Source of the DNA: a virus
Reading direction: 5' to 3' (one strand)
DNA: 64,000 bases
IMG/VR virus record: IMGVR_UViG_3300045988_058019
Coordinates: 32,001-96,000 of that record
Shown: positions 1-64,000 of the stretch, in pieces
Layout of the letters: every line of letters begins with the position of its first letter
How positions within the stretch are numbered: position 1 is the first letter of the stretch
Notes under the pieces: model-generated
Database searches by the model: none
Told to the model about the DNA's origin: nothing
The model's input: the letters and a program-made list of their open reading frames with translations, nothing else
Program-made: the position numbers and the translations under genes

Positions 1-2591
1 TCTGGAGTTATTTCTTCACTATCTATTACTTCATCCTCTTGCTTCTTTCCAGAGTATAAATCATCCAACTCCTATACAAAAGTATCTTCCTGATCTTCCA
101 CATCTAGCCACTTATTGATTTTTGCTATAGCTCCTTTAGGACTATTCATAGCATCTCTCTCAGCCTTAGCTCTTTCAAAATCAAGATTTACTATAATTTC
201 TTTTTCTTGTAAGTCCTTAAGAGTCTGATGAAGGTTAGGAATATTCAATTGTTCCTCTGTGATACCTAAGTCTTCTGCTTCTTTACGCAGCTATTGATAA
301 ACATTATCTATCTATTGTTTGTCTTTACTCAGTAAATGCTTAAACTTGATAACGTCAGACTTAGAAGTACGTATGCCCGTATTTTTCTCTAATTCAGACA
401 GCTTGTTACCATTACTGGTATAATCAGTTATGAGTTGATCATATAACTCAGTCTGTGATTTTAATCTGATTAAATTACGAATAGCTACTTCTTGATCAGG
501 GGTTACATCAGGCTTAATAGAAGATATATACTGGGATATTTCAGGACTATACATTAACTAGTCTACCTCTGATGTTATATTAGCTCTATTATTAGCAGCT
601 TCAGTAAGTAACGCTTCGTGGTGTTCTTTTAATGCTACAAATACATCATACTCTTCTGTTCTAGGATCTATTCCTGCTTTCATTGCTTGACTCATAGTGA
701 CAGGAGAAGTATACATATTTCTAATGAGTTCTGCCCTCTTTCTCTCGTTCTATATATCCTGTATATCTAATCCTTCTGTTCTAGATACTATATTTTCAGC
801 TTCATCAAAAGAACTCATAAGGTTATCATATTTACCAGTTCTAATGAAACTACTATACATGGCATTCTTTCTAACTCTATCTTTAGCATCCATCTATTCT
901 GCATACAAAGCAGATACAAATTGATCCGTAGGTAATTGACTATTTACTTGCATTACTGCAGAAGGAGCACCATACACACTAGTCATTAACCCTCCTAGTA
1001 AGGCGCCACCTTTAAAGTTATCCATAAATTCCTGATCATTTGAATATACAGGATCCCACGGAGTAATAGCTGCAAATATAGCACGAGCTCCAGTACCAAT
1101 ATTACGTATAAAACTTTTTACTAGATTTGGATTAGCATCAAAACTATTATCTATATATCTCTATCCCTTGATATATTGAACTCCTTCTCCAGCTCCCTCT
1201 AGTATTCCAGATACTAATATACGACCACCTAAATCAGTAATGGCTCTACGTTTAGTTCTCATAGGTAATCTACCTACATTATCTAAGCCAAAAGAAGTTA
1301 TATCGTCTATTCTATTAGATAATTGTTCTTGCAATCCCTTCTTTAGTTTAGTACCTTTATCAGCTAAAGTCTTTAAACCTTTTACTTTTTTAGCCATAGA
1401 ACCTATAGGTACTACTTCTATTGCTTGTTGGGCTATATCACTAATCGATAAAGCCATGTTATCTATATATAGAGATCTCAAACCTTCTCTATTATCTAGC
1501 ATAGCTTTATTAAACTTTCTATTATTTATTTTGATATCTCCAGAAAGTATACGGTCATATACATACTCATCATCATTAATTTGATCTGCGCTATAACCCT
1601 ATTGAGCCATCTTAATCTTAGCATCAGCTAATACATTTTCGTCTACACCTAATTTCTTAGCTGTATTCTTTACTGACTGCTTGTAGTTCTAGAATACTTC
1701 AGCTTTAGACTCTTGATCTCTACTGTATAAATTAGATCCTATAGATATTAACGCAGCAGCTCCTGCCACTAATGGATTACCAGCGCTGGCAGCATAATAA
1801 GCAGATATAGTACCTAACAAAGAAGAACCGACAGAAGCAGCACTAGATCCTGCTAAACCCGGTAATTTGAATAACCAAGTGTCTATGTCAGAATAATCCA
1901 TACCAGGCTTTTCTTTGTTCTTTCTATAATATTCTGAGGTTAACTTTTCATCAAATCTCTTAACTTTATCAGATTGTATTTCGGCATCTCTGAGAGAAAT
2001 TATCCTCTTATTATAGATATTATCATCTTTCATACTACCGTCAGGTCTAGTAATGGGGTTAATTTCTTTATCTATTTCTATTAATGCATTATCTAGATTG
2101 CCTTGTTTAAGACTACCTGTAATATAACTATTAAGATAATTGTTATTGAATTTACCAGATATAGCAGTATCATATGCAGATTTATTATTAACTTGCATTA
2201 AAGATGCTTCCTATAACTGCTATTTTAACTATTCATTAGTAGGATCCTGACTTAACTGTCTAGATAATTCTATTACTGCTTTACTAGAGTTTATATAATC
2301 TTTTAGGCTGATTAAGGTATTATAATCCTAATCAGCCATTATATACTCTCCTAACTTAGCGTCTCTTTCAGTTTGTGCTTTCGTTAAATTCCAATCATAG
2401 AACGCGTTAGAAGCCCAATCTGTAAAGCCATAATTATCAGGTGCTTCTTCATAGTTAGCATCTGGATTAGCCATACGATGCATATACTCCTCAGTATTAA
2501 TCTGAGGAGCTATCATAGCGTCATACATTGCCGTTCTTTGTCTAATACCATCTATTAACGATGTATCGTATACTTTCTTTTTCTTTGCCAT
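1..2591 (-). CDS. Large virion-associated protein, 3' end cut by window start (at least 863 codons); function unknown, possibly internal/ejected cargo protein
   Basis: ATG at 2589-2591. Track ORFs 2328..2591, 1689..2198, 1161..1502 and 312..554 share one frame. Codon-by-codon scan of 555-1160 and 2199-2327 found only TAG interruptions, no TAA/TGA. Confidence 0.75.
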
Positions 2592-2593
2592 AT

Positions 2594-4564
2594 TTATCTA
2601 CCTAATAATTGTTGTGCTGATGTCTGGTATTCATCTTTAGCTTGAGAAGATCCTCCAATACCGCTAGAAGATCCGCCTTGCCATCTTTGATTTACTCTTT
2701 GCCAATATTCTGAGGATGTATATGAATTTGGTAATGTTCTATAAGCATCTACTTCATAGTATTCAACTCCATCTTTGCCTACTACTTCAGTTACTTTAGA
2801 AGCGCCAAATTGTTGTTTGAGAGCTCCGCTAGTAGTCTATCTACCAAATGGCATAAAGTAACTAGAAGCCATTTCATTAAACACAGGATGATTTACCCAC
2901 ATACCTGTTCCTAATGATTTTTCAATTCTTTCCTTAGGTATTCTAAGTTTGCCAGATAAAGCCATACTTCCAGGTCCAGTCTTTACTACTTTATTATTTG
3001 GTATAAATTGAACTCCACTTAATTGACCACTTTCTACTAATTCTCTAAATGGAAAACTAGTGTCTCTTCCTATACCGGCATCTCTACGAGCTCTTCTACC
3101 AGGTCCTTCATTGCCAGCAATCATACTAAATACCGTTTCTGGTAATAAGAATCCTTCTGTAGTGTTAAATTGATATCCCTAATGTTTAATACCGTCACTA
3201 TCTTGTATTTCTGTAGATAATGCTCCAACACCCGTTAATAAGTCGTCTTTGTCAAGTAGACCAACAGGAGCGCTTACTTTGTTAAGTGCAGAATTTACTC
3301 CTTTTAAATAAGATTTAGTATTAAACTCTTTACTATCTTGACTAGTTAATGGAGAGAAACCAGCTACTCTCTAAAATTCATCTCTTACTACATGTTTGCT
3401 AGCTAAACCAACCATCTAACTCTATAACTGCCGAGCTCTGTTGCTAGCAGCTACTGCTGTTACATAATCTTCATCATTACCTGTTTGTCTATATCTAGCA
3501 CTGTACTCGTTAGCTGCCTACACCATGGATCCATATTCGTTCTGCATTCTATCTATATTACGCAGACCTTTACGCGCATCATCTGCAATTTTACTATTTG
3601 GATATTTAGTGATCAAACTAGATATATAATCTCTATAACTATTAAACTTATTACCTATTCCAGACATAGTATTTCTAGTAATGCTATCATTTAAGAAATC
3701 TAATCTAGTAGGATTAGGTCTTATTACTTCTTCGTTACTACCTCTATTACTTTGCTTAGCCATAGCTAACCAGTATGGATCTACAGTATCTTGATTTACA
3801 ATTCTATCTCTTTGTGAATCAGCTATCATTCCTACAAATCTTTGTCTAGCTAATTCAGTATCACCTCCAGAGGCATCTAGAGCTTCTCTATAATACTGTT
3901 GCCCTTGTGGTGTACTAATCAAATCATTAAATTTAGCATCTGCAATATCATACAATGTATCATATGTAATGCCTACTCTATTGTATTTGACTCCATCTTT
4001 CCATACAGATCCTATTGAACTAGGTTTTAGGTTACTAAAATAAGGATTAGCTAATTCATCAGCTGTCATATAGCGTAAAGGAGTAATTTGATCAAATACT
4101 CTCTTACTTCCTAAAGTGTCATAATTAGGTATATTAGCAGAATCCCAGCTTCGTTTATATCTACCCTCTGCTTCCATTTTAGCTCTCATTTCAAGTCCAG
4201 CTCTAAGATTATCAGCACTTTCTTTAAGCAAACTCAATGATCCATAATCTGTATTACTAATAATCGACTGTAAATTGGCACGAAAACCTGCATCTTTTAA
4301 GGCATCTGGATTAGAAACTATTTGATTAATAGCATCTTGTACATCTTGACGATTAATAGTTAAATTGTAGTAATTCTATGTGTCTATTGCAGATGGTGAT
4401 CTAAATTCTCCAAACTTTTGTAACTAAGTATTAAACTATTGTGCAGCCTCATCTACAGCTTGCTTCTACGCTGCTCCTATTCTATATAATTCACCAAAGT
4501 TAATAGGTACATATGTATTTAATATAGGAGCTTCCGCTGCTATATCATATCTATTAGCCTACAT
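2594..4564 (-). CDS. Virion-associated protein, about 656 codons, function unknown
   Basis: ATG 4562-4564 (second codon is TAG) overlaps the upstream gene end. Track ORFs 3518..4237 and 2837..3124 are in the same frame. Ends at TAA 2594-2596. Read through by eye; all interruptions are TAG. Confidence 0.65.
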
Positions 4565-6395
4565 TGTTACCTCCTTTTCTTAACCATTTATTAAACTGTC
4601 TAATAGTATCTGCTGTATAACCAGATTGCAAAAATGGAGCATACATAGCTAACATTGCATTATCTCTAGCTTCCTGATTACGCATTAACTCTCTATTCTG
4701 AGCCCATTGACTTAACTGACTTAAACCAGCTCTACGTATATTTCTAGCAGTAGCTCTATTTTGAGCATTAGCTTCGTTAGCCATATTTGTAGCATTAACC
4801 CATTGCTGTCCTAAACTATTCATAGTATTGGCATAATCACCTAAGTATTGGTTATTAACATTACTTTCTTGAGATCTTAAACTAGCTATAGCTCTATCTG
4901 TATTAACAGCTGACTGTAATCTATAAGCTAAGTTAGCTCCTGTATTGGTATTAATTTGGCTAGCATTATAATTACTAGTAGCTCTATTACGATTTAAATC
5001 TTCAATAGCAGGACTAATATTATACCTACGTCTACGCATACTATTGGCAATGCTTGTAACATAAGGATTATACACTGCATCGACTGTTTCAGGTCTACCA
5101 GTAAATAAATTAGACATAATAGGAGTTAAAGAAGCTATACCTGACAATGCGCTTCCCACTTTATCAAATAATTTATTACGTCTATCTGCTCTAGTTTCTC
5201 TATAACTAATATCATTAGGTGTAGCACTAGGAGACTCTACAGTATCATAGTCTGTATCATACACAGATTCTACTGTTGGAGCGTCATACCAAGTAAACGG
5301 TAATTCCGGTTTGCCTTCATCAATTAATCCTGTACTTGTAGAAGGAGTGGTTCTACGTCTTTTAACTGAAGTACTACTAACACTTGTAGGAGTTGTAGTT
5401 GATGCAGTTTGAGTATTATTAGGATTAACTGGTACATGATACCATTGATTATTACCAGTTCCCCACTGTACTCCAGCGCCCCATTTACGATTTGGGTTAT
5501 AGATAGCATCTACTATTCTATCTCCTAAACCAGGTTTAATCTCATCACCTAAAGCGGCTGCTTGTATCTACTTAGTCTTAGGTTTAATACCTTTACTTTG
5601 TTTAACAGATTCCTACATAGCAAACAACTAATCATGAATCACATTATTGTTCATTTCATTTAGTTTTGCTGCATTCTCTGCAAATCTGTCATTATACTTA
5701 CTTTTCTTTTTTGCCATCATTTTCTCACCAAGTTGTGCAAATGTTTCTTTTCTACCAGGTACTTTAAGCTTATCACTTAATACTCTACTGCCTTCAGGTA
5801 AACTAACTAAATTACTATCAGTAGGATTATTATTCTCTGGTACTTTACTTATACTTCCGTCTGGAGTCTATATTAATTCACCATCGTCTACGTAAGCTAA
5901 AGAGGAAGACATTCCTCCATTGGCCATAGTATCTGTATTCATCCCTATCATATCATCATACGCTTCACTTTGTAGGTAATTAGTACCTTGTACAGCAGCT
6001 CTATTACTATAAGCGTTCTTCTTAATTGCTGCTCTCTTTCTACGTAATCTTCTATTACCGAATGCTCCAATTAGACCACTACCAAGACTACCTTCATCAT
6101 AATCTGTGAACGAAGTCATTTCAGCTTCTTCACCAGATCTGCCTATTAGCCCTATACCAGCTCCTACTGCAGCACCAATTGGGCCAGCAACTTGGAAGCC
6201 AGTAGCTGCACCACTAGCTATGTCACTTACAGATTGTGCAGCAGCTTGTCCTCCTGTAGTAGCGTTAGATTTCTAAAAAGGAGTAGTTAAAGTATTTAAT
6301 ATATCGGGAGCATTTTCAAGCATGTTACCCCCAATTTCTTTGAATTGAGTTCCAAATGCATATGCTGGTACTTTTGTTTTCTTTTTACTTTTCAT
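4554..6395 (-). CDS. Virion-associated protein, about 613 codons, Gly/Ala-rich N-terminal part, function unknown
   Basis: ATG 6393-6395. Track ORFs 5868..6119 and 4554..5264 are in the same frame. The stop of the 5868 ORF is TAG. True stop is TAA 4554-4556. Confidence 0.65.
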
Positions 6396-6396
6396 A

Positions 6397-9300
6397 TCAA
6401 ATTAATGAATTTCTGTATGTTGTTGTAATCTATGGTATTTCAAAAGTATGATCTATATCAGAATCTAACTCATAATCGCATATCATATACTTACCTCTTA
6501 ACCTAGCAGGTAACGATAACGCATCTTCATTCTTATCTGCTCTAGGTACTGGGAATCTAAATGTATCTTCTCTATAATCAGTTATTATATGTTGTTCAGG
6601 AGTAATAACATTACCTTCTTCATCAAGTTCTTCTTCAGTATGCTCTCTAATAGCTTCTTGATGTTTAGTACTGAATTTCATATAATCTATGATATCGTCC
6701 TTAATAGACTCTTGATTACCATCTCTAAACTCTCCTTGTAATCTAACATTATCAAATACTTTAGTATAAGGAGCATTCTTATTAATAACTATTTCTAATT
6801 TAGCTTTTCTATCCAAAGGAGTTAATCCTATTACTCCAGTATCATGTATAGTGTGCAATTCATTATCTTTTATTGCTACTACTCTATCAGAAATAGGTAA
6901 CGACCATTTAGGGTTAAATGTATAGAAAGATGTAAATCTACCTAACTATTCATTAAATATCAATGGCTTATTAAGTACATTGAACCATACTTCATTATAC
7001 TTTTTATCAAACAAAGACACGCATTTAGTTCTATCTTCTTTAATATTTTCATTAAAGTAAGATTGTACCTATTTCTCTTTAGATATTTGACTTACTTGAC
7101 CAGTATAAGAACACAGTTCATTCTTATCATAGTCATACCAGTATAACACATTATCTGAATTAATTATACTTTTATCATTCTTAATAGATGAACCATTAGT
7201 AGTAGTTACATAGTCAAATCTACTTAATATACCACCAGTACCTAATACTAACTGATTTACATTATCATCAGTAATAAGTGACCTTTCATTGACAGAAGCT
7301 ACTCCTACTCCAGTATCTTGGAAATAGAACAGTCTATCCTTAAATACTTTTAGATTGGTTATATCTCCCCACTGATTATCTACATCTAAATAATCAGCTA
7401 CTTTGAATTTAGACCACTAGTCTATTACTTCATTATTCGTTTTAGCCTATGATGTTAGTATTCTGTTAGTATATTTAACATCCTTATCAGCGTACATAGA
7501 ATTAGGTACATACAGTTTACCAGTATTCTATGCTGAGTAAACAGAGTTATATACAAAGTAAGGAAGATCTTGTACATGTATATCTTGCATCTGTGTAGGT
7601 TCTAACTATAACCAAGAGTCTGCAAAGTTTGAACTGGTTACGGTTCTATGAATCTAATCACCGTGGAATAAATTCATATTAATAGTACTCTCAAATGGTA
7701 TGTATGCGCCTATATAGTTCTTCATACCATCCCATTCTTTAGCGTCAGGTAATTGGAATAGCATAGTATTAGGATAATCTAATAAACTTAAATAAGTATC
7801 TCCTCCAAATACGTATTTGCTGTCACGCGCTGCTATACTTATGTATACAGAATTCTATCTAGATGAAAATGTATTACCACCATATATAGAATTACCATCA
7901 CGTTTAACGTTAAATACAGGAATAGCATTAGTAGAATCAAATGGATGGAGCTCTGGGTATTTGTTAGTAGGTACACTATTAAAACCTGCAAATGTTTTAC
8001 TTAATTCAGGTACATGAGCTATGATACATGGACCAGCTGGACCTTGTAATGATTGATTGTCATTATGAATAAAATCAGACATAGAATAATTAGTATAAGT
8101 TCTATTACCAACATTTATTCTTTTAGCTACAACATCAGGAGCTCCATACATATTATAATCTATATTAGGAGGATATTTAGCGTCTTCTATATATGATATA
8201 TCTTGAGACTGACCAAAAGTTGGAACAAAGTATTTAGCTATAGATGCTCCGCGATATACCTTCTTGCCTCTACTATCCTAATAAGGAAATCCTACTGCTA
8301 ATACATTAAGATCCCATCTTCTACCATAACCTACGTATGGTACAGTATCTTGCTGCAATACTTCGCCGTTTATTTGAGTAACGTAATCTGCTGCAGCGAA
8401 TATACTACGGCTTACACTGTTACCTATAGTATTACCATTAGTATAGTTGTCTTTAAAATCATCAAATTTACTATCGTTTACCTTTCCACCAACAAATGGA
8501 GAATAGTATGAACCGATTCCATCTAAGTACACACTTCCTTCAAATAGTCTAGTTACATCATCCCCTTGTACACATATCTCTGGAGATACAAGGCGTATAT
8601 AGTCATTTGCCCTCATAGTAAGGGAGAAGTTACCAACGTCTTCAGCTGTACCTGTTGATATTGCTAGTTGTTCACCAATTAGACTACAGAAGAAAGGTGT
8701 GGGTCTCATTTCCAAACTACTATCTAACTCAGATCCTTGACCAACCCACTTATCCTACTCTTGAATTCTATACTCATATACGTAACTACCTATAGTCTAC
8801 ATAAGCACAGTTCTATCACGTTCAGTTCTATCGCAACGAACTATTTCATAACTTACTGCACCAACAGGCATTTTCTTTACTTTAAATTCTACACCTAGAG
8901 CATTGCCTATAAGAGTATTGTTCTCATATTTAAACGGAGGCATTTGAGAAGCATGAGGCATTCTAATGTCACCTATCCAGAGTACAGGAGAAGCTACAGA
9001 TTTATCATTATAAAATATTATACCAAATCTATACACTTCATCTCTCTAGTATCCTCTATAATTAGCAGCTATATAAGGATCAGCATAATTAGGTATATAT
9101 GGATTATTCTTCTGCTCTTCAGTAGGCTGTAGTATTTCGGGCATCTTACTATCACCTCTGTTTATATATCTAGTGTTATTTCTAACAGTAGGTACATCCA
9201 TACTACAGGATTGGTCTAATCTAAACTTATCTTGTTTATTACTTAGATTTATATCTGTAGTTACAAATGAATATTCTATATTGATACCATAACCGCCTAG

Positions 9301-10554
9301 TTCACCTTCCTTATTATATATGTATATATTCTGTGAATTAGATGCATCCTTTGTATATTTTACATTGTTAAATGGATTTATACAGTCATGAGTAGCAGGA
9401 ATACGTTTAATAGCTTCATCATCTGTTATAGACAGACGAATGTTATTACTATCTAAACTAGATAATAGCTACACACTCCCTTCTGAATTAGCTCTGTAAG
9501 CTCTAGCATCATAGTCATTACCATCTTCATCTTCTGGTATCCAAGTATTCTCTGTTACATTAGCAGCAAATAATCTATTTTGCATTTTAGCAAGAGTCTA
9601 TGCTATAAACTGATAACCAGTCATAGCATTAAATTCTTCTACAGATATATCACTTAAAGTAGCTCCATAATCTACATACTGTATACTTGTTTGACCATCG
9701 GGTATATCTATTTCATCTACTATACTAATAGTAGGGGTAGAATTATTCTGTTCATAGAATATACGAATTACTCTTAACTTATTAAAGTCCTAAAGTGATA
9801 ATTCAGTAGATAGCATTACTGATTTATTTGATGCTTTATTCAGACCAGTACCTTTATATTCAGAACTACCTTGGCTAGTTACACTATTTGTTAAGTGAAT
9901 TAACTCACTCATTGGAGAAGTAACAGTTTCAGTGCCATGCACATTAAATAATTGATAACAATATGTTACCATTCCAGCTTTAAGATTACCTTCAGATAAC
10001 CAACGGAATTTAAACGGCAATAAACTTACTACTGGAGTTATTTCTAATGAACCAGGATTGATTATATTCCCATTCTCATCTATAAGATTAGAATTGTCTA
10101 TATACTCATTACTCATTATGTTAACAATCTTAATAGGACTGTTTCCATCAGTAAAGTATATCTTTATGTTAGTATCTGATTCATAGTTACCTACAATACT
10201 TAGTGTGGGATTCTTAGATAAATCTTCACACAACCCTAGAGCTCCTTTACATACTAATTTGATTTGAGGCATATTACTATCAAACCCCATTAATCTGTAT
10301 ATCTTATTAATGTTATCAGATGTTTTAGTTATTACTACCGCAATATCATTTATAGTAGTAGTACCTATTATCGTCTCATCTTTAGGTATAATAGTATCAT
10401 ATTTTCTAGGGTTCTCTATACTTTGTAATACTCCTGTAGTTCCTCCATCATTAGTGATAACACGAACATCCTCAGCATATCTATACTGAGTATCCGGTAT
10501 CAAATTTACGTCCTGGTCCATATTAAGACCTTGTGTAAACGTATTTATCTACAT
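6397..10554 (-). CDS. Very large tail structural protein (about 1385 codons), repeat/beta-rich; tail hub or muzzle-type role guessed from size and position
   Basis: Track ORFs 9790..10521, 8797..9036, 8278..8715, 7855..8151 and 6430..6858 share one frame. I scanned 6859-7854 (9 TAG, 0 TAA/TGA) and 9037-9789 (4 TAG, 0 TAA/TGA). Ends at TGA 6397-6399. Likely start is ATG 10552-10554 followed by TAG. Confidence 0.6.
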
Positions 10555-10564
10555 ATTATTTTGT

Positions 10565-11215
10565 TCATTCTGCATAATCATTCTATTTATATTTCCATAT
10601 ATAACCATACGCAGACAACTATCTACCTTTGCAACAATCTCTTATTCCTTCTTTCCTTCTATTTATTGATCTTGCAGCAAAACTTATACTGTAGAAACTC
10701 CTTATATACACACCATCTAACGTATATTGATCAACAGGAATTGTTCTATTTTTATTTATATAGTTGCTATTTTTTATCTTAACCGCTGGAGAAGGATTTT
10801 TAATATTCACCGGCCTTGGTTTACCTATTCTATTTTTAACTATCTTTGCTATAGACTCTTTAGTGTGGTGCCAACCGGCGTTATTTTTTGCACATTTTGC
10901 ATTGTTATATTCAGGATTTAAATCTAAATATTTTTGTTCTATAAACAAAATAGTGTCTTTTACTGGTTCACAATATTCTAATATTGCAAATTGGAAAGAA
11001 GTCTGTCCATATTTATTAAAAGCAGATTGAAGGTGCTTATTACCATGTTTATCATGAAGTAATTTGCGTAAATGATCTTTTAACCTTCTTCTTACACAAA
11101 GTGAACTTCCAACATATGTTTTATTGTTTAGTATATTTTTAATTATATATACTCCAGATGTTGAAGGAATCGTTTGTATATTTTCTCTATTAAAATTTAA
11201 AAATTCGGTACTCAT
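10565..11215 (-). CDS. GIY-YIG homing endonuclease, free-standing, contains 2 in-frame TAG
   Basis: N-terminus has GVYIIKN...KTYVGSS (GIY-YIG). Reading through TAG 10619-10621 restores the C-terminal YGYIWKYK motif shared with the other GIY-YIG copies here. Ends at TGA 10565-10567. Its ATG overlaps the upstream TAA by 1 nt. Confidence 0.8.
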
Positions 11216-12144
11216 TATGGCCTATTCTAATTGTAAATATCTTGTCGTTCTCCTACTGTACTATAAAAAGTATCATGGGCATCTATTTCCGGGTATAATT
11301 TTAACCAGGAGTTCTACACTGAGGCCAAATCATCTACAGTAGGCATCATAGCTTCAGCATATGCTTGCTTACGATAGAAGTTATAAGAGTTACGTATATC
11401 ATAATAATCTCCCTGACTTATTTGACCTTTTAACTTTTTAGGATACATTAACTTCATAGTAACATACCAGTATATGGCTTCCTTATAGGACTCTAAATCT
11501 GGTATCATTGGCATACTATCTTCATCTGTATATATAGCATAATAAGATATCTTAATATATCCCCTAGGTACATTAGTCATTATATAACCAGGTTTAGTCA
11601 TATACTATAAATCGTAACTATACATAGTACCATCTTTATGACCTATTCTATTACCTAAATATCTGCCATTTGCTGTAGGTACAGTATTCTAGTTTATTAA
11701 TGCACTTAATGTTTCTCTAAGATTATTATCTTCATTTAACTTGTCCAATGCTTCTCTATCGTTAGTAAGATTAAACATATTCTTAACTAATGGAAACATA
11801 GCTGCATCCTGTATCAACATACAAGCTTTACTACAGCATTGATTATCGTGAGATACACCAAAACTGGATGTTGCTTTTCTCATAGGTAACCAACCACCAT
11901 TACAGCAGTATGAATATGCTACCTAATCTAATTTGTATAAATCACAAGGCAATGATACTTGGTGACATTCTATTGGAAGTATTTCTACTTTATGCTCAAA
12001 CTACTATATAGCTCCAATCTTGAGTATGGATTCCATAATCCACTCCCGAATATCTGTAATACGTATCTCATCTTCTCTTAAATCGAGATCTGCTATTACT
12101 TTAGCTACTACAGAAGCTGAACTAATCATACGATTATTTATCAT
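11215..12144 (-). CDS. Virion structural protein, about 309 codons, function unknown
   Basis: ATG 12142-12144 overlaps the upstream TGA (ATGA). Track ORFs 11689..11883 and 11314..11601 are in the same frame. Scan of 11602-12144 found TAG only. Ends at TAA 11215-11217. Confidence 0.65.
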
Positions 12145-12590
12145 AATTCTGGGTAATCTTTTGTTTTGTTGAATATTATTTGAGCTAAATTTCTCTTGTT
12201 ATCTCTTGAAGCTATAAACTAATACTTAGTTTTATTAGTAAGCAAACTGTCTTTCTTTGACCAAAAGAATCTATACTTATAATAATTACTATGGTCATTA
12301 AGTAGGTATACAGGCTTACCGGTTTCTTTTGTAGCTTTCCAGTCCCATCTAAGACTCTTGCCTGTGAATTCTTTTGGCTAATGTTTAATGATTTGTAAAG
12401 TACCTAATCTACATGGAAACTTGAACTCTTTACAACTGTACATCACCTCATCTCTAATGTACTAAAAATAGTCATTAATGATATTTTTATATGTCTATAA
12501 GTCAATATCGTATGGAGTATTAGGTTCTATGTACTATTTATAGCTTTCATAGAAATCAGTAGTAGTATAACTCTTTCTCTAATATTTCAT
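12141..12590 (-). CDS. Hypothetical protein, about 149 codons
   Basis: Frame scan shows the frame is open from ATG 12588-12590 to TGA 12141-12143 apart from 6 TAG codons. It is absent from the ORF track only because of those TAGs. Confidence 0.5.
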
Positions 12591-12597
12591 ATATCAA

Positions 12598-13242
12598 TTA
12601 TTTATTACTAACTCTGTTCTATGTATCATCATGCGCATCATTGGTATCATCACTAGGCATAGTAATCATAAAACGTAATTCTCTCTCTAATATCATCTAT
12701 GTAATAGTTGGTATCATTGCAGACGGTATAGGAAACTCGTTGTCTGGATCAAAGCAAGCATTAAGTTCTGTAGGATCTTCAGCTATTACATCTACACTGA
12801 TATACTCTAGCTGATTAGAATCACCATCTACGTATATTCTATTATTCTTAACCCACGCAATGTAATCTTTACACGTAGCTTTTCTATACTTCTATAATTT
12901 AGCTTTAGTACGGCTACCCATCTAAATTATATTACCAAACATATCACGTACATTTATTACTCCAGGTCTATAGTTAAAGTCTATTAACTTAGGGAGTTCT
13001 TTATCTCCCACATAAGTAAAGTAACCTGGAACAGTTTCTTCACGATCTAAATGGATAGGTTCTATAGTAGTAAGATATAATTCATTTATATCTCTACCCT
13101 TATCTATATCTTGCTTAATCAACATAGCCCTATAACCTATGATCCACTTTTCAATTTGTATTCTACTTAAATGCTCAGACTCTGCAATATTATTATTACG
13201 AGCAATAAGTAGAATGTTATCTACAAGCTAATTGAGTGTCAT
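12598..13242 (-). CDS. Hypothetical structural-module protein, about 214 codons
   Basis: ATG 13240-13242. Contains track ORF 12922..13125. Frame scan down to TAA 12598-12600 found TAG-only interruptions. Confidence 0.6.
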
Positions 13243-13381
13243 AATATATTATGTTTTAATAACGTTATAAGCCATATAACGCATTTTAAGGCTGTTATAG
13301 GCACTTTCTATTATTAATAATACAATCCTTTAATTCAAGTAATAGCGGTCTTAAAAAGGCTTAAAATAAAAAAGGTTGATC

Positions 13382-13945
13382 TTATTGACCAACCTTATCC
13401 ATAGCATTCTTCATATCCTAAGGGAGCATTTCCTTCATAGGTGGTGGTACCATCTAATTAGCTTTCCTTATTATATTTTTTAATTCGTTAACTTCTTTCT
13501 ATAACTCTATTATCTTATCATTCTCTTTAGCTGGTTCATTATCTACTCCAAGCTTATCTAATAGAGTCTAACACTTAGCCATTTCTTCATCGCATTTAGC
13601 TATAGCTTCTTTTCTTTGTTTGTACGTATCATATTGGTTACGCACTATATTTATAATCTCCTACTTATCTGTAGATATAGTAAGACCTAGTGCACTATCA
13701 GTAATAACTGATTTATTCTCAGGTATAGTGAACTTTTTAGTTTCTCCATTGCACTATATAGTTATATCTACTATTCTCTTTCTAGGCTGATTGGGCATAG
13801 GAAATTGCCCAGGTGGTAGTGGCTCATCATATACTGCACTTACTTGAGTAACGGAACCTTCATTATACTCAGTAGTTTTCTTGAATGTCCCAACCACTTC
13901 TATTATATATACCTTATCGCCTATGTTTAATTGATTGAATAACAT
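13382..13945 (-). CDS. Hypothetical protein, about 187 codons, coiled-coil-like C-terminal half
   Basis: Track ORF 13754..13945 ends in TAG. Frame scan of 13382-13753 found 5 further TAG and no TAA/TGA until TAA 13382-13384. Confidence 0.6.
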
Positions 13946-13961
13946 AATAAGTTAGTTTTAA

Positions 13962-13980
13962 GGGGCTCATTTAGAGCCCC
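13962..13980. terminator. GC-rich hairpin between two minus-strand genes (weak terminator candidate)
   Basis: GGGGCTC-ATTTA-GAGCCCC. The flanking U-run is poor on both strands. Confidence 0.3.
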
Positions 13981-13988
13981 AATTTATA

Positions 13989-14429
13989 TTAAGTTGCCGG
14001 TGTAGTCGGCGTTACTATATGATTAATTACTTGGAAGATTCCGTCACATTTGTTATAGTATATAAGATATCTGTTACCAGTTGTAATTTCATTATTTGTC
14101 ATTTGAGTTCCGGAACCATTTAATAGAGCTTTAGCTCCAGTAGATGTAATAACCGTAGTAGTATTATCAATCTATCTATTAGTAAAGTTAGTAGGATCTA
14201 TAAATACTAAATCCGTAGGAGTAGCTGCACTAGCAGGAGTAGACGTTACATGTAGTATAAATAAACCTTGACAAGGGAGTTGTCTCCATAATCTAGGACA
14301 TACACCATAAGTAACTGAAGTAGTCGTAGTATCGGTAGTAACGTAGTTAGTTCTCAATACTGGAATACCATAATTATCTACAGTTCTTACTCTACCTCTA
14401 TTAAAGTAGTTTAAAAAAGGATAAAACAT
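13989..14429 (-). CDS. Hypothetical protein, about 146 codons
   Basis: ATG 14427-14429 is preceded by AGGAGG. Track ORF 14172..14465 ends in TAG. Scan to TAA 13989-13991 found no other stop. Confidence 0.6.
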
Positions 14430-14446
14430 AACTGCCTCCTTTCTTA

Positions 14447-15367
14447 TTAGCAACCGCATCCGCAACCGTTATTATAACCGTAGCCGTAGCCGTAGCCATA
14501 ATCATTCAAGCCACCCTGACAACCAAAAGGATTGCAAGTTAAGTAAGCAGGAACAGGACACGGACGAATTTGATTAACGATGTTTGCAGTTTGAGCTTGC
14601 TGAGAAGCAGACAATTGTAAAGCTTGTTTATCTTCACGCAAAGCATCGATCTTATTCTGCATTTCTCTCATTTCGAGTTGACAGAACTTATCATTGATAA
14701 TTTGAGTCTGTGCATCTATCTTAGCACCTACAATATTAAACTTAGATGCATTATCAGCCATTAAAGAATTGAATCCACTAGTAATTGCATTTTGCAATAT
14801 ATTAGTCTAGTTGTAGTTAGCCAACTGATTTTCATAACCCATCTTAGTGATGTTGTTATTTACTCCACAGATTGCTTCTCTAACATCGCAGCAGCAGCTA
14901 GCTAACTGAGAAGCTAAGCTTGCATTACCAGAAGTAATAGCGTTAATTACTTCACAGCTAGACAATTTAGTATCGCAAGAGATCTGGCTTACTCCAGAAT
15001 TGATAGTATTAAGAGCTGTCTGAACAGAGTTAATATCACAATTCAAAGTACTAGCTAAGTTATTGATGGCATCTTTGTTACCATTAATAGCCTGCATCAA
15101 CAGATTAGTATTAGCGTCATTGTTCAGTTCAGTAGCAAGAGCACCAGCGTTACGTCCGCCAAAACCATTACCACCGAAACCGCCCCAGCAGAAGAAGATC
15201 AGGATGATCCAAATCCACCACCAGCCGCCATTACCACCCATGCCATTGTTGTTCATCATAGCCATTAAAGCAGCGGGATCCATATTACCTTTATTAGCAT
15301 TCTATATTAAAGCAGCAAGACCAGCGTCAATACCGCGATCCTGCACAATAATTCTATCTTCTAACAT
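14447..15367 (-). CDS. Gly/Trp/Cys-rich membrane protein, about 306 codons, C-terminus (GY)4..(GC)3; function unknown
   Basis: ATG 15365-15367. Track ORFs 14807..15283 and 14447..14797 are in the same frame, joined by TAG 14807-14809, with one more TAG upstream. Contains the hydrophobic segment WWWIWIILIFFCWGGF. Ends at TAA 14447-14449. Confidence 0.65.
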
Positions 15368-15396
15368 AATTGATTTAATTTAAAAATTGATTTTTA

Positions 15397-16032
15397 TTAA
15401 TATCTAACGTAGCGAACAGCTTTGCCACGTCCATATTCTGAGTAAGGTTCATACTCTTTTTCTCTTTCGAGCATACGTTCATAGTCATCTTCATAATCTC
15501 TAGCTCTGCTAGTAGAATATACTCTACGACCACCACGCATCATACCACCTCTTCTACCACCTCTACGGAATAAGCCTATGCGTTCAAATTCGTCATCATC
15601 ATCTTCTTCGTATTTATCACGCTTTTCAACTTCTTCCTCATAGCATTCCATTTCAGCTTGTCTGATCTTATCACACATAACGTAAATATAGTAATACCAC
15701 ATCTTACCTTCATCAATGTCTTTATCATTGATCCAAGCCTTTGCCAATTCAACAAAATGCTTAGTACTATTAGAGTTAGTCATACTTATAATTACTTTAT
15801 AGTAATCAGAATAAACCATGTTAAGTGCTACGAACCAATCATAACGGTTAAATCTGCTACCCAGATTTATTCCGTACTGACTAGCTAATGCGGTAGTTTC
15901 TTCTACAGACCAATGCGGTCCACGAGTACCATCCTCATTTTCCATTTTACTTACAGCTTTACGGGCATGTTCCTCATTGAAGTGAGGACCGTGTTCTGCT
16001 TCGTAAGCCTTTACACGAAATATTCTATGCAT
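15397..16032 (-). CDS. Hypothetical protein, 211 aa, acidic region then Arg/Gly-rich C-terminus; no in-frame TAG
   Basis: Intact track ORF with ATG start and TAA stop. Confidence 0.7.
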   Translation of the reverse strand: MHRIFRVKAYEAEHGPHFNEEHARKAVSKMENEDGTRGPHWSVEETTALASQYGINLGSRFNRYDWFVALNMVYSDYYKVIISMTNSNSTKHFVELAKAWINDKDIDEGKMWYYYIYVMCDKIRQAEMECYEEEVEKRDKYEEDDDDEFERIGLFRRGGRRGGMMRGGRRVYSTSRARDYEDDYERMLEREKEYEPYSEYGRGKAVRYVRY

Positions 16033-16065
16033 ATTATTATTGATTAATATTATTGAATATATTGA

Positions 16066-16707
16066 TTATTGTTTAGGTAACTCAATTATGCGAGTATTGG
16101 TTACCTTGATTATTGGGTTACTGTTAACTATCTGATATTTTTTGGTACGTATTTTCTTCCAATCAAAGTGGAAGAACCTAACGAAGCCATTACGGTACTT
16201 GTTCTTGTATTCTTTCTTTTCTTCTACAAACAGAATCTGTTGATTCTTAATATCTAATGTGGCTTTAAGGATTGAGTCCTTCCTACTAACTATGATAGTT
16301 GTTAATGGATTAATTTTAAGTTCTTCGTCAAAATCTATTAGCCTGTGTTTTATAATAGTTCTAACAGAATCTTTAATCTCAGTATTGATTACATTTACAT
16401 CAGTTAGGTTCTTGTCTTTGATTTTAAGCTTCTTCTAAGCATCCTTAGCTTCCTTTAATAAACTATCATTACTAGCATTTAGTTCTTCTATAGTAAGCTA
16501 TAACACTCTGTTTAACTATTCCTTCTAGGATGCTAATTGTTCGTAAGCTCTAACATTGTTAGTTATTCTGTCAATCTCTTTATTCTTCTTTTGTAGCTAA
16601 TGGTTCTAAACAAAAACAGTCGCAATAAGTAAACTAACTAAACCTACTGCGACTGCTCTGAAATTCCTTGTAAACCAATTAACTAACTAATTCAGTATTG
16701 GAATCAT
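16066..16707 (-). CDS. Spanin-like protein (N-terminal TM segment plus coiled coil), about 213 codons
   Basis: ATG 16705-16707 lies inside the 3' end of the holin-like gene. Full frame scan found 7 TAG and no TAA/TGA until TAA 16066-16068. The TM segment is AVAVGLVSLLIATVFV. Confidence 0.45.
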
Positions 16708-17188
16708 CTGGTAATTCTTTATCTAATGATATATCTAAATATTTCTCTCCTTTTGCTTTTATAACCTTTTTGAGGATTTTCCATATTTTCCATTTAGGAT
16801 ATAAGTCGCTAAATGATTCTAGTAACGACCAAAACTCAACTAAGGCTATCATTCCTGCTACTATTTCTACAGCATGCAGGTTAATAGAGGTTACTACCAG
16901 CTAATCTATTATTGATGCACTAGTTATTGCTACTGCTGCATCTCTAGTCTTCCATATAGTTTTCCATGCTTTATGTGATTCAATCTTAGGATGCCCATAT
17001 TTTTTAGAGACTTTATAACCATAGATAGCATCAAGTAGTATCAATATACCGACAGCAGTGATAGGAACCCATACAGGTGCGAATATAGAAAGTAGCCCAG
17101 TTATAACAGAAGCTACGCATTTATCCGCACTACTGAACATGTTCTTAAATATTGACATAGTATGTTCTCCTAATTGTTGGTAATTCAT
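16679..17188 (-). CDS. Holin-like membrane protein, about 169 codons
   Basis: Track ORF 16901..17188 ends in TAG. Scan to TAA 16679-16681 was clean. Several hydrophobic segments and an EFWSLLES motif resemble holin families. Confidence 0.5.
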
Positions 17189-17200
17189 AGATAGTAGCTG

Positions 17201-17258
17201 ATAATAAAAATCAAATAAGCCCTAACAGATTAAAAGGGGAGTAAAATCTGAGAGGGCT
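17201..17258 (-). terminator. Intrinsic terminator candidate downstream of the RT gene
   Basis: Imperfect 14-bp stem (17218-17231 with 17245-17258), followed on the minus strand by TATTTGATTTTTATT. Confidence 0.5.
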
Positions 17259-17302
17259 CGAAATTCCGTTTGAGATTATAATTATATAACGATAAGGTTT
17301 AT

Positions 17303-18325
17303 TTAAGGTTTCTATTTTGAAAATCTTCTTGCATAAACTAATAGCTCTTTATAGCGTAATATTTTCTTTAGTAAGTTAATACCATTACAATGCTTAAGCC
17401 AACCTATGTGACTACACATTTCTTGTTTGTAATCTTCTACTGTAATATGCTTCTTTCTACCTAATCTAGCAGCTTTCCTACACATGCTACGCTTAATATT
17501 CTTCCTTACTAAAGTATAGTTATGTCTTATTACATAACCTACAAATGATATTCCTCTATCTTCTACTTTAAATACCTGATAGTTATCTTTAAAAGATAAT
17601 TTTAAAGTAGCAATATACTACTTCATTTCTTCAAACAATTCTCGTAAATACTCTTTATCCTTATGTAGTATTACTATATCATCTGCATATCTGAAGTAAT
17701 ATTTAACCTATTTATCTTCTTTAAGCCAGTGGTCAAAGTAAGTAAGATACAGATTAGCAAAGAACTAAGATAAGTAATTACCAATAGGTACACCTTCTGC
17801 TGAATCTATTATCTCATCTAATAGCTATAATAACTTCTAATCCTTTATCTTCTTTCTTATTATGCTCTTTAATACTTCATGGTCTATACTAGGATAGAAC
17901 TTTCTGATATCTAACTTAAGACAATAAGTAGTATTATCTACATCTTTTAAAGCTTCTTTAACATTATGTAATGCTTCGTGAATACCTCTGTGTTTAATGC
18001 AACTATAAGTATCTTTAATAAAGATAGATACCCATATAGGTTCCATTATATTCATTACAGCATGATGTACTATTCTATCTGGATAATAAGGTAATCTAAA
18101 TATTAATCTTTCTTTAGGTTCTCTAATTATAAATGTATTATATTCAGAAGTTTTATACGTACCGTTAATTAAATTCTGCTATAGTTTTTTAAGTAATTCT
18201 TCTTTATTCTAGTCAAACTCTTTGATATCTTTTCTACTAGATTTATTTCTTCTAGCTTTCTTATCTGCTAAATATAAATTGTCTAAGCTAACAATCTTAT
18301 CGAATAAATTATTATATCTCTTCAT
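17303..18325 (-). CDS. DGR reverse transcriptase, about 340 codons, 8 in-frame TAG
   Basis: RT motifs DIRKFYPSIDH and YADD are present, plus the DGR-type motif IGNYLS-Q in which the Q is TAG 17765-17767. Full frame scan from ATG 18323-18325 to TAA 17303-17305 found only TAG interruptions. Confidence 0.9.
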
Positions 18326-18461
18326 AAATAATATTTTCTGAAATACCTTCACGCATCTTCACTTTCGTTACCAATGCGTTCAAGAAGCATGTCATATTTT
18401 ACCAAGAGGTAAGGTTCAGCCCTTGATTTTTTGTCAGTTTATAATTTTTTTACGTATTTCA

Positions 18462-18557
18462 GTGTCCTGACATTAGCATTGGAATTGTCTAACTCATTGT
18501 TAGAATTCAAATTGAACAAACCTGCATTAGACTCATTGTCTGAGTTACTGCTGATTT
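18462..18557 (-). repeat. DGR template repeat (TR)
   Basis: 96 nt aligns without gaps to 18700-18795. All 27 differences fall at T on the plus strand (A on the coding strand). TR read in the VR frame is rich in AAY codons (ISSNSDNESNAGLFNLNSNNELDNSNANV). Confidence 0.9.
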
Positions 18558-18586
18558 ACTCACGACTGCAACCTTTTATTGGTTAA

Positions 18587-21148
18587 TTAAAACCAGTTTT
18601 CTTCAGATTCTATAGAATCTATTTGTTCGTAATCTTCATCATTTAATTCCAGTGTAGCTGGAGCAGCTGGCAATGCCGGTTCACCATAGAAGGTAATTCG
18701 AGTCCCGACAAGAGCATGGGAACCGTCCAACCCACCGAGAGAATGCAAAGCGAACAAACCCGCATGAGACCCATGGCCCGAGCCACCGCCGATTAGAAGA
18801 GTTCTAGGTGTAGCTGTAGCACTAGTCCAGTGATAATCACAATAATAAGTTGTAGCACTAGCTCCATTTCCTACTACAGTTGGGAATAGATCTGCCTAAT
18901 TATTATTAACGAGTTTTTTTACATATTGACCAGTAATTGTACTTTCTTTAAAGTCTTGTAACTCATAACCTGCTGCAATTAATTGCTCTGCAGTAGGATT
19001 AGTTCCTCCTTCAAATGTACCAAACTTAGTATAATCTTTGCAGATATATACACTATTGTCAGTACCAGCAACTACTACATCAATTACATTCTTCCATACA
19101 TGACCAAATGGATTCTCAATACCACGGTATCTAGGAACATTAACTACCTTAGTACCAGTAGATGCGCCTTCTGCATTAGTGTTAGTATGAGTATATTCAA
19201 TTATACCAGTACCATTACCTAATGAATTAGTAGTACCACAAGGTACAAAAGAATATGTAGTAGCTCCATTTACAGTTACAGTTCCTGTAGTTACTCCATC
19301 ACCCAAACCACCTTGATGATAGCCTTCTGCAGTTAAGCTAGCATTAAATGCTTTCTGACTATTCAATGTAGCATATTCTACTACGAATAACCAAGTAAGA
19401 TCTCTGTGAGCATCATAAGTATAGATATTCCAGTTGTTAGTTCTATTGTTATTTCTAGCCATAGTCTGGAATTCTGTTCTAGTTTTGCTTACTATAGGAG
19501 CAGCATTACGAACTTGAGTTCTCAATAAATTATTATGACTTGAACTATCTAGATTTACACTTCCCTCATATGCACCAATATATTTCTTTTCTACTTTAGT
19601 ATAACCAGGAAGATTGTATTCACTCATACGAATTTCAACTGTATTATCTGGAGTAGCTATAAGTAATCTATAATGTTCTGGAATCTCTACAAAAGCTTCT
19701 ACACCAACCCCACTACTATCTTGAGATGAGGTAGTACCGTCTTCCCACTTAGTCCAGTCATCTGCTTTTAAGTATTTCTTAGTATTATCTGTATTGCTGA
19801 TAGTACACCCTCTCATCTTACTCTGGATAGGAAGTGTTTTATGCATCTCCATATTACCAGTACGTACACCATCAGAACTAGAACTATTAGCTAAGTCAAA
19901 CTTAACTCCATACCACAGTTCATTTTCATTTCTACTAAGCTTACCAATCTCTTCATCAAGAGTAACAGCTGCACTTATAGCACTAGGACTATCAGCTAAG
20001 TAATTAGTACTTGATAAGTCAGGCATTTCATTAGTTTCAGTTAAACCTACCTTATCATTTACTTTAAGTAAAGTAGTTCTAAGTTCTGTAATATCTTCAT
20101 TTAATGCATCTTCTAAGCTATCGATATTACCTTGTAATTCTGTATCTTTCGCTTTTAATTCGTTTACAGCTGCTTCTCTAGCAGTCTTCTCATCATTAAT
20201 AGCATCGGGAAGAGTTTCATTAATAGCTAACTTTTCAGCACCAGTCATTAAACCAGCAACAGTATTAGTAGCAGGAGTAATAGTAATATCAGCTAAAGTA
20301 GATTCTACATATCTACCATCACTCTTCTCTACTCCAGTAAGACTGATAGTAATGTTATTAACATCTGTTTGATCTAATTGGAATGTACTCAGCAAGTTAT
20401 CAGGCATAGAGTTAACTACATTCTCCATAGCTTTACCTTTACCACCATCATAAGCAGTACCAGTAATATCACCAATAATAATAGCATTAGAATCGATGTG
20501 TACCCATTGTGAACCGGACCATCTAAACTGATAACTTACTTCACCAGGAGTTACATTAACATAGATTTTATCTCTTTCACCTACTATAGGAGTTTCATGT
20601 TCAGCATCTGCATATAACTGTATATTCTAAAGTACTCCAGTAGGAGATACAGTATAAGTAGCATATGCATCCATTACATCATCAACATACGAAGGCAATT
20701 GACTAGCAGGTACTTTACCATTACCATCAAGTTCAGCAAGACCATTAGGTTGACCCTTTAATGCTTTGAAGTCTTGTAAGTCTTCATTTACATCATCAAT
20801 CTTAGTATCTAGTCTATCTACTTGAGCTTTTACAGCAGCATCACCTTTATTAATGGCATCTACTATACTACTGCCTTTAAAATAGTTATTACTACTATTA
20901 TCAGGCAGAGATATAATATCACTATTCTTATCATAGTTCAAACCAACAGATTGTACAATCTCTTTAATGTGAGTCCATTGGTCTACATTAGCATCTCTAT
21001 TCAGTGGTATCCATTTCTTAAGATCAGGACTATATGACTTAATAACATTACCAGTACTGTCTGTTGCTAAGTCAATCCAATAAGAAACCTCTTTAGGATT
21101 TGGAGCATACTTAGATGCTATGAAATTAGGATTTTCTTGTTTAACCAT
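18587..21148 (-). CDS. Tail fibre / receptor-binding protein, DGR target, about 853 codons
   Basis: Track ORFs 20627..21148 and 18896..20428 are in the same frame and both end in TAG. Scan of 20429-20626 was clean. Translation continues through the VR to TAA 18587-18589. The N-terminus shares the motif PNPxEVxYWID with fibre 22961..23866. Confidence 0.8.
18700..18795 (-). repeat. DGR variable repeat (VR) inside the C-terminus of the tail-fibre gene
   Basis: Partner of the TR. Adenine-specific substitutions only. Encodes IGGGSGHGSHAGLFALHSLGGLDGSHALV. Confidence 0.9.
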
Positions 21149-21246
21149 ATTTGCAAATATTTAATAATTAAATAATCTCCTGTTCTGGAGTATCGTATTC
21201 TTTCTATTTCGCATATTCATCATTGAAATATACAATATTGTTTTCA

Positions 21247-22335
21247 TTATGTTATTGGATTTAATGCTACAACTTGACCAGCTTCAGTCTTATCAAAGTA
21301 ATTAACTACAGCAAACTCTTCTTCTGCCTTTTTTCCATTACCTCCTTCACTGTTTACATAACTTCTGATAAACTGCTATCCTCTCTTCTCACTGTTACCT
21401 GCTACGTAACCAAATCTGAATTCAGTACTTATATATTCACTATACACACTACCATTTTCTTTCAAAGTGACTACTCTAAGCTCTATTGATTCAGAGGCAT
21501 TAGTAGTGTTAATACATTTAGAAGATGACTATACTAATATAGTTCCATCTATGTTTATCTATTGATTCCATACTTTATACTGTTTATTATTAAAGGTAAC
21601 ATAACCATTTATAGAAGTATTTGAAGTAGACTAATATGTGAAATCTCTCTGTATAATTAAATTAGGTATACCTTCTACACTGTCATCTACAGGATTAACT
21701 TTATACCATCTATCATTGTATTTAACAGCCTCCCCAACCCATATCTTCTCAAGCATACCTTCTTCAAATACCCAACCGTCTTTATCTGCAAATACATAAT
21801 CCTGAGTATGTATTCCTACACTAAAACCATTTAGCTAATATGCTTTTACTATAGTACCTCCTTTATAAGCAGTACATTCAACAGTTACAATACCATCTTC
21901 TTTTGTACCATACCAGTTTCCTCTAAGTTGTACAATTAACTATTCTGGCATAGTTAAACTAGGGTCATTAGTATATACATCTTGAATGGATTTAATGTCT
22001 ACCATTACACATTCTGCTCCAGATTGAGTATTATCACCTCCCCAGTATAAAAAAGGTTGGGTTCTATCCTCAGAAGAACCCCAACTCCATCCTACGATCT
22101 CACTAGGTATACCTGGAGCATTAGTAATATTAGTACCAGTATCAAAGTCTCTACCGTTAGATGTAGTCCATATGAATCTCAACTATATACTATTGAAATC
22201 ATAGAAGTAAGCTACATCATCCCTAGTAGGCCATATATGGTTTACTCCATCAAATACATCGGATATATTAGTATTGCCTACGGTTCTCTTTTGTAGGGGA
22301 ACTGCTCGTCCCCCTGCTATACCTAACTCTAACAT
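21247..22335 (-). CDS. Tail-fibre-module protein, about 362 codons
   Basis: ATG 22333-22335 overlaps the upstream TAA by 1 nt. Contains track ORF 21940..22182. Read through by eye to TAA 21247-21249 with several TAG. Confidence 0.55.
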
Positions 22336-22955
22336 TATGCACTCTCCTCATCAATAATATTATAAGTCATACCTGCTACTTTAGTAAGCTGATTATATTC
22401 AGCTTCAGTACCAGTCCATATAGGTAATGATATCTTACCACTATTAGCACTAGGTAATGCTAAAGTAACACCGGTACCTTTGTTCATTGCTTGTTGTACA
22501 GGGTCTAACACAGATATCTTATTCTCACTAATCAGTTTGTTTATTAACTGAGTAATGTACTCTTCATCAAGCAGCTCACCAACATTACCAAGATTATTTT
22601 CAATACTACTAATCTTATTGTTAATGCTAGTTATGTTCTGCTCAATATCGTCTATACTAGATTCAAGATTAGTAATTCTATTATTAACCGTAGTTATCTT
22701 ACTATCTAACTTATTTATCTTATTAGTAAGTTCTGATATACTTTGGTTAACTTCATTCTTGAAATCCCCTATTGAAGATTCTATAGTAGCATCTATATAG
22801 TCTTTAATTCTATCATCATTAATTACTAAATCAACAATCTAGTTTATAGGAGCTTTATAGTTATGTTCCTTTTCAGCTACAACCATGTATTCACTACCTT
22901 CAAGATTGCGCTTAGGATCTAGCTCCGATATCTTTATGCCATCACATTTATTCAT
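22335..22955 (-). CDS. Short coiled-coil fibre protein, about 206 codons
   Basis: ATG 22953-22955, one TAG, TAA 22335-22337. The N-terminus MNKCDGIKISELD..GSEYMVVAEKEHNYK is paralogous to the N-terminus of 30701..33982. Confidence 0.55.
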
Positions 22956-22960
22956 AACTA

Positions 22961-23866
22961 TTACTCTTTAAAGAATCCACTAGGAGCACTTACTTTATTA
23001 AATACTACACTATCAGTAGTAGCTAATGATAATTGAGCTCTAGTAACTACATGAGGATTATCTCTTCTAGCTGCATGAGTATCAATAGCATTCTGTGCAT
23101 TAGTAATTAACTGTTTAAGCTCATTAATTTGGGATTGCAAATTATTATCTGCATTAGTTCTATTAGTAATCTCTTGATTAATTAACTCAGTAAGATCAGT
23201 AACTTTACCATCTACATAAGTCTTAAGCTCATTCTTAGCTTTAATAATCTCACTATTTACATAGCTTCTTAAATCACTAATCTATTGGTCAATCTTACTA
23301 TCTAACTCTTGTATATTCTGAGTTAATTCAGTAATCTTCTATTGAATAGAACTTAAATCACTACCTACTATATTAGTTATATCTTGACGTATCTCTTCAA
23401 TATTAGAATTGATATTAGTAATATCTTGATTTATATCATCAATGTTGTTATTAATATTTGTAATATCCTACTTGATATTATTAACATCGCCTTTGATATC
23501 ATTAATCTCATTTCTAATATTGTTAATCTGAGTAGTTAACTCTTCTACTTTCTGATTAATATACTACCACAGTTTATTAACTTCCTCTTTCAGTTCATCT
23601 TTAAATTCAGCTAATTCATTTCTGATTTCAGTTATAGAATCATTAATAAACTGTTCTATCTAATCAAGAGCTCTATTAATATAATCAATGATAGCATCTA
23701 CTTGCTTATCATTCAGATCTAGCGTCTCCCATGTATTAGTATCATTACGATAGTATCTAATACAACCACCATAGTAATTAGATGTAACGTCAATCCAATA
23801 ATCTACTTCTAGAGGATTAGGCTACGTATCTGATGCTCTAAATCTAACTATCTCTCTCTGTAACAT
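22961..23866 (-). CDS. Coiled-coil fibre protein, about 301 codons
   Basis: ATG 23864-23866, frame consistent with TAA 22961-22963. Long heptad-like Asn/Ile/Asp repeats. The N-terminal PNPLEVDYWIDV is paralogous to the DGR target N-terminus. Confidence 0.55.
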
Positions 23867-23869
23867 ATA

Positions 23870-24316
23870 TTATGCTTTAAATGTTGTTATTTTATCTTCT
23901 GTTCCATCATCATATACATCGATATGAACCCATGTAACATCTTCCTCTAAACGTACTTTACATGGTAATAACAAAGGTTTAGCCTTTATTATCTCTCTTA
24001 TTTCTTCTGCAGTCTTATCATCACAAGTGAAGTCCACAGCGTTTCCTGTAATGTGCCCGCTAACATACACTCCTTTCTTACTCTTGACTATAGGACACAG
24101 GTTACAACGCATACCTCTTTGATGCATATTGCCAATATTAATATGCATTGGCATTCGTAAAATATCAGTACGTAGACACAGTAATACATGTAGTAGCTAT
24201 GTACTTAAGAACATCCATGACTATTCTCCAAACCTACTATATATGTGATTACATACTAACTCTTTTACATCAAAGTAAGGTTTAAGTTGTTTAATTATTT
24301 CTTCTCTCGGCATCAT
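23870..24316 (-). CDS. Peptidase M15-type cell-wall hydrolase (endolysin candidate), about 148 codons, 2 in-frame TAG
   Basis: Contains SGHITGNAVDF and WVHIDV, the zinc D-Ala-D-Ala carboxypeptidase/L-Ala-D-Glu peptidase pattern. ATG 24314-24316. Contains track ORF 23870..24154. Ends at TAA 23870-23872. Confidence 0.6.
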
Positions 24317-24482
24317 TGTTATTCATCATTAGAGCATCACCAACTAGATTGGCTGCTACGTTCATACCAAATTGTTTAGTGTCATTATCTATCTCACTTA
24401 CCTTTACGTTGATTTGAAGGAGCAGAAGATATATCTGCTCCAACAATTCTCTATCTGTCATATGTGCTAAGTATGGGTTCAT
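24291..24482 (-). CDS. Small hypothetical protein, 63 aa
   Basis: Intact track ORF. Its ATG overlaps the upstream TAA by 1 nt. TAA stop. Confidence 0.5.
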   Translation of the reverse strand: MNPYLAHMTDRELLEQIYLLLLQINVKVSEIDNDTKQFGMNVAANLVGDALMMNNNDAERRNN

Positions 24483-26692
24483 TAGAAACTAACTGTTTGT
24501 TCTCCTGTTTGTAACTAGAAACTTTTTACTAATGTATATCCGTTACCTGAACGTACATATATGTTTGCAATATTACCAGCATATATAGTTCCTCTATTAA
24601 TTGTTAAACCGTTATCTGTATTCCAAGTAAAGGTATTGGGCACCAAGAAGGCCAAATACACTGTCGAGCCTTCCACTGGTACTTCCCCTGGAGGGAATAG
24701 ATAAGCTGTAGAATAAGTAAGACTGGTTAAAGTAAGCCTATTAGCAACTTCCTACTTACCATCTTGAATAACATTTACAAATGCTTGAGCACCACTCTCT
24801 GCTTGAGTTAAAGTAATCTTAGCAGTTCTCTAAGTTGTTGTTTCATTCTCTGCTACAGTTATATACGTAGTGTTGGTTGTAGTTCTCGCAGCAGCAACCC
24901 AAGAATTATTTGACGAGAATTCATAATCTAGAGATTCTGTAGTTTCACTACCGTCGCTTTTAAGTACAGTCTTATAAGATTGCACTGTAAGAGTCTCATT
25001 AGTTTCTGCTGCAGTTACACTTAAATTCGTTGGAGTTACGTTAAACGTATATGTAGGAGTATAACCGCTTTGAGTTATCTCTATAGATTGAGTCTTACCA
25101 GATTCATTCTATGTAAATACTAGAGTAGTACTTCTAGTACTAGAAGTAGTGTTTTTCAGTATCTCTACAGTTATTTTTCCAGTTGTACTTACAACTACCC
25201 AATCAGTATCGCCAGAAGTTAAGCTATAACCTATGTTACTACCATTCTTAGTAGATACTGTTCTTGGAATGAAAGAAGCACTACTATATGGAGCATCATA
25301 TGTATTTGGTGTTATTGTAAATACATACGTATCTGCTACGTATGCACCTTGACTAACATTAACAGTTAATGTATTACCAGAACCACTCTGAGTTAATACT
25401 ACTTTTCCACTTCTTGCAGATCCACTATTATCGGATGCACTAATAGTAACTTTACTACTAGTAGTAGAAGTAGTTATCCAGCTAGGTTTACTAGACACAC
25501 TCCAAGATTGACTACTACCATTCTTAGTAGATATTACAGGTATATTGGCAGCAGTTCCATTAGCAGAGAAATCCCACGGGAAGTTTGCACTAACATCTGA
25601 AGTACTGCCGTCATCCCAAGTAAACACATAATTATCTGCAGGTGGTACATAACCGCTCTGTGATATTGTAGCATAATCTCTATTACCAGATTCTTCCTAT
25701 GTAAAGTATACATTTGCAGATCTAGAAGATGTAGATGAATTAGAACTTATAGTAAATCTACCATTACTATATGTAGCCCATGAAGGTAATGTACTACTAT
25801 CTATACTATATCCTAAACTGATCTGATTACCATTTACCAACTTATATGAAGTAAAGCCTATATCTCCTGTACCACCACTAGCTCCAACATTAACTTGCCA
25901 TGGACTAATTGTAAATACATACTCAATAGTAGGTTCAGCACCAGCTTGAGTAACTGTACAAGTAGCTGACTTACCACTATAAGATGCGGTAATAGTTGCA
26001 GTTCTACTAGATGTAGATGTATTCTCTCCTAATGTTAAAGTACTAGGTGAAGTAGTACTACTAAGACTACCTAAGTTAGTAGACAATGTAGGATTACCTG
26101 TTTCTTCAGTAACATCTCCACTCTCCCAATATACAGTTCTCTTAGCACTAGCTGTAATAGTAGAAGTACCTCCACTACTAGATACACTAGTGGGACTAGC
26201 TGATACAGATATAGTCCATTCACCATATGAACTAACATCATCCCCATCCTGTGATAAACTAATAGTAACTGTCTTATTAGACTCATTCTGAGTTATAGTA
26301 ACTGTACCTGTTCTATTTGAAGTAATTTCATTAGCAGAAGCACTTACTGTAGTTCCACTTAAAGAGAACCCACTACCAGATATAACTGTAGATTTCAATG
26401 ACACACTAGTATCACCACTCTATTCTACTCCATCTAATACTTTTCTCTTATAAGAACTAACAGTAAAAGACTTACTACCACCACCAGCTCCAAATGACAT
26501 ACTCGTAGGAGATACTGTTAAATAGTAATTCCAAGTCTCTACCTTCTTACGTATATCATCTATCTTTACACATTCATTAGCTCCATAAGTAGAAGCATTA
26601 TCAATAACTATCAATGAATTAATAGCTAAAATCTAGGTCTTAGTAGGACATTCTGTCCCACTCTAACCTAGACTAAGCTTACTTAATATCAT
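24482..26692 (-). CDS. BACON-like repeat protein, about 736 codons (5-6 tandem Ser/Thr-rich Ig-like repeats)
   Basis: Track ORFs 26420..26614, 25697..26404 and 25109..25627 are in the same frame, joined by TAG. Repeats recur and end in R(S/T)xxxxxT(Q)xxSG. ATG 26690-26692, TAA 24482-24484. Confidence 0.65.
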
Positions 26693-26711
26693 AGAATATG
26701 TTGCTATTTCA

Positions 26712-29700
26712 TTACTCATGCTGCTTATTCTTTAAAGTTTCTATTTCAGCTTTAAGCTTTTCAATCTCATCCTTAAGCATCTTAACTCCTTCAATAGCTA
26801 ATACACCTAACATCTCATACTCTACCTTCTTAACCTTAACATACTCTTCACCATCTTTAGTGAATGATTCAAACTGTTCGGGATTACTTACTTCAGACTT
26901 AAGAGTATCACTTTCAGTTACTATGTCCTCAAAACCTAATTCCTCTAAGTTCTATGCTATAGTACCTATTTGCTTCTAATCATTCATTATAAATGATACA
27001 GTAGGTATAGAACATATCTGATCTAGAGTGTAGTCTAAAGGTTTAATATCTGATTTTAAACGAGCATCAGATTCTTTGAAGAAACCACCTGCTGCAGATA
27101 CTTTACCAGAAGATGCTACATTACCACCTATGTAAAGTTTATTATCTCCAGCAATAGATCCAACATTAACCCCAACAATTACTGATCCACCGTTAGCACA
27201 CATAAGTATATTCTTAGTACTAGCACCAGTAGAAGAATACCTATGGTTTAAATATAGATGGTTAGTATATGAATTTATTTCATTTGTGTGTTCTATATTT
27301 ATACCTCCAGCTGCGCTAATAATATCATCTCCAGCATATATGGACTATTTAGGAGTTATAGTTACCATTCTAGCTACTCCAGAAGTGGGCATAGCTGCAT
27401 TACTTATAGATTCGACCATGTTACGATAGTCACTGCTATTGCTATAATAAGCATGTACTACAAAAGATTGGAATTGTCGTATTTGTTTAAACCACAAATG
27501 AACCTTACCATCATGGATAAATACTTTTATATCACCAAATCCAGCTCCGTTATTAACCCCAGAATACTATATTATTGAGTTTCCTGTATTATAATTATAG
27601 AACTATATTACTGTATCAAACGGAGGTGTAGTATAATCGGAATTACCGAATATTCTTACAGTAATCATTGCATCAACACTAGATGCATTTCTTAATTTTA
27701 CCAAACATCCTTTATCATAGTTATATACCATTTTTGGTGAATAACGCTAATCTAACTCGTTAGCATAATTACCTTTATGAAGTAATTTATAATGAGTACC
27801 TCCATAATAGAAAGTTGCTCCTTCATCTAAACTATCTACTCTACCTAATGATATACACGGATGAGTTGATAGTTTATCATTATACAGATATGCACCTAAT
27901 GAGTTAGTATATCCTACTTCTGCAGTTTGTGTTCCACTATTAATAAACTGTATATAACTAGAAACATCAGTTCCATGTAAAGTTAAAGGAGTTACTGATG
28001 AAGTTTGATTTATTGTTAATGCTCCCGTCATAGTATCCCCAGCTTTCTTTACAAAAGCAGATGGACTGATACCACCAACTGTGTCAGCATTGCCAGCATT
28101 AGCTGGCTTACCAACGCTTACAGTCTATGCACTACCTCCAGATGGAGTTACTGTAAAATTACCAGCAGAACCATTAGCAAATGTATATGTAGTATTAGTA
28201 TTCTACGAAGGTATACCTAGCGCGGTTATATCAGCTTTAGTTACAGCAGTAACACTAGCTACATGACTAGTAGAATCAGTAGAGAATTTATATAATCCAG
28301 ATGCTTTACTAGGTGCAGAACCAGCAGGATGTACGTAGTTATTATATGTAGCTCCTTTAGTTAAAGTGAGAGTATCACCACTAATAGATGCAGTAGTAAC
28401 AGCATTACCAGAACCAGCTACAGTTACTTTACCAACTTTCTTAGCTAATTCTGTATTCATAGTAGACTACAGATTGTTAATATTAGTCTGTAACTGAGCA
28501 TCACCATCCTTTCTAGCTTGTATCTCTACATTCAAATCGTTAGTAATCTCGGATGAACTACTCTCGATAAGCTCTTCTAATCTATCTACTTCAGTAGTTA
28601 CTCTATTATCTAGATTAGTAATTCTATTAGGTATATTGACGTCTAAGTTCTATTTATCAGTAGCAGTCATTACACCAGCTGCAGATTGTGTAGCAGCAGG
28701 TATAGTCTATGACTTAGTAATAGGATTAGCATATGAATTACTAGCTGCAGATAAATCAGATTGCTTATAGTTAATAGTTACACTAGTTGCATTTCTAGAC
28801 GTTGCATCTATACCAGTAACTAGGTTATTAGGTAGTGAATCAAGCTTATCACCAGGATTCTGTATACTACCAAATTCATTATATAAGTCATCTAATCTGC
28901 CTTTATCTATTGCAGACATAGCACCTGCATTAGTAGTTGTAGCTGATGGTATATCTATATTATCATCTTGTAATGGACCGTAATTTAAACCATCTTTAGC
29001 TGCATACTTATAGTTAATCTTAACTAATTCACCAGTACTAGTAGTAGGAGTAAGATATGAAGTAAGTTTAGTAGGCATACTATTTAAAGCATCTCTATTA
29101 GCTTTACCTTTATCTCCAGGATACGCTGTACTAGGAGTTTCACCTAATGCTAAACTCTAACTAATCTCTAAGTATTGAGTACCAGTCCATCTATATGTTA
29201 AGTTAGTATCCTTAGATACATATATCTTACCAGTTTCACCAATCTGAGGGAATTGAGCTTTAGTAGAGAACTCTAATACATCATCTACATAAGATGGTAA
29301 TTGAGCTGCAGGAACTTTACCAGTTGAGTCTAATTCAGCTAAACCACTAGGTTGACCTTTAGTACTAATGAATGCATTTAAACTATTAGTAATAGTAGTG
29401 TCGCCTGCTTTCCTATCTTCAATTTCTTTCTGTAAAGCAGCTTCTAGCTCATCAGTAACTCCATCAAACTTGTTCTCAATTCTATCTATCTCAGCTTCTC
29501 TATCTGCAATCTCCTTATCAATCTTATCATCAAGATCATCTATTCTACTATTTAGATTGGAGTCTGCTTCCTTTAGGTCTTCAATCTATCCAGGAATAGT
29601 AGTATTAAGTTCTACATAGTCTTCCTTACTCATAAGACCATCCATAGAAGCAGTAGCATTAGCTATACGTATATCCATATAGATATTGTTACCGCTCTTA

Positions 29701-30302
29701 ATAGTGTTCCATGATACACAAGGAGTACTATTCTGTCTAAAGGTAATGCCATTAGTTACTAAATCATAAGTAGATGTATTAGTACCATCTTTAAACTTAA
29801 TGTTAGTTAATGCTAAATTACCTATATATACATACTGACCATTATCTGTAAGTACTTTAGTACCATCTCCAGTAGTCTTAATAACTGTAGTAGTATATTG
29901 TTCTTTACTATAGTTTAATGAACCATCTACAGTAATAGTATCAAATACTACTTGAGATATATTATCTGTACCTTCTTCTTTAATAAAATCAGGAGATTCA
30001 ATGTATATAGTACCACCAACTATAGCTACTTCAGTTGCTAAGTCTAATCCATTTCTCTTAGGGTTAATAGTATAGATAAGCTTGCCTTCTTCTATAGCTT
30101 GTTTTAACGCGTCATAATCTTCTTGACTTACTTTACCATCAACGATAGTAGGATCAAAGATATACATAGTCATATCTTTAAACTCTATCATTCGGATCTT
30201 ACCATTTCTTTCACCATCTTGGAATGGAATCATTTCCTATCCTGTGACAGCAGTACGTTCTGAAGCTTGACTAATCTTTAAACCTTTAATTCTTGCTATC
30301 AT
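26712..30302 (-). CDS. Long tail fibre/spike, about 1196 codons, with C-terminal intramolecular-chaperone (peptidase S74-like) domain
   Basis: Track ORFs 29586..30233, 28707..29078, 28203..28460, 27747..28031 and 26976..27203 share one frame. Scan of 27204-27746 found 3 TAG and 0 TAA/TGA. The C-terminus SDARLKSDIKPL...GTIAQNLEELGF...YEMLGVLAIEGVKMLKDEIEKLK fits the S74 pattern. Ends at TAA 26712-26714. Confidence 0.7.
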
Positions 30303-30690
30303 TGTCAATCAAATTATTTTCTTTCTACTATTCTAACAGTACTACACCGTTATCTTCCCATAACCAAGGATCTGCATCCTCTGTTAACAATGCTAATACA
30401 TAAGGATCGTACAATCCTCTAAAGTATCCATTACCACAACCACACTTAATACAATACGGTTTGAGTTTCATAGGTATACCACTATATAACTGTGGTTTAA
30501 CCTAATGTAAGTATCTCTTTAGTATTTCAGAATCTATGGGAGTAGTAACACTAGATGTGTTACTAAACTCCAATAAATCTGTTAATTCATTGTATACTAT
30601 GGTTGCTACAACATCTCTATTGTTCCTAAGTATATTAGTTTTAAGTATAGAGTTTGTTTTACTGTTTATATATTCTCTTGCTTTATCCAT
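30286..30690 (-). CDS. Hypothetical protein, about 134 codons
   Basis: Track ORF 30502..30690 ends in TAG. Reading by eye continues to TAA 30286-30288. Contains a CIKCGCG motif. Confidence 0.45.
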
Positions 30691-30700
30691 AGTAAATCAA

Positions 30701-33700
30701 TTAAGCTTCACCAACACAAATACCACCTACAAAACGTAAACCGTTTTTAGTACCAGTCCATCCTGTATAAGTACCACTAGAATTAGTTACTGTAATCATA
30801 CTTTTCATAATGTCTATGTGAGTATTTACACCATCTGATACAGTCACTCCTAACGGAGATATATATGCCTTATTACCCTAAGAATCATAAGCTGTTACAG
30901 AAATAGCATCAGCGGCATTGTCATCTAAAGCTTTTATTTCTACTCTGGATGAATCTACGCCAGTAGGATTCTTCAATACTATTGAAGAAGTAGTATTATC
31001 ATAAGTAATAACTATATTATCAAGAGTGCTATTCTTTAATGAGAAGCTGCCACTATTAATAACAGCATGTTCATCGCTTGTATTTCCTATAGTTATACTA
31101 TCATTTAATTTCAAGTTACCACTAGTATCTACGCTGAACCATTCAGTAAACGGAGACTGAGCCTAACCTAGATGCATACCAGTTGAATCTAGTTTAAACT
31201 GATAATCACCTGTAAGCTACGATATATTATTTTTCTTTATATAAGTACCTACAGTAGACAGCCCACTAGTATTATTAATCATACTCAATCCGCTACCGTC
31301 TAACGTAAGCTTAGTGTCTGCCGTAGTTAACTGTAACTAACTATTCTCAGAATCAGCAGCTAAGTGTATACCTCCAGCTCCAAAATAAGCTTCACCATTC
31401 TCAAAGTCTAACAAGAAATTAGGTCTGAATGAATTAGAAGTATTCATAGGATCTGAAGTATTAATCAAATGATACTCAGAACTATCACCGCCACTAGAGT
31501 TCTTACCTCTTTGTGAGAACATCAGGTTGTTATTGAATACAGCTCCACCTACTAATGAGTTAGGTGCAATAAGTAAGTCAGTATAGATTGCCTCATAATT
31601 CTCTAATACAGTCCATGCACCAGATGTATCTGTAGCAGGAGATTCATTATTCTGTTGAGTACCAATCCACGTCATTACTGATTTTAAGAAATAGTAGTTA
31701 CCATCACTAGTATCGTATACATAAGGCGCTTTTTCTCCATCATTAATATATGGAGTACTAGTACTATATATACCAGCTGGATATGCTATAGGTTGTGAAC
31801 CTACTGGATCTGGAGTAATTATACCGCCCATAGGATTAGGTTTAGACCATGCAGTCTCCATATTATCGTTAATAACTCTACATTGAATAAACCATATGTA
31901 ATTATACTCATCTCCATTAGTAAGTTCAGGAACATCCATAGACCAACCTGTAGGGTCTCTCTTCCACTTCATAGTATCACTCCAAGCTTCACCAGTATAT
32001 GTAGTTTCAGTACCTTTACAGTATCTAACCTCATAACCTACTCCGGGAATACCTGAACCACCATTATCACCAGTCATACCGGTCATGTAGTATGGATCAC
32101 ACCATTGTTCCATTAACGTATTATCTCCGCCATTGATAAGAGCAAATGTAGCCCATAATACTTTACCGCTACTTAACGCTGGTGCAGTAGAACTCCAACC
32201 TGCGGGATAACGTTCAGCTGCATTTAACTGAGGAGCGATTTCCCAACTATTGTTTCTAGCAAATCTGTATTCATAGTAGTTACCATCCATGCCTTGAACC
32301 TTACCTACATTTACCCATTCACTACCATTCCATACCCACAAGAAACCATCGATAACCCAACCATCTCCTATCTGGTTACCTTCCGTCGGAAGATCGTCTG
32401 TAGAATCTAAAGTACCTTTAATAACAACTCCTTGACCTGATACTCTAATTACAGCACCCCATTCTATTACTGTGCCTGTTTCACCTTGAACTGTAGCTAT
32501 ACACTTCCACCATATACCAGTAGACATATCAGGAGTAAGTACCCAACCATCGCCTGGATGATACGGGTCATTACTAGTAGGCTTCTCAGGTTGAATCTAG
32601 CTCTATTTAAATGCTTCTACTTGATAATTGAAGTTATTACCATCAAGACCAGGTACACCAGTGATTAGATAAGGACCTTGCCAACCTCTTTCATCCTCAG
32701 GTAAGGATTCATCAATTACTAACTTATTATCAAAAGTAACAAGAGCTTGAATGCCCCATATAGCTTCTTTACCAGTCACAGAGGGCATACCTACACCCCA
32801 AATACTACCAGGGTTAATATTCAATCTATCTGGATCTCTAGGCTTAACATCACTACCAGATGTCTTAGTATACATTACTCTAAGGTGTTGACCATCTTGA
32901 CCATTATCTCCGAATTTAGCCCATAATGCTGGAGAACTAAAGTTACCCCATTTATGTGTGTTACCTTTATACTTTCTTTGACTAACCCATTCGTATTGGA
33001 ATTCTTGTGTTACTCCCTTAGGAGCATCTGTCCAAGGTTGTTCACCAGGAGCTGATTGAGGTATATATTCATCCTGATCTGGATTATTATCTGTAATCTC
33101 TGCAGGAGAAGCAGGTAATTTAGTACGCTGATATATATACTCTACGCCATCTCCATCTTTACCATTCACTCCCCATTTGGACCAAATAGTAGGATCACTC
33201 CATTCACTCCAAGTACCATCAGCTTGTAAGTTGTGTGAACAAACCCATTCGCATTGGTATGATTCACTAATACCTGTAGGATGATCAGTCCAACCTTGTC
33301 TAATAGCTTCAGTCTGACTATTACCTGTAGGTTTAGTAGGAGTAACTAAACTAGTTACAGTAAGCTTATATACAAACTCAATATTACTACCATCTGCACC
33401 ATCATGACCATCTGCACCTGTAAGTCTTACAGGAGTACTCCAAGGCACTACTATTGTACCTTTACTAGAGAATGTAGCGGTAGACATCCATACATAGCCA
33501 TTAGGATTACTATCACTACCAGACCATCCTTCAGGATATGTAATAGTATTAGTATCATAATCCCAACTACCTCCTACAGGAGTATCAGGTCTTTCTATAC
33601 TCTTAGTAGACTTATATGCTATTACTACTCTAGTAGTATCTCCATCTATACCTGGTACACCATCAATACCATCTTTACCATCTTTACCATCTTTACCATC

Positions 33701-33982
33701 TTTACCGTCCTTACCTGCATCTCCTGTTCTACCTGCAGGTATACCGAAGGAGAATAGGAATTGGTTTTTATCTAAAGATACAGATGCTGTAGGTGTACTT
33801 GATTCGTATACATCTTTAATTGCAGCTTTAAACTTAGAACTGCCTATAACTATATCAGCTACCGATTCAAGTGGTAATTTATAGTTATTATCTTTCTCTG
33901 CAGTAACAATGTATTCACTACCTGTAGCTTCAAGCTTCTCTTCTAAGTCTAATATCTTTACACCATCACATTTTTGTGTCAT
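30701..33982 (-). CDS. Tail fibre with collagen-like Gly-X-Y segment, about 1093 codons
   Basis: Track ORFs 32603..33982, 31337..32527 and 30878..31114 are in the same frame. Scans of 31115-31336 and 30704-30877 found TAG only. Ends at TAA 30701-30703. Confidence 0.7.
33661..33725 (-). repeat. Tandem 9-bp coding repeat (GKD)n, a collagen-like triplet run
   Basis: The unit catctttac is repeated and encodes GKDGKDGKDGKDGKDGIDGVPGIDG. Confidence 0.85.
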
Positions 33983-33993
33983 ATCTCTTTATT

Positions 33994-34692
33994 TTATAAT
34001 TTACAATAACCGTTACTGCAATTTCCTGTACTGCAAGTATTATTAGAACAAGAGTAACAAATACCACTAAATAAAGTAGCAGAGTTACGCTCTTTCTCTA
34101 AATGAAGACAGTTATCCTTTTCTGTATTAAGGCAGTCACCTTTCTGAGTAAGAATAGCATTGTTACAGCAAGTACTAGCTGCACATTTGGGTCTAATAGA
34201 TATCTCAAGTAATCTACAGATATCTACATATAATTGTAAAGCATCACGATAATAATCGGATGCCAAAGCATACTCAAGCAACTATCTCTTAAAGACTACT
34301 AACATTATATTCTGCATAGTCTGATCATCTAAACAAGTTGAACAGTGAGTATGTAATTTCCTAATTTCTGCCATATACACAATTGAAGGATTGTAGTATA
34401 TACCATGAAAATGAATTTCTTCCTGATCCGTAAAACATCTTAATGTAACATACTTCATATTCCAATCTAACTCTAGAATATCGTCATTAGTTACAGTTAC
34501 ATTATTATCGGAATCTACTGTAATATTCTCAGAAAAGCTAATGTTATGTATAGGACTGTCTTCAAGTATGTTCTTTAAATTCCATACTTCATCTATATAA
34601 ACTTCCCTACTATAGCTACTAAGGTCTACTTCAGTCTCTATTTTGAAGGTCAGTTTATCACCATCTATTTGTATATTTGTTAATTTGTCCAT
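33994..34692 (-). CDS. Hypothetical protein with Cys-rich C-terminus, about 232 codons
   Basis: Track ORFs 34282..34692 and 33994..34281 abut in one frame across TAG 34282-34284. TAA stop. Confidence 0.65.
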
Positions 34693-34700
34693 ATATCAAC

Positions 34701-34740
34701 AATAAAAAAAGTGGAGAGTGGAATATTCCACAACTCCACT
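34701..34740 (-). terminator. Rho-independent terminator after gene 34793..35767
   Basis: Stem 34710-34721 pairs with 34728-34740 (4 bp plus 7 bp with a small internal loop), followed on the minus strand by TTTTTTTATT. Confidence 0.7.
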
Positions 34741-34792
34741 TCTGTAGTTTGTAAAAGGAATCTTATCCCAAATTCAATCTCTCTAACGTGGA

Positions 34793-35767
34793 TTAGGCAA
34801 TTGTCTTACCAGCAATAAATGACTGAATACCTTTATCTACAATAGAATTAACTAAACTAGGACAATAAACTTCCGTAGTCAACGGAGTAGTCTTGATGTA
34901 CTGATTATCATTGCTCAAGTACAGGTTATCGTTTTCGATGATAGCATAGTCATATTCTGCATCTTCTACTACTTTACGAGCCTGTTCAACAATAGGATAT
35001 GCACCAGTAAATACGTGACCTTTATAACCCATGTTACGTACTTCTGCATCACGTACTTGCTTCCAATAACCCTTACCAGGATTACCAGCAGTCTTAACAA
35101 TCGTAGCACCTACAACTGCCTTAGGCTGATTAGCAAGCAATGCGCCAGGGATAGTCTCATACAGAGAAGCTTCCATAGATACAACGCTGTATTCACTCAA
35201 AGAGTAAACACCTTCGTTATCATCCTTCGGCATAGCAGTCAAAGTCAGAACTGCAGCAGAAGCAGAAGCCTGTACTCTACGATTCTTATGAGCATTGATC
35301 TTCTTCAACAGAGCATTTACTAAATCTGCAGGGGTAGTAGTTTCAGCATATACTTCATAAGTATGAGTAAACTGCCAAGCGGCTTCATACATATCCTTAT
35401 AAACAATACGCAAAACGTAACGATTACCAGCAATGATAGTAGCGTTAGTCAAAGTGATCACAATCTTTTCTTCAACAGGAGCTACATATTCGCCAATTAC
35501 TGCAGACGGTTTAGAAGCTTTCTGAATTTCAGTAGAGAAATCAATATTAGCTTTCTGTGCTACCGTACCATCAGGCATAGTAACATTCATCTTTTCACCT
35601 GCTACACCTACATACAGAGAGTTAGCATTTACTGCATCAGCAGCAGTCTTAATAAGAGCCTTATTCTCATCGAACAAAGCAACATCACCAACAGCTAAAG
35701 CATCCACTGTAGTGTAAGAAGCCGGAGCTTGTTTTCCAATCAGAACTGAGTGTACTGAAGTTATCAT
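34793..35767 (-). CDS. Abundant-looking virion protein, 324 aa, no in-frame TAG (capsid-accessory or tail role unknown)
   Basis: Intact track ORF with TAA stop and its own terminator. Richer in G/C than its neighbours. Confidence 0.7.
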   Translation of the reverse strand: MITSVHSVLIGKQAPASYTTVDALAVGDVALFDENKALIKTAADAVNANSLYVGVAGEKMNVTMPDGTVAQKANIDFSTEIQKASKPSAVIGEYVAPVEEKIVITLTNATIIAGNRYVLRIVYKDMYEAAWQFTHTYEVYAETTTPADLVNALLKKINAHKNRRVQASASAAVLTLTAMPKDDNEGVYSLSEYSVVSMEASLYETIPGALLANQPKAVVGATIVKTAGNPGKGYWKQVRDAEVRNMGYKGHVFTGAYPIVEQARKVVEDAEYDYAIIENDNLYLSNDNQYIKTTPLTTEVYCPSLVNSIVDKGIQSFIAGKTIA

Positions 35768-35864
35768 ATTAAATGTTTGTTTTTAAATTAGACATTAGCG
35801 CTTAGTCTATTCGCTTACTTTCTACTTTCATTATTTCAGATTTCCACGTTGGTAAGCGCCTTAA

Positions 35865-36533
35865 TTATTCGTCCTAAGATTTCTTAGAACTTGTATTAGG
35901 TATAGTTTGTACTATCATTTGAACTGCTAGATCAACTATATCCTAATGTGTATTTTCTGGAAGATCTGTGTATTCTTTAGTAAGATCGCTTACGTTACCC
36001 AGATCTTTTGCTTTTCTTAAGTAGGTAAGTTCATAAGAACTTATATCATATTTACCATCAGTATATAATACAATTTTATTGTCAGTATATACTCTAATAG
36101 GTTTTGCTTGATTATAACGCAATCTGTGATCTGATAGACTATTACTTAGTCTAGAGCTTACTGTCTCTATTGTGGCCTCTATTACATCAGACTCACGAGT
36201 AATTAAGTTATTGCATTTATTATCCTTTATACTTATATATACATTTTCACCAAGTGCAAACATATAATCTTCAGGATAATCAGCTTCCCATTTATTACCT
36301 AATTTACTAAAGCTATAAGTAGTATAGCTCTTAGTATTTACTAAAGTACGTATGTTATCAGTAATCTCTTGATTTCTCTAGAATACTCTAAAGTTCTGTT
36401 TAACATATTCGTCTTTAGCTTTGTTTATGAAATGAAACAAAGTATCTGAAGGAAACTTAATAGTATCATTATAGTTTGTTATAATGTTATTCAGTTGCCT
36501 TTCTACATTTATTTGAAAATCTCTTTCGCGCAT
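35865..36533 (-). CDS. Head-tail connector module protein, about 222 codons
   Basis: ATG 36531-36533. Contains track ORF 35943..36263. TAG interruptions only. Ends at TAA 35865-35867, frame consistent. Confidence 0.5.
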
Positions 36534-36535
36534 AA

Positions 36536-37246
36536 TTATTCAGATACTTGGTTTAACTAAAATTTAGAAGATTGTCTTTGAGATTCTATATTCTCTAAAG
36601 CAATTACTACAGCTCTATTAATAATCTCATACATGACATCTTCAGGAAAATCTAATTCTTGTTCAGGTTTAGTGTAGTCAAACTTAGTTGGTTTCTTAAC
36701 ATAAGTAATATCTACTCTATAGAACTCTGTATTATCTTCTACTCTTGGAGCATACATAGGATCCTGCATTAAAACAGGATCTACGTATACTAAGAGTTTA
36801 TCATTTTCTAAAGTAGCTACTGGATTCTCTACCCAAGGTATATTATTATAAGTCTACTTAAAAGGCTTTACTAATTCATGACTAGTAAGTACGCAGTTAG
36901 TCTAGAATTGTCCATACTTAAGTAATACACTAAGTATAGTCATTCTATTATCTTCATCATGAACATCTTCTAATGCATACTCATTGTAGCCTGTATGTAC
37001 AGCATGAAGATTAACATCTGTAGCTATTAACTTTTCTATCTCAGATAAGTTAGATACAGAACCTTCTAAACCTACTCTTAAAGCATTATTACCAGTAATC
37101 TTATTACTTAAGATTTCTAACTATGCTTGATTAAGAAATAAGTCTACTTCCTCGTCTAAAAATGCGGGGCATCCGCCATAAGCAATACCTTCTGCATTCT
37201 TATCCAGAACTACCTTGAAAATTATATGAGAATCTTTATTAGTCAT
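36536..37246 (-). CDS. Head-tail connector module protein, about 236 codons
   Basis: ATG 37244-37246 overlaps the upstream TAA. Contains track ORF 36557..36769. Ends at TAA 36536-36538, frame consistent. Confidence 0.5.
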
Positions 37247-37998
37247 TACTTAGATTTAATTTCATTAAGTATTGCTAATTTAATATCTTGATTCTTCTTA
37301 TCCTTAAGATAAGCAATTACATCTTCAAGACCATTACCAATTAAATCAGTACCAAAGTAATATTGAGCACGATTCTTTCTAATAATGTTTTTAGCAATAG
37401 CTTCTTCAATTACGAAGTTAATTTCTTTATTAGGGTTATTTACCCATTTCATCAAGAACTTAGAAGGATCAGCTTCAATAAATTCTGACAGTTTAGCTTC
37501 AGCAACCTCATTAGACATAGAATCTGATTTCATACCATAGAGACGTAAACACTTACGCATTTCTTCAGTAGACATCTTATCCATCTCTCTATATGCTTCA
37601 CGCTTAACTTTATTGAACTTGTTCTGTTCTTCTGCTTCACTATCCTTATTAATCATAACATAATCAGTGCTAGGCTTAATATCGTTAAGACCATTAGCTA
37701 CTCTCTTATGTTTCTTAAGGAATAGGTATTTTAATTCATCCTCAGGTCTATTAGTATCCAATATTAAATCCTTTTTGCCAATCTTAATAGCAAAAGTATC
37801 CCAAAACGCACTATTAGGAGATAACTATCCCTCAGGATAACCAATTTCTTTTTCTAATCTGGTTGCATCTTCTGCAGATAAACCAGTATATAAATTACCA
37901 GATCTAGTCCAGTAAGAGCTTACATAATCAAAACATGTAGGCCATTTAGTAATCCCAGTCCAGGGATTAGTTTTAATTATTCTAACGATTACTTCCAT
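37246..37998 (-). CDS. Hypothetical structural-module protein, about 250 codons
   Basis: ATG 37996-37998, one TAG. Contains track ORF 37246..37761. TAA stop. Confidence 0.55.
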
Positions 37999-38003
37999 AA
38001 TTA

Positions 38004-39014
38004 TTAATTAGATTGTTCAGTTAGTTGTTCTTTATATTTCCAGATATACTTAGCGTTGTTCCAAGCACGTTTATTATTTGGATCTATTGGATTTTGCAAT
38101 TGTCTTTGTATACCTCTTCTATCACAACCAGATTCTCTAGATGCTTCAACAATAGAAACATATTCTTTAATTATATTGCCATCTTTATCATATTGATTTA
38201 TAGCTTTAGCTACTTTTAAACCATTTTTAATGGCAATACTCTTTTGTTTTTCAGTTACCTTTCTATTCTTTCTAGATTCTAAATCAGCTTTTCTACAAGC
38301 TTCTGATATAGTAGGCTTCCAATCAGGGTCTTTAGCAAATAAACTAGCTGGAACTGTTTTAGGTACATCGGGGTAGTCTTCTTTGTAAACCCAAATGTAA
38401 GGATTTACTTTAGAACCAGTTATATTTCTACCCTTTAACGCATTAGATAGAGTTGTAACCTGTATTCCTGTTAATCTAGACGCTTCGTTTACACCACAAT
38501 ACTCTGATATAAATTTACCGTCTTTAGTGTATTGTAGCACTGGTTTTCTTCTAGAAGAACCAATATTTCCGGAATTGCGATAAGCTTCTCTTGCTTCTGT
38601 AATTATTTTTCCAGCTTCAGATAGTTTAAGTCTAGTGGCTTCGGTAACTTCTCTACCAATAGCTTTTTGACGAATCTTTTCTTTGGTTTCTTCAGTATGG
38701 CGTCTACCAAAAGTTCCGTCTCCGCCTTCAGTCATATTATAACCAAATTCATCTTGCAATGATTTATATTCGGAAATATAATATTGTTCTTTCTCGGTGA
38801 GTTCTTCCCAACTATTGCAGAAATCTATAAGTTCTATTGAGAAGTTCTCTTTTCCATATTTTCTTATAGCATTATGTAACTTGAAAGGGCATCCGTGCTC
38901 GGCACTATAGATGTGTTCTTTCCACCGAGCACTTATACCTTTACTTGTGATACCTATATATACTTTATTATTAACCTTGTTTGTTATTTTATAAACATCA
39001 TATGAACGCATCAT
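38004..39014 (-). CDS. GIY-YIG homing endonuclease with repeated DNA-binding modules, 336 aa, no TAG
   Basis: N-terminus YKITNKVNNKVYIGIT...RWKEH...YNMTEGG. Repeated units xVxQYxKDGxxIxEYxSxxEAS. Free-standing between the MCP gene and 37246..37998. Confidence 0.85.
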   Translation of the reverse strand: MMRSYDVYKITNKVNNKVYIGITSKGISARWKEHIYSAEHGCPFKLHNAIRKYGKENFSIELIDFCNSWEELTEKEQYYISEYKSLQDEFGYNMTEGGDGTFGRRHTEETKEKIRQKAIGREVTEATRLKLSEAGKIITEAREAYRNSGNIGSSRRKPVLQYTKDGKFISEYCGVNEASRLTGIQVTTLSNALKGRNITGSKVNPYIWVYKEDYPDVPKTVPASLFAKDPDWKPTISEACRKADLESRKNRKVTEKQKSIAIKNGLKVAKAINQYDKDGNIIKEYVSIVEASRESGCDRRGIQRQLQNPIDPNNKRAWNNAKYIWKYKEQLTEQSN

Positions 39015-39097
39015 AATATATAATATTTTTTGTTATATATTATATAACGTTAACCGTGCCGCAAGGTTCCTAATAATTGTATAAAAAAGTTAGTTTA

Positions 39098-40567
39098 TCA
39101 CTCTGCTTCCATGATTAGTTCCCCACACGCACGTGGATCCCTTAACATTATGCCCATTTCTCCAAGGAAGAATACCGTGTAGCCGTCCTTACCATTAGAT
39201 CTCAGAGTATTAATAGACTTACCATAGCCAGACGGAAGAACTGCACCACCAGTAGTCCAAGTTACGAATTCACGATCCTTACGAACTACCTTAACGATGT
39301 TAGCTTCACCATCACGTCTACCCAGATCCAGGAATGTCATACGATATGATTCCAGCGGTTTCAGAGTAACCGGATGCAACTTACGATTGTAAGTAATATC
39401 GTCGTACAGCGGGAAATACTTCAGAGTCAACTCGATACCATTAGTCATCTTATAAGTCTTGAACTGACCACCGAAAGTAAGACTATCACCAGAACCAGTT
39501 ACAAATACAGTATCAATAAGGTTCATGTTAACTACCTTTTCCTTCAGAATTCTATCGAATTCACGGATACCCATTTCACCAGTCAATGCAACAAACTTAC
39601 GTTCGTTAGTACCAAGTACATTGTAAGACAGGTCAAACAGGAAGTCTTCTAGCAATTCTGCAGTAAGATGAGTATAGTAACGTCTGTTAGACGGAGCAAT
39701 CTGTTCCAACAGACCAGCACCAATAAATACTGGACGACCGTTAGTACCCTTCAGATTACAAGAACCATCTTTGTTTACATTAGATTTCATGTAAACCAAC
39801 ATACGTTCACATCTCTTATACCATTCACGCAGAGCTACCCATTCCTGATAATCAGCCCACAAATAAGACTTCTTACCAGTCTTAGGATCTTGCAAAGCAA
39901 TAGCCATTACTGTAGAATAAGCTGAACCAGTAATATCATAGTTGATACGAATTGTAGTAAGATAATTACGCATCTTGAAGTGAGTATTATAGTTCAGGAT
40001 ATCACCCTCTTCACTGTACTCTTCAACAGCAGAAGCCAGACGAGATACTTGGCAACCCGGTTTCAAGAGTTCTGCAGGAATATAAGAAGTAGGCTGACCA
40101 TCAGCTACAAAACAAGTATATACCCACAAGTTACCATCTTGGTACGGAGCACCTGCTACACGTACTTGGAATTCCTTATCGTCAAATTCCAATACAGCAG
40201 TAGGACCAAACCAGTTATCTTCTAACCACAGCATAATCGGTGTATTGCCAAGACCTGCAGTTGAATCATCTGTAATAGCTGCGCCATTCCATTTTGCATC
40301 TCTAATTGTAACTGCTCTATCGGCATCAATCATTACATTCCACTCCCAGCTCGGTTGATCAATGGTCATTACATTACCAAGACCACCAGTAAGCATATCC
40401 AAAGAAGTGTTGTAACCATTATCTTTGGTACCGAATACATAGGACAACACAGTAGCAACCTGATACGGATTCTATTGTGATGCTGCAGAAATCTTAGCGG
40501 TATCAATCAAATCACTGAACCACTTACCTTTATACAGTACCAAATTATTCAGAATATTATTATCCAT
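39098..40567 (-). CDS. Major capsid protein candidate, about 489 codons, a single in-frame TAG
   Basis: Track ORF 39098..40450 extends in frame through TAG 40472-40474 to ATG 40565-40567. TGA stop. Size, position after the scaffold-like gene and G/C-richer codons fit an MCP. Confidence 0.65.
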
Positions 40568-40598
40568 AAAATACTAGTAAATTAATTTTTAGTTATTA

Positions 40599-41759
40599 TT
40601 AATTAGCACGCAATCTTCGTGCGAAGGAATTCCACATAGACTCGGTGCTAGTGTTATCCTGTTTATTAGTCTTTCTACTTACTCCTGTTCTATTAAGGCT
40701 ATTTTTAAACTTGTTAATAGCAGCATTTTGACCTTTTACTTCAGCAGCTTTTACAAGCGTATCTCCTTTCATAGTAAAGTAGGCAGACTCAATTAAATTT
40801 TTTACGCTCTTAGACCAATCTTTTTGAAATTTGGTCATACCATCAGAGGTAGGTTTGAATATATATTCCAACAGTATTTGTTTATCCTTTTCAGGAATTT
40901 TAACACCGCGAATATTATCCATGCCCTTTATTTCGTTGACAACGGTATCAAAGTACTCCTGTTGACGTTGGGCTGCAAGCTTAGCGGCATTTTCTTGGTC
41001 TTTCAATAGCTGTTGTTTCTTATTCTCTCTTATGTCCTTAAGGGCTTCAGCAGCATCTTGAGACTCATCTTCAAGAATACCGGCTTCCTCATATTTAGTA
41101 AGTTTCTTTTCAATCTATTTAGCATTAAAACCCTTTTCTTTAAGGAATTCTTTCAATACTAACTTCTGATTACTTTCATCTTCGAGGTCGATATCATCAA
41201 GATCAATTTCATTGTCAATTGAGAAATAATCTCTCAAATTACCACCATTCTTAACAAACTTATCAAGTTGCTCAACTTCTTCACTAGCGTATTGTGGTAC
41301 TGAGTTTTCTTCAATTACATCGTTAAAGTAATCAATAAGATCTTCAACGGTCTTGGGTTTATCATCATCCTCAATGTCATCCCAACCTAACTTTTCAGAC
41401 AAAGAATCAAAGAAACCTGTTACTATGGTAGTTTCATCAGTAGACTCTTCTGGTTCTTCTTCCTCAACTTCAGGTTCTTCTACTTCTTCTTTTGTAGTAG
41501 TTTTAGGTTTAGCCTTAGGTTTAGATTTTACTTCTTTATCTTCTTCCTTAGATTCTTCCTCTTCCTCAGGTTCAGTTTTAGTATTCTTACGAATGTTATC
41601 TAATTCTTCTTCACTGAGTTCTTCTCCTACTCCTTCAAGATCAATTTTTGTTTCTTCCTCTTCCTCATTAGTAGGAGAAACAATAGGTTTATTCTTTACA
41701 CTTGCTCCTGGCATGAGATCCTCAAATACCTCAAAACCGTTCAATGTTACATTATCCAT
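40599..41759 (-). CDS. Acidic scaffold-like protein, about 386 codons
   Basis: Track ORFs 41115..41759 and 40599..41006 are in the same frame across TAG 41115-41117. Translation between them is continuous. Contains a long Glu/Lys-rich region. Confidence 0.6.
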
Positions 41760-41777
41760 AATTATATATAATTAGAT

Positions 41778-42185
41778 TTATTGTATTTCTTTAAGTTCAT
41801 TTATTTCATGTTTGAGTTCATCGATAGCTTCATCAATGTCCTCTTCTGATTCACTTTCTTCTATATTGTATTCCTTATCAGTTAGACAGTATCTAGATAC
41901 TAATAGATCAAAGTAATATCTCAATTCTTCTTCATTGAAATATTTCTAATTAGTTAGTGCATCTAATTCCTCTCTAGTGAGATTTTTAGCATATAGTGGA
42001 TCTGTCCTAGGATCGAAAGTAGAATAACATGACTAATCTAACCCCGTATAGCTACCATCGTAATAATTGAATATAGTATCGGTACAATATACTGGAGTGA
42101 ATGTTTCGACGTACTATTGCTGCTTCTTGGCAGCTCTAATATAGGTCTATAATTTTATTTCAACTGTTATCGGATCTACTATCAT
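41778..42185 (-). CDS. Hypothetical protein, about 135 codons, acidic C-terminus
   Basis: ATG 42183-42185 overlaps the upstream TGA (ATGA). Several TAG. Ends at TAA 41778-41780, frame consistent. Confidence 0.45.
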
Positions 42186-43306
42186 ACTAATGTTTTATTA
42201 TTCCCATTACTAGTAATTGGAACTGAATTAAAATCTTTCACAAACTACCTTTTACTTTTATAAGTATTAAATAGTTTTTTCATATTATCGTTATCAGAAT
42301 TAAAAATCAAATCCTTTATTTGTTTCAATCCTACTTTACTATCAGGTTTCAATAGATTTTTATTTATCATGTTAGTCCTAAATTCATTCATATGCGATTT
42401 AGTTTCTTCAAAGTTATGTAAATATCTCTAAATCCAATCATACGTTTTAGGATACATAGTTTTAGTCTTTTTGGTATCTACGAATCTATTATCAAATATA
42501 GGCAAACTTAATGCTCCTGCTTTCTAATTATCATAATGACTTTTTTCATGACTTATTAAACCTGGCTATAATTTACCATTCTTAACGTAATCAGAATTAA
42601 TAAATACATAGTCAGGTATATTAGGATCGAAAGAACCATTAGCACTCATTGGTTTTATTCCGATCTACATTAAATCAGGAGAATTTTTACTTTTTGCATA
42701 ATTCTATAACTATTTTGTATAAGTTTTTACATAGTTTGTACCATATTTTTTATCAAAATTAGCTGCTCTTCTTAATGCATCCTCATTCTCTATAAGGCGC
42801 TCGTAACTAGCGTTTCTATCTTCAATAGCCTACTAATATAATTTAATCCTACCATCTCTATAATTTTTTGCTTCGTCTATAGCATTATCTATAGCTTTCT
42901 TATTTACCGTAGGTATTTCTCTTTTAGGAGTAACGCCCTTGTACTTCTTTCTAAAGTTTCTAACAGTAGTAGGTACGAATGATATCATAGTAACCGCAGC
43001 TAATCCAGCACCTAACCAATCTCTATTCTTTACCGCATTATAAGTATCTCTAGCTGATATAGCGTCGCCAATAGGAGTCATATTAGCAGCATCTTCAAGA
43101 CTGAATACAGGTTTTAAGCCTTCCTCTAAAGGTCTACCACTACTACTTCTACCTGTAGCTTGGAAGAATTTCTCCTTCTCAGGATCGCCTGTCTGACCAC
43201 CATCTGCAAATGCTTCTACCTTCCAATCCCAATAGCCTTTACCGGGATTATTCTCCCGGTAAGACTTTAGGTTTTGCATTCTCTATTTAAATGCTTGTTT
43301 ATCCAT
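42182..43306 (-). CDS. HExxH-motif protein (possible zinc metallopeptidase), about 374 codons
   Basis: ATG 43304-43306. Contains track ORF 42833..43279, which ends in TAG. Reading by eye continues to TGA 42182-42184. Motif ISHEKSH. Confidence 0.45.
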
Positions 43307-43385
43307 AATCTTTCAATTATTTCTTTCCGCCTTTTCCACCTTTGGATTTCTTTCCGCCCTTGCAAGCCATAATTAATTCCTCCTA

Positions 43386-43850
43386 TTATTTAATTGTTTT
43401 AAGATATTGTTTCCAATTCTTCTTATTAGCCTTATATGTCTTCTTTCTATCCTTAATCTTGTACTTATCAAGATCTTCAGGCTTACGTGTTTTCAGATAA
43501 TCAAAGTTATCATCATTAGCATAAGCTTCCATCTCATAAGGAATAGTATAGTAAGCACTAGATGCAGGATAAATAATCGGATTACCTTTAATCCATTCCC
43601 ATACATAAGACCAATAATAACTTATCCATCTCTTCTTATCTTTAGCTTCATAAAGATGAATATTTTCATGATTCCAAGTAGTAGGCTTAATCTGAGATTC
43701 AGGTTTTCTACTTAACAAGTAACCACACCAGCTCATTGCAGAATAACCACTAAATGGATAATGATCCATATGCTTATACTCTACTTTATCTGCTTTTACT
43801 TTAGTAAATAGTTGTTTAACTATCCACCATGTTTCTTTAAACCAATTCAT
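43386..43850 (-). CDS. HExxH-motif protein, 154 aa
   Basis: Intact track ORF with motif WNHENIH and TAA stop. Confidence 0.6.
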   Translation of the reverse strand: MNWFKETWWIVKQLFTKVKADKVEYKHMDHYPFSGYSAMSWCGYLLSRKPESQIKPTTWNHENIHLYEAKDKKRWISYYWSYVWEWIKGNPIIYPASSAYYTIPYEMEAYANDDNFDYLKTRKPEDLDKYKIKDRKKTYKANKKNWKQYLKTIK

Positions 43851-43852
43851 AA

Positions 43853-46372
43853 TTATTTACTCTTTTTAGCTTCTGCGTTTGTCTTATTCTTAAGTGCTGT
43901 CTTAGCTTTTAATCTTTCTCTCTCCATTGCTGCTTTATCTTTAGCTGCTTGCAACTTCATTTCGTGATCCATTCTTTCTCTTTCAAGCTGATTTTTCTTA
44001 TCTTCTATCTCTTTCTTCATCTTCTGCTCTCTAATCTTAGCATTGAATTCAAATTGTTTAGAAGCTTCATCAGATGCTTGCTTACGTTCAGCTAAAGCTT
44101 GTTGAGCTATCTCTACTGGATCTGGAATTCCATTACCGTCTTGATCCATATTCTCAGCACCTCTATAGGCATTAAGTTGAGCTACAGTAATCTTAGTAGC
44201 ATTATCTTGATCTATCTTATATTTCTCAAGATCCATTTCTGCTTCTTTAATCATGAGCTCCTCTTCCTTAATCTCATTTTGCATCTGAATAGCTTGCTGT
44301 TCACGTTCTGCTTGAGCTTGTTCCATAGCTTGTTGTTGCTCCATACGTTTTTGCTCAATTTCCTCTAATCTAGACTTAATCATACTAATATTATCCATAG
44401 TAATGATTTCAGCTATATCAAGTAAGCTAGCTCCGTTCTGCATAGCAGGTTGCATTAACTGCTTAAGTGTTTCTATATACTGTTGATTCTTAGTAGTATC
44501 TTCTATAAAGATATCAAAATCCTCATAAAGCATATCATCTGATAGCGTTAAGAATGCTCTAGTAGCATCATCTAATATATATTGTAGATGAGTTTTACTA
44601 CTATCTTTCCAAGCCCATCTAGCAGTATTAAGTAGCATAGTTAAGCATTCTCTCTTTACCTAATTGTGTGTCCAGAACCAAGGTTCAGTAATATGAGCTG
44701 ATTGTACTACAGAACGCTCTACATTACCTACTAATTCATTAGATGAAATAGACCCTTCTCTTTGCTTACTAACTCCAGATATCTCAGATAGCATACTTTC
44801 AATCTTATCCATAAGATTAATATACTAATCTATAGTATTAGCCATAGTAAGGTCAAGAGCTGTAATCTAGTTAAACTGACTAGGTTTACCTCCTTCTCTA
44901 CCAGGTATATCCCATCCTTCTTCATACGGATTAATAAAGTTTACACCAAGAGCAGATAAATAATGCATCCATTTAGATACATCTATATTCATAGATTTTG
45001 GTATCTAAGTAATATCCATATTTACTACTTTACCTTTATCTCTAGCCATAGCAAGCTCAAGTCTATACCATAGTACAATATACATATACTGTAATGGTTT
45101 CATCATGCTTACTAAACTACGTGGTCTACTGTTTGTATTATTATATACTACTCCAGTATAAGGCAATCTCTAAGAGTTAGGATTATCAGATGAAGTATAT
45201 TGATATTCTAATGGTTGTATTCCTATATATAAGTCTTCTCCAGCTCTATATCCTTCCCATACTTCGGTAATCCATTTCCATTCTACATTAAGTTCCATCC
45301 CGGTCTCTTTATAGCTCTCATCTACTTGATATTCTTTAGGCTCACCTAATTCAGGATCAATTATAGTAACAAAACCTATTTTCTTAAATGATTTCCAGCA
45401 ACAGTGCCATACTTTCACACTATTAGTACTATCAAATGGATTACTACTGAATCCGTTAATAGTATGTGTTTTAATATGAGTATAGTCTAAAGATGTCTTT
45501 CTTACTTCAGGATTTATACCTCCTTTAGAAGCTTGATCCATCATATCTAACAACTAATTTAGCTGTTTCTCAGACATCTTATCGTATAATCTATCATATA
45601 GTTCAGTTACAGACATATTCATTTCATAACAACACCATTCTGCGTCATGAATGAATTCCAAGTCGGACGTTTCAGTATCATAATCAAAGTAGATAGGATT
45701 AACACGTTCGAGGCACGGTTCTCCATTCAGTATACCTACATAGTATATCTCTTCACCACCAACTAAAGCATCTTTCCAACCTTTGAAGAATTCATGAGTA
45801 ATGTTTAACTTATTTTTTAAGTAATTAAGACTGTGATATGCAGTTACTTCTGCTATATCTTTATAGTCTTTACTCATGTATTTTTGTATCTACTAAGGAG
45901 TCATTATCTCACCATTCTGTAAAGCTTCCTAGTATCTAGCTTGTTCTTCAGGACCTAATTTACTCATTATAGTAGCCTGAATGTAATCTATTAAAAGCTA
46001 TTTAGCTCTATCCTACATTTCACTAGCAGCTATATCACTTGTACGTACTACTCTGAAGTTGAATGGTCTTTTAGTTTCTTCTCCCAACAGTAAGTCTATT
46101 TTGGGCTTAATTATATTATAATCCTAAGCCATTGCAGGAAAGCCATCCTGCTATTTAAAAGGATTAGTAACATATTTCAGATCTTTTTCATTGTATATAC
46201 TATTATAAAGATCATAGTATGTTTGCATCTCCTCTCTGCGAGTTCTGTTATTACCATTTCTAGAACCTCCTAAACTACGACCTATAACATAGTCTATACA
46301 ACTTTCTTGCCAGTCTTTTGTCTTCTTAGACATAGGAAGTTTCTATATTGGCATTTGATTAATATTATTCAT
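43853..46372 (-). CDS. Portal protein candidate, about 839 codons
   Basis: Track ORFs 46151..46333, 45554..45877, 45170..45553 and 43853..44638 share one frame, and the checked junction stops are TAG. Lies immediately downstream of TerL. ATG 46370-46372, TAA 43853-43855. Confidence 0.65.
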
Positions 46373-46374
46373 AA

Positions 46375-48456
46375 TTAAAACATATATGCTTCGATATTAT
46401 CTATAGCTTCGTCGTCACGAAACCATTCCTGAGTAAATATAGGGCCTTCAAACAGTACCCTATTTCTATTCTCTTTTTTAATCTCTTTTACTTTAACATT
46501 ATATAGCTATTCTCTATATATCATTACTTGGGTCAACGCCATTACACGGTCTACGTTAACTACATCGTTTGCAGCTATAAGTTCCTCTAATAGCGGTTCC
46601 GACATTATATTGTATAAGTTCTTCTTGCCATCTGCATTAATATCGTTAAGCCAATCCTTTATTAGACCCCATCCCCATTGCTTAATCTATTTATTCATGT
46701 GGCAACCTTTCTTTCTATTTACTTTAGAATTACTTACTATATCGTTAATTATATCTGGTTGATCAGCAAGTAAGTAGTCACAATGCTTATTAGTAAAGTA
46801 AACAAATATGCCTTTATTTTGATTCTCATACATTGCTCTAGCATTATAGTATATAAGTAATTTACGTACATTTTCATAAAAATCTTCTGCTGACTTAGGT
46901 CTGCCTGTGTACTCTGCTACTATTATATCTGAATACTATTCTATAGACTATACTCTCTTATATATAAAACAAGAACCCAAAGATGTAGTACTTGATTCAT
47001 CATAGTCGTATGAGTCTATACCTGCAATATACAAACCAGCACTAGCATCCTTATTAGGATGCTCCCATATTACTATAGAACCAGTAGGATCATCTCCTAC
47101 TAATGCTCCAGTAACTTCATCCCTTTTAGTTCTTAATGGGTAATGTGTTATATCTCCTGTCTTCTTAATAACCCATTTAAGACTACCGTCAGGTTGCCAT
47201 ACTAGATCACCTACCTACTTATGATTCTATAATTTTTTATTAGTTCTGAGTAATGATAACTACTCTTGTAATTCCTTCTTGGGGAATATGTTACCATTAA
47301 ACTCTAGCATGGCCTCTGCTGGAGTAATAGGTCTCTCTGCAACGTATCTGTCAACTGCTGCGTTATTAGTGGCATTAGTTATTACTACTTGCCTTTCTGC
47401 TAATATGTGTTCTAAAGACTTCTTACGGTACGTATTACCGTCCTCGTCCATATATATACGTTTACCATTCTCATCACGTATATCTAAGTTAGTATATTGA
47501 GGTACAAAGAAACCACATTTATTAGTAGTAGCAGACTCATCCCATATGTTATCAAACCCTAAACAATTGTATCCATCAGGGTTGTAAAACATATCCTTCA
47601 TAGTTTCAAATGCAGAACCTTCATCACCACCAGTACCCCATACTATCATAGTACCAAAGGCTATACCATCTACCTCTACAGAAGGTCTAGCAATTTGCCA
47701 TGCTGCTCCTAATTCAGAGAAAGAACCACCTTCCTCAAACATAATAAGATTAGCTTTCTTACCACGTACTACATCAGGATTATCTTTCAAAGTAACCCCT
47801 ATAATCTCTGACTTATAACCTAATTCTATAATATTACCGTAGTCATCCTTAGTATAGAATCCTGCACGTCTACGCATCTAAGTGTTAACTGATCTCTTCT
47901 TACCCCACGCAGTATTCTTATCTATAAAGTCCATATAATCCCAAGCTTTAGTAAGAATACCATCATCTGTCAAATACTATTTATTTGATGCATATATGAA
48001 GGTTTTAGAGTATGGTATTAGATAGAAATTACGGCATGCCATAGAACCACCTTTGTATGAAAAACCTTTACGTCTAGACTTAAGTAAGCATAAATGTTTA
48101 CCCTACTCTTGGGCTTCCTATACTGCATTAAAATAGTAATAGTCGTAATCCCAGAAGTCGGGGAAAGTTACCTCATTAACACGTTTTACTTTAGTATTAC
48201 CTAATTCATCTGTAGTAATATGATTGACTATACGAGATATAGGACAATAGTTTAAATAAAAATAGTTATACCCACTAATGAAATCTCCATCATCAGCAGT
48301 ATAACCATCTACGCATCTTTTACTTTCCTCATCCCAGAACTTAAAATATTCTGAAGTACCTTCTGGATATACGCAATAAGAACCAGTAGCTATAAACTAT
48401 AGTGCTGGTCCTCTAAATTTATTACTATTTACTATCTTCTTATTAAAGTCTACCAT
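46375..48456 (-). CDS. terL: Terminase large subunit, about 693 codons
   Basis: ATG 48454-48456. Contains track ORF 47260..47877 with LIMFEEGG and WGTGGDEG motifs. Read through TAGs to TAA 46375-46377, frame consistent. Confidence 0.7.
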
Positions 48457-48457
48457 A

Positions 48458-48643
48458 TTATAATTTTATATCCCAAGTATATTCTTCTTCTGTAATATCT
48501 GTTTGGTTAGGCGGATATGATAAATAATCGCAAGTGGGACACATGCTATATAGTTCATCAATCATTTGCAAGAGTTCTGGAACATTTGGGAAATTCCTGT
48601 TCTCTTCGTTTCCACCAACATTTAAACTTTTCATATTCTTCAT
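48458..48643 (-). CDS. Small hypothetical protein, 61 aa
   Basis: Intact track ORF. TAA stop 2 nt before the TerL ATG. Confidence 0.45.
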   Translation of the reverse strand: MKNMKSLNVGGNEENRNFPNVPELLQMIDELYSMCPTCDYLSYPPNQTDITEEEYTWDIKL

Positions 48644-48696
48644 AATCTAACCAATAAGTATTTCTTCTAACTTTAATCTCCATCATAATATTATTT

Positions 48697-48728
48697 AAAA
48701 GGGGCGCGTTTCACAACGAACCCCTTTC
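48697..48728 (-). terminator. Hairpin/terminator candidate downstream of the tRNA-HEG unit
   Basis: 7-bp stem AAAGGGG/CCCCTTT with a 16-nt loop. On the minus strand it runs into TTTTAAAT. Confidence 0.4.
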
Positions 48729-48923
48729 CGAAAATGGGAAAAAATTATTTTTTAGAAATAGGGAGATTTCTGTAGCTGCAACCTAGTTTCTTAATCTAGG
48801 GATTTATACGCCGTATATTTAGTACTCCCCACCTGGGCTAACATTACCCCAGACTACCTGTTCACGATAACTACCTATCCAACAAGTTTCCTTCTGCTAT
48901 TATAGTTTCAAAGGACTAGTATT

Positions 48924-49904
48924 TTAAGCAGTCTGCTTGCAGTCAGACTGCATTAATTCTTTCTTCCAGATATAACCTTTACACGTCTTAGCTCTACCAT
49001 TGCAAGCTCTCTGTATAGATTTATAGTCAGTGTTTACTGCCTTAGCCGCATTGTGCATTCCCATATAAGTAGCTACTAATATATCATCTAAAGTATACTG
49101 GTAAACTAAATACTTAGTAGATGCCACTCTTAGTTTTTCTTTTTGCTCTTCAGACATCTTTTTACCTTTATTCAATCCAACCATACCTTTAACCCAGTTA
49201 GAATTGCCAAAATATACTTTATTACGTTTATATCTCTTAACCAAGGTAGATTTATTCTTTTCATACTCTTCTAACCATAATGGAATGTTAGACTTTTTAT
49301 CTTCTAATTCTTCTTTAGTATATGCTGCAATAAAATTATTACAAAACGGGTGGATGTAATTATTGTTGCATAGTCTACCTATATTAGAGCGACTCAGGCC
49401 TGTAATAGTTGCTGCATCCTTGATAGTCCAAGCATATATATAATATCTATCAATAAAATTATATAAATGTACACGCTTACCGAATGTACCGTTTGCTACT
49501 AATTTTTTAGTATTTTCAGATACTTTCTTCTTTTGCTCTTCTGTCATCTTGAGTCCAAGAACTCCAAAATCACCACCTTTAGTACAATTGTATCCCTCTG
49601 TATAAGCGTTGTATTTTTCAATATACTCTATTTCTAATTTGTCTAATGTTTGAATTAGTTCTAAATTAGAAATATTTGGATCTGGAATAAATGATTCCAG
49701 TATATCTACAGTAAAGTTATGAAAACCGTACTTATTTATTGCTCTATAAATTGGTAAATCTAATTTTCCATTCTTAGCATTTCGCATATGGTCTTTTAGT
49801 CTTGATCTTAGTTTAACACTTTGACCAATATAACATTTACCATTCACATTATTTTTGATTATATATATACCAGCTAACTTTGGATCTATATCTCTGTATG
49901 TCAT
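48924..49904 (-). CDS. GIY-YIG homing endonuclease, 326 aa, no TAG
   Basis: N-terminus GIYIIKNNVNGKCYIGQS...YNCTKGG. C-terminus CKGYIWKKE. TAA stop. Sits 26 nt downstream of the suppressor tRNA. Confidence 0.85.
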   Translation of the reverse strand: MTYRDIDPKLAGIYIIKNNVNGKCYIGQSVKLRSRLKDHMRNAKNGKLDLPIYRAINKYGFHNFTVDILESFIPDPNISNLELIQTLDKLEIEYIEKYNAYTEGYNCTKGGDFGVLGLKMTEEQKKKVSENTKKLVANGTFGKRVHLYNFIDRYYIYAWTIKDAATITGLSRSNIGRLCNNNYIHPFCNNFIAAYTKEELEDKKSNIPLWLEEYEKNKSTLVKRYKRNKVYFGNSNWVKGMVGLNKGKKMSEEQKEKLRVASTKYLVYQYTLDDILVATYMGMHNAAKAVNTDYKSIQRACNGRAKTCKGYIWKKELMQSDCKQTA

Positions 49905-49930
49905 ATCTGCAAGTTTTATATGAATATTGG

Positions 49931-50005
49931 TTGGGGCGGCAGGGCTCGAACCCGCACATCACAGAGGTTTAGAATCTCCGGTACTACCAATTATACCACG
50001 CCCCA
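49931..50005 (-). tRNA. Amber-suppressor tRNA, anticodon CUA, Gln-like acceptor stem
   Basis: Cloverleaf drawn by hand. Acceptor stem TGGGGCG/CGCCCCA (U1-A72, G2-C71, G3-C70). D-stem GTAT/GTAC. Anticodon loop TTCTAAA (CTA at 49970-49972). T-arm GCGGG-TTCGAGC-CCTGC. There is an A31-C39 mismatch and a 7-nt variable loop. Confidence 0.8.
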
Positions 50006-50050
50006 ATATCACGTGGATATTCTTACCCTCCACGTAAGGGTTCTGATGGT

Positions 50051-50188
50051 TTAGAACCAAGATTTAATTCTTTGCCATAATGACTTCTTTACAGGTTTGT
50101 TCAAATATTCAGAAGCTTCTTCAATCTGTCTAAATACTTCGTCTGTATCCTTAGTCAAGTCTATAGTAATCGTAAATTTCTTATTCAT
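50051..50188 (-). CDS. Small hypothetical ORF, 45 aa
   Basis: ATG 50186-50188, TAA 50051-50053. Below the track cutoff and found by eye. Confidence 0.3.
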   Translation of the reverse strand: MNKKFTITIDLTKDTDEVFRQIEEASEYLNKPVKKSLWQRIKSWF

Positions 50189-50245
50189 AATATTTTCATT
50201 TATACACTATAACGTGTTGTTAGTATTTGGTTATATTTTAATGTA

Positions 50246-50776
50246 TTATCTTGCCAACTCGTATGGATTTACTTTAGCGTCACCTTTAACTTTGCCTATA
50301 GCTACTTCTTCCGCTTTAACCATAGTCTCTAGTGAATCTATACTTTTGAGTACTCCACCTACAGAAGTCATACCGGCTAATAAATCCTTAATCTTCTTTT
50401 CGTCTAAAGTATCGTCTAATGATTCTTTATAGTATTTACTCACACTATCTAGTTTTAGACGCATATTATTTAGCATTTGTAGAGCTCTAGTGTTAAGTAG
50501 GTTCTTATATTCCTCTTCACAAATTAGTTCTTCAGAAGTTAATTTATAATTTTCATCATTAAATATTTCCTTCTTTAATTTAAGCTCTCTACTATCTTCA
50601 TCCATACTTTGTACATAAGGACTATCCCATTTATTCATAAGTACAATGTAACTTATTACTTTAGAAGAATGCTCCTTATCTGGCTTATCAGTATCCCACA
50701 CCTTTTTAAAGCATGGGATACCTATAGCATCAGGATGTATTACTACCTTACCACCAACAATATCAAATAATTTCAT
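50246..50776 (-). CDS. Hypothetical protein, 176 aa
   Basis: Intact track ORF, TAA stop. Confidence 0.65.
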   Translation of the reverse strand: MKLFDIVGGKVVIHPDAIGIPCFKKVWDTDKPDKEHSSKVISYIVLMNKWDSPYVQSMDEDSRELKLKKEIFNDENYKLTSEELICEEEYKNLLNTRALQMLNNMRLKLDSVSKYYKESLDDTLDEKKIKDLLAGMTSVGGVLKSIDSLETMVKAEEVAIGKVKGDAKVNPYELAR

Positions 50777-51077
50777 TTGTAAGAACTTGTTTATTATCTT
50801 CTTTATTCCATCTTATAAGATCGTCTTTAGCAAAAGCGTCAGAACAGACTATTGGTTTTAATGTCCACTTACTACTTATAGTATCATATTTACTTAATAT
50901 GAGTACAATATCTCCTAGTTTATAGTCTATTACTTCCTCTTCTGTTATTATTTGACCATCCTACTATGCTATATATATAGTTCTACATTCAAAGTTGTCA
51001 GATATATTTTTAATGCTATTAGTATCTACTTTATATAAAATAGCATTACCGTATTGATCTATCAATAATTTATCCAT
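50763..51077 (-). CDS. Hypothetical protein, about 104 codons, 2 adjacent in-frame TAG
   Basis: ATG 51075-51077, TGA 50763-50765, frame consistent. Missed by the track because of TAG TAG. Confidence 0.45.
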
Positions 51078-51078
51078 A

Positions 51079-51453
51079 TTAGCAATCACACTGTACAGGT
51101 TCACAAGCACAATCACATTCAATATCACAAGAAGTAGATTTCTTTTTTTCTTCTTGTCCCTTTTCTAGCAATCTGTTATAGTGATTCTTTACTTCATCAT
51201 TTTCAATAAAGATGTACTCTGCATCACTTTCTTTATCTATAGGATACAATTTTATTACCATAGTGCCTTTAGTAACACTCCTTCTCTCTTTAGAACCATC
51301 TTTCTTTGTATAGATCCACTCTCCATCTTCAGGAATATACCACGTATAGTCTACATAAAAATGATCTAGTAAGCTAACATTTTCTACTTCTTTATCGTAA
51401 CTAATAACGGTACCTCTATCTACTGAACAAATATACTTAATCATAATAATCAA
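51079..51453 (-). CDS. Hypothetical protein, 124 aa, Cys-rich C-terminus
   Basis: Intact track ORF. Confidence 0.6.
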   Translation of the reverse strand: MIIMIKYICSVDRGTVISYDKEVENVSLLDHFYVDYTWYIPEDGEWIYTKKDGSKERRSVTKGTMVIKLYPIDKESDAEYIFIENDEVKNHYNRLLEKGQEEKKKSTSCDIECDCACEPVQCDC

Positions 51454-51504
51454 TCAATTAAATAACCTAAATAATATTCTTTCTATAATCTCGCTATAAT
51501 TTCC

Positions 51505-51885
51505 TTAGCACGCCCCATCGGTACATTCGGATTCACATAATCTGATTTTATTTGATAATTCTGTATTATCTGCTAAAACTTCTCTATCTCCTCCTGTATG
51601 CTCTACTTTTTTATATTCTTCATACTTCTTAAATAGCATGTCACACATTGCATTTACCTGATCGGCTCTACTAGGTTCTGCATTACTCTTCCCATTATCT
51701 ACTATAGTAGTAGTAATACTGTCAATTACATCATTTGTGAAATCTTCATAAGTAATTACGCCTTCATTAATTAATTCATCTACTTTGTTATATAGGCGCT
51801 TCATTTCCTTACTAAATGAACCATAGAGTGGTTTATTGTTTTCCACTTCTAATTTCCACATCATTTTACTTTCTTCAATTGTCAT
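51505..51885 (-). CDS. Hypothetical protein, 126 aa
   Basis: Intact track ORF. Confidence 0.6.
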   Translation of the reverse strand: MTIEESKMMWKLEVENNKPLYGSFSKEMKRLYNKVDELINEGVITYEDFTNDVIDSITTTIVDNGKSNAEPSRADQVNAMCDMLFKKYEEYKKVEHTGGDREVLADNTELSNKIRLCESECTDGAC

Positions 51886-52312
51886 ATTCTTTGTTTTTTA
51901 ACTCATTACAGATAGTATTACTTATATTTCCTGCAGCCCATCCTACTAAGTAGGCATACGCTTCATTGCCATCTTTAAAGTCTTGTGTATATAAGCCTAA
52001 TTGTTCACAAAAGTAATCCGCAACGTGTACTGCCTCATGAGGAATCATGTCTGGAGTAATATCTTCTGCATTAGCAACAGCTATCACTATTACTCCGTAT
52101 TTATTATCACTCTTACGTATTACTTTACAAGTAACCATTCCACCATCATGTTTATCTATTTCTTGTAGTAATCTATTATATTCGCTTCCATCGTTGTTAC
52201 CATATACATCAAGAAATATAAAATATTTATCTAAATCCTCAATATTAGTACTTACAAATAATAGTCTAGGGTATATCTTAGGACTATAAACATCATACGG
52301 TTTCTTTTTCAT
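51875..52312 (-). CDS. Hypothetical protein, 145 aa, HEAVH motif
   Basis: Intact track ORF that overlaps its neighbours as in an operon. Confidence 0.6.
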   Translation of the reverse strand: MKKKPYDVYSPKIYPRLLFVSTNIEDLDKYFIFLDVYGNNDGSEYNRLLQEIDKHDGGMVTCKVIRKSDNKYGVIVIAVANAEDITPDMIPHEAVHVADYFCEQLGLYTQDFKDGNEAYAYLVGWAAGNISNTICNELKNKEYDN

Positions 52313-52487
52313 ATCTTTTCTTTAATTTGAATTTACCTAAGTAAGAGAATCTAACTGGTTTAGGATCTAAGTTAGAGATGATACTATTAGTAAATCTGAA
52401 CGGGCTGTTACATATTACTTCTATAATAGGATATGGTATGTTATACTTATTACTTAGCTCAGTATATATACTCACTTGATTCCTCAT
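52293..52487 (-). CDS. Hypothetical protein, 64 aa
   Basis: Intact track ORF. Confidence 0.5.
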   Translation of the reverse strand: MRNQVSIYTELSNKYNIPYPIIEVICNSPFRFTNSIISNLDPKPVRFSYLGKFKLKKRYEKETV

Positions 52488-52836
52488 TTAAATCTATCTT
52501 TTTGTAATATTTACATTCTTCTAAAGTAGAAGAATCATTAAATGTATTAGGCCTTACTATATTGATTATAGCTTTGATATCTTCCCAATTTCTATCATTT
52601 ATATCATAAACAGATTGTAGTTTGTGTATCTCCTGTTTACTGTACTTGCGTATAGGAGTATATGCAATAAAATTATACTCATCTATCGTAAGTAGCTCTA
52701 TATTAGTAGGAATGATCTCAAACTTATTATAAGGCAAATCCTTTTTCTTTAATTTATTCCATAATCTGGTAAATATGTTATATTCTTTCCAACATAATAT
52801 AGTGCCAGGTCTTACTATTGTTGTTTTAATCTTCAT
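52459..52836 (-). CDS. Hypothetical protein, 125 aa
   Basis: Intact track ORF. Confidence 0.6.
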   Translation of the reverse strand: MKIKTTIVRPGTILCWKEYNIFTRLWNKLKKKDLPYNKFEIIPTNIELLTIDEYNFIAYTPIRKYSKQEIHKLQSVYDINDRNWEDIKAIINIVRPNTFNDSSTLEECKYYKKIDLNEESSEYIY

Positions 52837-53203
52837 CTTTATTTACTCTTAATATTATAGTAATCTGTACTCTATCGCCGATTATTTCAGGTATAAGCGC
52901 CTTATTCACTACAACTTCATCTTCAATCTTACCTTTAACTAATATGCCTTGCTTCTTAAATCTAGCTATATATCTACTAAGATTATCAGGAGTAATACCT
53001 AATACTTTCCTAATATATTTTCTGTTTTCAGTAGATATTACATTTTTACTTATGTTAGGTAGCTTAGGAGTGTTAACATCTATTGCTATGAATGTAGCTA
53101 GTAGCTCTAGCTCCCTATCAGTAAGATCAAGTATACCATTAAGGCTCTTTAAGAATTCTGTGTTTAAATCGGCTTTGCTTACGCTTTTTACCAATTTATT
53201 CAT
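52826..53203 (-). CDS. Winged-helix DNA-binding regulator candidate, 125 aa
   Basis: The segment LGITPDNLSRYIARFKKQGILV looks like a wHTH recognition unit. Confidence 0.45.
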   Translation of the reverse strand: MNKLVKSVSKADLNTEFLKSLNGILDLTDRELELLATFIAIDVNTPKLPNISKNVISTENRKYIRKVLGITPDNLSRYIARFKKQGILVKGKIEDEVVVNKALIPEIIGDRVQITIILRVNKDED

Positions 53204-53573
53204 TTGTTAACGTATCCTTAATTTTATTTAAAACCTTATTTAAGTTATAATACACTGTCTCAGCTTCTAACTTAACACAAGGTTGTATTTCACCTTTATT
53301 TGCTCTTTCATTGGTCTCTTTTAGGTTACTTTCATATTTCTCAAGTAGGTCATCAATGAGCTCTAAAGTAGCATCTACATTATACTTACTTTCATCATCA
53401 ATACTTAAAAGATAACCTTCTTCACATAAGTAATCTGCAGTATCATAATCTAAAGACATCATTCTAGTGTAATTATCTTCAGCAATGTTAAATGATACTA
53501 AACCTGTTTCATCTTCTGCTAATACATCACCTTTCTTAGCAGAACCAAATTCCTTAATTACTTTGTAGCTCAT
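53196..53573 (-). CDS. Hypothetical protein, 125 aa
   Basis: Intact track ORF. Confidence 0.6.
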   Translation of the reverse strand: MSYKVIKEFGSAKKGDVLAEDETGLVSFNIAEDNYTRMMSLDYDTADYLCEEGYLLSIDDESKYNVDATLELIDDLLEKYESNLKETNERANKGEIQPCVKLEAETVYYNLNKVLNKIKDTLTNE

Positions 53574-53619
53574 AATATTTATTTTAAATGTTTATGTATC
53601 TATAAACGGCAGATTAAAT

Positions 53620-53653
53620 AAATGTTAAAATCTGTTAACATTTATTAACATTT
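53620..53653. promoter_or_regulatory. Operator-like palindrome AAATGTTAA-N6-TTAACATTT plus a third half-site
   Basis: Perfect 9-bp inverted repeat at 53620-53628 and 53635-53643, with another TTAACATTT at 53645-53653. Lies 47-80 nt upstream of the ATG at 53573. TTAACATTTATTAACATT recurs at 54940-54957. Confidence 0.45.
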
Positions 53654-53660
53654 ATTATCT

Positions 53661-53693
53661 ATATAATAAAAAACCCTGACTAACGCCAGGGTT
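53661..53693 (-). terminator. Rho-independent terminator after the GroES-like gene
   Basis: Stem AACCCTG/CAGGGTT, followed on the minus strand by TTTTTTATTATAT. Confidence 0.7.
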
Positions 53694-53716
53694 CATTCTA
53701 ACAATGAGTTATAATT

Positions 53717-54076
53717 TTAAATCATATTTGATACAGCAATTATATCATATGGTTTGACTAATTGACTATCCTTAAACAAATCAAAGTCCTTAGCAAACTT
53801 TTTATTATAAACAATAGTATCTCCTACTCTATATTCACATTCTGTTAAGCATGTGGGAATCTTCAATACTACACCTGTTGAATATTCAGATTCTACCTCC
53901 TTAGTTTCAGTTTGTGTATCATACTTATTGAAACCATCTTCATCAACTTCACCTGTAGGAATCTGCTCTGTTATCTCTTTAGTAACCATAACTGGTTCCA
54001 AAGGCTTAACTAACACATCCTTCAACATAGTATACTTAATTCCATTTACTACTGTTTCTAGTACTTTATCTTCCAT
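53717..54076 (-). CDS. GroES/Cpn10-like co-chaperonin candidate, 119 aa
   Basis: Pattern VLVKP...GVVLKIP...VGDTIVY...YDIIAV parallels GroES, with an insertion in the mobile-loop region. Confidence 0.4.
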   Translation of the reverse strand: MEDKVLETVVNGIKYTMLKDVLVKPLEPVMVTKEITEQIPTGEVDEDGFNKYDTQTETKEVESEYSTGVVLKIPTCLTECEYRVGDTIVYNKKFAKDFDLFKDSQLVKPYDIIAVSNMI

Positions 54077-54107
54077 AATATTCTATATTTAATACTCAAA
54101 TAACGTA

Positions 54108-54317
54108 TTATTTCTTATTTTGTTTCTCTAATATTAATATATTTCCGCCATTAGAACAACAATAACGTCTAGCCAAAGTAGGACAGTTTCTATTTAAGAA
54201 ATAACAGCCATCGCAACTACCTATTGGATTAGACTCTATTATAAACTATTTGTTGTCTATTGTTACTGGTATTCTATCTCTTACTATCTTTGCTAATTCC
54301 TAATCATTTAATGTCAT
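54108..54317 (-). CDS. Small Cys-rich protein, about 69 codons, 2 in-frame TAG
   Basis: ATG 54315-54317, TAA 54108-54110, frame consistent. The CDGC...CP...CC pattern resembles 54618..54806. Confidence 0.4.
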
Positions 54318-54618
54318 AGTCCTTTCCTTTTCCGTGTTTATCTAAGTAAAGCATAGCTATTGCATTCCAAGCTACAGCTGCTAAGTGGTTTACTTTAGTT
54401 TCATCATCAACCTTATTACCCTTCTCATATTCAAGTAAGTGTCTTAACATAGCGGCTTTATATCGTTGGTAGCCATTCTCTAAGTTTTGCCAATTATTAT
54501 CACCATATTTAATAGAACCAGCAGTATAGAGCTTCACTATATCTTCAATCTCTTCTAAAGGTAGTAAATCCCAACGTAGCTTACCGTCTTGGTAATCATT
54601 TTTCTTCCCCTCTTTCAT
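54304..54618 (-). CDS. Nucleotide pyrophosphohydrolase-like protein (DUF5664/MazG-like guess), 104 aa
   Basis: Pattern KLRWDLLP...KYGDNNW...RHLLEY...HLAAVAWNA. Tentative assignment from memory of the family pattern. Confidence 0.35.
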   Translation of the reverse strand: MKEGKKNDYQDGKLRWDLLPLEEIEDIVKLYTAGSIKYGDNNWQNLENGYQRYKAAMLRHLLEYEKGNKVDDETKVNHLAAVAWNAIAMLYLDKHGKGKDYDIK

Positions 54619-54806
54619 TATTTATCTCTTTTAAGTATAAATCCTTGAGTACATAATGAAGTAATCCTAGAAGGGCAATAATAATTATATAAATCACATC
54701 CTTGACACATACCCTTTACTTCATTCTCTACTAGAGTATAAGGCTTATTACCAAAATATACTTTCTTACCTAAGTAAGCTACTTCTCTAACTTGTTTGTG
54801 TTTCAT
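54618..54806 (-). CDS. Small Cys-rich protein, 62 aa
   Basis: Intact track ORF with CQGC...CP...C. Confidence 0.5.
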   Translation of the reverse strand: MKHKQVREVAYLGKKVYFGNKPYTLVENEVKGMCQGCDLYNYYCPSRITSLCTQGFILKRDK

Positions 54807-54965
54807 AGTAATTATATTTGTGATTATCTAAAGTAGGAGTAATTAATATTATATCACTTTACTTAACTAGACACTGTTATCACTTTACCCCTCTTACTCC
54901 CCATATAACGTCTAATATACTGTCTTAGTTACTATTTCTTTAACATTTATTAACATTATTTATAG

Positions 54966-55685
54966 TTATTTAACGCTATTAAGTTCATTATTTTTAATAT
55001 TCATTAACGATTTTAACTTATCCGCTAACTTTCTAGCATCTGGATGAGCTGTACCACTACCTCCATCATTTAATTTCCATTCCCATATAAACCCTTTATC
55101 TGTTTTTCTGTATCCATTGCAACATTCGCTTATATGCCGTGCCCCAGTTATACGCTGAGCTTCATTTAGACCGAAATATTCAGATATAAAATTACCATGT
55201 TTATCAAACTATAACACAGGTTTACTTCGCTTCATCTTAGAAGATTTTGTTCTATGTTTCCCTTTATTTTTGCTAACGCGCTTTTCTATTGTTTCTTTTG
55301 TTTGTTTTAAACCCACGTGTGATAATTTCATACGTTCAATTTGTTCAGGCGTAAAATTAATGCCAGAAACCCCCTCACCACCATCAGTGATGTTGTATGA
55401 TTTGTGTTCCTTTTTGTATAGTTTTATATATAGTTTTTCATATTCACAAGCCTATTTTTTAGTCAATCCTGCATGTAATATTTCATGTATTATATTATTC
55501 CACCCGTATTTTAGTATCGCTGGGGCAAACGCGGGATGTTTCCAATTACCATTTTTCAATTTTATAACATAATTGCATCCATCCTAACCCCAGCGTTTAA
55601 TCGGATTCTATCTAGTTATACCTATATAACATTTTCCACTCGGAGACGTATGTTTATACACGCAATACTAATTATTTTTCGTCAT
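54966..55685 (-). CDS. GIY-YIG homing endonuclease, about 239 codons, 5 in-frame TAG (absent from the ORF track)
   Basis: ATG 55683-55685 overlaps the thyX 3' end. N-terminus VYKHTSPSGKCYIGIT, then ...GGEG. C-terminus KGFIWEWK. TAA 54966-54968, frame consistent. Confidence 0.7.
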
Positions 55686-56472
55686 ATAATAACTCTTTTA
55701 GTTTTAACGATAACCGTTGAGCGTCTGGATGCGCGTTTTTGCTTGTCCGTAATGACAAGAAATGTTCCCAATCGCTCTTAAATCCTGTCATTACTAATGG
55801 TGAACATACAGCAAACGGAAGTACTTGTCTAGCTTGTTGTGGTTTCCAACCTTGTTCTATAAACTCTAAATATTGTTCTTCACAATTTTCTAAAAATATC
55901 TCAAAATCTTGTTTATGTGTTGTTCCAAGTTCATCCCACCAAGACGGTTTAATGAAGGTAATTTCATTATTAAATTTATCTTTACTATAGTTGCAGTAAC
56001 GGGTACTCTCTCTAGCGAAACTAAATACACGATGTCTTAGAAAGCTTTCTCCAGTTACTCTATCTAATGTCCATTTAACAGTAATACGTTTCTCGTGGGA
56101 AGGTGTAGGATCACATTGATATTTTAAATCATCAAGCCATTTATTTTCTACTAGTACTCGATAATTTGTAGTTATATAAGCCCTACCGTTAATACCATCT
56201 ACACTTATCTTTTTTACTCTAGAATAAGGATTTATTTCGTATTTTCTTACTTCTGGAGAAGTGGCTGTTATAGTTAAATATACAGTGCCGTGCTCTAACA
56301 TAGCCCCATGACCAAGCTTAATCATACGATCTACAAACTCTTTAGCGCTATTCTCTGTTATCTTATCAAGACTTTTATAACAATGGCGTCCAGCCCATTC
56401 TATTTGTTTATATACACCGTCTATTCCGGATTCTTGTTCTTTAACTATTACACTTGAATTAATTAATTTCAT
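55672..56472 (-). CDS. thyX: FAD-dependent thymidylate synthase ThyX, 266 aa
   Basis: ThyX signature RHRVFSFARESTRY (RHRxxS-x4-S-x-R). Intact ORF, TAA stop. Confidence 0.85.
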   Translation of the reverse strand: MKLINSSVIVKEQESGIDGVYKQIEWAGRHCYKSLDKITENSAKEFVDRMIKLGHGAMLEHGTVYLTITATSPEVRKYEINPYSRVKKISVDGINGRAYITTNYRVLVENKWLDDLKYQCDPTPSHEKRITVKWTLDRVTGESFLRHRVFSFARESTRYCNYSKDKFNNEITFIKPSWWDELGTTHKQDFEIFLENCEEQYLEFIEQGWKPQQARQVLPFAVCSPLVMTGFKSDWEHFLSLRTSKNAHPDAQRLSLKLKELLYDEK

Positions 56473-57094
56473 TGTTTAATATTTTAGATTTATACTTACC
56501 GAAGAATTCTAATTCACCATTTAATCTAGCCTTAATTGCATCTTCTAAAGAAGAAAAACTGCCTAAATATATTTTTTCTTTATTACATTGTATTTCAGCA
56601 TACCATTTATTTCGATCTTCTCGAAAACGTACTCCCAGTATTCCTGATGTATTGTTTTTAGGTAATTTTACTCTATTTTTTAAATTATCGGCATTATTGC
56701 ATATTCTCAAATTTCTTTTTCTATTGTCTAATTTATCTCCATTTATGTGATCTATAAGTAAATTGGTTTCGCCAAGAAGGATTCTGTGCAAATATTTCTG
56801 TTTAGAGTTTTTCACATATCCATTTTTATCTCTACACCATTTATCATTGATTACTTTTGAGATATCTTCTTTATCTATTAAAGTTTCTGCAATTATATCA
56901 CCGTCTTTATTGTAAAGATATATTATAGCATGATTTGAGAATTCTTCTATTTCGTTAGGATCGTATTTAGTCCTTAATTTTATTTTACCATATCTAATAT
57001 ATTGTAGGTAATGTTTTCCACATAGTATTCCAATGTTTGTATTAACCGTTTTATTACTATTTCCACAAATACAACATATTTTTGTTTGTTTCAT
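56459..57094 (-). CDS. HNH endonuclease with AP2-type DNA-binding domain, 211 aa
   Basis: LIDHINGDKLDNRKRNLRICNNADN (HNH) and GVRFREDRNKWYAEI...YLGSFSSLEDA (AP2). Overlaps the thyX start by 14 nt. Confidence 0.8.
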   Translation of the reverse strand: MKQTKICCICGNSNKTVNTNIGILCGKHYLQYIRYGKIKLRTKYDPNEIEEFSNHAIIYLYNKDGDIIAETLIDKEDISKVINDKWCRDKNGYVKNSKQKYLHRILLGETNLLIDHINGDKLDNRKRNLRICNNADNLKNRVKLPKNNTSGILGVRFREDRNKWYAEIQCNKEKIYLGSFSSLEDAIKARLNGELEFFGKYKSKILNNEIN

Positions 57095-57314
57095 AATTAG
57101 TTATAATTTTTATTAATTATTGTTAATAACGCAATTTCTATGGAAGAGTTTACAAAAGTGTAGATAATTTAACATAAATTAAAAAATATTTTATAAAAAA
57201 ATTTTTGAGATTAAAAAATATAGAATACTCCTACGTGTGCGTGAAGTACTACTCCAATTCATCCCCGGCTGTTATTAATCGCGGGAATACCCCCGCCAAT
57301 AAAATCAAAGCATT

Positions 57315-57413
57315 ATGAGTTTATCAGATTGTATTTTTATTCCCACAGATGAAGATGAGGAATATGTTGATGCATTAGCTGATGCATTGGAGTATTATGG
57401 AGGCTATGAGTAA
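57315..57413 (+). CDS. Tiny acidic ORF, 32 aa
   Basis: ATG to TAA. First plus-strand ORF after the divergent AT-rich region. Confidence 0.3.
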   Translation: MSLSDCIFIPTDEDEEYVDALADALEYYGGYE

Positions 57414-57476
57414 TCATAGCTCTCCTACTCAATTCATTCACAACTGTAATACCATGCACATTAAATATATCAAGAT

Positions 57477-57620
57477 ATGAAGTACAGAATTGATGCTTAC
57501 AAAAAAGGTGGTGCTGTTAAGCAAGGCACAAAGTTATTAGACAACATTGATGAGGCTATTAAGCTTGCATATGCTGTTGCTAATCATTACAAGTGTTATA
57601 CAAGAATAGCCAGGGTTTAA
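57477..57620 (+). CDS. Small ORF, 47 aa
   Basis: ATG to TAA, followed by a 9-bp hairpin ATAGCCAGG/CCTGGCTAT. Confidence 0.35.
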   Translation: MKYRIDAYKKGGAVKQGTKLLDNIDEAIKLAYAVANHYKCYTRIARV

Positions 57621-57701
57621 CCTGGCTATCTCTTAGTAAACAGTTACAATTCATACTCATCTTAATAGAATTGCATTATTAACCATTTAAATATTTAACT
57701 T

Positions 57702-57932
57702 ATGTTAACTAAAGTTAAAGAGGTGAGTAAAAGACTCATCACAGGTGGCTTACTTTGTATAGCCATCGGAGTTGTTCAGGGATTTGCTGTACAGATGTTA
57801 GGCTTATCCTCAGTATTCCCTAACCATATTCAGCTATTTGGTATGCTACTAATGGTAGGCATCACTAGCATATTAATAGGTGCTATTATGCTATTGTTTA
57901 TATGGCTAATAAACATGGTTAACAAACTCTAA
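57702..57932 (+). CDS. Small membrane protein, 76 aa (two hydrophobic helices)
   Basis: Intact track ORF with a TAA stop and a strong terminator just downstream. Confidence 0.6.
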   Translation: MLTKVKEVSKRLITGGLLCIAIGVVQGFAVQMLGLSSVFPNHIQLFGMLLMVGITSILIGAIMLLFIWLINMVNKL

Positions 57933-57951
57933 GCCACTCTAAATGGTTATA

Positions 57952-57983
57952 GCGGGGAGTCGTGCACTCCCTGCTTTTTCTTC
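57952..57983 (+). terminator. Rho-independent terminator
   Basis: 9-bp stem GCGGGGAGT/ACTCCCTGC, loop CGTGC, then TTTTTCTTC. Confidence 0.8.
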
Positions 57984-58014
57984 ACATCCAATTCACACAC
58001 AGCCAATTATACTG

Positions 58015-58090
58015 GGTGTACTATAGTACCGTAGTACGTGTTATTTAGTACTCAGTATCGGATATTCAGTATCTGGTATTGAGTACTTAC
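58015..58090. repeat. Cluster of GTAC-core short repeats (iteron/operator-like)
   Basis: GTAC at 58018, 58026, 58034, 58048 and 58083, plus direct repeat CAGTATC(G/T)G at 58053 and 58067. The element GAGTACTATAGTA recurs at 59322-59334. Confidence 0.4.
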
Positions 58091-58309
58091 ACCGGCTGCG
58101 CACGAACCCCATTCAGCTGCGTCTGCCAAGAATCGGAGGAAAACAGAAAAGTTCTTCCCGCAATATCATGTGAGCGTTATATAATGATTACGTTTAGATG
58201 TGGTAGTGTATAAAAACCACTCCAGTTTGAGCATACTGTAAAAAGCTCATCATTACTTCACCAAGTAATATATAGCCTTTATAGATTATTCACCAAAAAA
58301 CATATTATC

Positions 58310-59026
58310 ATGGCAAAGTTTCAGTTATTAAACCCAGTATTAAGAGTAGTAGGTCAAAAGTATGATGAAAAAGGCATACCTGTTGGAGAAATCAACAAAA
58401 ATGTTCAAAATGCAGGTAACAAATACTTGTATTCCCAATTAATCAATCTTGACTGTCCTTGGGAAGGAACACAAACCTACACAAGTTTTCAAAAGCCAGT
58501 AGTAGCCATATTTGAGCCACTACTAAGCATGCAACATGGAGGCATTGGTCAAACAGACCAAGCCATACCTGAGATGTTCCAAACTATTGAAGGTTGCTAC
58601 GTGTCTTGGAAATCACCACAACCATTTTACAAGAAGCACTTGTCTGCACATCCAGCAAATCCAGCTAAAGGCACACCAGCTATTATGGCGGGAGACATTG
58701 TAAAACAAGGAGGAGTTCCAGTAATATACACAGAATTAGTTGTATTCTGTCAGTATTACTATGACAGTCGTGGAGAAAAGCAATGGATGAGAGGAAGCAC
58801 TCCTGAAGAAGTCGGAAGAGCAGCATTCAGTAATTATTGTATTCCAGCTAACGACACTCGCGCATTAGCAGCAGAACAACCTCAACAACAGGAAACAGTT
58901 GGAGGGCAAACTATCAACACAGTTAATCCTAACCAACAACCTCAACAGCAAGCTCAGCCTCAACAAGCTCAACCGCAGTTTGTACAAGGCCCAGCTCAAC
59001 AGCAAGGTGCCGCATTTGGCGCGTAA
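58310..59026 (+). CDS. Hypothetical protein, 238 aa, Gln/Pro-rich C-terminal tail
   Basis: Intact track ORF. All Gln are CAA/CAG. TAA stop. Confidence 0.7.
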   Translation: MAKFQLLNPVLRVVGQKYDEKGIPVGEINKNVQNAGNKYLYSQLINLDCPWEGTQTYTSFQKPVVAIFEPLLSMQHGGIGQTDQAIPEMFQTIEGCYVSWKSPQPFYKKHLSAHPANPAKGTPAIMAGDIVKQGGVPVIYTELVVFCQYYYDSRGEKQWMRGSTPEEVGRAAFSNYCIPANDTRALAAEQPQQQETVGGQTINTVNPNQQPQQQAQPQQAQPQFVQGPAQQQGAAFGA

Positions 59027-59035
59027 CCACTAATT

Positions 59036-59088
59036 AGAACAAGAGAATAGCATAGCAAAAATAATGCGCTTGTTCTATATTTTTTATT
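59036..59088 (+). terminator. Terminator candidate after 58310..59026
   Basis: Stem AGAACAAG/CTTGTTCT, then ATATTTTTTATT. Confidence 0.55.
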
Positions 59089-59089
59089 A

Positions 59090-59537
59090 AAATAGACTCA
59101 CAAAGAAAATGTATTTGTGAGTAAATAATGGTGAAACCACATTGCTTTAAATAGTAATGTGAGGACCATTCCGCCCTATTTGCAATTATGAACTGCATAG
59201 TGACAGAGACCTAAGAAAGGGAAGCAAATGAGCGTTGATATCGTGGCGAAAGCTGCGTTCCACCATTGTACGTAGGGGTGTGTGGGTAATCGGCTAAAGG
59301 AACGTTCTATTATAGTATGTTGCGAGTACTATAGTAAATAGAGTAAGCATGGCGACTCGGAAAGACGAGCTTTACTTGCTGGTAGGGTAGTTTAAACCAG
59401 TAGTGCATATCTTTTCGGCGGTTTACTAGTAACGCACTTAAAAGTTTAAGGATAAACTGTACAGGAAACCAATTCCGATTTATAAGTTTGGTGACAACTT
59501 GAAAGAGAGTGACAGCCTGGAAAGACAGGCATTTTTT
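59090..59537 (+). ncRNA. Candidate large structured non-coding RNA (class unknown)
   Basis: About 450 nt with no credible ORF. Many helices are visible: CTCACAAA/TTTGTGAG, AATGGTG/CACCATT long-range, and GNRA-capped GTGGC-GAAA-GCTGC. Ends in hairpin GCCTG-GAAAGA-CAGGC plus a T-run at 59515-59537. Confidence 0.4.
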
Positions 59538-59610
59538 AGTCATCTATAGTATTAAAAAGGCTATAGTATAGTAGTAATACCTACTCAAAGAGCACGGCGG
59601 TGGGCTCATA

Positions 59611-59644
59611 GTCAGGTGATAAGCCTATTCCTGACATTTTTATT
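59611..59644 (+). terminator. Second terminator in the same intergenic region
   Basis: GTCAGG...CCTGAC followed by ATTTTTATT. It overlaps the GTG start proposed by the ORF track. Confidence 0.6.
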
Positions 59645-59663
59645 AATTCAAAAACAAAAAGTA

Positions 59664-59924
59664 ATGAAATATTACGCATTTATGCCATTTTGGCATTGGT
59701 CTGAAGTTATGGATGAAAGACCAACTGATGGAGATTACATTCTTGGTAATATTGTAAGAACTACTGATGCATTACTAGCTCTTACTTTGTATTCAGAAAC
59801 TCCATGTCCTGCATCTCAACTAATAGAGGCTAATAGCGAAGAAGAACTTGAAGCTAAAATAGAAGAGATGAAACAAAACTATAAGAATCCAGAATGGGTT
59901 TCTAAACTTGAAGAATTTCTATAA
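59664..59924 (+). CDS. Hypothetical protein, 86 aa
   Basis: ATG 59664 is preferred over the track GTG at 59616, which lies inside the terminator hairpin. TAA stop. Confidence 0.55.
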   Translation: MKYYAFMPFWHWSEVMDERPTDGDYILGNIVRTTDALLALTLYSETPCPASQLIEANSEEELEAKIEEMKQNYKNPEWVSKLEEFL

Positions 59925-59935
59925 ATTCTTATTTA

Positions 59936-60020
59936 GCCCGAATGGTGAAATAGGTATACACGAAAGACTTAAAATCTTTTGACCATTATGGTCGTGCGAG
60001 TTCAAGTCTCGCTTCGGGTA
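59936..60020 (+). tRNA. tRNA-Leu, anticodon UAA, long variable arm
   Basis: Acceptor GCCCGAA/TTCGGGT. Anticodon stem-loop AAAGA-CTTAAAA-TCTTT. Variable arm TGACCATTATGGTCG. T-arm GCGAG-TTCAAGT-CTCGC. Confidence 0.85.
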
Positions 60021-60299
60021 CAAAAGGATAGCTATCGTTTACTTCTCACAGACAGTTCTCAATAAAAAACTCAATAACTTCGGAGTAGCGTAAGCTACGG
60101 AGTTGTGTAACAATCCCAAGACATTGAGGGCACCAGTTTCTTATAATAGTATAGTTGGCAGACGTAAGGGCGTACTCAGCTGCCAGATGAAGCAGTGAAT
60201 TCTGTGGACTGATAGAGAACGTGTGATATTCAGGCTATGCGTTGCGCAGTTATAAGTTTTAGGTGTAAAATGCAATTTAATCATTAACTAAATAATCAT
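60021..60299 (+). ncRNA. ORF-free structured segment downstream of tRNA-Leu (candidate ncRNA or long leader)
   Basis: GNRA hairpin GTAGC-GTAA-GCTAC and hairpin TGGCAG...CTGCCA. No ORF. Confidence 0.25.
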
Positions 60300-60383
60300 A
60301 TGGATAGAGACACAGAATTAGGTATGTTATCAGTAATAATCACAATGATAGTATTATATCTATCTATATGGTTATTTAACTAA
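60300..60383 (+). CDS. Tiny hydrophobic ORF, 27 aa
   Basis: ATG to TAA, encoding MDRDTELGMLSVIITMIVLYLSIWLFN. Confidence 0.25.
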   Translation: MDRDTELGMLSVIITMIVLYLSIWLFN

Positions 60384-60395
60384 AAATGAACAGAA

Positions 60396-60620
60396 ATGAA
60401 TACTCTAATTAGTAAATTATTAGGAACTGCAGTAGGAGTAAAAATAGGGAATAATACTATTATAGGCTTATTAGTAGGTGTAGCATGGGATGAAAATTTA
60501 CAAATATCAGAGTTATCATTATCTCCTTCAGAGAATAATGTAAATACTTATCTCATTGACACATATATTATGCCTTATTTTGACGAACACCTAAATATAG
60601 TAGTATATACCGCATTATAA
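60396..60620 (+). CDS. Hypothetical protein, 74 aa
   Basis: Intact track ORF, TAA stop. Confidence 0.55.
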   Translation: MNTLISKLLGTAVGVKIGNNTIIGLLVGVAWDENLQISELSLSPSENNVNTYLIDTYIMPYFDEHLNIVVYTAL

Positions 60621-61245
60621 TATTAATACAGATTTATTTCGCAAAGTAATTATTCTATGAAATGCAAATTATCCTCATATGTTGTGAAACATAATTTAAC
60701 CACGTTAAAGTATAATAATATAAGTTAGGTATGTCCTTATAAAGACTTAGGTAGCGCTAAGGACTATATTATTATACTTCTCTTCTTAAACCACCGATGA
60801 TACGTGACAAGTCGTATATGGAATGAGTGTGAGTCAAGAAGTAAACTATTCCGCCTTTATATGCACATTAAAGGTTAAAGATTGAATAGTAATCCACGTG
60901 GTAGATGCAGTTGTAGGTTCCAACTGGTGCACATCTTTTAGAGACAGCAACCAAGCTCGAAGTAAGCAGAGCGAAGATTAGCTATACCTCGATAGGCTTA
61001 ATGAGGTGCTTAACAGTCTGACACTAACTGAACAATAAGTGTCTTTTAAGTTCACCCTCAAGAAGGGAAAATGTTGAACTCTACAGATATGTAGACAGCT
61101 CCATTAACTCTAGCTGTAATAAAGAGTTATTAATAGAGTAAGAGAATAGAAACGTGTATATCTACGTAGTTCTTAGCATAGCTTATAGTCGCACATCGTA
61201 ACTGATGACTATATTAATGCGCTTACTCTATTATTTTTATTGCAT
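60621..61245 (+). ncRNA. Candidate large structured non-coding RNA (class unknown)
   Basis: About 620 nt without an ORF. Shares collinear motifs with 59090-59537: ATTCCGCC(C/T)T..TGCA at 59168 and 60848, and GTGCA(T/C)ATCTTTT at 59403 and 60927. Closed by the 11-bp stem 61132-61142/61222-61232 followed by ATTTTTATT. Confidence 0.4.
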
Positions 61246-61272
61246 TAACTAACAAATAAATAATATCAAATT

Positions 61273-61719
61273 ATGGAGAAAATAACTTGTATTCAGCAGT
61301 ATGTAATAGATAATCTTATTGAAGATGAGATATTATCTACAAACAGTCTATTAGATGCAGTTTCTGAAGTATGTTCAGAAGAACAATTTAATAACATACT
61401 ATCTATTCTTATTGAAACACCTATTCCTTGTACAGACATACCTAAATTGGAGCATAAAGAAGACTCAGGAAATAAAACAAACTTAGTAAGAATGAGTATG
61501 TTTATACCTGAAGAAACTAACACTTTAGCTAAACTAGGCATAATAAAAATACTAAAAAAACAATTCAACTTTAGTCTTAACCAAACTAAAGAATATGTAG
61601 ATAGTTGCATAGGAAAGTATAGTATACTACCCAATGCTATTCTACAAACAGAAGTAGATGAAGTTACTAAAAAATTAGAACCTTACAATGTAATTGTATC
61701 TACAGCAGTGTTTTATTAA
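61273..61719 (+). CDS. Divergent ribosomal protein bL12 (L7/L12)-like protein, 148 aa
   Basis: The C-terminal KLGIIKILKKQFNFSLNQTKEYVDS...EVDEVTKKLEPYNVIV parallels the bL12 CTD ([25 protein letters not shown]...AEALKKALEEAGAEV). The N-terminal LLDAVSEVCSEEQF parallels VVELISAMEEKF. Confidence 0.5.
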   Translation: MEKITCIQQYVIDNLIEDEILSTNSLLDAVSEVCSEEQFNNILSILIETPIPCTDIPKLEHKEDSGNKTNLVRMSMFIPEETNTLAKLGIIKILKKQFNFSLNQTKEYVDSCIGKYSILPNAILQTEVDEVTKKLEPYNVIVSTAVFY

Positions 61720-62436
61720 TAAGTTAATGCAGTAAATATTACTGCATCTATACTGTGAGAATCAGTGTCAACTTTGTGGGGCTTATATTCAGTTATTCTT
61801 TATGTAAAATAGGAGTCATGACCTAATAATATCATAATATAAACTGATATTAGTGCAGAGAAATCAAAGACAATATACATTTTAGTGCGATTGATGTATA
61901 CGAGTAAAGGTCATGACAAGGTTCATGATTTAAGGGTGTCTTAAACGACAGGTTGAGAGCAACAACGTAAAAGCACAATTGCTAAGTCAGAGGAACCCAT
62001 CTCTGGCGCTCTTTAAGGTGAGAATCCTTAACAATCCTGTGGGGCTTATATCTCGTGTTTATAGTAGTGGTGTCACGAGTATTAGTGCAGACGTTAAAAT
62101 CAGGAACAACTATATTAGACGGCAATATTACCTTCTTCCGGTCGCAAATGTCATATAGTTTAATATAGCCAAGTTTGTTTCGTCCTTAGATTTACAGTAT
62201 TTGCCATTTGTTTATTTAATCATTGTTCGTTCTTAATTATACAGATTGATTAATTAAGCATAACAGTAAGCGTACTGTTGTCAGTATATTTATATGTGAA
62301 TATAGATATACTGATTGCACTCAAAAGCTGGCCTTCACGTGGCGAGTGTGTTAAGTAATAGGTCTAAAAAATCTTCCAGTTTTACCTATGAAAACTAACA
62401 GCTACCTTTTTATTAACTTTAATAACTATCAAAAAT
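61720..62436 (+). ncRNA. ORF-free segment containing two copies of a boxA-hairpin-boxB element (candidate ncRNAs or regulatory elements)
   Basis: TGTGGGGCTTATAT at 61775 and 62038, and TATTAGTGCAGA at 61848 and 62080. The intervening stem differs in sequence but stays paired in both copies. Confidence 0.4.
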
Positions 62437-62622
62437 ATGTATAAAAAACTATCAAATTTAAATGTTGGAGATATATTCCAATATGGAGACACTATATATG
62501 AAATAGTAGAAAAAGGAGTATGGCATGCAAAATGCAAGTATATTAATGAAACTCCTAAATCGGAATATTCACCTAAATATTTATTTATAAATTTTAGTCT
62601 TTATACTCGAGTTAAAGTTTAA
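62437..62622 (+). CDS. Hypothetical protein, 61 aa
   Basis: Intact track ORF, TAA stop. Confidence 0.5.
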   Translation: MYKKLSNLNVGDIFQYGDTIYEIVEKGVWHAKCKYINETPKSEYSPKYLFINFSLYTRVKV

Positions 62623-62633
62623 TAATTTTAAAT

Positions 62634-62716
62634 GCCCAGATGGCGAAATAGGTAGACGCTAAGGTCTTAAACACCTTTGACCATTGGTCGTGCGGGTTCG
62701 ACTCCCGCTCTGGGTA
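62634..62716 (+). tRNA. tRNA-Leu, anticodon UAA (second, diverged copy)
   Basis: Acceptor GCCCAGA/TCTGGGT. Anticodon stem-loop AAGGT-CTTAAAC-ACCTT. Long variable arm. T-arm GCGGG-TTCGACT-CCCGC. Confidence 0.85.
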
Positions 62717-62745
62717 CAATTAGTAATTAACATTAAAATCTATTT

Positions 62746-63051
62746 ATGATAAAAGTAATTAAATATTATGAACTAAATCGAATTAGTAGAATATTAGTAA
62801 TAGCAATAATAACATATATTATTGGCATTCTAATTAAAAGAGAATATGAAGAGTCCAAAACTGTATATAATTTTGTAGATTTACAAATGAAGTACAAGAA
62901 TTATATATTAGTTAATAAAGAGAGAAGTATTACTAATGATGAAGAATATAAGTTCACATTACGTAATCCTATTACAAATCAAAATAGTACTGTATACGTA
63001 AAATACTATCTATATCATCATGTATATTTCGTTGGAGATACTATAAAATAA
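62746..63051 (+). CDS. Small membrane protein, 101 aa
   Basis: Intact track ORF with N-terminal hydrophobic helix ILVIAIITYIIGILI. Confidence 0.6.
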   Translation: MIKVIKYYELNRISRILVIAIITYIIGILIKREYEESKTVYNFVDLQMKYKNYILVNKERSITNDEEYKFTLRNPITNQNSTVYVKYYLYHHVYFVGDTIK

Positions 63052-63070
63052 CATTTTAATCAATAAAAGT

Positions 63071-63439
63071 ATGAAAAGAGAAGAAATTAAATCTTACAAA
63101 GATGCTTGCAAAGTAATAGGTAGGAAACCTAGAACTTATAAAGATAAGCATTTGAATCTGTATGAACAGCTTAGTACAATTATAGCTGCTCTAAATTTCA
63201 TTAGTAATGGTAATAAACCTTGGACACCTAAGTTCGATTATTATTACATCTATTCTTGGTTGTATAGAGAAGATGAATATAATAAAACTGCGGGTTTGTT
63301 CCATTTGAATTCTTACCGTGGGTTGGGCTCTTCCTCTGCTGGTGTCGGGGCTTCTCTGAAGATAAAAGAAAGAGAAGATGGAAATTACATAATGGAAAAC
63401 TTTGAAGAACTACTCCAAGATTGGTTTTGGGGAGATTAA
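63071..63439 (+). CDS. Hypothetical protein, 122 aa
   Basis: Intact track ORF, TAA stop. Confidence 0.6.
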   Translation: MKREEIKSYKDACKVIGRKPRTYKDKHLNLYEQLSTIIAALNFISNGNKPWTPKFDYYYIYSWLYREDEYNKTAGLFHLNSYRGLGSSSAGVGASLKIKEREDGNYIMENFEELLQDWFWGD

Positions 63440-63464
63440 TTACTAATTTTAAAACATTATCAAA

Positions 63465-63929
63465 ATGGAAAATGATTTAATGGCGAGACCTGAACCGCCA
63501 AGAAGAACTGTTTGGGTAGTAGTAGCAATCCTTGCCTTAATAGGCATGATTGGAGCAATATTTTACGCAGAGCGTAAAAACATTGCTAATTTCTTAAATG
63601 GTGTAAACCAAGAAGAAGTACAAGAAGATGCGCATATTACTATTGAAGAGCCTGTAGCAACAATACAGGATATTCTCGATATGCGTGAGCAAATGAGAGA
63701 AGATAGAAGGATTGATAGTGTATTTTTAGCTATGCCAAAGGTAGTATTAATTGATATTTTGATGCAGCATGGTACATCATTGTCTATAAAAGACATGATT
63801 TACATATATGAATCAAACACATCAACGTATAACACAGTACTATCTGGAGCAAGAGCTCAAAAATATCTTGATGACTCTATACAAACTCATGTTATATCAA
63901 CGGTTGTAAATGACTCTATTCAAAATTAA
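63465..63929 (+). CDS. Hypothetical membrane-anchored protein, 154 aa
   Basis: Intact track ORF with N-terminal helix VWVVVAILALIGMIGAIFY. Confidence 0.6.
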   Translation: MENDLMARPEPPRRTVWVVVAILALIGMIGAIFYAERKNIANFLNGVNQEEVQEDAHITIEEPVATIQDILDMREQMREDRRIDSVFLAMPKVVLIDILMQHGTSLSIKDMIYIYESNTSTYNTVLSGARAQKYLDDSIQTHVISTVVNDSIQN

Positions 63930-64000
63930 AACCAAACCTCCTGTTTTAAATGAATATTAGAGTCTAGTATACTCAGTCTGTGAAGATAGAGTATACTTTC

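Follow-up and report, generated by a model that had tools for sequence, protein, structure and literature searches.

Suppression of the amber codon by a glutamine tRNA is exemplified by Escherichia coli supE (the glnV amber suppressor), a tRNA-Gln with a CUA anticodon that inserts glutamine at UAG in competition with release factor 1, while the linkage of a homing endonuclease to phage tRNA genes is known from SegB of phage T4, a free-standing GIY-YIG endonuclease in a tRNA gene cluster whose tRNA region is co-inherited with the endonuclease. Among crAss-like phages, TAG-to-glutamine recoding, mostly of late genes and accompanied by suppressor tRNAs, has been described for the delta group (Yutin 2021; PMC7886860), peptides with glutamine at TAG have been detected in two phages (PMC9523058), and a model in which recoding governs the timing of late genes and lysis has been proposed for recoded phages (Borges 2021; 10.1101/2021.08.26.457843). 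In the Jade and Agate clades, TGA is reassigned to tryptophan, with a “code change module” and a suppressor tRNA just ahead of the recoded genes, and in Agate phages a homing endonuclease within an early gene is heavily recoded (10.1101/2021.08.26.457843). The recoding reported here is real but described: the phenomenon itself, its late-gene bias, and the insertion of glutamine have already been published for the crAss-like family (Yutin 2021; Borges 2021; Peters 2022).

The DNA analysed here, hereafter the window, is a stretch of 64,000 nt (positions 32,001 to 96,000 of IMG/VR record IMGVR_UViG_3300045988_058019) that represents some 64 kb of a phage genome of roughly 100 kb. By sequence comparison, the source is a gut crAss-like phage of the Crassvirales, family Suoliviridae (formerly the “delta” group), nearest to cr53_1: the top DNA matches, at 74-94% identity, all belong to this family, and the gene order is collinear with that of classified members. 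Specifically, cr53_1 (NC_055889.1; Crassvirales, Suoliviridae, Loutivirinae, Blohavirus americanus) shows 94.0% nucleotide identity over 80% of positions 30000-50100, in a partial-genome comparison only, where membership in one species would call for 95% or more across complete genomes, and the order of the late-block genes is collinear with its gp57-gp92. In this phage, the late module is very probably written in genetic code 15, in which UAG is a glutamine codon, and served by the phage's own CUA suppressor resembling a tRNA-Gln; a timing role of the recoding is the interpretation towards which the analysis leans.

On the minus strand, code 11 yields 35.8 kb of stop-to-stop open reading frames of 300 nt or more, a total that rises to 57.9 kb when TAG is sense, and the longest grows from 1731 to 4245 nt, whereas the sum reaches just 36.5 kb with TGA as sense and 44.8 kb with TAA as sense, the maximum length in the latter case being 1731 nt. 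With TAG as sense, the late block (1-49904, minus strand) resolves into 38 genes for virion, packaging, lysis, and diversity-generating retroelement (DGR) functions, including the beginning of a gene for a giant virion protein, and contains 191 in-frame TAG among 16,039 codons. Its genes terminate at TAA (32) or TGA (5) and never at TAG, in keeping with the first-pass annotation, and the curated genes of the whole window stop at TAA in 48 cases and at TGA in nine, with no TAG. The rule by which open reading frames were defined would extend any gene truly ending in TAG, and no TAG-containing gene behaves in this way; the merged genes have no in-frame TAA or TGA. Coding density and reading-frame length both favour code 15 over code 11: 96.4% of 1-49904 is covered by the curated code-15 genes, against 56.8% by in-frame code-11 fragments of 60 aa or longer, the 38 genes falling apart under code 11 into 229 pieces whose median length is 20 aa.

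The proposal of a TAG-sense code had been based on eleven stretches in which TAG appeared to be the only in-frame stop. All eleven lack internal TAA and TGA in the frame that was read, three of them starting on the terminal TAA of their own gene, and TAA, TAG, and TGA all abound in their other two frames. TAG occurs three times at 555-1160, three at 2199-2327, seven at 6859-7854 (nine had been counted), three at 9037-9789, five at 11602-12144, five at 13382-13753, seven at 16066-16707, eight at 17303-18325, three at 27204-27746, as first counted, and three at 30704-31336; the stretch at 20429-20626 is free of TAA and TGA but also has no TAG. Two further statements had to be cut back: ATGA and TAATG overlaps, described as frequent, are present but infrequent (2 and 3 of 51 junctions), and not every gene call changes, TAG being found in 33 of the 38 late genes, in 3 of 14 genes that precede the tRNA, and in no plus-strand gene.

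Homology searches with merged proteins retrieve full-length homologues and not separate short proteins. The terminase large subunit TerL (46375-48456, minus strand, 693 aa, 12 TAG) forms one continuous match to the phrog_6681 TerL profile over residues 20-670 (E = 1e-153), across all 12 TAG, and the portal protein (43853-46372, minus strand, 839 aa, 14 TAG) matches PhiCrAss001 portal gp20 (7qog; E = 2.5e-96) from residue 7 to residue 797, with 12 of its TAG sites within the alignment and the remaining two in an alignment gap; more than 8000 database homologues of the portal include that of cr53_1, at 97% identity. Neither TAA and TGA at the density of TAG, nor another anticodon, nor fragments corresponding to separate proteins were found, and every test agrees with the original view of TAG-sense late genes, a phage amber-suppressor tRNA, and a mechanism known in crAss-like phages.

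The load of TAG differs among late genes, the most abundant virion proteins being nearly without it, whereas it is plentiful in the lysis genes and in the gene for the DGR reverse transcriptase. The TAG-poor major head protein (39098-40567, minus strand, 489 aa, orthologue of cr53_1 gp86, “major head protein”) has a single TAG, or 8% of its glutamine-type positions. The lysis-regulator/spanin-like gene (16066-16707, minus strand) has seven, or 54%, and is orthologous, together with the holin (16679-17188, minus strand, one TAG), to the cr53_1 gp68/gp69 pair, while the endolysin (23870-24316, minus strand, 148 aa) has two and matches phrog_894 over residues 5-138 (E = 2e-18). The DGR reverse transcriptase (17303-18325, minus strand; Pfam RVT_1, E = 8e-20), whose gene adjoins a TR/VR pair, has eight, or 73%. 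Five late-block genes are TAG-free, and two of these encode GIY-YIG homing endonucleases; one lies next to the tRNA, and the second (38004-39014, minus strand, 336 aa; Pfam GIY-YIG, NUMOD1, and NUMOD3) is missing from cr53_1, whereas cr115_1 and cr6_1 carry it at this site.

TAG and glutamine codons number 191 and 461 in the late genes versus 11 and 94 in all others (Fisher p = 2e-5). The divergent plus-strand arm (57477-63929) consists of ten open reading frames, one more than the nine first reported at 57.7-63.9 kb, all ending in TAA, free of TAG, and compatible with the standard code; its six larger genes contain 53 glutamine codons. Upstream of the tRNA, 11 of the 14 genes are TAG-free and use 35 glutamine codons, and in cr53_1 the replication arm contains only 10 TAG among 7119 codons. 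Since the plus-strand genes and most upstream minus-strand genes lack TAG, they are translatable by a standard-code host ribosome, and they would be the genes expressed early. The tRNA is no clean boundary between codes, because three genes upstream of it, all on the minus strand, are recoded, with conserved in-frame TAG. The first (50763-51077, 104 aa) carries tandem TAG-TAG at codons 38-39, and conservation of the protein runs beyond these positions in cr53_1 (TAG-TAG), cr4_1 (Glu-TAG), and cr109_1 (Glu-Thr). The second, a small gene (54108-54365), has two to four TAG depending on its true start; the TAG at codon 22 faces glutamine in cr115_1, and that at codon 40 is conserved. The third (54966-55685; Pfam GIY-YIG) is a homing endonuclease with five TAG, inserted at the 3' end of thyX, the TAG at codon 159 facing glutamine in related endonucleases and the last 39 aa matching the C-terminus of cr53_1 ThyX.

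The tRNA with anticodon CUA and encoded CCA (minus strand) is delimited to 49928-50005 by ARAGORN and to 49931-50005, the coordinates first given, by the Rfam tRNA model (45.5 bits), folds as a cloverleaf, and lies on the TerL strand, as the first-pass annotation had it. Its position ahead of TerL stands, with the refinement that the gene immediately downstream encodes a GIY-YIG endonuclease and not TerL. The tRNA has A73 and, in its UGGGG/CCCCA acceptor stem, a U1-A72 pair. When 185,579 species genomes were scanned for its D-arm with any anticodon allowed, at least 120 matches came up, comprising at least 68 tRNA-Gln, at least 49 tRNA-His, and at least 3 others. All 49 listed tRNA-His begin with G, while the phage tRNA begins with U1:A72 like most listed tRNA-Gln, and the best cellular D-arm-sharing relatives among the matches listed are tRNA-Gln(CUG), with 79% identity. 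The acceptor stem, the U1-A72 pair, and the D-arm are thus of the tRNA-Gln type and point to a probable glutamine identity. Around the tRNA, a search for promoters and terminators scored no better than on shuffled sequence, and no release-factor or aminoacyl-tRNA synthetase gene was found among 20 scanned window proteins or in the annotations of the relatives.

The TAG-free endonuclease between the tRNA and TerL (48924-49904, minus strand, 326 aa) matches Pfam GIY-YIG (E = 2e-9) and, below threshold, NUMOD1 (E = 1.6e-4, 22.2 bits versus a cut-off of 22.8). At each of the 33 IMG/VR loci with a gene for a related endonuclease, a tRNA(CUA) ends about 23 nt upstream of that gene, while cr53_1 has no endonuclease beside its tRNA, which is another allele, about 70% identical. 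Compared with cr53_1, the boundaries of the segment fall at the endonuclease stop codon and at nucleotide 3 of the tRNA, after 107 of 107 identical bases; at locus L035, identity is 100% for about 500 nt from the tRNA on, with flanks that are 50-70% identical. The tRNA and the adjoining endonuclease therefore appear to be an exchangeable cassette among divergent relatives.

In the timing interpretation, the TAG-free genes would be expressed first, an order taken from the literature; the suppressor tRNA would then build up and, again following published work, be charged with glutamine by a host enzyme and outcompete release factor 1 at UAG, so that full-length structural and lysis proteins would become possible only after these steps. 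Alternatively, and with a lower but not trivial likelihood, the recoding is real but serves mainly another purpose than timing: as a weapon or anti-defence device, the suppressor tRNA would cause read-through at the UAG stops of host genes and so damage host and defence proteins, whereas the TAGs of the phage would be tolerated or driven by drift, TAG and CAG being one transition apart. This role has been proposed by Yutin et al. (PMC7886860) and in a paper on the zeta group (PMC12386605), and it is in agreement with the free exchange of TAG and glutamine codons among close relatives, with the three recoded genes beyond the late block, and with the tmRNA of cr53_1 and cr115_1, which could relieve ribosomes stalled after read-through. 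Moreover, the base 3' of TAG resembles the base 3' of CAG, as CAG-to-TAG mutation predicts, and thus gives no sign of a suppression-tuned context. Drift alone would nevertheless not account for the plus-strand genes, which have no TAG, or for the cr53_1 replication arm, which has almost none. The lysis genes rank with the most TAG-rich, in line with Borges et al. (10.1101/2021.08.26.457843); besides, a weapon and a timer are compatible with each other.

It is very improbable that TAG is sense throughout the infected system from the very start, through a host suppressor or otherwise independently of the phage tRNA, with no code switch and with genes that are TAG-free by chance or composition. 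Suppressor tRNAs were found in only about 40% of the TAG-recoded phages surveyed (10.1101/2021.08.26.457843), and no CUA tRNA was detected in the 45 kb of cr115_1 examined, though its orthologues are recoded, so that a phage-encoded tRNA at this site would not be needed in every relative. However, at the share of about 28% that TAG holds of late-module glutamine positions, its absence among the 53 plus-strand glutamine codons has a probability of 0.72^53, about 3e-8, and a further 35 glutamine codons without a TAG come from the eleven TAG-free upstream genes. Furthermore, the tRNA(CUA) is kept at its site in cr53_1, cr4_1, cr6_1, and cr109_1 as well as in the 33 related loci, and standard-code hosts are predicted for most recoded gut phage clades (10.1101/2021.08.26.457843).

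The amino acid meaning of TAG was read from codon alignments of the window with six related phages, represented by seven loci. In these, a window TAG faces TAG at 199 of 312 positions and another codon at 113, of which 80 are CAA or CAG and 13 encode glutamate; in the reverse direction, 7.7% of window glutamine codons face TAG in the relatives, versus at most 0.6% for any other residue. Judged by these alignments, TAG is glutamine in the late genes. There is only a very faint chance of another amino acid, such as glutamate, lysine, tyrosine, tryptophan, or pyrrolysine. Such a reading could draw on the minority of glutamate partners, on the “Pyl” label that ARAGORN gives to the tRNA purely from its anticodon, and on the portal of the distant PhiCrAss001, where glutamine occurs at 3 of 12 aligned TAG sites and the others are Glu, Asn, Lys, Asp, Tyr, Cys, and Ile, a figure that would fit low conservation and alone is not decisive. 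It is countered by the excess of glutamine partners and the glutamine-specific reciprocal signal, by the tRNA-Gln type of acceptor stem and D-arm, by the glutamine found in the proteomics of related phages (PMC9523058), and by the absence of pyl genes among the scanned window proteins and in the annotations of the relatives. Lastly, damage (a decaying or defective phage, or an assembly or sequencing error), suggested by nothing beyond the shattered look under code 11, has a negligible probability and was rejected, the 199 shared TAG sites being kept in independent genomes, no gene being interrupted by TAA or TGA, and thousands of near-identical portals being present in public data.

Compared with known systems, the suppressor shares with supE a tRNA-Gln body carrying a CUA anticodon, but supE is a mutant gene of the host chromosome that suppresses partially, whereas here a conserved phage gene serves about 200 essential sense positions. 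As with T4 SegB, a GIY-YIG homing endonuclease lies beside a phage tRNA gene; unlike there, the neighbour is the code-switch suppressor and not an ordinary tRNA, and the evidence here is comparative alone. Jade and Agate phages likewise combine standard-code early genes with recoded late and lysis genes, although with another codon and another amino acid, and the five-TAG endonuclease in thyX parallels the recoded early-gene endonuclease of Agate phages. The late genes of cr53_1 are recoded alike, with TAG common to 123 of 148 aligned sites across two loci (L001 and L002), its GenBank record has merged genes and a tRNA-Gln (anticodon CUA) ahead of TerL, and it has the same early arm with tRNA-Leu and Hatchet ribozymes; it differs in a 1.1-kb insertion in TerL, in the lack of the GIY-YIG endonucleases at 38004-39014 and 54966-55685, and in a 1.5-kb “phosphoesterase” gene in the place of the small endolysin. 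The published code-15 crAss-like phages (Yutin 2021; Borges 2021/2022; Peters 2022) share with the window the TAG codons in one contiguous structural and lysis module, the suppressor tRNA, the standard-code early/replication arm, and the TAG-rich lysis genes, and they differ from it in nothing essential, the particular traits here being a leaky boundary and abundant virion proteins that are nearly TAG-free.

The minus-strand late genes of the window read TAG as a sense codon. The first-pass annotation had claimed that TAG is the sole in-frame stop in eleven minus-strand stretches, and a codon-by-codon recount in the same frame returned no internal TAA or TGA, with TAG occurring at 555-1160 (3), 2199-2327 (3), 6859-7854 (7, where 9 had been claimed), 9037-9789 (3), 11602-12144 (5), 13382-13753 (5), 16066-16707 (7), 17303-18325 (8), 20429-20626 (0), 27204-27746 (3), and 30704-31336 (3); the remaining two frames of these stretches hold numerous stops of all three kinds. 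Reading TAG as sense raises the minus-strand total of stop-to-stop ORFs of at least 300 nt from 35.8 kb under the standard code to 57.9 kb and extends the longest ORF from 1731 to 4245 nt, while TGA-sense (36.5 kb) and TAA-sense (44.8 kb) readings leave the longest ORF unchanged and were rejected for bringing no gain in long ORFs. The curated set under genetic code 15 (TAG read as Gln) comprises 38 closely spaced minus-strand genes covering 96.4% of 1-49904, with 191 in-frame TAG in 16,039 codons; 32 of these genes end in TAA, 5 in TGA, and one extends beyond the window edge. Split at TAG, the same genes yield 229 fragments (median 20 aa), of which those reaching 60 aa cover just 56.8% of the block. 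The plus-strand ORFs, described earlier as TAA-ending and free of TAG, are so in 10/10 cases at 57.5-63.9 kb. The TAG-sense observation is thus confirmed, and the interpretation placed on it is supported, with refinements.

The merged code-15 proteins are real. Residues 7-797 of the portal protein, whose gene has 14 TAG, align to the solved portal gp20 of PhiCrAss001 (E = 2.5e-96), the large terminase subunit TerL, with 12 TAG, matches a single TerL profile over residues 20-670 (E = 1e-153), the endolysin alignment spans both of its TAG codons, and the reverse transcriptase, with 8 TAG, matches RVT_1. A megablast of 30000-50100 against GenBank phages matched 27 records; among the best 15, the 12 that are named are all crAss-like phages, and 6/6 of the matched records whose entries were examined belong to Suoliviridae. 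The top match is cr53_1 (NC_055889.1; Suoliviridae, Loutivirinae, Blohavirus americanus), which matches 80% of the query at 94% identity, and its GenBank annotation already carries merged late genes in the order of the window, namely TerL, portal, protease, major head protein, tail proteins, reverse transcriptase of the diversity-generating retroelement (DGR), holin, lysis regulator, and giant virion proteins, with a "tRNA-Gln" annotated ahead of TerL. A protein search with the portal returned at least 8000 homologues, many of them 96-98% identical, indicating that the lineage of the window is heavily sampled. A split or intron-containing TerL was first suspected, as the cr53_1 protein has 1059 aa and the window has ORFs of 693 and 326 aa lying 467 nt apart; it was rejected because the shorter ORF encodes a GIY-YIG endonuclease and the longer one a whole TerL, and because the extra length of the cr53_1 protein is a 1.1-kb internal insertion. 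That in-frame insertion, at 31465-32562 of the cr53_1 locus (L001) and absent from the window at the corresponding junction (47617), is probably an intein of the kind reported as typical of delta-group TerL (Yutin et al., PMC7886860).

The amino acid inserted at TAG is glutamine. The protein-database search yielded only close relatives already translated with TAG as sense and had no independent word on this amino acid; for this reason, codon alignments and the sequence of the PhiCrAss001 structure were used. Every window protein, with X at TAG, was aligned to seven loci from six related phages, and the codon facing each TAG was read and counted only where the flanking residues are conserved. 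TAG stands opposite TAG at 199 of 312 aligned sites; the other 113 comprise 80 CAA/CAG and 13 Glu codons, with any other residue occurring at most 4 times. In the reverse direction, the relatives place TAG opposite 7.7% of the window's Gln codons and opposite at most 0.6% of those for other amino acids. TAG makes up 28% of the Gln-type positions of the late block, whose Gln content is 3.0% without TAG and 4.2% with it. The distant PhiCrAss001 portal, in which a residue aligns at 12/14 TAG sites and is Gln at 3/12 and mostly polar at the others, is compatible with the same assignment but weak as evidence.

The CUA tRNA previously placed at 49931-50005 was recovered by ARAGORN at 49928-50005 (minus strand, CCA encoded) and by the Rfam tRNA model at 49931-50005. 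It folds into a cloverleaf and carries a U1-A72 pair, an acceptor stem UGGGG/CCCCA, discriminator A73, and an anticodon loop UUCUAAA; the "Pyl" label given by ARAGORN merely restates the anticodon and was set aside. The isotype was assessed independently of the anticodon by scanning with the D-arm of the tRNA, leaving the anticodon free, across one genome per bacterial or archaeal species. Among the 120 matches listed, 68 are tRNA-Gln (CUG 42, UUG 26), 49 tRNA-His, and 3 others; the 5' nucleotide is G in 49/49 of the listed His tRNAs and U, like the phage tRNA, in 48/68 of the Gln tRNAs, and the top matches listed are tRNA-Gln(CUG) with 79% identity and the same acceptor stem. The anticodon stem (49966-49979, minus strand; tRNA positions 27-43) has an A31-C39 mismatch as its innermost pair, which shortens the folded stem to 4 bp and widens the loop to 9 nt; this arm sequence also occurs in the phage cr4_1 and in most IMG/VR alleles, and cr53_1 has G31-C39. 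The orthologues of another relative, cr115_1, are recoded, with TAG at 46/73 aligned window TAG sites. ARAGORN finds no CUA tRNA in the 45 kb covered (L004, 1-45528), which takes in the gap upstream of TerL that is the tRNA site in other family members; the cr115_1 tRNA may lie elsewhere, be too divergent for detection, or be supplied otherwise.

In the window, TAG is a sense codon for Gln in the late module, which a tRNA-Gln(CUA) on the same strand precedes, and TAG-free genes lie outside this module. Following the timing suggested by the literature, the unmodified host would first translate the TAG-free genes; the suppressor tRNA would then build up, receive glutamine from the charging system of the host, and compete with RF1, and full-length structural and lysis proteins would be made only after the suppressor takes hold. 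The suppressor may also have the anti-host role proposed by Yutin et al., which is compatible with a role in timing. No release-factor or synthetase gene was found among the window proteins scanned or in the annotations of the relatives. A sigma-70 scan of 48300-50400 gave 12 promoter-like sites against 10.7 expected, with Bacteroidota-type promoters outside the coverage of the tool, and a scan of the same interval for intrinsic terminators gave none on the gene strand; these scans do not assign the tRNA to a transcription unit.

TAG use follows gene position and function. Late genes differ from all others (Fisher p = 2e-5). Plus-strand genes contain 0 TAG against 53 Gln codons, and of the 14 minus-strand genes that precede the tRNA at 50246-57094, 11 have none. 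The replication arm of cr53_1, which corresponds to sequence outside the window, has 10 TAG in 7119 codons. The transition from one code to the other is leaky, since three minus-strand genes upstream of the tRNA hold in-frame TAG flanked on either side by conserved coding sequence, namely 50763-51077, with a tandem TAG-TAG, 54108-54365, with one TAG opposite Gln in cr115_1, and the GIY-YIG endonuclease gene 54966-55685, with 5 TAG, one of which is opposite Gln in related endonucleases. Within the late block, five minus-strand genes lack TAG, namely two GIY-YIG endonucleases (48924-49904 and 38004-39014), a small protease-like gene (43386-43850), 34793-35767, and 15397-16032, and the major head protein and 40599-41759 have a single TAG each. 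At the other end of the range, TAG accounts for 54% of Gln-type positions in the lysis regulator (16066-16707), 50% in the endolysin (23870-24316), 73% in the DGR reverse transcriptase (17303-18325), 52% in TerL (46375-48456), and 67% in 42182-43306. TAG is avoided by the most abundant virion proteins and favoured by lysis genes and the DGR reverse transcriptase, a gradient that agrees with the published TAG bias of lysis genes (Borges et al., 10.1101/2021.08.26.457843). The base 3' of TAG is A in 45% of cases, akin to 40% after CAG and indicative of no special suppression context, and TAG is evenly distributed along genes with no 5' bias.

Several further elements accompany these genes. The 5-TAG endonuclease gene lies at the 3' end of the TAG-free thyX (55672-56472, minus strand; Pfam Thy1), and its final 39 aa correspond to the C-terminal end of ThyX in cr53_1. 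The tail of thyX is thus duplicated at the insertion. An HNH endonuclease gene (56459-57094) sits immediately upstream of thyX. This recoded selfish gene within a standard-code gene resembles the Agate-phage case (Borges et al., 10.1101/2021.08.26.457843). The DGR (17303-21148, minus strand), whose reverse transcriptase is among the most TAG-rich genes, has a template repeat at 18464-18556 that is 73% identical to the variable repeat at 18702-18794, both on the minus strand, the latter in the C-terminal part of the tail protein 18587-21148; by eye, the mismatches fall at plus-strand T, corresponding to coding-strand A. On the plus strand, the apparently non-coding gaps at 60632-62105 hold four Rfam-level structured RNAs. 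RAGATH-6 (60632-60782, 173.5 bits) is followed by RAGATH-7 (60845-61044, 190 bits) and by a pair of Hatchet self-cleaving ribozymes at 61746-61869 and 62009-62105, and a tRNA-Leu(UAA) lies on either side of the group (59936-60021 and 62634-62717). The equivalent arm carries three Hatchets, RAGATH-9, RAGATH-14, and a permuted tmRNA in cr53_1, and two Hatchets, RAGATH-9, and a tmRNA in cr115_1; the early regions of Suoliviridae thus seem to host the Hatchet and RAGATH orphan RNA classes regularly, and a literature search on these RNAs in crAss-like phages found nothing relevant.

The TAG-to-Gln finding is correct and matters for annotation, and it is already known, because the public annotation of cr53_1 embodies it. 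Delta-group crAss-like phages were reported to read TAG as Gln, chiefly in late genes, with suppressor tRNAs, and to abound in introns, inteins, and endonucleases (Yutin et al. 2021, PMC7886860), and Gln was detected at TAG in peptides of two crAss-like phages (Peters et al., PMC9523058). The window is a further well-resolved case of this published pattern and adds no new principle. Under the standard code, 36 window genes are fragmented, and the portal, TerL, tail, lysis, and DGR genes would be missed or mis-called; pipelines run on this contig need code 15 for the minus-strand late module.

The tRNA had been said to head the late block ahead of TerL; it is indeed co-oriented and ahead, but the adjacent downstream gene is the TAG-free GIY-YIG endonuclease, not TerL. 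In many relatives a tRNA-Met(CAU) separates the endonuclease gene from that of TerL; the window has none. In contrast to the window, cr53_1 has no endonuclease beside its tRNA, which is ~70% identical to that of the window; upstream of the tRNA the two sequences are identical at 107/107 positions, divergence begins at tRNA nucleotide 3, and the stop codon of the endonuclease gene is where homology returns. Relatives of the endonuclease are encoded at 33 IMG/VR loci, and a tRNA(CUA) ends ~23 nt upstream in 33/33. The 78-nt tRNA of the window is identical in three of them (L030, L035, and L038), whose flanks and TerL share just 65-74% identity with the window, and in L035 a ~500-nt tract is 100% identical from the tRNA through the first ~400 nt of the endonuclease gene. 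The breakpoints and the identical tRNA amid divergent flanks argue, at the level of sequence comparison, that the tRNA and endonuclease behave as a unit swapped between divergent phages. A wider proposal, tentative and slightly less likely than not, is that the determinant of the code switch is itself mobile: a cassette of tRNA(CUA) and GIY-YIG endonuclease would spread in Suoliviridae, the endonuclease targeting the suppressor loci of endonuclease-less phages and installing the linked tRNA allele. Within this proposal, the suppressor-tRNA locus serving as putative target would be essential to those phages. The literature search, of incomplete coverage and thus weak as evidence of novelty, found no report linking a homing endonuclease to a suppressor tRNA. 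If confirmed, the cassette would help to account for the passage of suppressor tRNAs from one phage lineage to another. The closest known system is phage T4, in which the SegB endonuclease drives the exchange of the tRNA region, whereas the endonuclease of the window is only a candidate driver, known from sequence comparison.

What the first reader, a model, noticed from the sequence alone, without database searches (positions are those of the whole stretch)
17303..21148. Complete diversity-generating retroelement targeting a tail-fibre C-terminus
TR (18462-18557) and VR (18700-18795) align over 96 nt without gaps. They have 27 mismatches, and every mismatch is a template adenine on the coding strand; 25 of the 33 adenines in the 93-nt core (18464-18556) are changed. 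TR in the VR frame is full of AAY codons.

The VR lies about 35-70 codons before the stop of an 853-codon fibre gene. That gene's N-terminus matches the virion-attachment motif of a neighbouring fibre.

The RT has YADD and the DGR-type SQ motif. The element order is target-VR, TR, a 136-nt spacer, then RT. I could not find an Avd-like accessory ORF. This predicts programmed hypervariation of receptor binding in this phage.
Basis: seen in the sequence. Interest (0 to 1): 0.8.

Follow-up and report, generated by a model that had tools for sequence, protein, structure and literature searches.

The report
Two-target mutagenic retroelement in crAss-like phage

Summary
TR (18462-18557) and VR (18700-18795) align without gaps. 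All 27 mismatches sit on template adenines (P about 4e-17).

The window is a TAG-to-Gln recoded crAss-like phage, 95.6% identical here to cr53_1 (Suoliviridae, Blohavirus). In 33 related genomes the TR is nearly invariant. There are 32 distinct VRs, with 758/1120 adenine sites changed against 6/1952 other sites. The element is therefore active.

The RT is DGR-type: its best PDB hit, 8ub7 (which I take to be the Bordetella-phage DGR RT), scores 1e-45. No Avd was found.

Three additions:
- **Second target.** A shorter VR (63289-63352, + strand) lies in a 122-aa gene of the TAG-free early/replication block. It is hypervariable exactly at the TR's AAY codons. A different genus (cr60_1) has the same layout, matched to its own diverged TR. 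The protein family (PHROG 11581) is also a DGR target in two other phage contigs.
- **RNA structure.** A covarying long-range duplex brackets the TR and is followed by a short hairpin and an A-run. This resembles the Bordetella "cPRT Stop" and overlaps Rfam RT-17.
- **Unproven fold.** The C-type-lectin fold could not be verified.

The kind is known, and DGRs in crAss-like phages are published.

The parts
17303..18325 (-). DGR reverse transcriptase, 340 aa, with 8 in-frame TAG read as Gln
   Evidence: Pfam RVT_1 8e-20. The best PDB hit is 8ub7, 328 aa, at 1e-45, against 4.5e-17 for the next hit, a retron-type RT, and 1e-16 for group II intron RTs. I identify 8ub7 as the Bordetella phage bRT from my own knowledge. 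YADD and the IGxxxSQ motif are present, and the Q is encoded by TAG. PHROG 1423 at 4e-123. No NCBIfam RT model reaches its cut-off.
18334..18416 (-). Structured part of the TR-RT spacer, resembling Rfam RT-17 RNA (RF03020)
   Evidence: Full-length model match at 33.7 bits, below the gathering score of 40.4, E 7e-5. The same position scores 44.5 bits in cr6_1 (above gathering), 37.2 in cr60_1 and 31.4 in L074.
18397..18421 (-). 3' arm of the TR-bracketing duplex (GGCUGAACCUU, 18411-18421), then hairpin ACC-UCUU-GGU and AAAA (18397-18410)
   Evidence: Coordinates. Covariation over 19 distinct variants: 97.6% of cells paired, 8 of 13 pairs with changes on both sides, score 0.616 against 0.217 shuffled (0/500) and at most 0.155 when slid.
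18462..18557 (-). Template repeat (TR), non-coding, 35 adenines
   Evidence: Identical in nearly all of about 30 related genomes.
18564..18575 (-). 5' arm of the TR-bracketing duplex (AAGGUU-G-CAGUC), between the fibre stop codon and the TR
   Evidence: AGG[TC]TG occurs exactly once in 62 of the 65 loci that have it.
18587..21148 (-). Target 1: modular tail-fibre gene, 853 aa, 2 in-frame TAG
   Evidence: PHROG 5302 'tail protein' 8e-82. N-terminus resembles the neighbouring 22961-23866 product. The middle is 33% identical to the 1196-aa fibre (E 2e-27). The cr53_1 orthologue is annotated 'tail protein; similar to sulfatase, major tropism determinant'.
18700..18795 (-). VR1, codons 785-817 of target 1
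   Evidence: 27/27 mismatches to the TR at adenines. 32 distinct VR1 in 33 genomes.
63071..63439 (+). Target 2 (T2): 122-aa protein of unknown function, no TAG codons, in the early/replication-strand block
   Evidence: Orthologue of cr53_1 gp19, 'hypothetical protein'. PHROG 11581, unknown function. No Pfam or NCBIfam family. 725 clusters at 90% identity in public data.
63289..63352 (+). VR2, matching TR positions 32-95
   Evidence: 17/17 mismatches at TR adenines, P 4e-12. 27 distinct VR2 among 30 genomes. Protein entropy exceeds 3 bits only at residues 78, 80, 82, 83, 87, 89 and 91, which are the TR AAY codons.
49928..50005 (-). Suppressor tRNA (anticodon CTA) needed to translate the RT and the fibre
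   Evidence: ARAGORN. Summed length of ORFs of at least 100 aa doubles when TAG is read through. A tRNA-Gln is annotated at what looks like the matching place in cr53_1; I did not align the two.

Best explanation
This is an active, Avd-less diversity-generating retroelement (DGR) of a TAG-to-Gln recoded crAss-like phage (Suoliviridae, close to Blohavirus cr53_1). It serves two targets.

Proposed mechanism:
1. An RNA is made that spans from just after the fibre stop codon, through the TR and the 136-nt spacer.
2. In that RNA a duplex forms between a segment 6 nt upstream of the TR and spacer nucleotides 41-51. It brackets the TR and is followed by a 3-bp hairpin and an A-run. This is the layout described for the Bordetella phage 'cPRT Stop'.
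3. The RT can only be translated once the phage's amber-suppressor tRNA is available. It copies the TR into cDNA and inserts random bases opposite template adenines.
4. The cDNA replaces the homologous variable repeats. VR1 recodes about 12 AAY-type codons at the tip of an 853-aa tail fibre, which is presumably receptor binding. VR2 takes only the 3' two-thirds of the TR and recodes 7-8 positions of a 122-aa protein encoded 44.5 kb away on the other strand, in the TAG-free early/replication block.

Shown here: the repeats, adenine specificity, TR invariance with VR hypervariation across genomes, the RT type, RNA covariation, and independent diversification of the two VRs.

Inferred: cDNA priming and homing, the expression timing, the receptor-binding role of target 1, and any role of target 2.
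For: - **Adenine specificity:** 27/27 mismatches (VR1) and 17/17 (VR2) fall at TR adenines.
- **Activity, VR1:** 32 distinct sequences in 33 genomes, with 758/1120 A sites substituted against 6/1952 non-A sites. Mean pairwise difference is 18% in VR1 and 5% in its flanks.
- **Closest genome, cr53_1:** identical TR, and 14 VR differences, all at A sites.
- **Activity, VR2:** a protein-level test free of the pattern bias used 117 distinct sequences. Entropy exceeds 3 bits only at AAY-templated residues.
- **Independence:** VR1 and VR2 of one genome are no more alike at A sites than those of different genomes (0.434 against 0.427).
- **Repeat count:** the window and the whole cr53_1 genome each hold exactly TR, VR1 and VR2.
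- **Conservation:** cr60_1, a different genus, has a remote VR2 in a T2 homologue that matches its own diverged TR.
- **T2 family as a target elsewhere:** T2-family proteins carry VRs next to a TR in two other phage contigs. One of these has an RT 55% identical to this one.
- **RT type:** the best PDB hit, 8ub7, is at 1e-45.
- **RNA:** covariation supports the bracketing duplex, and the spacer gives RT-17 matches.
- **Recoding:** suppressor tRNA and TAG read-through. TAG density is 12.0 per 1000 codons in the late block and 0 per 1060 in the block holding T2.
Against: - No Avd homologue was found among 52 small proteins of the window, yet the only biochemically studied DGR RT needs Avd.
- The window covers only 64 of about 101 kb. 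The rest was checked only through the cr53_1 annotation.
- No clear IMH of the Bordetella type and no significant hairpin follow either VR.
- The C-type-lectin fold was not confirmed for either target. The AlphaFold models were poor (pLDDT 41.5 and 56.7). Profile searches of the PDB found nothing.
- The nucleotide-level counts of zero non-A changes in VR2 are partly forced, because the search pattern required exact non-A matches.
- All evidence for activity comes from comparing assembled genomes, not from reads within one sample.
Confidence: 0.93

Rival explanations
1. A fossil cassette. The DGR worked in the past, and the VR differences seen today are inherited old alleles shuffled by recombination, while the RT is now a TAG-riddled pseudogene.
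For: Under the standard code the RT has 8 in-frame TAG. [quoted passage not shown]
Against: TAG is read as Gln in this phage. A CTA-anticodon tRNA is present, summed length of ORFs of at least 100 aa doubles with read-through, and one TAG encodes the conserved Q of the SQ motif. The RT is full length and 89-96% identical in about 20 related contigs. Genomes that differ at only 2 sites in the surrounding 1.2 kb differ at 14 A-templated VR sites. Nearly every genome has its own VR1 and VR2.
Confidence: 0.03
2. The RT belongs to a group II intron or a retron, as the GenBank note 'Intron reverse transcriptase' implies, and the TR/VR resemblance is an ordinary duplication.
For: The cr53_1, cr60_1 and cr6_1 records annotate it this way. 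NCBIfam group_II_RT_mat gives 6.8e-38.
Against: That NCBIfam score of 130.7 is far below its cut-off of 300. The best PDB hit, 8ub7, which I take to be the DGR RT, is about 28 orders of magnitude better than intron or retron RTs. There is no maturase or endonuclease domain in 340 aa. The mismatch pattern is adenine-only (P 4e-17). The spacer RNA has the DGR-type bracketing duplex.
Confidence: 0.01
3. VR2 is not a direct retrohoming target. It gains diversity second-hand, by gene conversion from VR1 or by ordinary positive selection on a duplicated fibre fragment.
For: VR2 is shorter (TR positions 32-95), is 44.5 kb away on the other strand, and lacks an obvious downstream hairpin.
Against: VR1 and VR2 of one genome are no more similar at A sites than random pairs. 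Changes are confined to TR-adenine codons across 117 proteins. The scaffolds of the two targets share only the 31-column VR stretch (hhalign probability 79%). In cr60_1, VR2 tracks the non-A changes of that phage's own TR. T2-family proteins are the adjacent targets of DGRs in two other phage contigs.
Confidence: 0.03

Closest known systems
Bordetella phage BPP-1 DGR (Mtd, Avd, TR, bRT)
   Same: It also shows adenine-specific TR-to-VR transfer into the C-terminus of a tail-fibre protein. The best PDB match of this RT is what I take to be its RT. Its spacer is of similar length (136 nt here; about 140 nt in BPP-1, from my own knowledge). In both, a duplex between sequence upstream of the TR and the spacer is followed by a short stem-loop and adenosines, the 'cPRT Stop' of bioRxiv 10.1101/2023.10.23.563531.
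   Different: Here there is no Avd and no Avd-binding stem-loop, since the first 40 spacer nt are A-rich with no stable structure in the MFE fold. The TR follows the target directly. No cruciform follows the VR. There are two targets. The RT and fibre need amber suppression. The lectin fold is unverified.
DGR of crAssphage LMMB and other Alpha genus I crAss-like phages (PMC7290462)
   Same: The order is TG-VR-TR-RT, there is no avd, the target is a tail fibre, and the host is a crAss-like gut phage.
   Different: It belongs to a different family (Intestiviridae, not Suoliviridae). The passages of that paper that I read describe one target gene and mention no remote second target. LMMB is reported to lack tRNA genes, whereas this phage is TAG-recoded.
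DGRs of Zeta and Epsilon crAss-like phages (PMC12386605, PMC11054128)
   Same: Amber suppression inside RT genes is noted for Zeta. Most cassettes lack Avd. The targets are tail fibres. The Epsilon paper states that cassettes had been found in Alpha, Delta (Suoliviridae) and Zeta groups.
   Different: The passages I read give no description of the Suoliviridae element, of a small early-block target, or of the spacer RNA. The source they cite (PMC7886860) does not mention DGRs in its main text.
Multi-target and remote-target DGRs (Wu et al. PMC5758913; Treponema PMC4891356; Roux et al. PMC8144416; Legionella from my own knowledge)
   Same: One TR serves several VRs, some of them far from the RT.
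   Different: Those I know of are mostly cellular surface or signalling proteins. Here the remote target is a 122-aa phage protein with no evident signal peptide or membrane helix on reading the sequence, in the early/replication block. Roux et al. state that their metagenome survey could not detect remote targets.
Rfam RT-17 RNA (RF03020) and RT-10 (the BPP-1 spacer), Weinberg et al. 2017 (PMC5737381)
   Same: [quoted passage not shown] The full-length model matches, with conserved GACCUU-hairpin-AAAA and UGGUA...GAA elements.
   Different: The window copy scores below the gathering threshold (33.7 against 40.4). The Rfam model does not include the upstream arm of the bracketing duplex found here.

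Membership tests
Diversity-generating retroelement | Reverse transcriptase of the DGR clade (YxDD; IGxxxSQ in motif 4) | tested here: met
   YADD and IGNYLSQFFAN are present. The best PDB hit, 8ub7, is at 1e-45; the next hit, a retron-type RT, is at 4.5e-17 and group II intron RTs are at 1e-16.
Diversity-generating retroelement | TR/VR pair whose differences are confined to template adenines | tested here: met
   VR1 27/27 and VR2 17/17, with P 4e-17 and 4e-12.
Diversity-generating retroelement | VR near the 3' end of a protein-coding target, with AAY-rich TR codons | tested here: met
   VR1 covers codons 785-817 of 853. VR2 covers codons 73-94 of 122. The TR has 10 AAY codons.
Diversity-generating retroelement | Invariant TR and hypervariable VR among closely related genomes | tested here: met
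Diversity-generating retroelement | IMH/IMH* pair at the 3' ends of VR and TR, and a downstream hairpin or cruciform | tested here: inconclusive
   All 59 VRs read GTCGGGAC where the TR reads GTCAGGAC, and the sequences diverge after position 95. No 14-bp all-GC element was seen on reading the sequence. The DNA folds after VR1 and VR2 are no better than shuffles (z -0.08 and -0.66).
Diversity-generating retroelement | Accessory variability determinant (Avd); not universal, since about a quarter of DGRs lack it (PMC7290462) | tested here: not met
   No match to any Avd-type Pfam family, including PF05635, the Avd-like family by my recollection, among 52 small proteins of the window or the cassette neighbours. 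There is no room for a gene between VR and TR. Nothing in the cr53_1 annotation suggests one.
Diversity-generating retroelement | Variable residues displayed on a C-type-lectin fold | tested here: inconclusive
   No Pfam family for either target. PDB profile searches were empty. AlphaFold pLDDT was 41.5 and 56.7. Foldseek gave nothing with E <= 0.001. The only support is the depositors' note 'similar to sulfatase, major tropism determinant' and the AGLFxLxS...VGxR motif, which I recall from known lectin-fold VRs.
Diversity-generating retroelement | Spacer RNA that pairs with sequence upstream of the TR (cPRT Stop layout) | tested here: met
   19 distinct variants, 97.6% of cells paired, 8 pairs with changes on both sides, score 0.616 against 0.217 shuffled. 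The hairpin helix was required by my search pattern, but the long-range helix was not.
Diversity-generating retroelement | TR-derived, adenine-mutagenised cDNA and its homing into the VR | not testable with these tools
   This needs cDNA sequencing or infection experiments.
Rfam RT-17 RNA (RF03020) | Score at or above the curated gathering threshold (40.4 bits) | tested here: not met
   The window scores 33.7 bits. The homologous position scores 44.5 in cr6_1, 37.2 in cr60_1 and 31.4 in L074.
Group II intron RT/maturase | NCBIfam TIGR04416 at or above its cut-off (300 bits) | tested here: not met
   130.7 bits.
Crassvirales, Suoliviridae (Blohavirus) | Close nucleotide identity and synteny with a classified genome | tested here: met
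   95.6% identity over 3846 nt to NC_055889.1, with the same gene order. The CrAss_Ring_2 Pfam family is present in the window.

The most novel reading that the evidence does not exclude
The 122-aa second target represents an unrecognised class of DGR variable proteins (PHROG 11581). These are small proteins with no evident signal peptide (on reading the N-terminus), encoded among early/replication genes rather than structural genes, and repeatedly paired with this RT clade in gut phages. They occur singly, in tandem, or remote from the RT. If so, the phage would use programmed hypervariation inside the infected cell, for example to bind a variable host factor or defence protein, and not only for adsorption.
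Probability: 0.3. Interest if true: 0.75.

Novelty: new member of a known kind. Interest (0 to 1): 0.5.

Why it matters
The cassette itself is an ordinary, though very clean, example. It shows that one of the commonest human-gut phage lineages keeps re-randomising its fibre tip.

Three things go beyond that:
- **Undercounted targets.** The remote second target shows that cassette-centred pipelines undercount DGR targets. It also points to an uncharacterised protein family that DGRs diversify in several phages.
- **A general RNA scaffold.** An Avd-less RT clade keeps the TR-bracketing duplex, hairpin and adenosines seen in the Bordetella structure. This suggests the RNA scaffold is the general part of the mechanism and Avd is dispensable. 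That is directly testable.
- **A role for an orphan motif.** The Rfam motif RT-17 gains a likely role as a DGR spacer element.

Tried and rejected
- **Fibre C-terminal model.** AlphaFold2 on 409 aa, with a 93%-identical relative as first row and 21 sequences, gave pLDDT 41.5.
- **T2 model.** AlphaFold2 gave pLDDT 56.7. Foldseek of that model against the PDB gave no hit with E <= 0.001.
- **PDB sequence and profile searches.** Searches with the fibre C-terminus, with its TR-encoded 'germline' version and with the T2 family found only chance antibody or enzyme hits.
- **Family libraries.** Pfam and NCBIfam gave nothing for either target.
- **Avd.** Not found in the concatenated small proteins.
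- **Hairpin or cruciform after VR1 or VR2.** Not better than shuffles.
- **Scaffold homology between the two targets.** Only the VR stretch aligns.
- **Further VRs.** None in the window or in the full cr53_1 genome.
- **Yutin et al. 2021 (PMC7886860).** Cited elsewhere as the source for Suoliviridae DGRs, but its main text has no mention of DGR, retroelement or reverse transcriptase.
- **PDB code 8ub7.** A full-text search for the code found no paper, so the identity of that entry as the Bordetella-phage RT rests on my own knowledge.
Full report
**1. What the window is**

Under the standard bacterial code the region breaks into short ORFs. Reading TAG as a sense codon doubles the summed length of ORFs of at least 100 aa, from 9,832 to 19,740 codons. 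A tRNA with anticodon CTA lies at 49928-50005 (-).

One of the eight TAG codons in the RT gene falls where DGR RTs carry the conserved Gln of the SQ motif: IGNYLS-TAG-FFANLY. So TAG is read as Gln.

The stretch 17303-21148 is 95.6% identical to NC_055889.1, 'CrAssphage cr53_1' (Crassvirales; Suoliviridae; Loutivirinae; Blohavirus), with the same gene order. That record annotates the two genes as 'Reverse transcriptase; Intron reverse transcriptase' and 'tail protein; similar to sulfatase, major tropism determinant'. It does not label a DGR.

**2. The observation**

On the coding (minus) strand, TR 18462-18557 and VR 18700-18795 align over 96 nt without gaps. All 27 mismatches are at TR adenines (16 A>G, 7 A>C, 4 A>T), and 8 adenines are unchanged. 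The chance that 27 mismatches all land on the 35 A positions is 4e-17.

- 25 of 33 adenines changed in the core
- an AAY-rich TR frame
- the VR at codons 785-817 of 853
- a 136-nt spacer
- YADD and SQ motifs in the RT

The first 49 residues of the fibre are 41% identical to the N-terminus of the coiled-coil protein at 22961-23866 (E 1e-9). Residues 107-306 are 33% identical to the 1196-aa fibre at 26712-30302 (E 2e-27). The protein matches PHROG 5302 'tail protein' at 8e-82.

**3. Is it active?**

Against cr53_1, the interval 17700-18900 has 16 differences. Fourteen are inside the VR, all at TR adenines, and the TR is identical.

A scan of IMG/VR used the TR with N at its adenines and returned 35 stretches. 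Allowing up to 6 non-A mismatches, I recovered 33 VR1 copies, of which 32 are distinct. There were 758 substitutions at 1120 adenine-templated sites against 6 at 1952 other sites. The TR was identical, or differed by one base, everywhere. Mean pairwise difference is 18% in the VR and 5% in its flanks.

Some adenines are always G in the VR (positions 6 and 90, with 9, 17, 35 and 64 nearly so). This fits selection for Gly codons. For position 90 it may instead be a fixed TR/VR difference at the 3' boundary.

**4. The RT**

Pfam RVT_1 matches at 8e-20. The best solved-structure match is 8ub7, a 328-aa 'Reverse transcriptase', at 1e-45 over residues 2-308. The next hit, a retron-type RT, is at 4.5e-17, and group II intron RTs follow at 1e-16. 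I take 8ub7 to be the Bordetella phage bRT from my own knowledge; a full-text search for the code found nothing.

No NCBIfam RT model reaches its cut-off. The group II model scores 130.7 against a cut-off of 300.

**5. No Avd**

The genes next to the cassette are a holin, a DUF6549-like protein and an unassigned 362-aa protein. There is no room for a gene between VR and TR.

Fifty-two small proteins of the window, concatenated and scanned against Pfam, gave no Avd-type match. This agrees with published Avd-less crAss-like cassettes of order TG-VR-TR-RT (PMC7290462).

**6. A second target**

While listing small proteins I saw 'TAGLFHLNSYRGLGSSSAGVGASL' in a 122-aa ORF at 63071-63439 (+). At the DNA level, 63289-63352 aligns without gaps to TR positions 32-95, with 17 mismatches, all at TR adenines (P 4e-12). 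A sliding search finds exactly three copies of TR-like sequence in the window and in the whole cr53_1 genome: TR, VR1 and VR2.

A second IMG/VR scan with the shared part of the pattern returned VR2 from about 30 genomes, 27 of them distinct. 399 of 567 adenine sites were substituted. The zero count at non-A sites there is partly forced by the exact-match pattern.

I therefore used an independent protein search:
- The 122-aa protein has 725 clusters at 90% identity.
- In 117 distinct sequences, entropy exceeds 3 bits only at residues 78, 80, 82, 83, 87, 89 and 91. These are templated by AAY codons.
- Entropy is 1.4 bits at residue 86 (GAC).
- No other column exceeds 1.4 bits.

VR1 and VR2 of the same genome are no more alike at adenine sites than those of different genomes (0.434 against 0.427). 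The two are therefore diversified independently.

cr60_1 (genus Buchavirus) has a TR that differs at many non-A positions. It also carries a remote VR, in a 135-aa homologue (gp86), which matches positions 31-98 of its own TR. The two-target layout is thus conserved, and the TR and VR2 co-evolve.

**7. What is target 2?**

- It has no Pfam or NCBIfam family.
- It belongs to PHROG 11581, function unknown.
- An exhaustive search found 51 representatives at 50% identity, mostly 120-150 aa.
- A profile search found 6973 proteins with E <= 0.001.
- Reading the sequence, I see no evident signal peptide or membrane helix.
- Its neighbours, 62746-63051 and 63465-63929, each begin with a hydrophobic stretch that looks like a membrane helix. 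That is my reading of the sequences, not a tool result.
- It lies in the block transcribed with the replication genes in cr53_1.
- That + strand block has 0 TAG in 1060 codons, against 12.0 per 1000 in the structural block. This suggests translation before, or independent of, suppression. That is an inference.

In two other phage contigs, tandem-domain members of the family carry two VRs each, and one more sits in the next gene of L075. All match an adjacent TR with adenine-only mismatches. In L074 the RT follows directly and is 55% identical to this one. Its neighbours there are replication-type genes. In L075 the neighbouring gene has a weak Acb2/Tad1-hairpin hit.

The scaffolds of the two targets share only the VR stretch (hhalign, 31 columns, probability 79%). 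The function remains unknown. I consider an intracellular ligand binder and a small virion adhesin both open.

**8. The DGR RNA**

Rfam gives a full-length but sub-threshold match to RT-17 RNA at 18334-18416 (-), scoring 33.7 bits against a gathering score of 40.4. At the same position the score is 44.5 bits in cr6_1 and 37.2 in cr60_1, and 31.4 in L074. Weinberg et al. found that RT-10 is the BPP-1 spacer and speculated that other RT motifs serve DGRs (PMC5737381).

Comparing four elements showed a conserved AGGUUG a few nt upstream of the TR. It pairs with the conserved (G/A)ACCUU of the spacer, and the adjoining 5 bp differ completely between elements yet stay complementary.

I then fetched 80 loci of this RT clade, with 57-96% identity. 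A strict pattern found the element in 60 of 84 elements (these 80 loci plus the four compared), giving 19 distinct variants. On these:
- 97.6% of cells pair.
- 8 of 13 pairs show changes on both sides.
- The covariation score is 0.616, against 0.217 for shuffles (0 of 500 reach it) and at most 0.155 when partners are slid.

The 3-bp hairpin was required by my pattern, so its pairing rate is not evidence, although its pair types vary. The long-range helix was not required. AGG[TC]TG occurs once in 62 of the 65 loci that have it, so choosing among candidates cannot explain the result.

In the window the arms are 18564-18575 and 18411-18421, followed by ACC-UCUU-GGU and AAAA at 18397-18410. This is the layout reported for the Bordetella 'cPRT Stop': an upstream:spacer duplex with one bulge, a short stem-loop, then A-minor adenosines (bioRxiv 10.1101/2023.10.23.563531).

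The first 40 nt of the spacer are A-rich, and the MFE fold shows no stable structure there. That fits the absence of an Avd-binding stem-loop. By analogy, spacer A38/A39-G40, just 5' of the duplex arm, is a candidate priming site. This is inference only.

**9. Homing signals**

Both VRs end in GTCGGGAC where the TR has GTCAGGAC, and homology stops after position 95. VR2 begins at a run free of adenines (GGTTTGTTC). That would suit the short 5' homology that cDNA integration requires in Bordetella phage, which I state from established knowledge and did not test. No significant hairpin follows either VR.

**10. Fold**

The lectin-fold prediction could not be tested to a conclusion.

**11. Comparison and verdict**

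DGRs are well known. They are published for crAss-like Alpha genus I (PMC7290462), Epsilon (PMC11054128) and Zeta (PMC12386605, which also notes amber suppression in RT genes). The Epsilon paper states that cassettes were found in Delta/Suoliviridae, although the source it cites does not mention them in its main text.

Multi-target DGRs are common in gut phages (bioRxiv 10.64898/2026.03.05.709809). Large surveys could not see remote targets (PMC8144416).

I found no description of the remote 122-aa target, of PHROG 11581 as a DGR target family, or of RT-17 as a TR-bracketing element. My literature access is limited to the held library.

The finding is therefore a correct, very well supported new member of a known kind, with a moderately interesting extension.

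Noticed in passing
window 49928-50005 (-); whole window: The phage reads TAG as Gln. It has a CTA-anticodon tRNA. TAG density is 12.0 per 1000 codons in the structural block (2594-48456), 4.7 in 48924-57094, and 0 in the + strand block 57702-63929. This fits code-switch control of late genes, and it places the DGR RT (8 TAG) among the suppression-dependent genes.
   Followed up: partly
window 63347 (TR position 93): This window's VR2 has G at TR position 93. That adenine is unchanged in all 32 VR1 and in the other 26 VR2 (GTCGGGGC instead of GTCGGGAC). It may be a rare mutagenesis event close to the 3' boundary.
   Followed up: no
P0001 and other 618-aa relatives of the 18587-21148 product: Many related phages encode a fibre 235 aa shorter, lacking the stretch from about residue 110 to 345 (the GLAELD repeat region and part of the coiled coil). 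The N-terminus and the VR domain are kept, which indicates modular shaft length variation.
   Followed up: no
L074 4703-5626 and L075 10001-11154: In two other phage contigs, T2-family domains occur in tandem within one protein, and each domain has its own VR served by a single TR. L075 has a third VR in the following 124-aa gene. No RT was evident within the 10 kb fetched on either side: no called gene has an RVT_1 hit, and the 365-aa ORF I translated lacks a YxDD motif.
   Followed up: partly
L075 9295-9870: The gene just upstream of the T2-family DGR target has a weak Acb2/Tad1-hairpin Pfam hit, an anti-defence sponge family. This hints that the family sits among counter-defence genes.
   Followed up: no
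window 10565-11215 (-), 54966-55685 (-), 56459-57094 (-): Two GIY-YIG (one with NUMOD1) and one HNH homing-endonuclease-like genes are present. The first lies inside the structural block. The 54966-55685 gene carries 5 TAG although its neighbours have none.
   Followed up: no
window 59936-60021 (+) and 62634-62717 (+): There are two tRNA-Leu(TAA) genes in the early + strand block. The second lies one gene (62746-63051) upstream of the second DGR target.
   Followed up: no
window 14447-15367 (-): This 306-aa protein has a Gly/Trp-rich hydrophobic N-terminal stretch, many Cys, and a GYGYGYGY...CGCGC tail. It is annotated 'spike protein/glycoprotein' in cr53_1. The composition is unusual.
   Followed up: no
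L003/L076 (cr60_1) and L073 (cr6_1): The GenBank/RefSeq records of cr53_1, cr60_1 and cr6_1 call the DGR RT 'Intron reverse transcriptase'. None of the regions I fetched carries a TR, VR or DGR feature. In cr53_1 and cr60_1 the remote target is listed as 'hypothetical protein'.
   Followed up: yes

What the first reader, a model, noticed from the sequence alone, without database searches (positions are those of the whole stretch)
59027..62436. Cluster of long ORF-free, helix-rich segments next to tRNA-Leu genes: candidate novel structured RNAs
Most of the genome is tightly packed, but this plus-strand block has four gaps of roughly 280-720 nt: 59027-59663, 60021-60299, 60621-61272 and 61720-62436. 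None has a credible ORF on either strand.

The gaps look richer in G/C than the coding DNA. They contain many hairpins with GNRA loops (GTGGC-GAAA-GCTGC, GTAGC-GTAA-GCTAC), long-range complementary arms (AATGGTG/CACCATT and the 11-bp pair 61132/61222), and terminator-like hairpins with T-runs at their ends.

Two of the gaps share collinear motifs. ATTCCGCC occurs at 59168 and 60848. GTGCAYATCTTTT occurs at 59403 and 60927.

Large ornate RNAs of unknown function such as ROOL and GOLLD are typically found in phages next to tRNAs. These segments do not obviously match anything I can name.
Basis: partly seen in the sequence, partly recalled or inferred. Interest (0 to 1): 0.7.

Follow-up and report, generated by a model that had tools for sequence, protein, structure and literature searches.

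The report
Ribozyme and structured-RNA island in crAss-like phage
The four "empty" gaps are a conserved array of RNA genes in a human-gut crAss-like phage: a quarter of it is already-catalogued RNAs (two hatchet self-cleaving ribozymes, RAGATH-6, RAGATH-7), and the rest includes at least three clearly structured RNAs that match no catalogued family.

Summary
The gaps are real and non-coding, also when TAG or TGA is read as sense. Rfam places RAGATH-6 (60632-60782), RAGATH-7 (60845-61044) and two hatchet ribozymes (61746-61869, 62009-62105) in gaps 3 and 4. ROOL and GOLLD do not match.

The remaining sequence holds further conserved plus-strand modules with no Rfam hit at E<=10:
- A1 (59092-59373): 23 covarying pairs and a probable pseudoknot.
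- B (60064-60274): a near-invariant frame, with two covarying helices, that clamps a swappable cassette of 26-117 nt.
- C (62262-62400): 9 covarying pairs.
- A2 (59374-59537): weaker support.
- D and T0: terminator-like.

In about 130 related Suoliviridae contigs the modules keep one order and one strand (T0, A1, A2, B, RAGATH-6, RAGATH-7, D, hatchet, C, tRNA-Leu). Small ORFs come and go between them.

Best reading: a co-transcribed RNA island cut by hatchet self-cleavage, predicted at 61749|61750 and 62012|62013. Transcription and cleavage are inferred, not shown.

Verdict: partly known, partly new RNA families of a known kind. Module B is the best lead.

The parts
59036..59086 (+). T0: terminator-like hairpin (AGAACAAG ... 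CTTGTTCT) followed by a T-run, directly after the 238-aa ORF. It looks like a minimal version of module D.
   Evidence: Read directly. Conserved in 15-20 related loci. Its 3' half is 85% identical to the 3' half of module D, while the stem arms differ in a complementary way (family D6). Terminator function is inferred.
59092..59373 (+). Module A1: structured RNA of about 280 nt with no Rfam family. A probable pseudoknot joins loop ACGU to a downstream ACGU. It ends in the hairpin CTCG-GAAAGA-CGAG plus TTT.
   Evidence: 19 distinct homologues from IMG/VR. 23 pairs show changes on both sides, 93.5% of cells are paired, 0 of 500 shuffles reach the observed values, and slid controls give 2-7 (earlier 7-sequence set). 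Pseudoknot: L217 has CAGU/ACUG where the other 18 have ACGU/ACGU. No Rfam hit at E<=10. Many G-U pairs fit the + strand only.
59374..59537 (+). Module A2: conserved RNA of about 165 nt. A 5' hairpin covaries, the middle is variable and closed by GUGC/GCAC, and the 3' 70 nt are invariant. It ends in GCCTG-GAAAGA-CAGGC plus TTTTTT.
   Evidence: 88-94% identical in phages cr10_1 and cr55_1, where the flanks are unrelated. 19 homologues; 5 pairs have changes on both sides, mostly in the 5' hairpin. The rest is invariant, so structural support is partial. The terminal hairpin is picked up by the terminator scan.
59611..59644 (+). A3: hairpin GTCAGG...CCTGAC followed by ATTTTTATT, terminator-like.
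   Evidence: Read directly. A similar hairpin (GCTGGGTGAGAATCTATTCCCGGC + TTTTT) sits immediately upstream of module B in several loci. No BLAST homologue covers the whole 59538-59663 stretch.
59936..60021 (+). tRNA-Leu (anticodon UAA), copy 1
   Evidence: ARAGORN; Rfam tRNA, 57.7 bits.
60064..60274 (+). Module B: a near-invariant frame holding a hypervariable cassette.
- P2: CACC 60131-34 with GGUG 60263-66.
- U-rich internal loop: AGUUU opposite UUUUA.
- P3: CUU...AAG, closing the 117-nt cassette (60140-60257).
- 3' tail: UAAAAUGC.
   Evidence: Both IMG/VR scans stopped at their limit of 119 matching stretches, so there are more. 9 GenBank phage records match. The cassette is 26-117 nt long, in at least 15 unrelated sequence types. 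P3: 6 covarying pairs, 0/500 shuffles reach the covariation score. Pa: all 3 pairs covary, one with four pair types. P1: wobble changes only, so unproven. MFE folding gives the same P1/P2/P3. No Rfam hit. Absent from bacterial genomes apart from 6 contigs in gut-derived or otherwise dubious assemblies, probably phage.
60632..60782 (+). RAGATH-6 RNA (Rfam RF02686), a known family of unknown function
   Evidence: cmscan 173.5 bits against a gathering score of 170, E=8e-29, full-length match 1-152. Homologous DNA in 40-47 related loci.
60845..61044 (+). RAGATH-7 RNA (Rfam RF03159), a known family of unknown function
   Evidence: cmscan 190.3 bits against a gathering score of 111.8, E=1e-45, full-length match. 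Also found in 5 of the 12 GenBank-derived loci searched.
61132..61241 (+). It is an expanded relative of T0, probably a terminator or 3'-end structure.
   Evidence: 21 homologues. The inner hairpins are replaced or covary (4 pairs with changes on both sides). The closing stem never varies. 3' half homologous to T0.
61746..61869 (+). Hatchet self-cleaving ribozyme, copy 1 (Rfam RF02678). Predicted cleavage is between 61749 and 61750. It lacks 4 nt (ACGU) of loop L2.
   Evidence: 89.6 bits against a gathering score of 51, E=2e-18. The conserved CAA, UGGG, GCAG and AAA segments named in PMC6561176 are present in the alignment. Activity not tested.
61870..62008 (+). Conserved spacer between the two hatchets. 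It would lie in a 263-nt fragment (61750-62012) if both ribozymes cut.
   Evidence: 6 homologues at 87-99% identity. Hairpins are predicted but no pair changes on both sides, so structure is undecided.
62009..62105 (+). Hatchet self-cleaving ribozyme, copy 2 (Rfam RF02678). Predicted cleavage is between 62012 and 62013.
   Evidence: 97.6 bits against a gathering score of 51, E=2e-20. All four conserved segments and the full L2 are present.
62106..62261 (+). Conserved linker between hatchet 2 and module C, with a covarying hairpin (ACTATATTA...TAATATAG) around a variable insert.
   Evidence: 8 homologues; 2 pairs with changes on both sides; long invariant stretches.
62262..62400 (+). Module C: structured RNA of about 130 nt made of four hairpins with conserved loops, plus a conserved 3' tail GAAAACUAA. 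No Rfam family. It sits downstream of a hatchet in nearly all loci that have it.
   Evidence: 33 distinct sequences; 99.8% of cells paired; 9 pairs with changes on both sides; 0/500 shuffles; slid controls 0-1. Found in 43 loci. Order hatchet, C, tRNA-Leu. No Rfam hit.
62634..62717 (+). tRNA-Leu (anticodon UAA), copy 2
   Evidence: ARAGORN; Rfam tRNA, 55.3 bits.

Best explanation
The block is the RNA-gene island of a Suoliviridae (Crassvirales) gut phage. It is a collinear plus-strand array of structured RNAs interleaved with small, dispensable ORFs and two tRNA-Leu genes.

Shown:
- Four elements belong to known Rfam families (RAGATH-6, RAGATH-7, hatchet twice).
- At least three further modules (A1, B, C) are conserved, non-coding and folded, with compensatory changes, and match no Rfam family. 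A2 and D/T0 are conserved with weaker structural support.
- The module order is the same in about 130 related contigs.

Inferred:
- The island is transcribed rightwards as one or a few long precursors. No host-type promoter was found inside it.
- The hatchets cut themselves at the 5' edge of their P1 stems (61749|61750 and 62012|62013). That would detach the upstream ORF-148 message and release downstream RNAs carrying a 5'-OH.
- RNase P and 3' processing would free the tRNAs.
- The hairpin-plus-U-run elements (T0, D and the GGAAAGAC-loop hairpins that end A1 and A2) would set or protect 3' ends.

The released RAGATH, A1, B and C RNAs are then stable folded products acting in trans. Their targets are unknown.

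Module B probably works through its invariant, pseudoknot-capable frame, either as a catalytic core or as a binding platform. Only a closing helix is required of the cassette.
For: - Rfam hits above gathering scores, all on the + strand.
- The same families fill the equivalent gaps of the GenBank-derived relatives: 14 hatchets, 6 RAGATH-7, 1 RAGATH-6 and 2 RAGATH-14 in 12 loci.
- Relatives are Suoliviridae from human faeces.
- Conserved order T0-(A1,A2)-B-RAGATH-6-RAGATH-7-D-hatchet(s)-C-tRNA-Leu on one strand.
- In cr114_1 a 1.47-kb unannotated stretch holds B, RAGATH-6-like DNA, RAGATH-7, hatchet and C with no annotated ORF between them.
- RNA modules occur in more loci than the ORFs next to them.
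- Covariation beats shuffled and slid controls for C, A1, B-P3 and B-Pa.
- Frequent G-U pairs would be A-C mismatches on the other strand.
- No ORFs under three genetic codes and no codon periodicity.
- Hatchet cleaves at the 5' end of P1, and its four conserved segments are present in both copies (PMC6561176; alignment).
- Module B also occurs among tRNA arrays, tmRNA, pistol, hammerhead, hatchet, RAGATH-14 and RAGATH-34 in other contigs.
- HDV-like theta ribozymes next to tRNAs in gut phages are a published precedent for ribozyme-based RNA processing (PMC10879173).
Against: - No transcript data were available, so co-transcription, cleavage in vivo and stability of the products are all inferred.
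- No promoter was identified. Sigma-70-like and Bacteroides -7 motifs are not enriched.
- Several T-run hairpins inside the island could terminate transcription and split it into separate units.
- Hatchet copy 1 lacks 4 nt of L2 and may be inactive.
- RAGATH-6 only just passes its gathering score.
- The locus set was gathered with module B, A1 or A2 patterns. Frequencies are therefore biased, and the sequences are related, which inflates shuffle-based significance.
- A2, the inter-hatchet spacer and B-P1 have little or no covariation.
- None of the RAGATH, A1, B or C RNAs has a known function.
Confidence: 0.75

Rival explanations
1. The modules are cis-acting parts of the neighbouring mRNAs rather than RNA products in their own right. 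They would be 3' terminators or stabilisers for the upstream ORF, and 5' leaders or translational regulators for the downstream small ORF.
For: - T0, D, A1, A2 and A3 end in hairpins followed by T-runs.
- B, D and C are each followed within 25-45 nt by an A/T-rich leader and an ATG.
- The leaders after B and D resemble each other.
- T0 and D are homologous and sit right after ORFs.
Against: - The modules persist, in the same order, where the ORFs are missing.
- They are conserved in more loci than the ORFs.
- A 280-nt, 10-helix RNA with a pseudoknot (A1) or a 70-nt invariant frame (B) is far more than a terminator or leader needs.
- Neighbours of B differ between loci.
- This reading is compatible with the main one for T0 and D only.
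Confidence: 0.2
2. Module B is a new self-cleaving (or otherwise catalytic) RNA class. It would cut at or near its sharp 5' edge, as hatchet and HDV-like ribozymes do, with the cassette as a dispensable peripheral stem.
For: - About 70 nt of the frame are near-invariant across phage subfamilies while the flanks and the insert are unrelated.
- Conservation starts abruptly at an A-run.
- The frame has a covarying short helix Pa, a possible pseudoknot, and internal loops whose sequence does not change.
- Topology resembles hatchet: a 5' hairpin followed by a long helix with conserved internal loops and a variable distal stem (PMC6561176).
- It keeps company with hatchet, pistol, hammerhead and RAGATH RNAs.
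Against:
- To my recollection, most ribozyme-associated candidate motifs tested by others did not cleave.
- Many cassettes are themselves large and covary within a type, which suggests they matter.
- Invariance equally fits a protein- or RNA-binding platform.
- P1 is unproven.
Confidence: 0.15
3. The gaps are DNA-level elements (replication origin, packaging site, or recombination cassettes with conserved flanks), and the hairpins are incidental.
For: - The region lies close to a switch in gene orientation at about 57.1 kb and is ORF-poor.
- Module B's conserved flanks around exchangeable inserts look formally like a cassette-exchange site.
Against: - Four elements score as specific RNA families.
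- Helices keep pairing through G-U intermediates that work on one strand only.
- Compensatory changes maintain RNA helices, not DNA motifs.
- No repeated iteron-like arrays were found.
Confidence: 0.04
4. The gaps hide protein-coding genes missed because of stop-codon recoding or very small size.
For: - The window carries a tRNA with anticodon CUA.
- Suoliviridae are reported to recode TAG (PMC10136315).
- A conserved 27-aa hydrophobic ORF does sit just outside gap 2, at 60301-60384.
Against: - With TAG or TGA as sense, no frame longer than about 110 codons appears. Those that do appear cross Rfam RNAs or need several read-throughs.
- Variable columns are spread evenly over the three codon phases.
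- Changes are compensatory in stems.
Confidence: 0.03

Closest known systems
Hatchet self-cleaving ribozyme (Rfam RF02678; structure in PMC6561176)
   Same: Two copies in gap 4 pass the family model, with P1-P4 and the conserved CAA, UGGG, GCAG and AAA segments. Hatchet is already noted as largely confined to Crassvirales genomes.
   Different: Copy 1 lacks the ACGU stretch of loop L2. The tandem pair 263 nt apart, followed by module C and a tRNA, is a context I did not find described in the held literature.
RAGATH RNA motifs (RNAs associated with genes associated with twister and hammerhead ribozymes; RAGATH-6 RF02686, RAGATH-7 RF03159, also RAGATH-14 and RAGATH-34 in relatives)
   Same: RAGATH-6 and RAGATH-7 are present as full-length members. 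Modules A1, B and C share the defining circumstance: conserved structured RNAs of unknown function beside self-cleaving ribozymes in phage DNA.
   Different: A1, B, C, A2 and D match none of the RAGATH models in Rfam 15 (E<=10 search). Module B's invariant frame plus exchangeable cassette is not a feature I know from any described RAGATH motif (own knowledge).
Theta (HDV-like) ribozymes next to tRNAs in gut phages (PMC10879173)
   Same: Small self-cleaving ribozymes that lie wholly downstream of their cleavage site, sit in tRNA-bearing regions of recoded gut Caudoviricetes, and are proposed to process RNA precursors.
   Different: A different ribozyme class. Here the hatchets are about 500-870 nt upstream of the tRNA-Leu rather than abutting a tRNA 3' end. 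No HDV-like hit in the window.
ROOL and GOLLD large ornate RNAs
   Same: Phage-associated, near tRNA genes, large non-coding stretches rich in helices.
   Different: No match to either Rfam model. This locus is a string of separable 100-300-nt modules that occur independently of one another, not one 500-800-nt RNA.
Stable small RNAs encoded within the phage T4 tRNA gene cluster (own knowledge, not checked here)
   Same: Non-tRNA structured RNAs co-located, and presumably co-processed, with phage tRNA genes.
   Different: No sequence relationship was tested. T4 has no ribozymes in that cluster.

Membership tests
Hatchet ribozyme (RF02678) | Covariance-model score at or above the curated gathering score (51 bits) | tested here: met
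   97.6 bits (62009-62105) and 89.6 bits (61746-61869), both full-length.
Hatchet ribozyme (RF02678) | Highly conserved segments CAA (P1-P2 linker), UGGG, GCAG and AAA clustered round the cleavage site (PMC6561176) | tested here: met
   All four are present in both copies in the cmscan alignment and were checked against the paper.
Hatchet ribozyme (RF02678) | Complete loop L2 3' strand (GCAGACGUUAAAAUCA) | tested here: inconclusive
   Copy 2 is complete. Copy 1 reads GCAGAG----AAAUCA, a 4-nt deletion. Loci L007 and L011 carry hatchets homologous to copy 1, but I did not check whether they share the deletion. The effect on activity is unknown.
Hatchet ribozyme (RF02678) | Self-cleavage at the 5' end of P1 | not testable with these tools
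   Sites predicted at 61749|61750 and 62012|62013 from model positions 4|5. This needs in vitro transcription or end-mapping.
RAGATH-7 (RF03159) | Covariance-model score at or above the gathering score (111.8 bits) | tested here: met
   190.3 bits, model 1-208, E=1e-45.
RAGATH-6 (RF02686) | Covariance-model score at or above the gathering score (170 bits) | tested here: met
   173.5 bits, model 1-152, E=8e-29. The margin is narrow but the match to the consensus is near-perfect.
ROOL / GOLLD large RNAs | Match to the Rfam covariance model | tested here: not met
   No hit in the window at gathering scores, nor in 57000-64000 at E<=10.
Any Rfam 15 family, for modules A1, A2, B, C and D | Any covariance-model match at E<=10 | tested here: not met
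   The sensitive cmscan of 57000-64000 lists nothing that fits these modules. The only overlap is a minus-strand snoRNA-model match (E=1.1, 22.6 bits against a cut-off of 100) that touches the first bases of D.
Conserved structured RNA (generic), for modules A1, B and C | Base pairs kept through compensatory changes beyond shuffled and slid controls | tested here: met
   A1: 23 pairs. C: 9 pairs. B: 6 pairs in P3 and 3 of 3 in Pa. On most measures 0 of 500 shuffles reach the observed value; for B the count of pairs changed on both sides is not discriminating (167/500, 4/500). The sequences are related, so these are not probabilities.
Self-cleaving ribozyme (generic), for module B | Site-specific self-scission | not testable with these tools
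   Only circumstantial: invariant core, possible pseudoknot, sharp 5' edge, ribozyme neighbours.
Intrinsic terminator, for T0, D and the hairpins ending A1 and A2 | Stable hairpin immediately followed by a U-run on the transcribed strand | tested here: met
   59515-59530 plus TTTTTT is found by the scan. T0, D and A3 were read directly. Whether they terminate transcription was not tested.
tRNA | Cloverleaf detected by ARAGORN and by the Rfam tRNA model | tested here: met
   tRNA-Leu(UAA) at 59936-60021 and 62634-62717.

The most novel reading that the evidence does not exclude
Module B (60064-60274) is a new class of functional RNA whose roughly 70-nt invariant, pseudoknot-capable frame is the active part. 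The most exciting version is a new self-cleaving ribozyme that cuts at its 5' edge, as hatchet does. An alternative is a docking platform that displays interchangeable RNA cassettes. A third, more speculative idea is that its U-rich internal loop (AGUUU opposite UUUUA) clamps the conserved A-run in a triple helix that protects the RNA. In addition, the two hatchets could excise a 263-nt RNA (61750-62012) with 5'-OH and 2',3'-cyclic-phosphate ends. That is the substrate an RtcB-type ligase could circularise.
Probability: 0.15. Interest if true: 0.85.

Novelty: new member of a known kind. Interest (0 to 1): 0.6.

Why it matters
crAss-like phages are among the most abundant viruses in the human gut, and almost nothing is known about their non-coding RNA.

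This locus shows that the orphan RAGATH-6, RAGATH-7 and hatchet RNAs are not scattered curiosities. They are fixed stations in one conserved, ordered RNA array that ends in a tRNA. That gives their unknown functions a concrete, testable context: precursor processing and release of stable RNAs during infection.

The locus also yields three well-supported new RNA families (A1, B, C). One of them has an unusual design, an invariant frame around exchangeable inserts. That makes it a reasonable candidate for a new ribozyme or RNA scaffold.

Each candidate is short enough for direct in vitro cleavage assays.

Tried and rejected
- ROOL/GOLLD or any other Rfam family for gaps 1 and 2: no hit at E<=10.
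- Hidden ORFs under TAG or TGA recoding, and codon periodicity: none.
- Functions for the flanking ORFs: Pfam and PHROGs name nothing inside the island. The only named gene nearby is an HNH endonuclease at 56459-57094 on the minus strand.
- Host-type promoters: neither sigma-70-like sites nor the Bacteroides -7 motif TAnnTTTG is enriched.
- AAACTCAATAAC as a repeated phage promoter: one exact copy in 64 kb, and near-matches are at the chance level.
- Module B in bacterial genomes, as a host homologue or a CRISPR target: 63 hits, about the number I estimate for a 17-mer in 596 Gb. Only 6 are real frames, in gut-derived or otherwise dubious assemblies that are probably phage contigs.
- My first model of B, with P1 as a plain 6-bp hairpin and G-U as the first P2 pair, was revised once the unbiased sample showed that CCC/GGG covaries.
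- My first column numbers for the A1 pseudoknot were off by one and were corrected by reading the alignment.
- The original RAGATH/hatchet discovery paper could not be read under the id I tried (PMC4509812, recalled from memory).
- A fuzzy-regex search timed out and was replaced by blastn-short.
- The inter-hatchet spacer and A2 gave too little variation to decide on structure.

Full report
**Observation.** They are bounded by ORF 58310-59026, ORF 59664-59924, tRNA-Leu 59936-60021, a 27-aa ORF at 60301-60384, ORF 60396-60620, ORF 61273-61719 and ORF 62437-62622. No credible ORF appears in them on either strand, even when TAG or TGA is read as sense. That check matters because the window carries a tRNA with anticodon CUA, and Suoliviridae are reported to recode TAG (PMC10136315). 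All quoted hairpins and motifs are at their stated coordinates.

Two sub-claims are weaker than stated. First, only gaps 1 and 2 are G+C-richer (0.37-0.38) than the window mean (0.333). Gaps 3 and 4 equal the mean and exceed only the adjacent small ORFs. Second, the motifs shared by gaps 1 and 3 are within chance.

**What is already known.** An Rfam scan at curated thresholds places four known families in gaps 3 and 4, all on the + strand and all full-length:
- RAGATH-6, 60632-60782, 173.5 bits against a gathering score of 170.
- RAGATH-7, 60845-61044, 190.3 bits against 111.8.
- Hatchet ribozymes, 61746-61869 (89.6 bits) and 62009-62105 (97.6 bits), against 51.

These cover about 570 of the 2285 gap bases.

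Both hatchets carry the four conserved segments (CAA, UGGG, GCAG, AAA) that cluster round the cleavage site at the 5' end of P1 (PMC6561176). From the model alignment, cleavage is predicted at 61749|61750 and 62012|62013. Copy 1 lacks four L2 nucleotides, so its activity is uncertain. A 2026 preprint already notes that hatchet is largely confined to Crassvirales. I found no paper in the held library that links RAGATH motifs to crAss-like phages.

**Relatives.** The closest DNA is from uncultured crAss-like phages of the family Suoliviridae from human faeces (cr53_1, cr115_1, cr114_1, cr113_1, cr125_1, cr4_1, cr10_1, cr55_1, cr118_1). Similarity is patchy. Short non-coding blocks are 88-99% identical while the sequence around them is unrelated. 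The equivalent unannotated gaps in the 12 GenBank-derived loci contain 14 hatchets, 6 RAGATH-7, 1 RAGATH-6, 2 RAGATH-14 and tRNA-Leu genes, all on the same strand as the downstream genes.

**New modules.** Using about 250 IMG/VR and GenBank loci gathered with DNA patterns, I defined further modules.

*A1 (59092-59373)* is an RNA of about 280 nt with about 10 helices.
- In 19 distinct sequences, 23 pairs change on both sides and 93.5% of cells are paired. No shuffle of 500 reaches this, and slid controls give 2-7.
- Its invariant 50-nt core contains a hairpin whose ACGU loop can pair with a downstream ACGU. The one divergent homologue has CAGU and ACUG, which fits a pseudoknot.

*C (62262-62400)* is four hairpins with conserved loops.
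- In 33 distinct sequences, 99.8% of cells are paired and 9 pairs change on both sides. None of 500 shuffles reaches this, and slid controls give 0-1.

The stem encloses three variable hairpins and is followed by a T-run. Its 3' half is homologous to T0 (59036-59086), the hairpin after ORF-238, with complementary differences in the stems. I therefore read D and T0 as one family of terminator-like elements.

*A2 (59374-59537)* is conserved in cr10_1 and cr55_1, but only its 5' hairpin covaries.

A1 and A2 each end in a short hairpin with the conserved loop GGAAAGAC and a covarying stem. The same hairpin closes other, unrelated modules in relatives.

Frequent G-U pairs in all these helices fit the + strand only. 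Substitutions show no codon periodicity.

**Module B (60064-60274).** This is the most unusual element. Its frame is almost invariant across phage subfamilies:

5'-AAAAAACUCAAUAACUUCCCAAGACAUUGAGGGCACCAGUUUCUU-[cassette]-AAGUUUUAGGUGUAAAAUGC-3'

- The sequence upstream, the sequence downstream and the cassette are unrelated between loci. The cassette is 26-117 nt long and comes in at least 15 unrelated types.
- The cassette is always closed by a helix that continues CUU/AAG. Six of its pairs covary through AU, UA, CG and GC.
- A second scan, anchored on the 3' frame, gave an unbiased sample of 5' frames. It revealed a 3-bp helix, CCC (60116-18) with GGG (60128-30), in which all three pairs covary: UCC/GGA, CAC/GUG, UUC/GAA and UGU/ACA.
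- The loop of that helix (AUUGA) is complementary to the upstream UCAAU. This possible pseudoknot shows only wobble changes and is unproven.
- The window and about 40% of loci carry an extra hairpin inserted between UCAAU and CCC.
- B is absent from bacterial genomes. Of 63 matches to a 17-mer, about the number I estimate by chance, only 6 are real frames, and they lie in gut-derived or otherwise dubious assemblies that are probably phage contigs.
- B has one copy in the window.
- In other contigs, some 130-270 kb long, B sits among tRNA arrays, tmRNA, pistol, hammerhead, hatchet, RAGATH-14 and RAGATH-34.

**Organisation.** Across about 130 loci the order is constant and on one strand:

T0 - (A1, A2) - B - (orf27, orf74) - RAGATH-6 - RAGATH-7 - D - (orf148) - hatchet (- hatchet) - C - (orf61) - tRNA-Leu

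Modules and ORFs are individually present or absent. In cr114_1 a 1.47-kb unannotated stretch holds B, RAGATH-6-like DNA, RAGATH-7, a hatchet and C with no annotated ORF between them. The RNA modules are found in more loci than the adjacent ORFs, though the locus set was selected on B. The ORFs have no recognisable function.

**Mechanism (inferred).** No host-type promoter is enriched inside the island. The simplest model is therefore rightward transcription into one or a few precursors.
- Hatchet self-cleavage would sever the ORF-148 message 30 nt after its stop codon and release downstream RNAs with 5'-OH ends.
- The tRNAs would be excised by host enzymes.
- The hairpin-plus-U-run elements would define or protect 3' ends.

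Theta ribozymes beside tRNAs in gut phages are a published precedent for ribozyme-based processing (PMC10879173). What the released RAGATH, A1, B and C RNAs do is unknown. For B, I favour an active invariant frame, either catalytic or a binding platform, with the cassette needing only a closing helix. Nothing here tests that.

**Rivals.** I considered four alternatives: purely cis-acting UTR or terminator elements (plausible for T0 and D, poor for A1, B and C); B as a new self-cleaving ribozyme (about 15%); DNA-level elements; and hidden coding. The last two are contradicted by the strand-specific covariation and the ORF tests.

**Verdict.** However, a quarter of the gap sequence is already-filed RNA families, and the ROOL/GOLLD analogy fails. 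What is new is three well-supported RNA families (A1, B, C), two weaker ones, and the recognition that they form one ordered array with the known RAGATH and hatchet RNAs. I rate this as new members of a known kind and of moderate-to-good interest, with module B as a specific experimental lead.

Noticed in passing
window 49928-50005 (- strand): A tRNA with anticodon CUA. ARAGORN labels it 'Pyl'; Rfam tRNA gives 45.5 bits. It is most likely an amber-suppressor tRNA, which fits the TAG recoding reported for Suoliviridae.
   Followed up: partly
window 60301-60384 (+): A 27-aa hydrophobic mini-ORF (MDRDTELGMLSVIITMIVLYLSIWLFN) directly after module B. It is conserved at DNA level in about 25 related loci and may be a real small membrane peptide.
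   Followed up: partly
window 56459-57094 (-): An HNH homing-endonuclease gene (PHROG 99, E=6e-34) at the edge of the leftward gene block, just before gene orientation switches at about 57.1 kb.
   Followed up: partly
window 58875-58977 (+): The C-terminus of the 238-aa ORF is a Gln/Pro-rich low-complexity tail encoded by three imperfect 16-nt direct repeats (AACAACCTCAACAACA). This ORF has the highest G+C of the region (0.42).
   Followed up: no
window 59352-59373 and 59513-59537; many loci immediately upstream of module B: A short hairpin with conserved loop GGAAAGAC and covarying stem (CCUG/CAGG, UCUG/CAGA, CUCG/CGAG, CUAG/CUAG), usually followed by U's. It closes several otherwise unrelated modules and looks like a shared 3'-end signal.
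   Followed up: partly
L013, L018, L020, L050, L064, L065 (IMG/VR contigs of 130-270 kb): Module B also occurs on contigs much longer than the roughly 100-kb Suoliviridae genomes. These contigs carry large tRNA arrays and a tmRNA gene (L050 4878-5454, L064 7403-7948). I did not resolve whether they are concatemers, mis-assemblies or larger related phages.
   Followed up: no
L025 10797-12308: Within 1.5 kb this locus carries RAGATH-14, a tRNA, a RAGATH-1 hammerhead, module B and a pistol ribozyme: two ribozyme classes and B in one short stretch.
   Followed up: no
L135 (Thauera sp. 2A1), L142, L143, L144, L167, L184 (genome contigs): Genuine module B frames sit on contigs filed under bacterial genomes or MAGs (Thauera, Bacilli, Clostridiales, Eubacterium, Bacteroides, Clostridium). 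These are probably mis-binned or contaminating crAss-like phage contigs.
   Followed up: partly
window 57150-57225: A short non-coding stretch at the divergent gene junction is conserved in 7-14 related loci, more than its flanks. It could be the promoter or control region for the rightward unit that includes the RNA island.
   Followed up: no

What the first reader, a model, noticed from the sequence alone, without database searches (positions are those of the whole stretch)
61273..61719. Phage-encoded divergent ribosomal protein bL12 (L7/L12)-like gene in the TAG-free block
Both halves of the 148-aa ORF parallel bL12.
- LLDAVSEVCSEEQF matches the N-terminal dimerisation helix VVELISAMEEKF.
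- KLGIIKILKKQFNFSLNQTKEYVDS...EVDEVTKKLEPYNVIV matches the factor-binding C-terminal domain [25 protein letters not shown]...AEALKKALEEAGAEV.

The bL12 CTD recruits translational GTPases (IF2, EF-Tu, EF-G, RF3). A phage copy sits in the same region as extra tRNAs in a phage that rewrites a stop codon. This invites the hypothesis that it helps tilt termination versus suppression.
Basis: partly seen in the sequence, partly recalled or inferred. Interest (0 to 1): 0.65.

Follow-up and report, generated by a model that had tools for sequence, protein, structure and literature searches.

The report
Phage protein with L12-like tail domain
A gut crAss-like phage carries a small early gene whose C-terminal half is a real but diverged copy of the factor-binding domain of ribosomal protein bL12; its N-terminal half is phage-specific, so it is a new member of the already known class of phage bL12-domain proteins and not a spare ribosomal protein.

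Summary
The 148-aa ORF at 61273-61719 (+) is a real gene, found in about 1,900 90%-identity protein clusters, all from ~100-kb crAss-like (Suoliviridae) phage contigs.

- **C-terminal half:** Residues ~70-146 are a diverged bL12 C-terminal domain. The single-sequence Pfam hit is sub-threshold (E 0.029). The family profile is clear: E 5.8e-9 to T. maritima L7/L12, hhalign 97% and E 1.6e-10 against 78 bacterial bL12. The model has the β-α-α-β-α-β fold at pLDDT >90, and Foldseek's top hits are bL12.
- **N-terminal half:** Residues 1-49 form a lineage-specific three-helix domain with no detectable bL12 N-terminal-domain homology. They are joined to the C-terminal domain by a disordered ~20-residue linker.
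- **Recoding idea:** the context holds (suppressor tRNA, late genes with in-frame TAG), but the link is unsupported. cr114_1 and cr4_1 recode TAG without this gene. About a fifth of homologues are frameshifted or deleted, and dN/dS is about 0.6.

The most likely role is an accessory early protein that presents a bL12-like surface to host translational GTPases or the stalk base. Phage bL12-domain proteins are known (Mizuno 2019), and public records already call this cluster "L7/L12". Interest is modest.

The parts
61273..61719 (+). Complete ORF, 148 aa plus TAA stop: the crAss-like phage bL12-CTD-domain protein
   Evidence: ORF list and sequence. 1,898 homologous clusters. Intact in 50 of 64 related loci. 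dN/dS 0.59.
61273..61419 (+). N-terminal domain, aa 1-49: three predicted helices (6-17, 23-33, 36-48). Family-specific and the most conserved part of the protein.
   Evidence: AF2 models. Mean column entropy 0.86 bits against 1.43 for the C-terminal domain. dN/dS 0.39. No Pfam, PDB or Foldseek relative.
61420..61479 (+). Flexible linker, aa 50-69. Pro/Thr/Asp/Lys/Glu-rich and variable in length among homologues.
   Evidence: pLDDT below 50 for residues 50-67. Indels in alignments A1 and fam.aln. dN/dS about 1.0.
61480..61716 (+). bL12 C-terminal-domain homologue, aa 70-148: strand 71-78, helix 84-98, helix 102-111, strand 116-118, helix 125-138, strand 141-146
   Evidence: pLDDT 88-94. Family profile against PDB, E 5.8e-9. 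hhalign E 1.6e-10. Foldseek against 8yeq: target-normalised TM 0.77, rmsd 2.7 A. K87, I91, K92, L102 and K106 align with E. coli K65, I69, K70, L80 and K84 and are at least 90% conserved.
61554..61560 (+). A7 homopolymer inside helix 4 (codons L94-K95-K96). It is a recurrent frameshift site in natural variants.
   Evidence: Sequence. Loss of one A reproduces the truncated products of L113 and P0126.
60632..61044 (+). Context: structured RNAs upstream on the same strand, RAGATH-6 (60632-60782) and RAGATH-7 (60845-61044)
   Evidence: Rfam above gathering score, 173.5 and 190.3 bits.
61746..62105 (+). Context: two Hatchet self-cleaving ribozymes (61746-61869 and 62009-62105). The first begins 27 nt after the stop codon.
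   Evidence: Rfam RF02678, 89.6 and 97.6 bits against a gathering score of 51. The same arrangement is seen in L096, L123 and L142.
62634..62717 (+). Context: tRNA-Leu(TAA), conserved 0.4-1.5 kb downstream of the gene in relatives
   Evidence: ARAGORN. Rfam tRNA.
49928..50005 (-). Context: amber suppressor tRNA (anticodon CTA), 11.3 kb away on the opposite strand
   Evidence: ARAGORN. Homologues in cr114_1, cr4_1 and cr53_1 are annotated tRNA-Gln.

Best explanation
**What it is (shown).** A real gene in the standard-code early block of a TAG-recoding crAss-like (Suoliviridae) phage. It encodes a two-domain protein:
- a lineage-specific three-helix N-terminal domain;
- a disordered linker of about 20 residues;
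- a C-terminal domain that is a diverged homologue of the bL12 C-terminal domain.

The C-terminal domain keeps the Lys/Ile face of helix 4 and the Leu and Lys of helix 5. In bL12 this surface contacts translational GTPases.

**How it most likely works (inferred).** It is an accessory host-takeover factor.
- The tethered bL12-like domain engages host translational GTPases (EF-Tu, EF-G, IF2, RF3) or the uL11/GTPase-associated centre.
- The better-conserved N-terminal domain anchors it to a partner that is still unknown.
- It is not a canonical stalk protein.
- It is not needed for TAG recoding.
For: **C-terminal domain homology**
- PDB profile search: the top 18 hits are all bL12, best E 5.8e-9.
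- 9 of 10 family members hit PF00542.
- hhalign: 97%, E 1.6e-10.
- The family HMM hits 78 of 78 bL12.
- A bL12-only C-terminal HMM hits 31 family ORFs, down to E 1.9e-7.
- AF2 gives β-α-α-β-α-β at pLDDT above 90.
- Foldseek top hits are bL12, ahead of ClpS.
- The BFVD top hit is a phage RplL.

**Surface retention**
- K87 is 90% K. I91 is 96%. K92 is 90% K plus 8% R. L102 is 90%. K106 is 96% K plus 4% R.
- This is in a domain with mean entropy 1.43 bits.
- Per-column conservation correlates with that of bL12: rho 0.33, reached by 1 of 56 circular shifts.

**Architecture.** Helical N-domain, a linker with pLDDT below 50, then the C-terminal domain.

**Early and accessory**
- It is the second to fourth gene of the plus-strand block at the divergent switch in the window and in distant relatives.
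- All ORFs in this block end in TAA.
- dN/dS is 0.39 for the N-terminal domain, 1.0 for the linker and 0.69 for the C-terminal domain.
- 13 of 64 loci carry frameshifted or deleted copies.

**Precedent.** Phage bL12-domain proteins are known, and one was detected in E. coli 70S preparations (PMC6375957).
Against: - No binding has been shown.
- Some positions invariant in bL12 are relaxed here. R73 becomes K/R/Q, K81 is variable, and E82 becomes Q or E. The window protein reads SLNQTKE where bL12 reads GLKEAKD.
- The window protein itself fails the Pfam gathering score.
- The C-terminal domain is under weak constraint (dN/dS 0.69) and is often deleted while the N-terminal domain persists. The N-terminal domain may therefore carry the main function.
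- Isolated bL12 C-terminal domain binds factors only weakly (my recollection of the literature). A free decoy would need high expression.
- The bL12 C-terminal fold also occurs inside non-ribosomal phage proteins: rIIB-like proteins in N4-like phages and a 308-aa protein next to the primase in cr126_1.
Confidence: 0.5

Rival explanations
1. True stalk replacement. The protein is incorporated into host ribosomes in place of bL12. Its N-terminal domain binds the uL10 C-terminal helix or pairs with the host bL12 N-terminal domain. This creates phage-modified ribosomes with altered factor recruitment.
For: - The domain order matches bL12: helical N-domain, flexible hinge of about 20 residues, then the C-terminal domain.
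- Foldseek aligns the full length to full-length bL12: 1rqu_A over 125 columns (E 4.8e-4) and 1dd3_A over 138 columns.
- There is a faint N-terminal similarity in a sensible register, with phage helices 2-3 over bL12 helices 1-2 (P 0.013; 5 of 200 shuffles reach it).
- The N-terminal domain is the most conserved part, as expected if it docks on a conserved host target.
- bL12 exchanges readily on ribosomes, and a phage bL12-domain protein was detected in 70S preparations (PMC6375957).
Against: - No family member hits the Pfam bL12 N-terminal model.
- The N-terminal profile finds no bL12 in PDB at E<=10.
- The N-terminal-only model has no structural neighbour.
- The N-terminal domain has an extra helix.
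- The linker lacks the Ala/Gly-rich composition of the bL12 hinge.
- In Mizuno et al., tagged phage bL12 could not be used to affinity-purify ribosomes.
Confidence: 0.15
2. The protein is part of the code-change machinery. By acting on RF3, RF1 or the stalk base, it shifts the balance at UAG from termination to suppression by the phage tRNA(CTA).
For: - The phage recodes TAG in late genes and encodes tRNA(CTA).
- The gene is in the standard-code early block, so it could act before late genes are translated.
- At least 24 of 33 related loci show tRNA(CTA) within 10 kb upstream.
- The bL12 C-terminal domain binds RF3 among other factors (Helgstrand 2007, cited in PMC3505967).
- One homologue (L115) has an in-frame TAG between its two domains.
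Against: - cr114_1 and cr4_1 have tRNA(CTA) and 6-17 in-frame TAG in TerL and portal. Neither gives any tblastn match to this protein, and cr114_1's syntenic early region has none even by HMM.
- cr53_1 has a degraded copy.
- 13 of 64 loci are frameshifted or deleted.
- The gene is 11 kb from the suppressor tRNA, on the opposite strand.
- Neither of the two recoding papers checked lists an L12-like gene among code-change genes.
- The association is phylogenetically confounded.
Confidence: 0.07
3. Exapted fold. The bL12-derived domain is now a generic protein-protein module with a non-translational target, for example anti-defence, replication or a ClpS-like adaptor role. The residues retained are structural.
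For: - Fast evolution and frequent loss are typical of early accessory or anti-defence genes.
- The gene sits among small ORFs with no Pfam hit.
- The same fold is embedded in unrelated phage proteins.
- ClpS adaptors are the next-best structural matches.
- Helix 5 residues invariant in bL12 (K81, E82, G79) are relaxed.
Against: - Conserved surface lysines (K87, K92, K106) at the bL12 factor-binding positions are hard to explain by folding alone.
- Sequence profiles point to bL12 and not to ClpS: there is no ClpS Pfam hit, and identity in the Foldseek ClpS matches is 9-13%.
Confidence: 0.25

Closest known systems
Bacterial ribosomal stalk protein bL12 (L7/L12; Pfam PF00542 C-terminal domain plus PF16320 N-terminal domain)
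   Same: - The C-terminal domain is homologous and has the same β-α-α-β-α-β fold.
- Equivalents of K65, I69, K70, L80 and K84 are retained.
- The overall order is the same: helical N-domain, flexible linker, C-terminal domain.
   Different: - The N-terminal domain has three helices and no detectable homology to the dimerisation and uL10-binding domain.
- The linker is not Ala/Gly-rich.
- R73, K81, E82, G79 and P91 are not maintained.
- The gene is phage-encoded, accessory and fast-evolving.
Phage-encoded bL12-domain proteins (Mizuno et al. 2019, Nat Commun 10:752, PMC6375957)
   Same: - A viral gene carrying a bL12 C-terminal domain.
- The domain is joined to unrelated flanking sequence.
- The gene is patchily present among related phages, as that paper describes.
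   Different: - That paper reports about 30-40% identity to cellular bL12. This family has about 20% identity and is below the Pfam cut-off for the window protein.
- The hosts there were Proteobacteria, and crAss-like phages are not mentioned.
- This family has its own conserved N-terminal domain.
Other bL12-CTD-like proteins of Crassvirales (cr126_1 308 aa, cr50_1 141 aa, cr56_1 81 aa, cr1_1 132 aa in BFVD; cr53_1 gp22 87 aa)
   Same: - The same fold, in the same viral order.
- cr53_1 gp22-type small proteins are probable paralogues of this C-terminal domain (hhalign 90%, E 1.9e-6).
   Different: - The architectures and neighbourhoods differ. The cr126_1 domain is internal (residues 166-215) and lies next to the primase.
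- gp22-type proteins have the C-terminal domain only.
- Only the cr126_1 and gp22-type proteins were read here; neither matches the N-terminal domain. The cr50_1, cr56_1 and cr1_1 proteins were not checked for it.
ClpS N-degron adaptor (same fold superfamily)
   Same: An α/β sandwich of similar size. ClpS chains are the second group of Foldseek hits (target-normalised TM 0.53-0.73).
   Different: - Only 9-13% identity in the Foldseek matches.
- No ClpS profile hit.
- All sequence-profile evidence points to bL12.

Membership tests
bL12 (ribosomal protein L7/L12) | C-terminal domain homologous to PF00542, with the β-α-α-β-α-β fold | tested here: met
   - Family profile against PDB: E 5.8e-9, with the top 18 hits all bL12.
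- hhalign: E 1.6e-10.
- 78 of 78 bL12 are hit by the family HMM.
- AF2 plus Foldseek.
- Caveat: the window protein alone scores 15.1 bits, below the 25.9-bit Pfam cut-off.
bL12 (ribosomal protein L7/L12) | N-terminal two-helix dimerisation and uL10-binding domain (PF16320) | tested here: not met
   - 0 of 10 members hit it.
- The N-terminal profile against PDB finds no bL12 at E<=10.
- Foldseek with the N-terminal model finds nothing below E 8.7.
- hhalign: P 0.013 over 11 columns, reached by 5 of 200 shuffles.
bL12 (ribosomal protein L7/L12) | Flexible hinge between the two domains | tested here: met
   - Residues 50-67 have pLDDT below 50.
- Length is variable and dN/dS is about 1.
- The composition (P/T/D/K/E) differs from the Ala/Gly-rich bL12 hinge.
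bL12 (ribosomal protein L7/L12) | Conserved factor-binding surface on helices 4 and 5 (E. coli K65, V66, I69, K70, R73, L80, E82, K84; residue list from my recollection of Helgstrand 2007 and Kothe 2004) | tested here: inconclusive
   - K87, I91, K92, L102 and K106 are kept at 90% or more.
- The R73 equivalent is K, R or Q.
- The K81 equivalent is variable.
- The E82 equivalent is Q (57%) or E (35%).
- The window protein has N103 and Q104 at these last two positions.
bL12 (ribosomal protein L7/L12) | Stable association with the 50S stalk through uL10 | not testable with these tools
   This needs ribosome co-sedimentation or a multimer prediction with host uL10.
Phage-encoded bL12-domain proteins (Mizuno 2019) | Encoded on a bona fide phage genome and containing a bL12 C-terminal domain | tested here: met
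   - The window is a crAss-like phage, with patches 92-95% identical to cr53_1 and cr115_1.
- Homologues lie on contigs of about 100 kb from IMG/VR.
- For the C-terminal domain, see the first row.
Stop-codon 'code-change module' (suppressor tRNA, release factor, aminoacyl-tRNA synthetase; Borges et al. preprint) | Clustered with, and co-inherited with, the suppressor tRNA in recoded phages | tested here: not met
   - 11.3 kb away and on the opposite strand from tRNA(CTA).
- cr114_1 and cr4_1 recode TAG without the gene.
- Not listed among code-change genes in the preprint.
ClpS-like adaptor | ClpS sequence family and N-degron pocket | tested here: not met
   - No ClpS Pfam hit in 10 members.
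- Foldseek ClpS matches are weaker than bL12, at 9-13% identity.

The most novel reading that the evidence does not exclude
The protein is one piece of a phage early-region translation toolkit. That region also holds a conserved tRNA-Leu(UAA), a permuted tmRNA, a second C-terminal-domain-only L12-like protein and the amber suppressor tRNA. In this reading its bL12-like domain docks on host ribosomes or on RF3 or EF-Tu early in infection. It would bias what happens at UAG, or at stalled ribosomes, towards phage suppression or phage tmRNA. That would be a protein-level component of viral genetic-code switching.
Probability: 0.07. Interest if true: 0.75.

Novelty: new member of a known kind. Interest (0 to 1): 0.33.

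Why it matters
If the bL12-like domain really engages host translation factors, this abundant family of human-gut phages would offer a simple natural tool for probing how the ribosomal stalk recruits GTPases in Bacteroidales. It might also show how recoded phages prepare the host translation apparatus.

As it stands, the value is corrective:
- The gene should be annotated "bL12 C-terminal-domain protein", not "ribosomal protein L7/L12".
- Its N-terminal domain is an uncharacterised, better-conserved module whose partner is the key unknown.
- The neighbourhood is an unusually dense cluster of self-cleaving ribozymes, RAGATH RNAs, tRNAs and, in relatives, a permuted tmRNA. It may be more interesting than the gene itself.

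Tried and rejected
- **PHROGs:** for the window protein only phrog_10549 at E 0.16. Across 10 members the best hits were unnamed phrogs at E>=0.0019. Not informative.
- **N-terminal homology to bL12**, tried five ways, all negative or marginal: Pfam per member, hhalign local, global and mact 0 with a shuffle null, N-terminal profile against PDB, and an N-terminal-only AF2 model with Foldseek.
- **Pfam on seven neighbouring ORFs and on cr115_1 gp79:** no hits.
- **Host origin of the C-terminal domain:** ranking 78 bL12 by family-HMM score shows no clear Bacteroidota affinity. The sequences are too diverged for a phylogeny.
- **P0185**, a 1,170-aa repetitive protein hit at E 6.7e-4, was rejected as a low-complexity artefact.
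- **N-terminal-only "homologues" in longer proteins** (P0159, P0164, P0157, P0148, P0129). Where the tail can be placed it is a deletion or frameshift product: P0148 and P0158 run into the downstream ribozyme region, and P0129 joins the C-terminus of the 62746 ORF. None is a domain swap.
It was repeated as A5.
- **Literature searches:** crAss-like plus ribosomal protein L7, Crassvirales plus L12, and crAss-like plus hatchet ribozyme found nothing relevant.
- **The overlapping minus-strand ORF 61293-61634** (113 aa) was disregarded as the antisense shadow of the conserved gene.

Full report
**1. The observation**

The ORF is exactly as described: ATG at 61273, TAA at 61717-61719, 148 aa, plus strand.

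The window is a crAss-like phage of the Suoliviridae (the "delta" group).
- Patches of 58-64 kb are 92-95% identical to cr53_1 and cr115_1.
- With TAG read as sense, minus-strand frames of 150 aa or more cover 48.2 kb, against 23.4 kb under the standard code. Individual genes carry up to 17 in-frame TAG.
- The eight plus-strand ORFs between 58 and 64 kb all end in TAA.
- ARAGORN finds tRNA(CTA) at 49928-50005 on the minus strand, and tRNA-Leu(TAA) at 59936 and 62634.

**2. Is it a gene?**

Yes.
- It has 1,898 homologous 90%-identity clusters.
- An exhaustive phmmer search of 1.84 billion representatives finds only 66, so this is a narrow family.
- IMG/VR yields 59 loci, and encoding-contig look-ups added four more (five counting L006, a second contig carrying the same P0174 protein). 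Where contigs are long they are about 100-kb phage genomes.
- 50 of the 64 loci scored (window included) have an intact ORF, at 27-93% identity.
- Pairwise Nei-Gojobori dN/dS has a median of 0.59: 0.39 for residues 1-49, about 1.0 for residues 50-69, and 0.69 for residues 70-146.

**3. C-terminal half**

On its own the window protein gives a sub-threshold Pfam hit to Ribosomal_L12 (E 0.029, 15.1 bits against a 25.9-bit cut-off). It also gives a weak phmmer hit to T. maritima L7/L12 (E 0.36). With family information the signal is unambiguous.
- A ten-member profile finds bL12 in its top 18 PDB hits (1dd3 at E 5.8e-9).
- 9 of 10 members hit PF00542.
- I fetched 80 real rplL loci from GTDB genomes and aligned 78 products. 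hhalign of the phage family against them gives 97% probability and E 1.6e-10 over 57 columns.
- A 49-sequence family HMM hits all 78 bL12, at 15.7-36.6 bits.
- Conversely, a bL12-only C-terminal HMM hits 31 family ORFs. It misses the window's own copy, which belongs to a more diverged "SLNQTKE" subgroup.
- AlphaFold2 gives strand 71-78, helix 84-98, helix 102-111, strand 116-118, helix 125-138 and strand 141-146, at pLDDT 88-94.
- Foldseek's best PDB matches are bL12: 1rqu_A at E 4.8e-4, and 8yeq with target-normalised TM 0.77 and rmsd 2.7 A. ClpS, which has the same fold, follows at 9-13% identity.

| Window residue | E. coli residue (mature numbering) | Family conservation |
|---|---|---|
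| K87 | K65 | 90% |
| I91 | I69 | 96% |
| K92 | K70 | 90% K, 8% R |
| L102 | L80 | 90% |
| K106 | K84 | 96% K, 4% R |
| K95 | R73 | K, R or Q |
| N103 | K81 | variable |
| Q104 | E82 | Q 57%, E 35% |

That the listed E. coli residues form the shared binding site for IF2, EF-Tu, EF-G and RF3 is my recollection of Helgstrand et al. 2007, which is cited in PMC3505967. Column-wise conservation correlates with that of bL12: rho 0.33, reached by 1 of 56 circular shifts.

**4. N-terminal half**

- No family member hits the Pfam bL12 N-terminal model.
- An N-terminal-only profile finds no bL12 in PDB at E<=10.
- An N-terminal-only AF2 model (three helices 6-17, 23-33 and 36-48; pLDDT 81) has no Foldseek neighbour below E 8.7.
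- hhalign of the phage N-terminal domain against the bL12 N-terminal domain gives 11 columns, P 0.013. This is reached by 5 of 200 column shuffles.

At most this is a faint hint. I treat the N-terminal domain as family-specific. It is the best-conserved part of the protein (mean entropy 0.86 against 1.43 bits; invariant Q8, V11, L15, C34, I42). Residues 50-67 are predicted disordered, vary in length and evolve neutrally.

**5. Neighbourhood and population behaviour**

The gene is syntenic in relatives as distant as 27-35% identity. In each it is the second to fourth gene of the plus-strand block that starts at the divergent switch next to thymidylate synthase and runs to a sigma-factor-like gene.

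It is embedded in structured RNAs on the same strand (the same pattern appears in L096, L123 and L142):
- RAGATH-6 at 60632-60782 and RAGATH-7 at 60845-61044, upstream;
- two Hatchet ribozymes at 61746-61869 and 62009-62105, the first starting 27 nt after the stop codon;
- tRNA-Leu at 62634.

Relatives also carry other translation-related elements:
- a permuted tmRNA 5-6 kb downstream, supported by Rfam RF04321 and ARAGORN tags such as GNTSYVTDYTRLVA, and annotated SsrA in cr115_1;
- in some, an 87-aa paralogue with the C-terminal domain only.

The gene is dispensable.
- Among GenBank phages only three records match it, and cr53_1 keeps only a frameshifted remnant.
- cr114_1 and cr115_1 lack it at the syntenic site.
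- 14 of the 64 loci have no intact ORF. Thirteen are frameshifted, deleted or reduced to a 25-residue N-terminal remnant, including a -1 slip in the A7 run at 61554-61560. L115 is interrupted only by an in-frame TAG.

**6. The recoding hypothesis**

cr114_1 and cr4_1 each have tRNA(CTA) and TerL or portal genes with 6-17 in-frame TAG. Neither gives any tblastn match to this protein, and cr114_1's syntenic early region has none even by HMM. The gene is 11 kb from the suppressor tRNA. The two recoding papers I checked mention no L12-like gene. The co-occurrence is clade-wide and therefore confounded. The hypothesis is not excluded as a modulatory role, but nothing specific supports it.

**7. Mechanism**

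Shown: a tethered bL12-derived domain with a partly preserved factor-binding face, in an early, accessory, fast-evolving gene.

Inferred: it mimics the bL12 C-terminal domain to engage host translational GTPases or the uL11 region, positioned by an N-terminal domain whose partner is unknown (confidence about 0.5).

Rivals:
- true stalk incorporation (0.15);
- exaptation to a non-translational target (0.25);
- a code-switch helper (0.07).

**8. Novelty**

Phage bL12-domain proteins, often fused to unrelated sequence and patchily distributed, were described by Mizuno et al. 2019 (PMC6375957). JGI and nr records already name members of this very cluster "ribosomal protein L7/L12". BFVD lists further crAss-like bL12-CTD proteins. 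I found no paper that discusses this family. It is a new member of a known kind, and interest is about 0.33.

Noticed in passing
window 60632-60782, 60845-61044, 61746-61869, 62009-62105 (+): The long 'intergenic' gaps around the ORF are filled by Rfam-level structured RNAs: RAGATH-6, RAGATH-7 and two Hatchet self-cleaving ribozymes. The first Hatchet begins 27 nt after the stop codon, so the early transcript is probably cut into pieces. Related loci add RAGATH-7-assoc and RAGATH-9. A search for papers linking hatchet ribozymes to crAss-like phages found none.
   Followed up: partly
L096:15761-16052, L123:16074-16329, L142:15090-15442, L147:8213-8574 (beyond the window end): Relatives carry a permuted tmRNA about 5-6 kb downstream of the L12-like gene. 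It scores above the Rfam RF04321 gathering score, and ARAGORN gives conserved tag peptides such as GNTSYVTDYTRLVA and GNFYVTDYTRIAA. It is annotated SsrA in cr115_1 RefSeq.
   Followed up: partly
L001:5183-5446 (cr53_1 gp22); L101:13667-13951; L104:13148-13432; L109, L115, L117: A second small ORF of about 87 aa lies 3.1-3.7 kb downstream. It is a probable paralogue of the L12-like C-terminal domain with no N-terminal domain (hhalign 90%, E 1.9e-6 against the family C-terminal domain; E 0.006 against bL12). By synteny it would lie about 560 nt past the end of this window.
   Followed up: partly
window 61554-61560: There is an A7 run inside the C-terminal-domain coding region. Loss of one A reproduces the truncated products seen in L113 and P0126, which end at a TAG. 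This could be a frameshift hot spot or an assembly error.
   Followed up: partly
L115:9992-10441: One homologue has an in-frame TAG between the N- and C-terminal domains, so the full-length protein would be made only when TAG is suppressed. Thirteen intact homologues end in TAG rather than TAA, and would be extended late in infection.
   Followed up: partly
window 59936-60021 and 62634-62717 (+); 49928-50005 (-): There are two copies of tRNA-Leu(TAA) in the early block. The downstream one is conserved in most relatives. The amber suppressor tRNA(CTA) sits next to a 326-aa ORF (48924-49904, -); the ORF in that position is annotated as a homing endonuclease in cr114_1 and cr4_1.
   Followed up: partly
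L148:2530-3456 (cr126_1, Steigviridae): A 308-aa protein next to the DNA primase carries an internal bL12-CTD-like segment at residues 166-215 (hhalign E 1.2e-4). This looks like an independent use of the fold in another crAss-like family.
   Followed up: partly
P0181 (288 aa, metagenomic): This is the closest relative outside the family. It looks like an N-terminal Cys-rich zinc-ribbon-like segment followed by two tandem, clearly bL12-like C-terminal domains (FNFGLKETKDLVDGAPSVL). It scores 58 bits with the family HMM. Its source was not looked up.
   Followed up: no
L147:9102-9287 (cr115_1 gp79): A 61-aa protein annotated 'ribosomal protein-like protein' has only a helix 4/helix 5-like motif (YNLSLSDAKIVADKF). 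It scores 13 bits with the family HMM and has no Pfam hit.
   Followed up: partly
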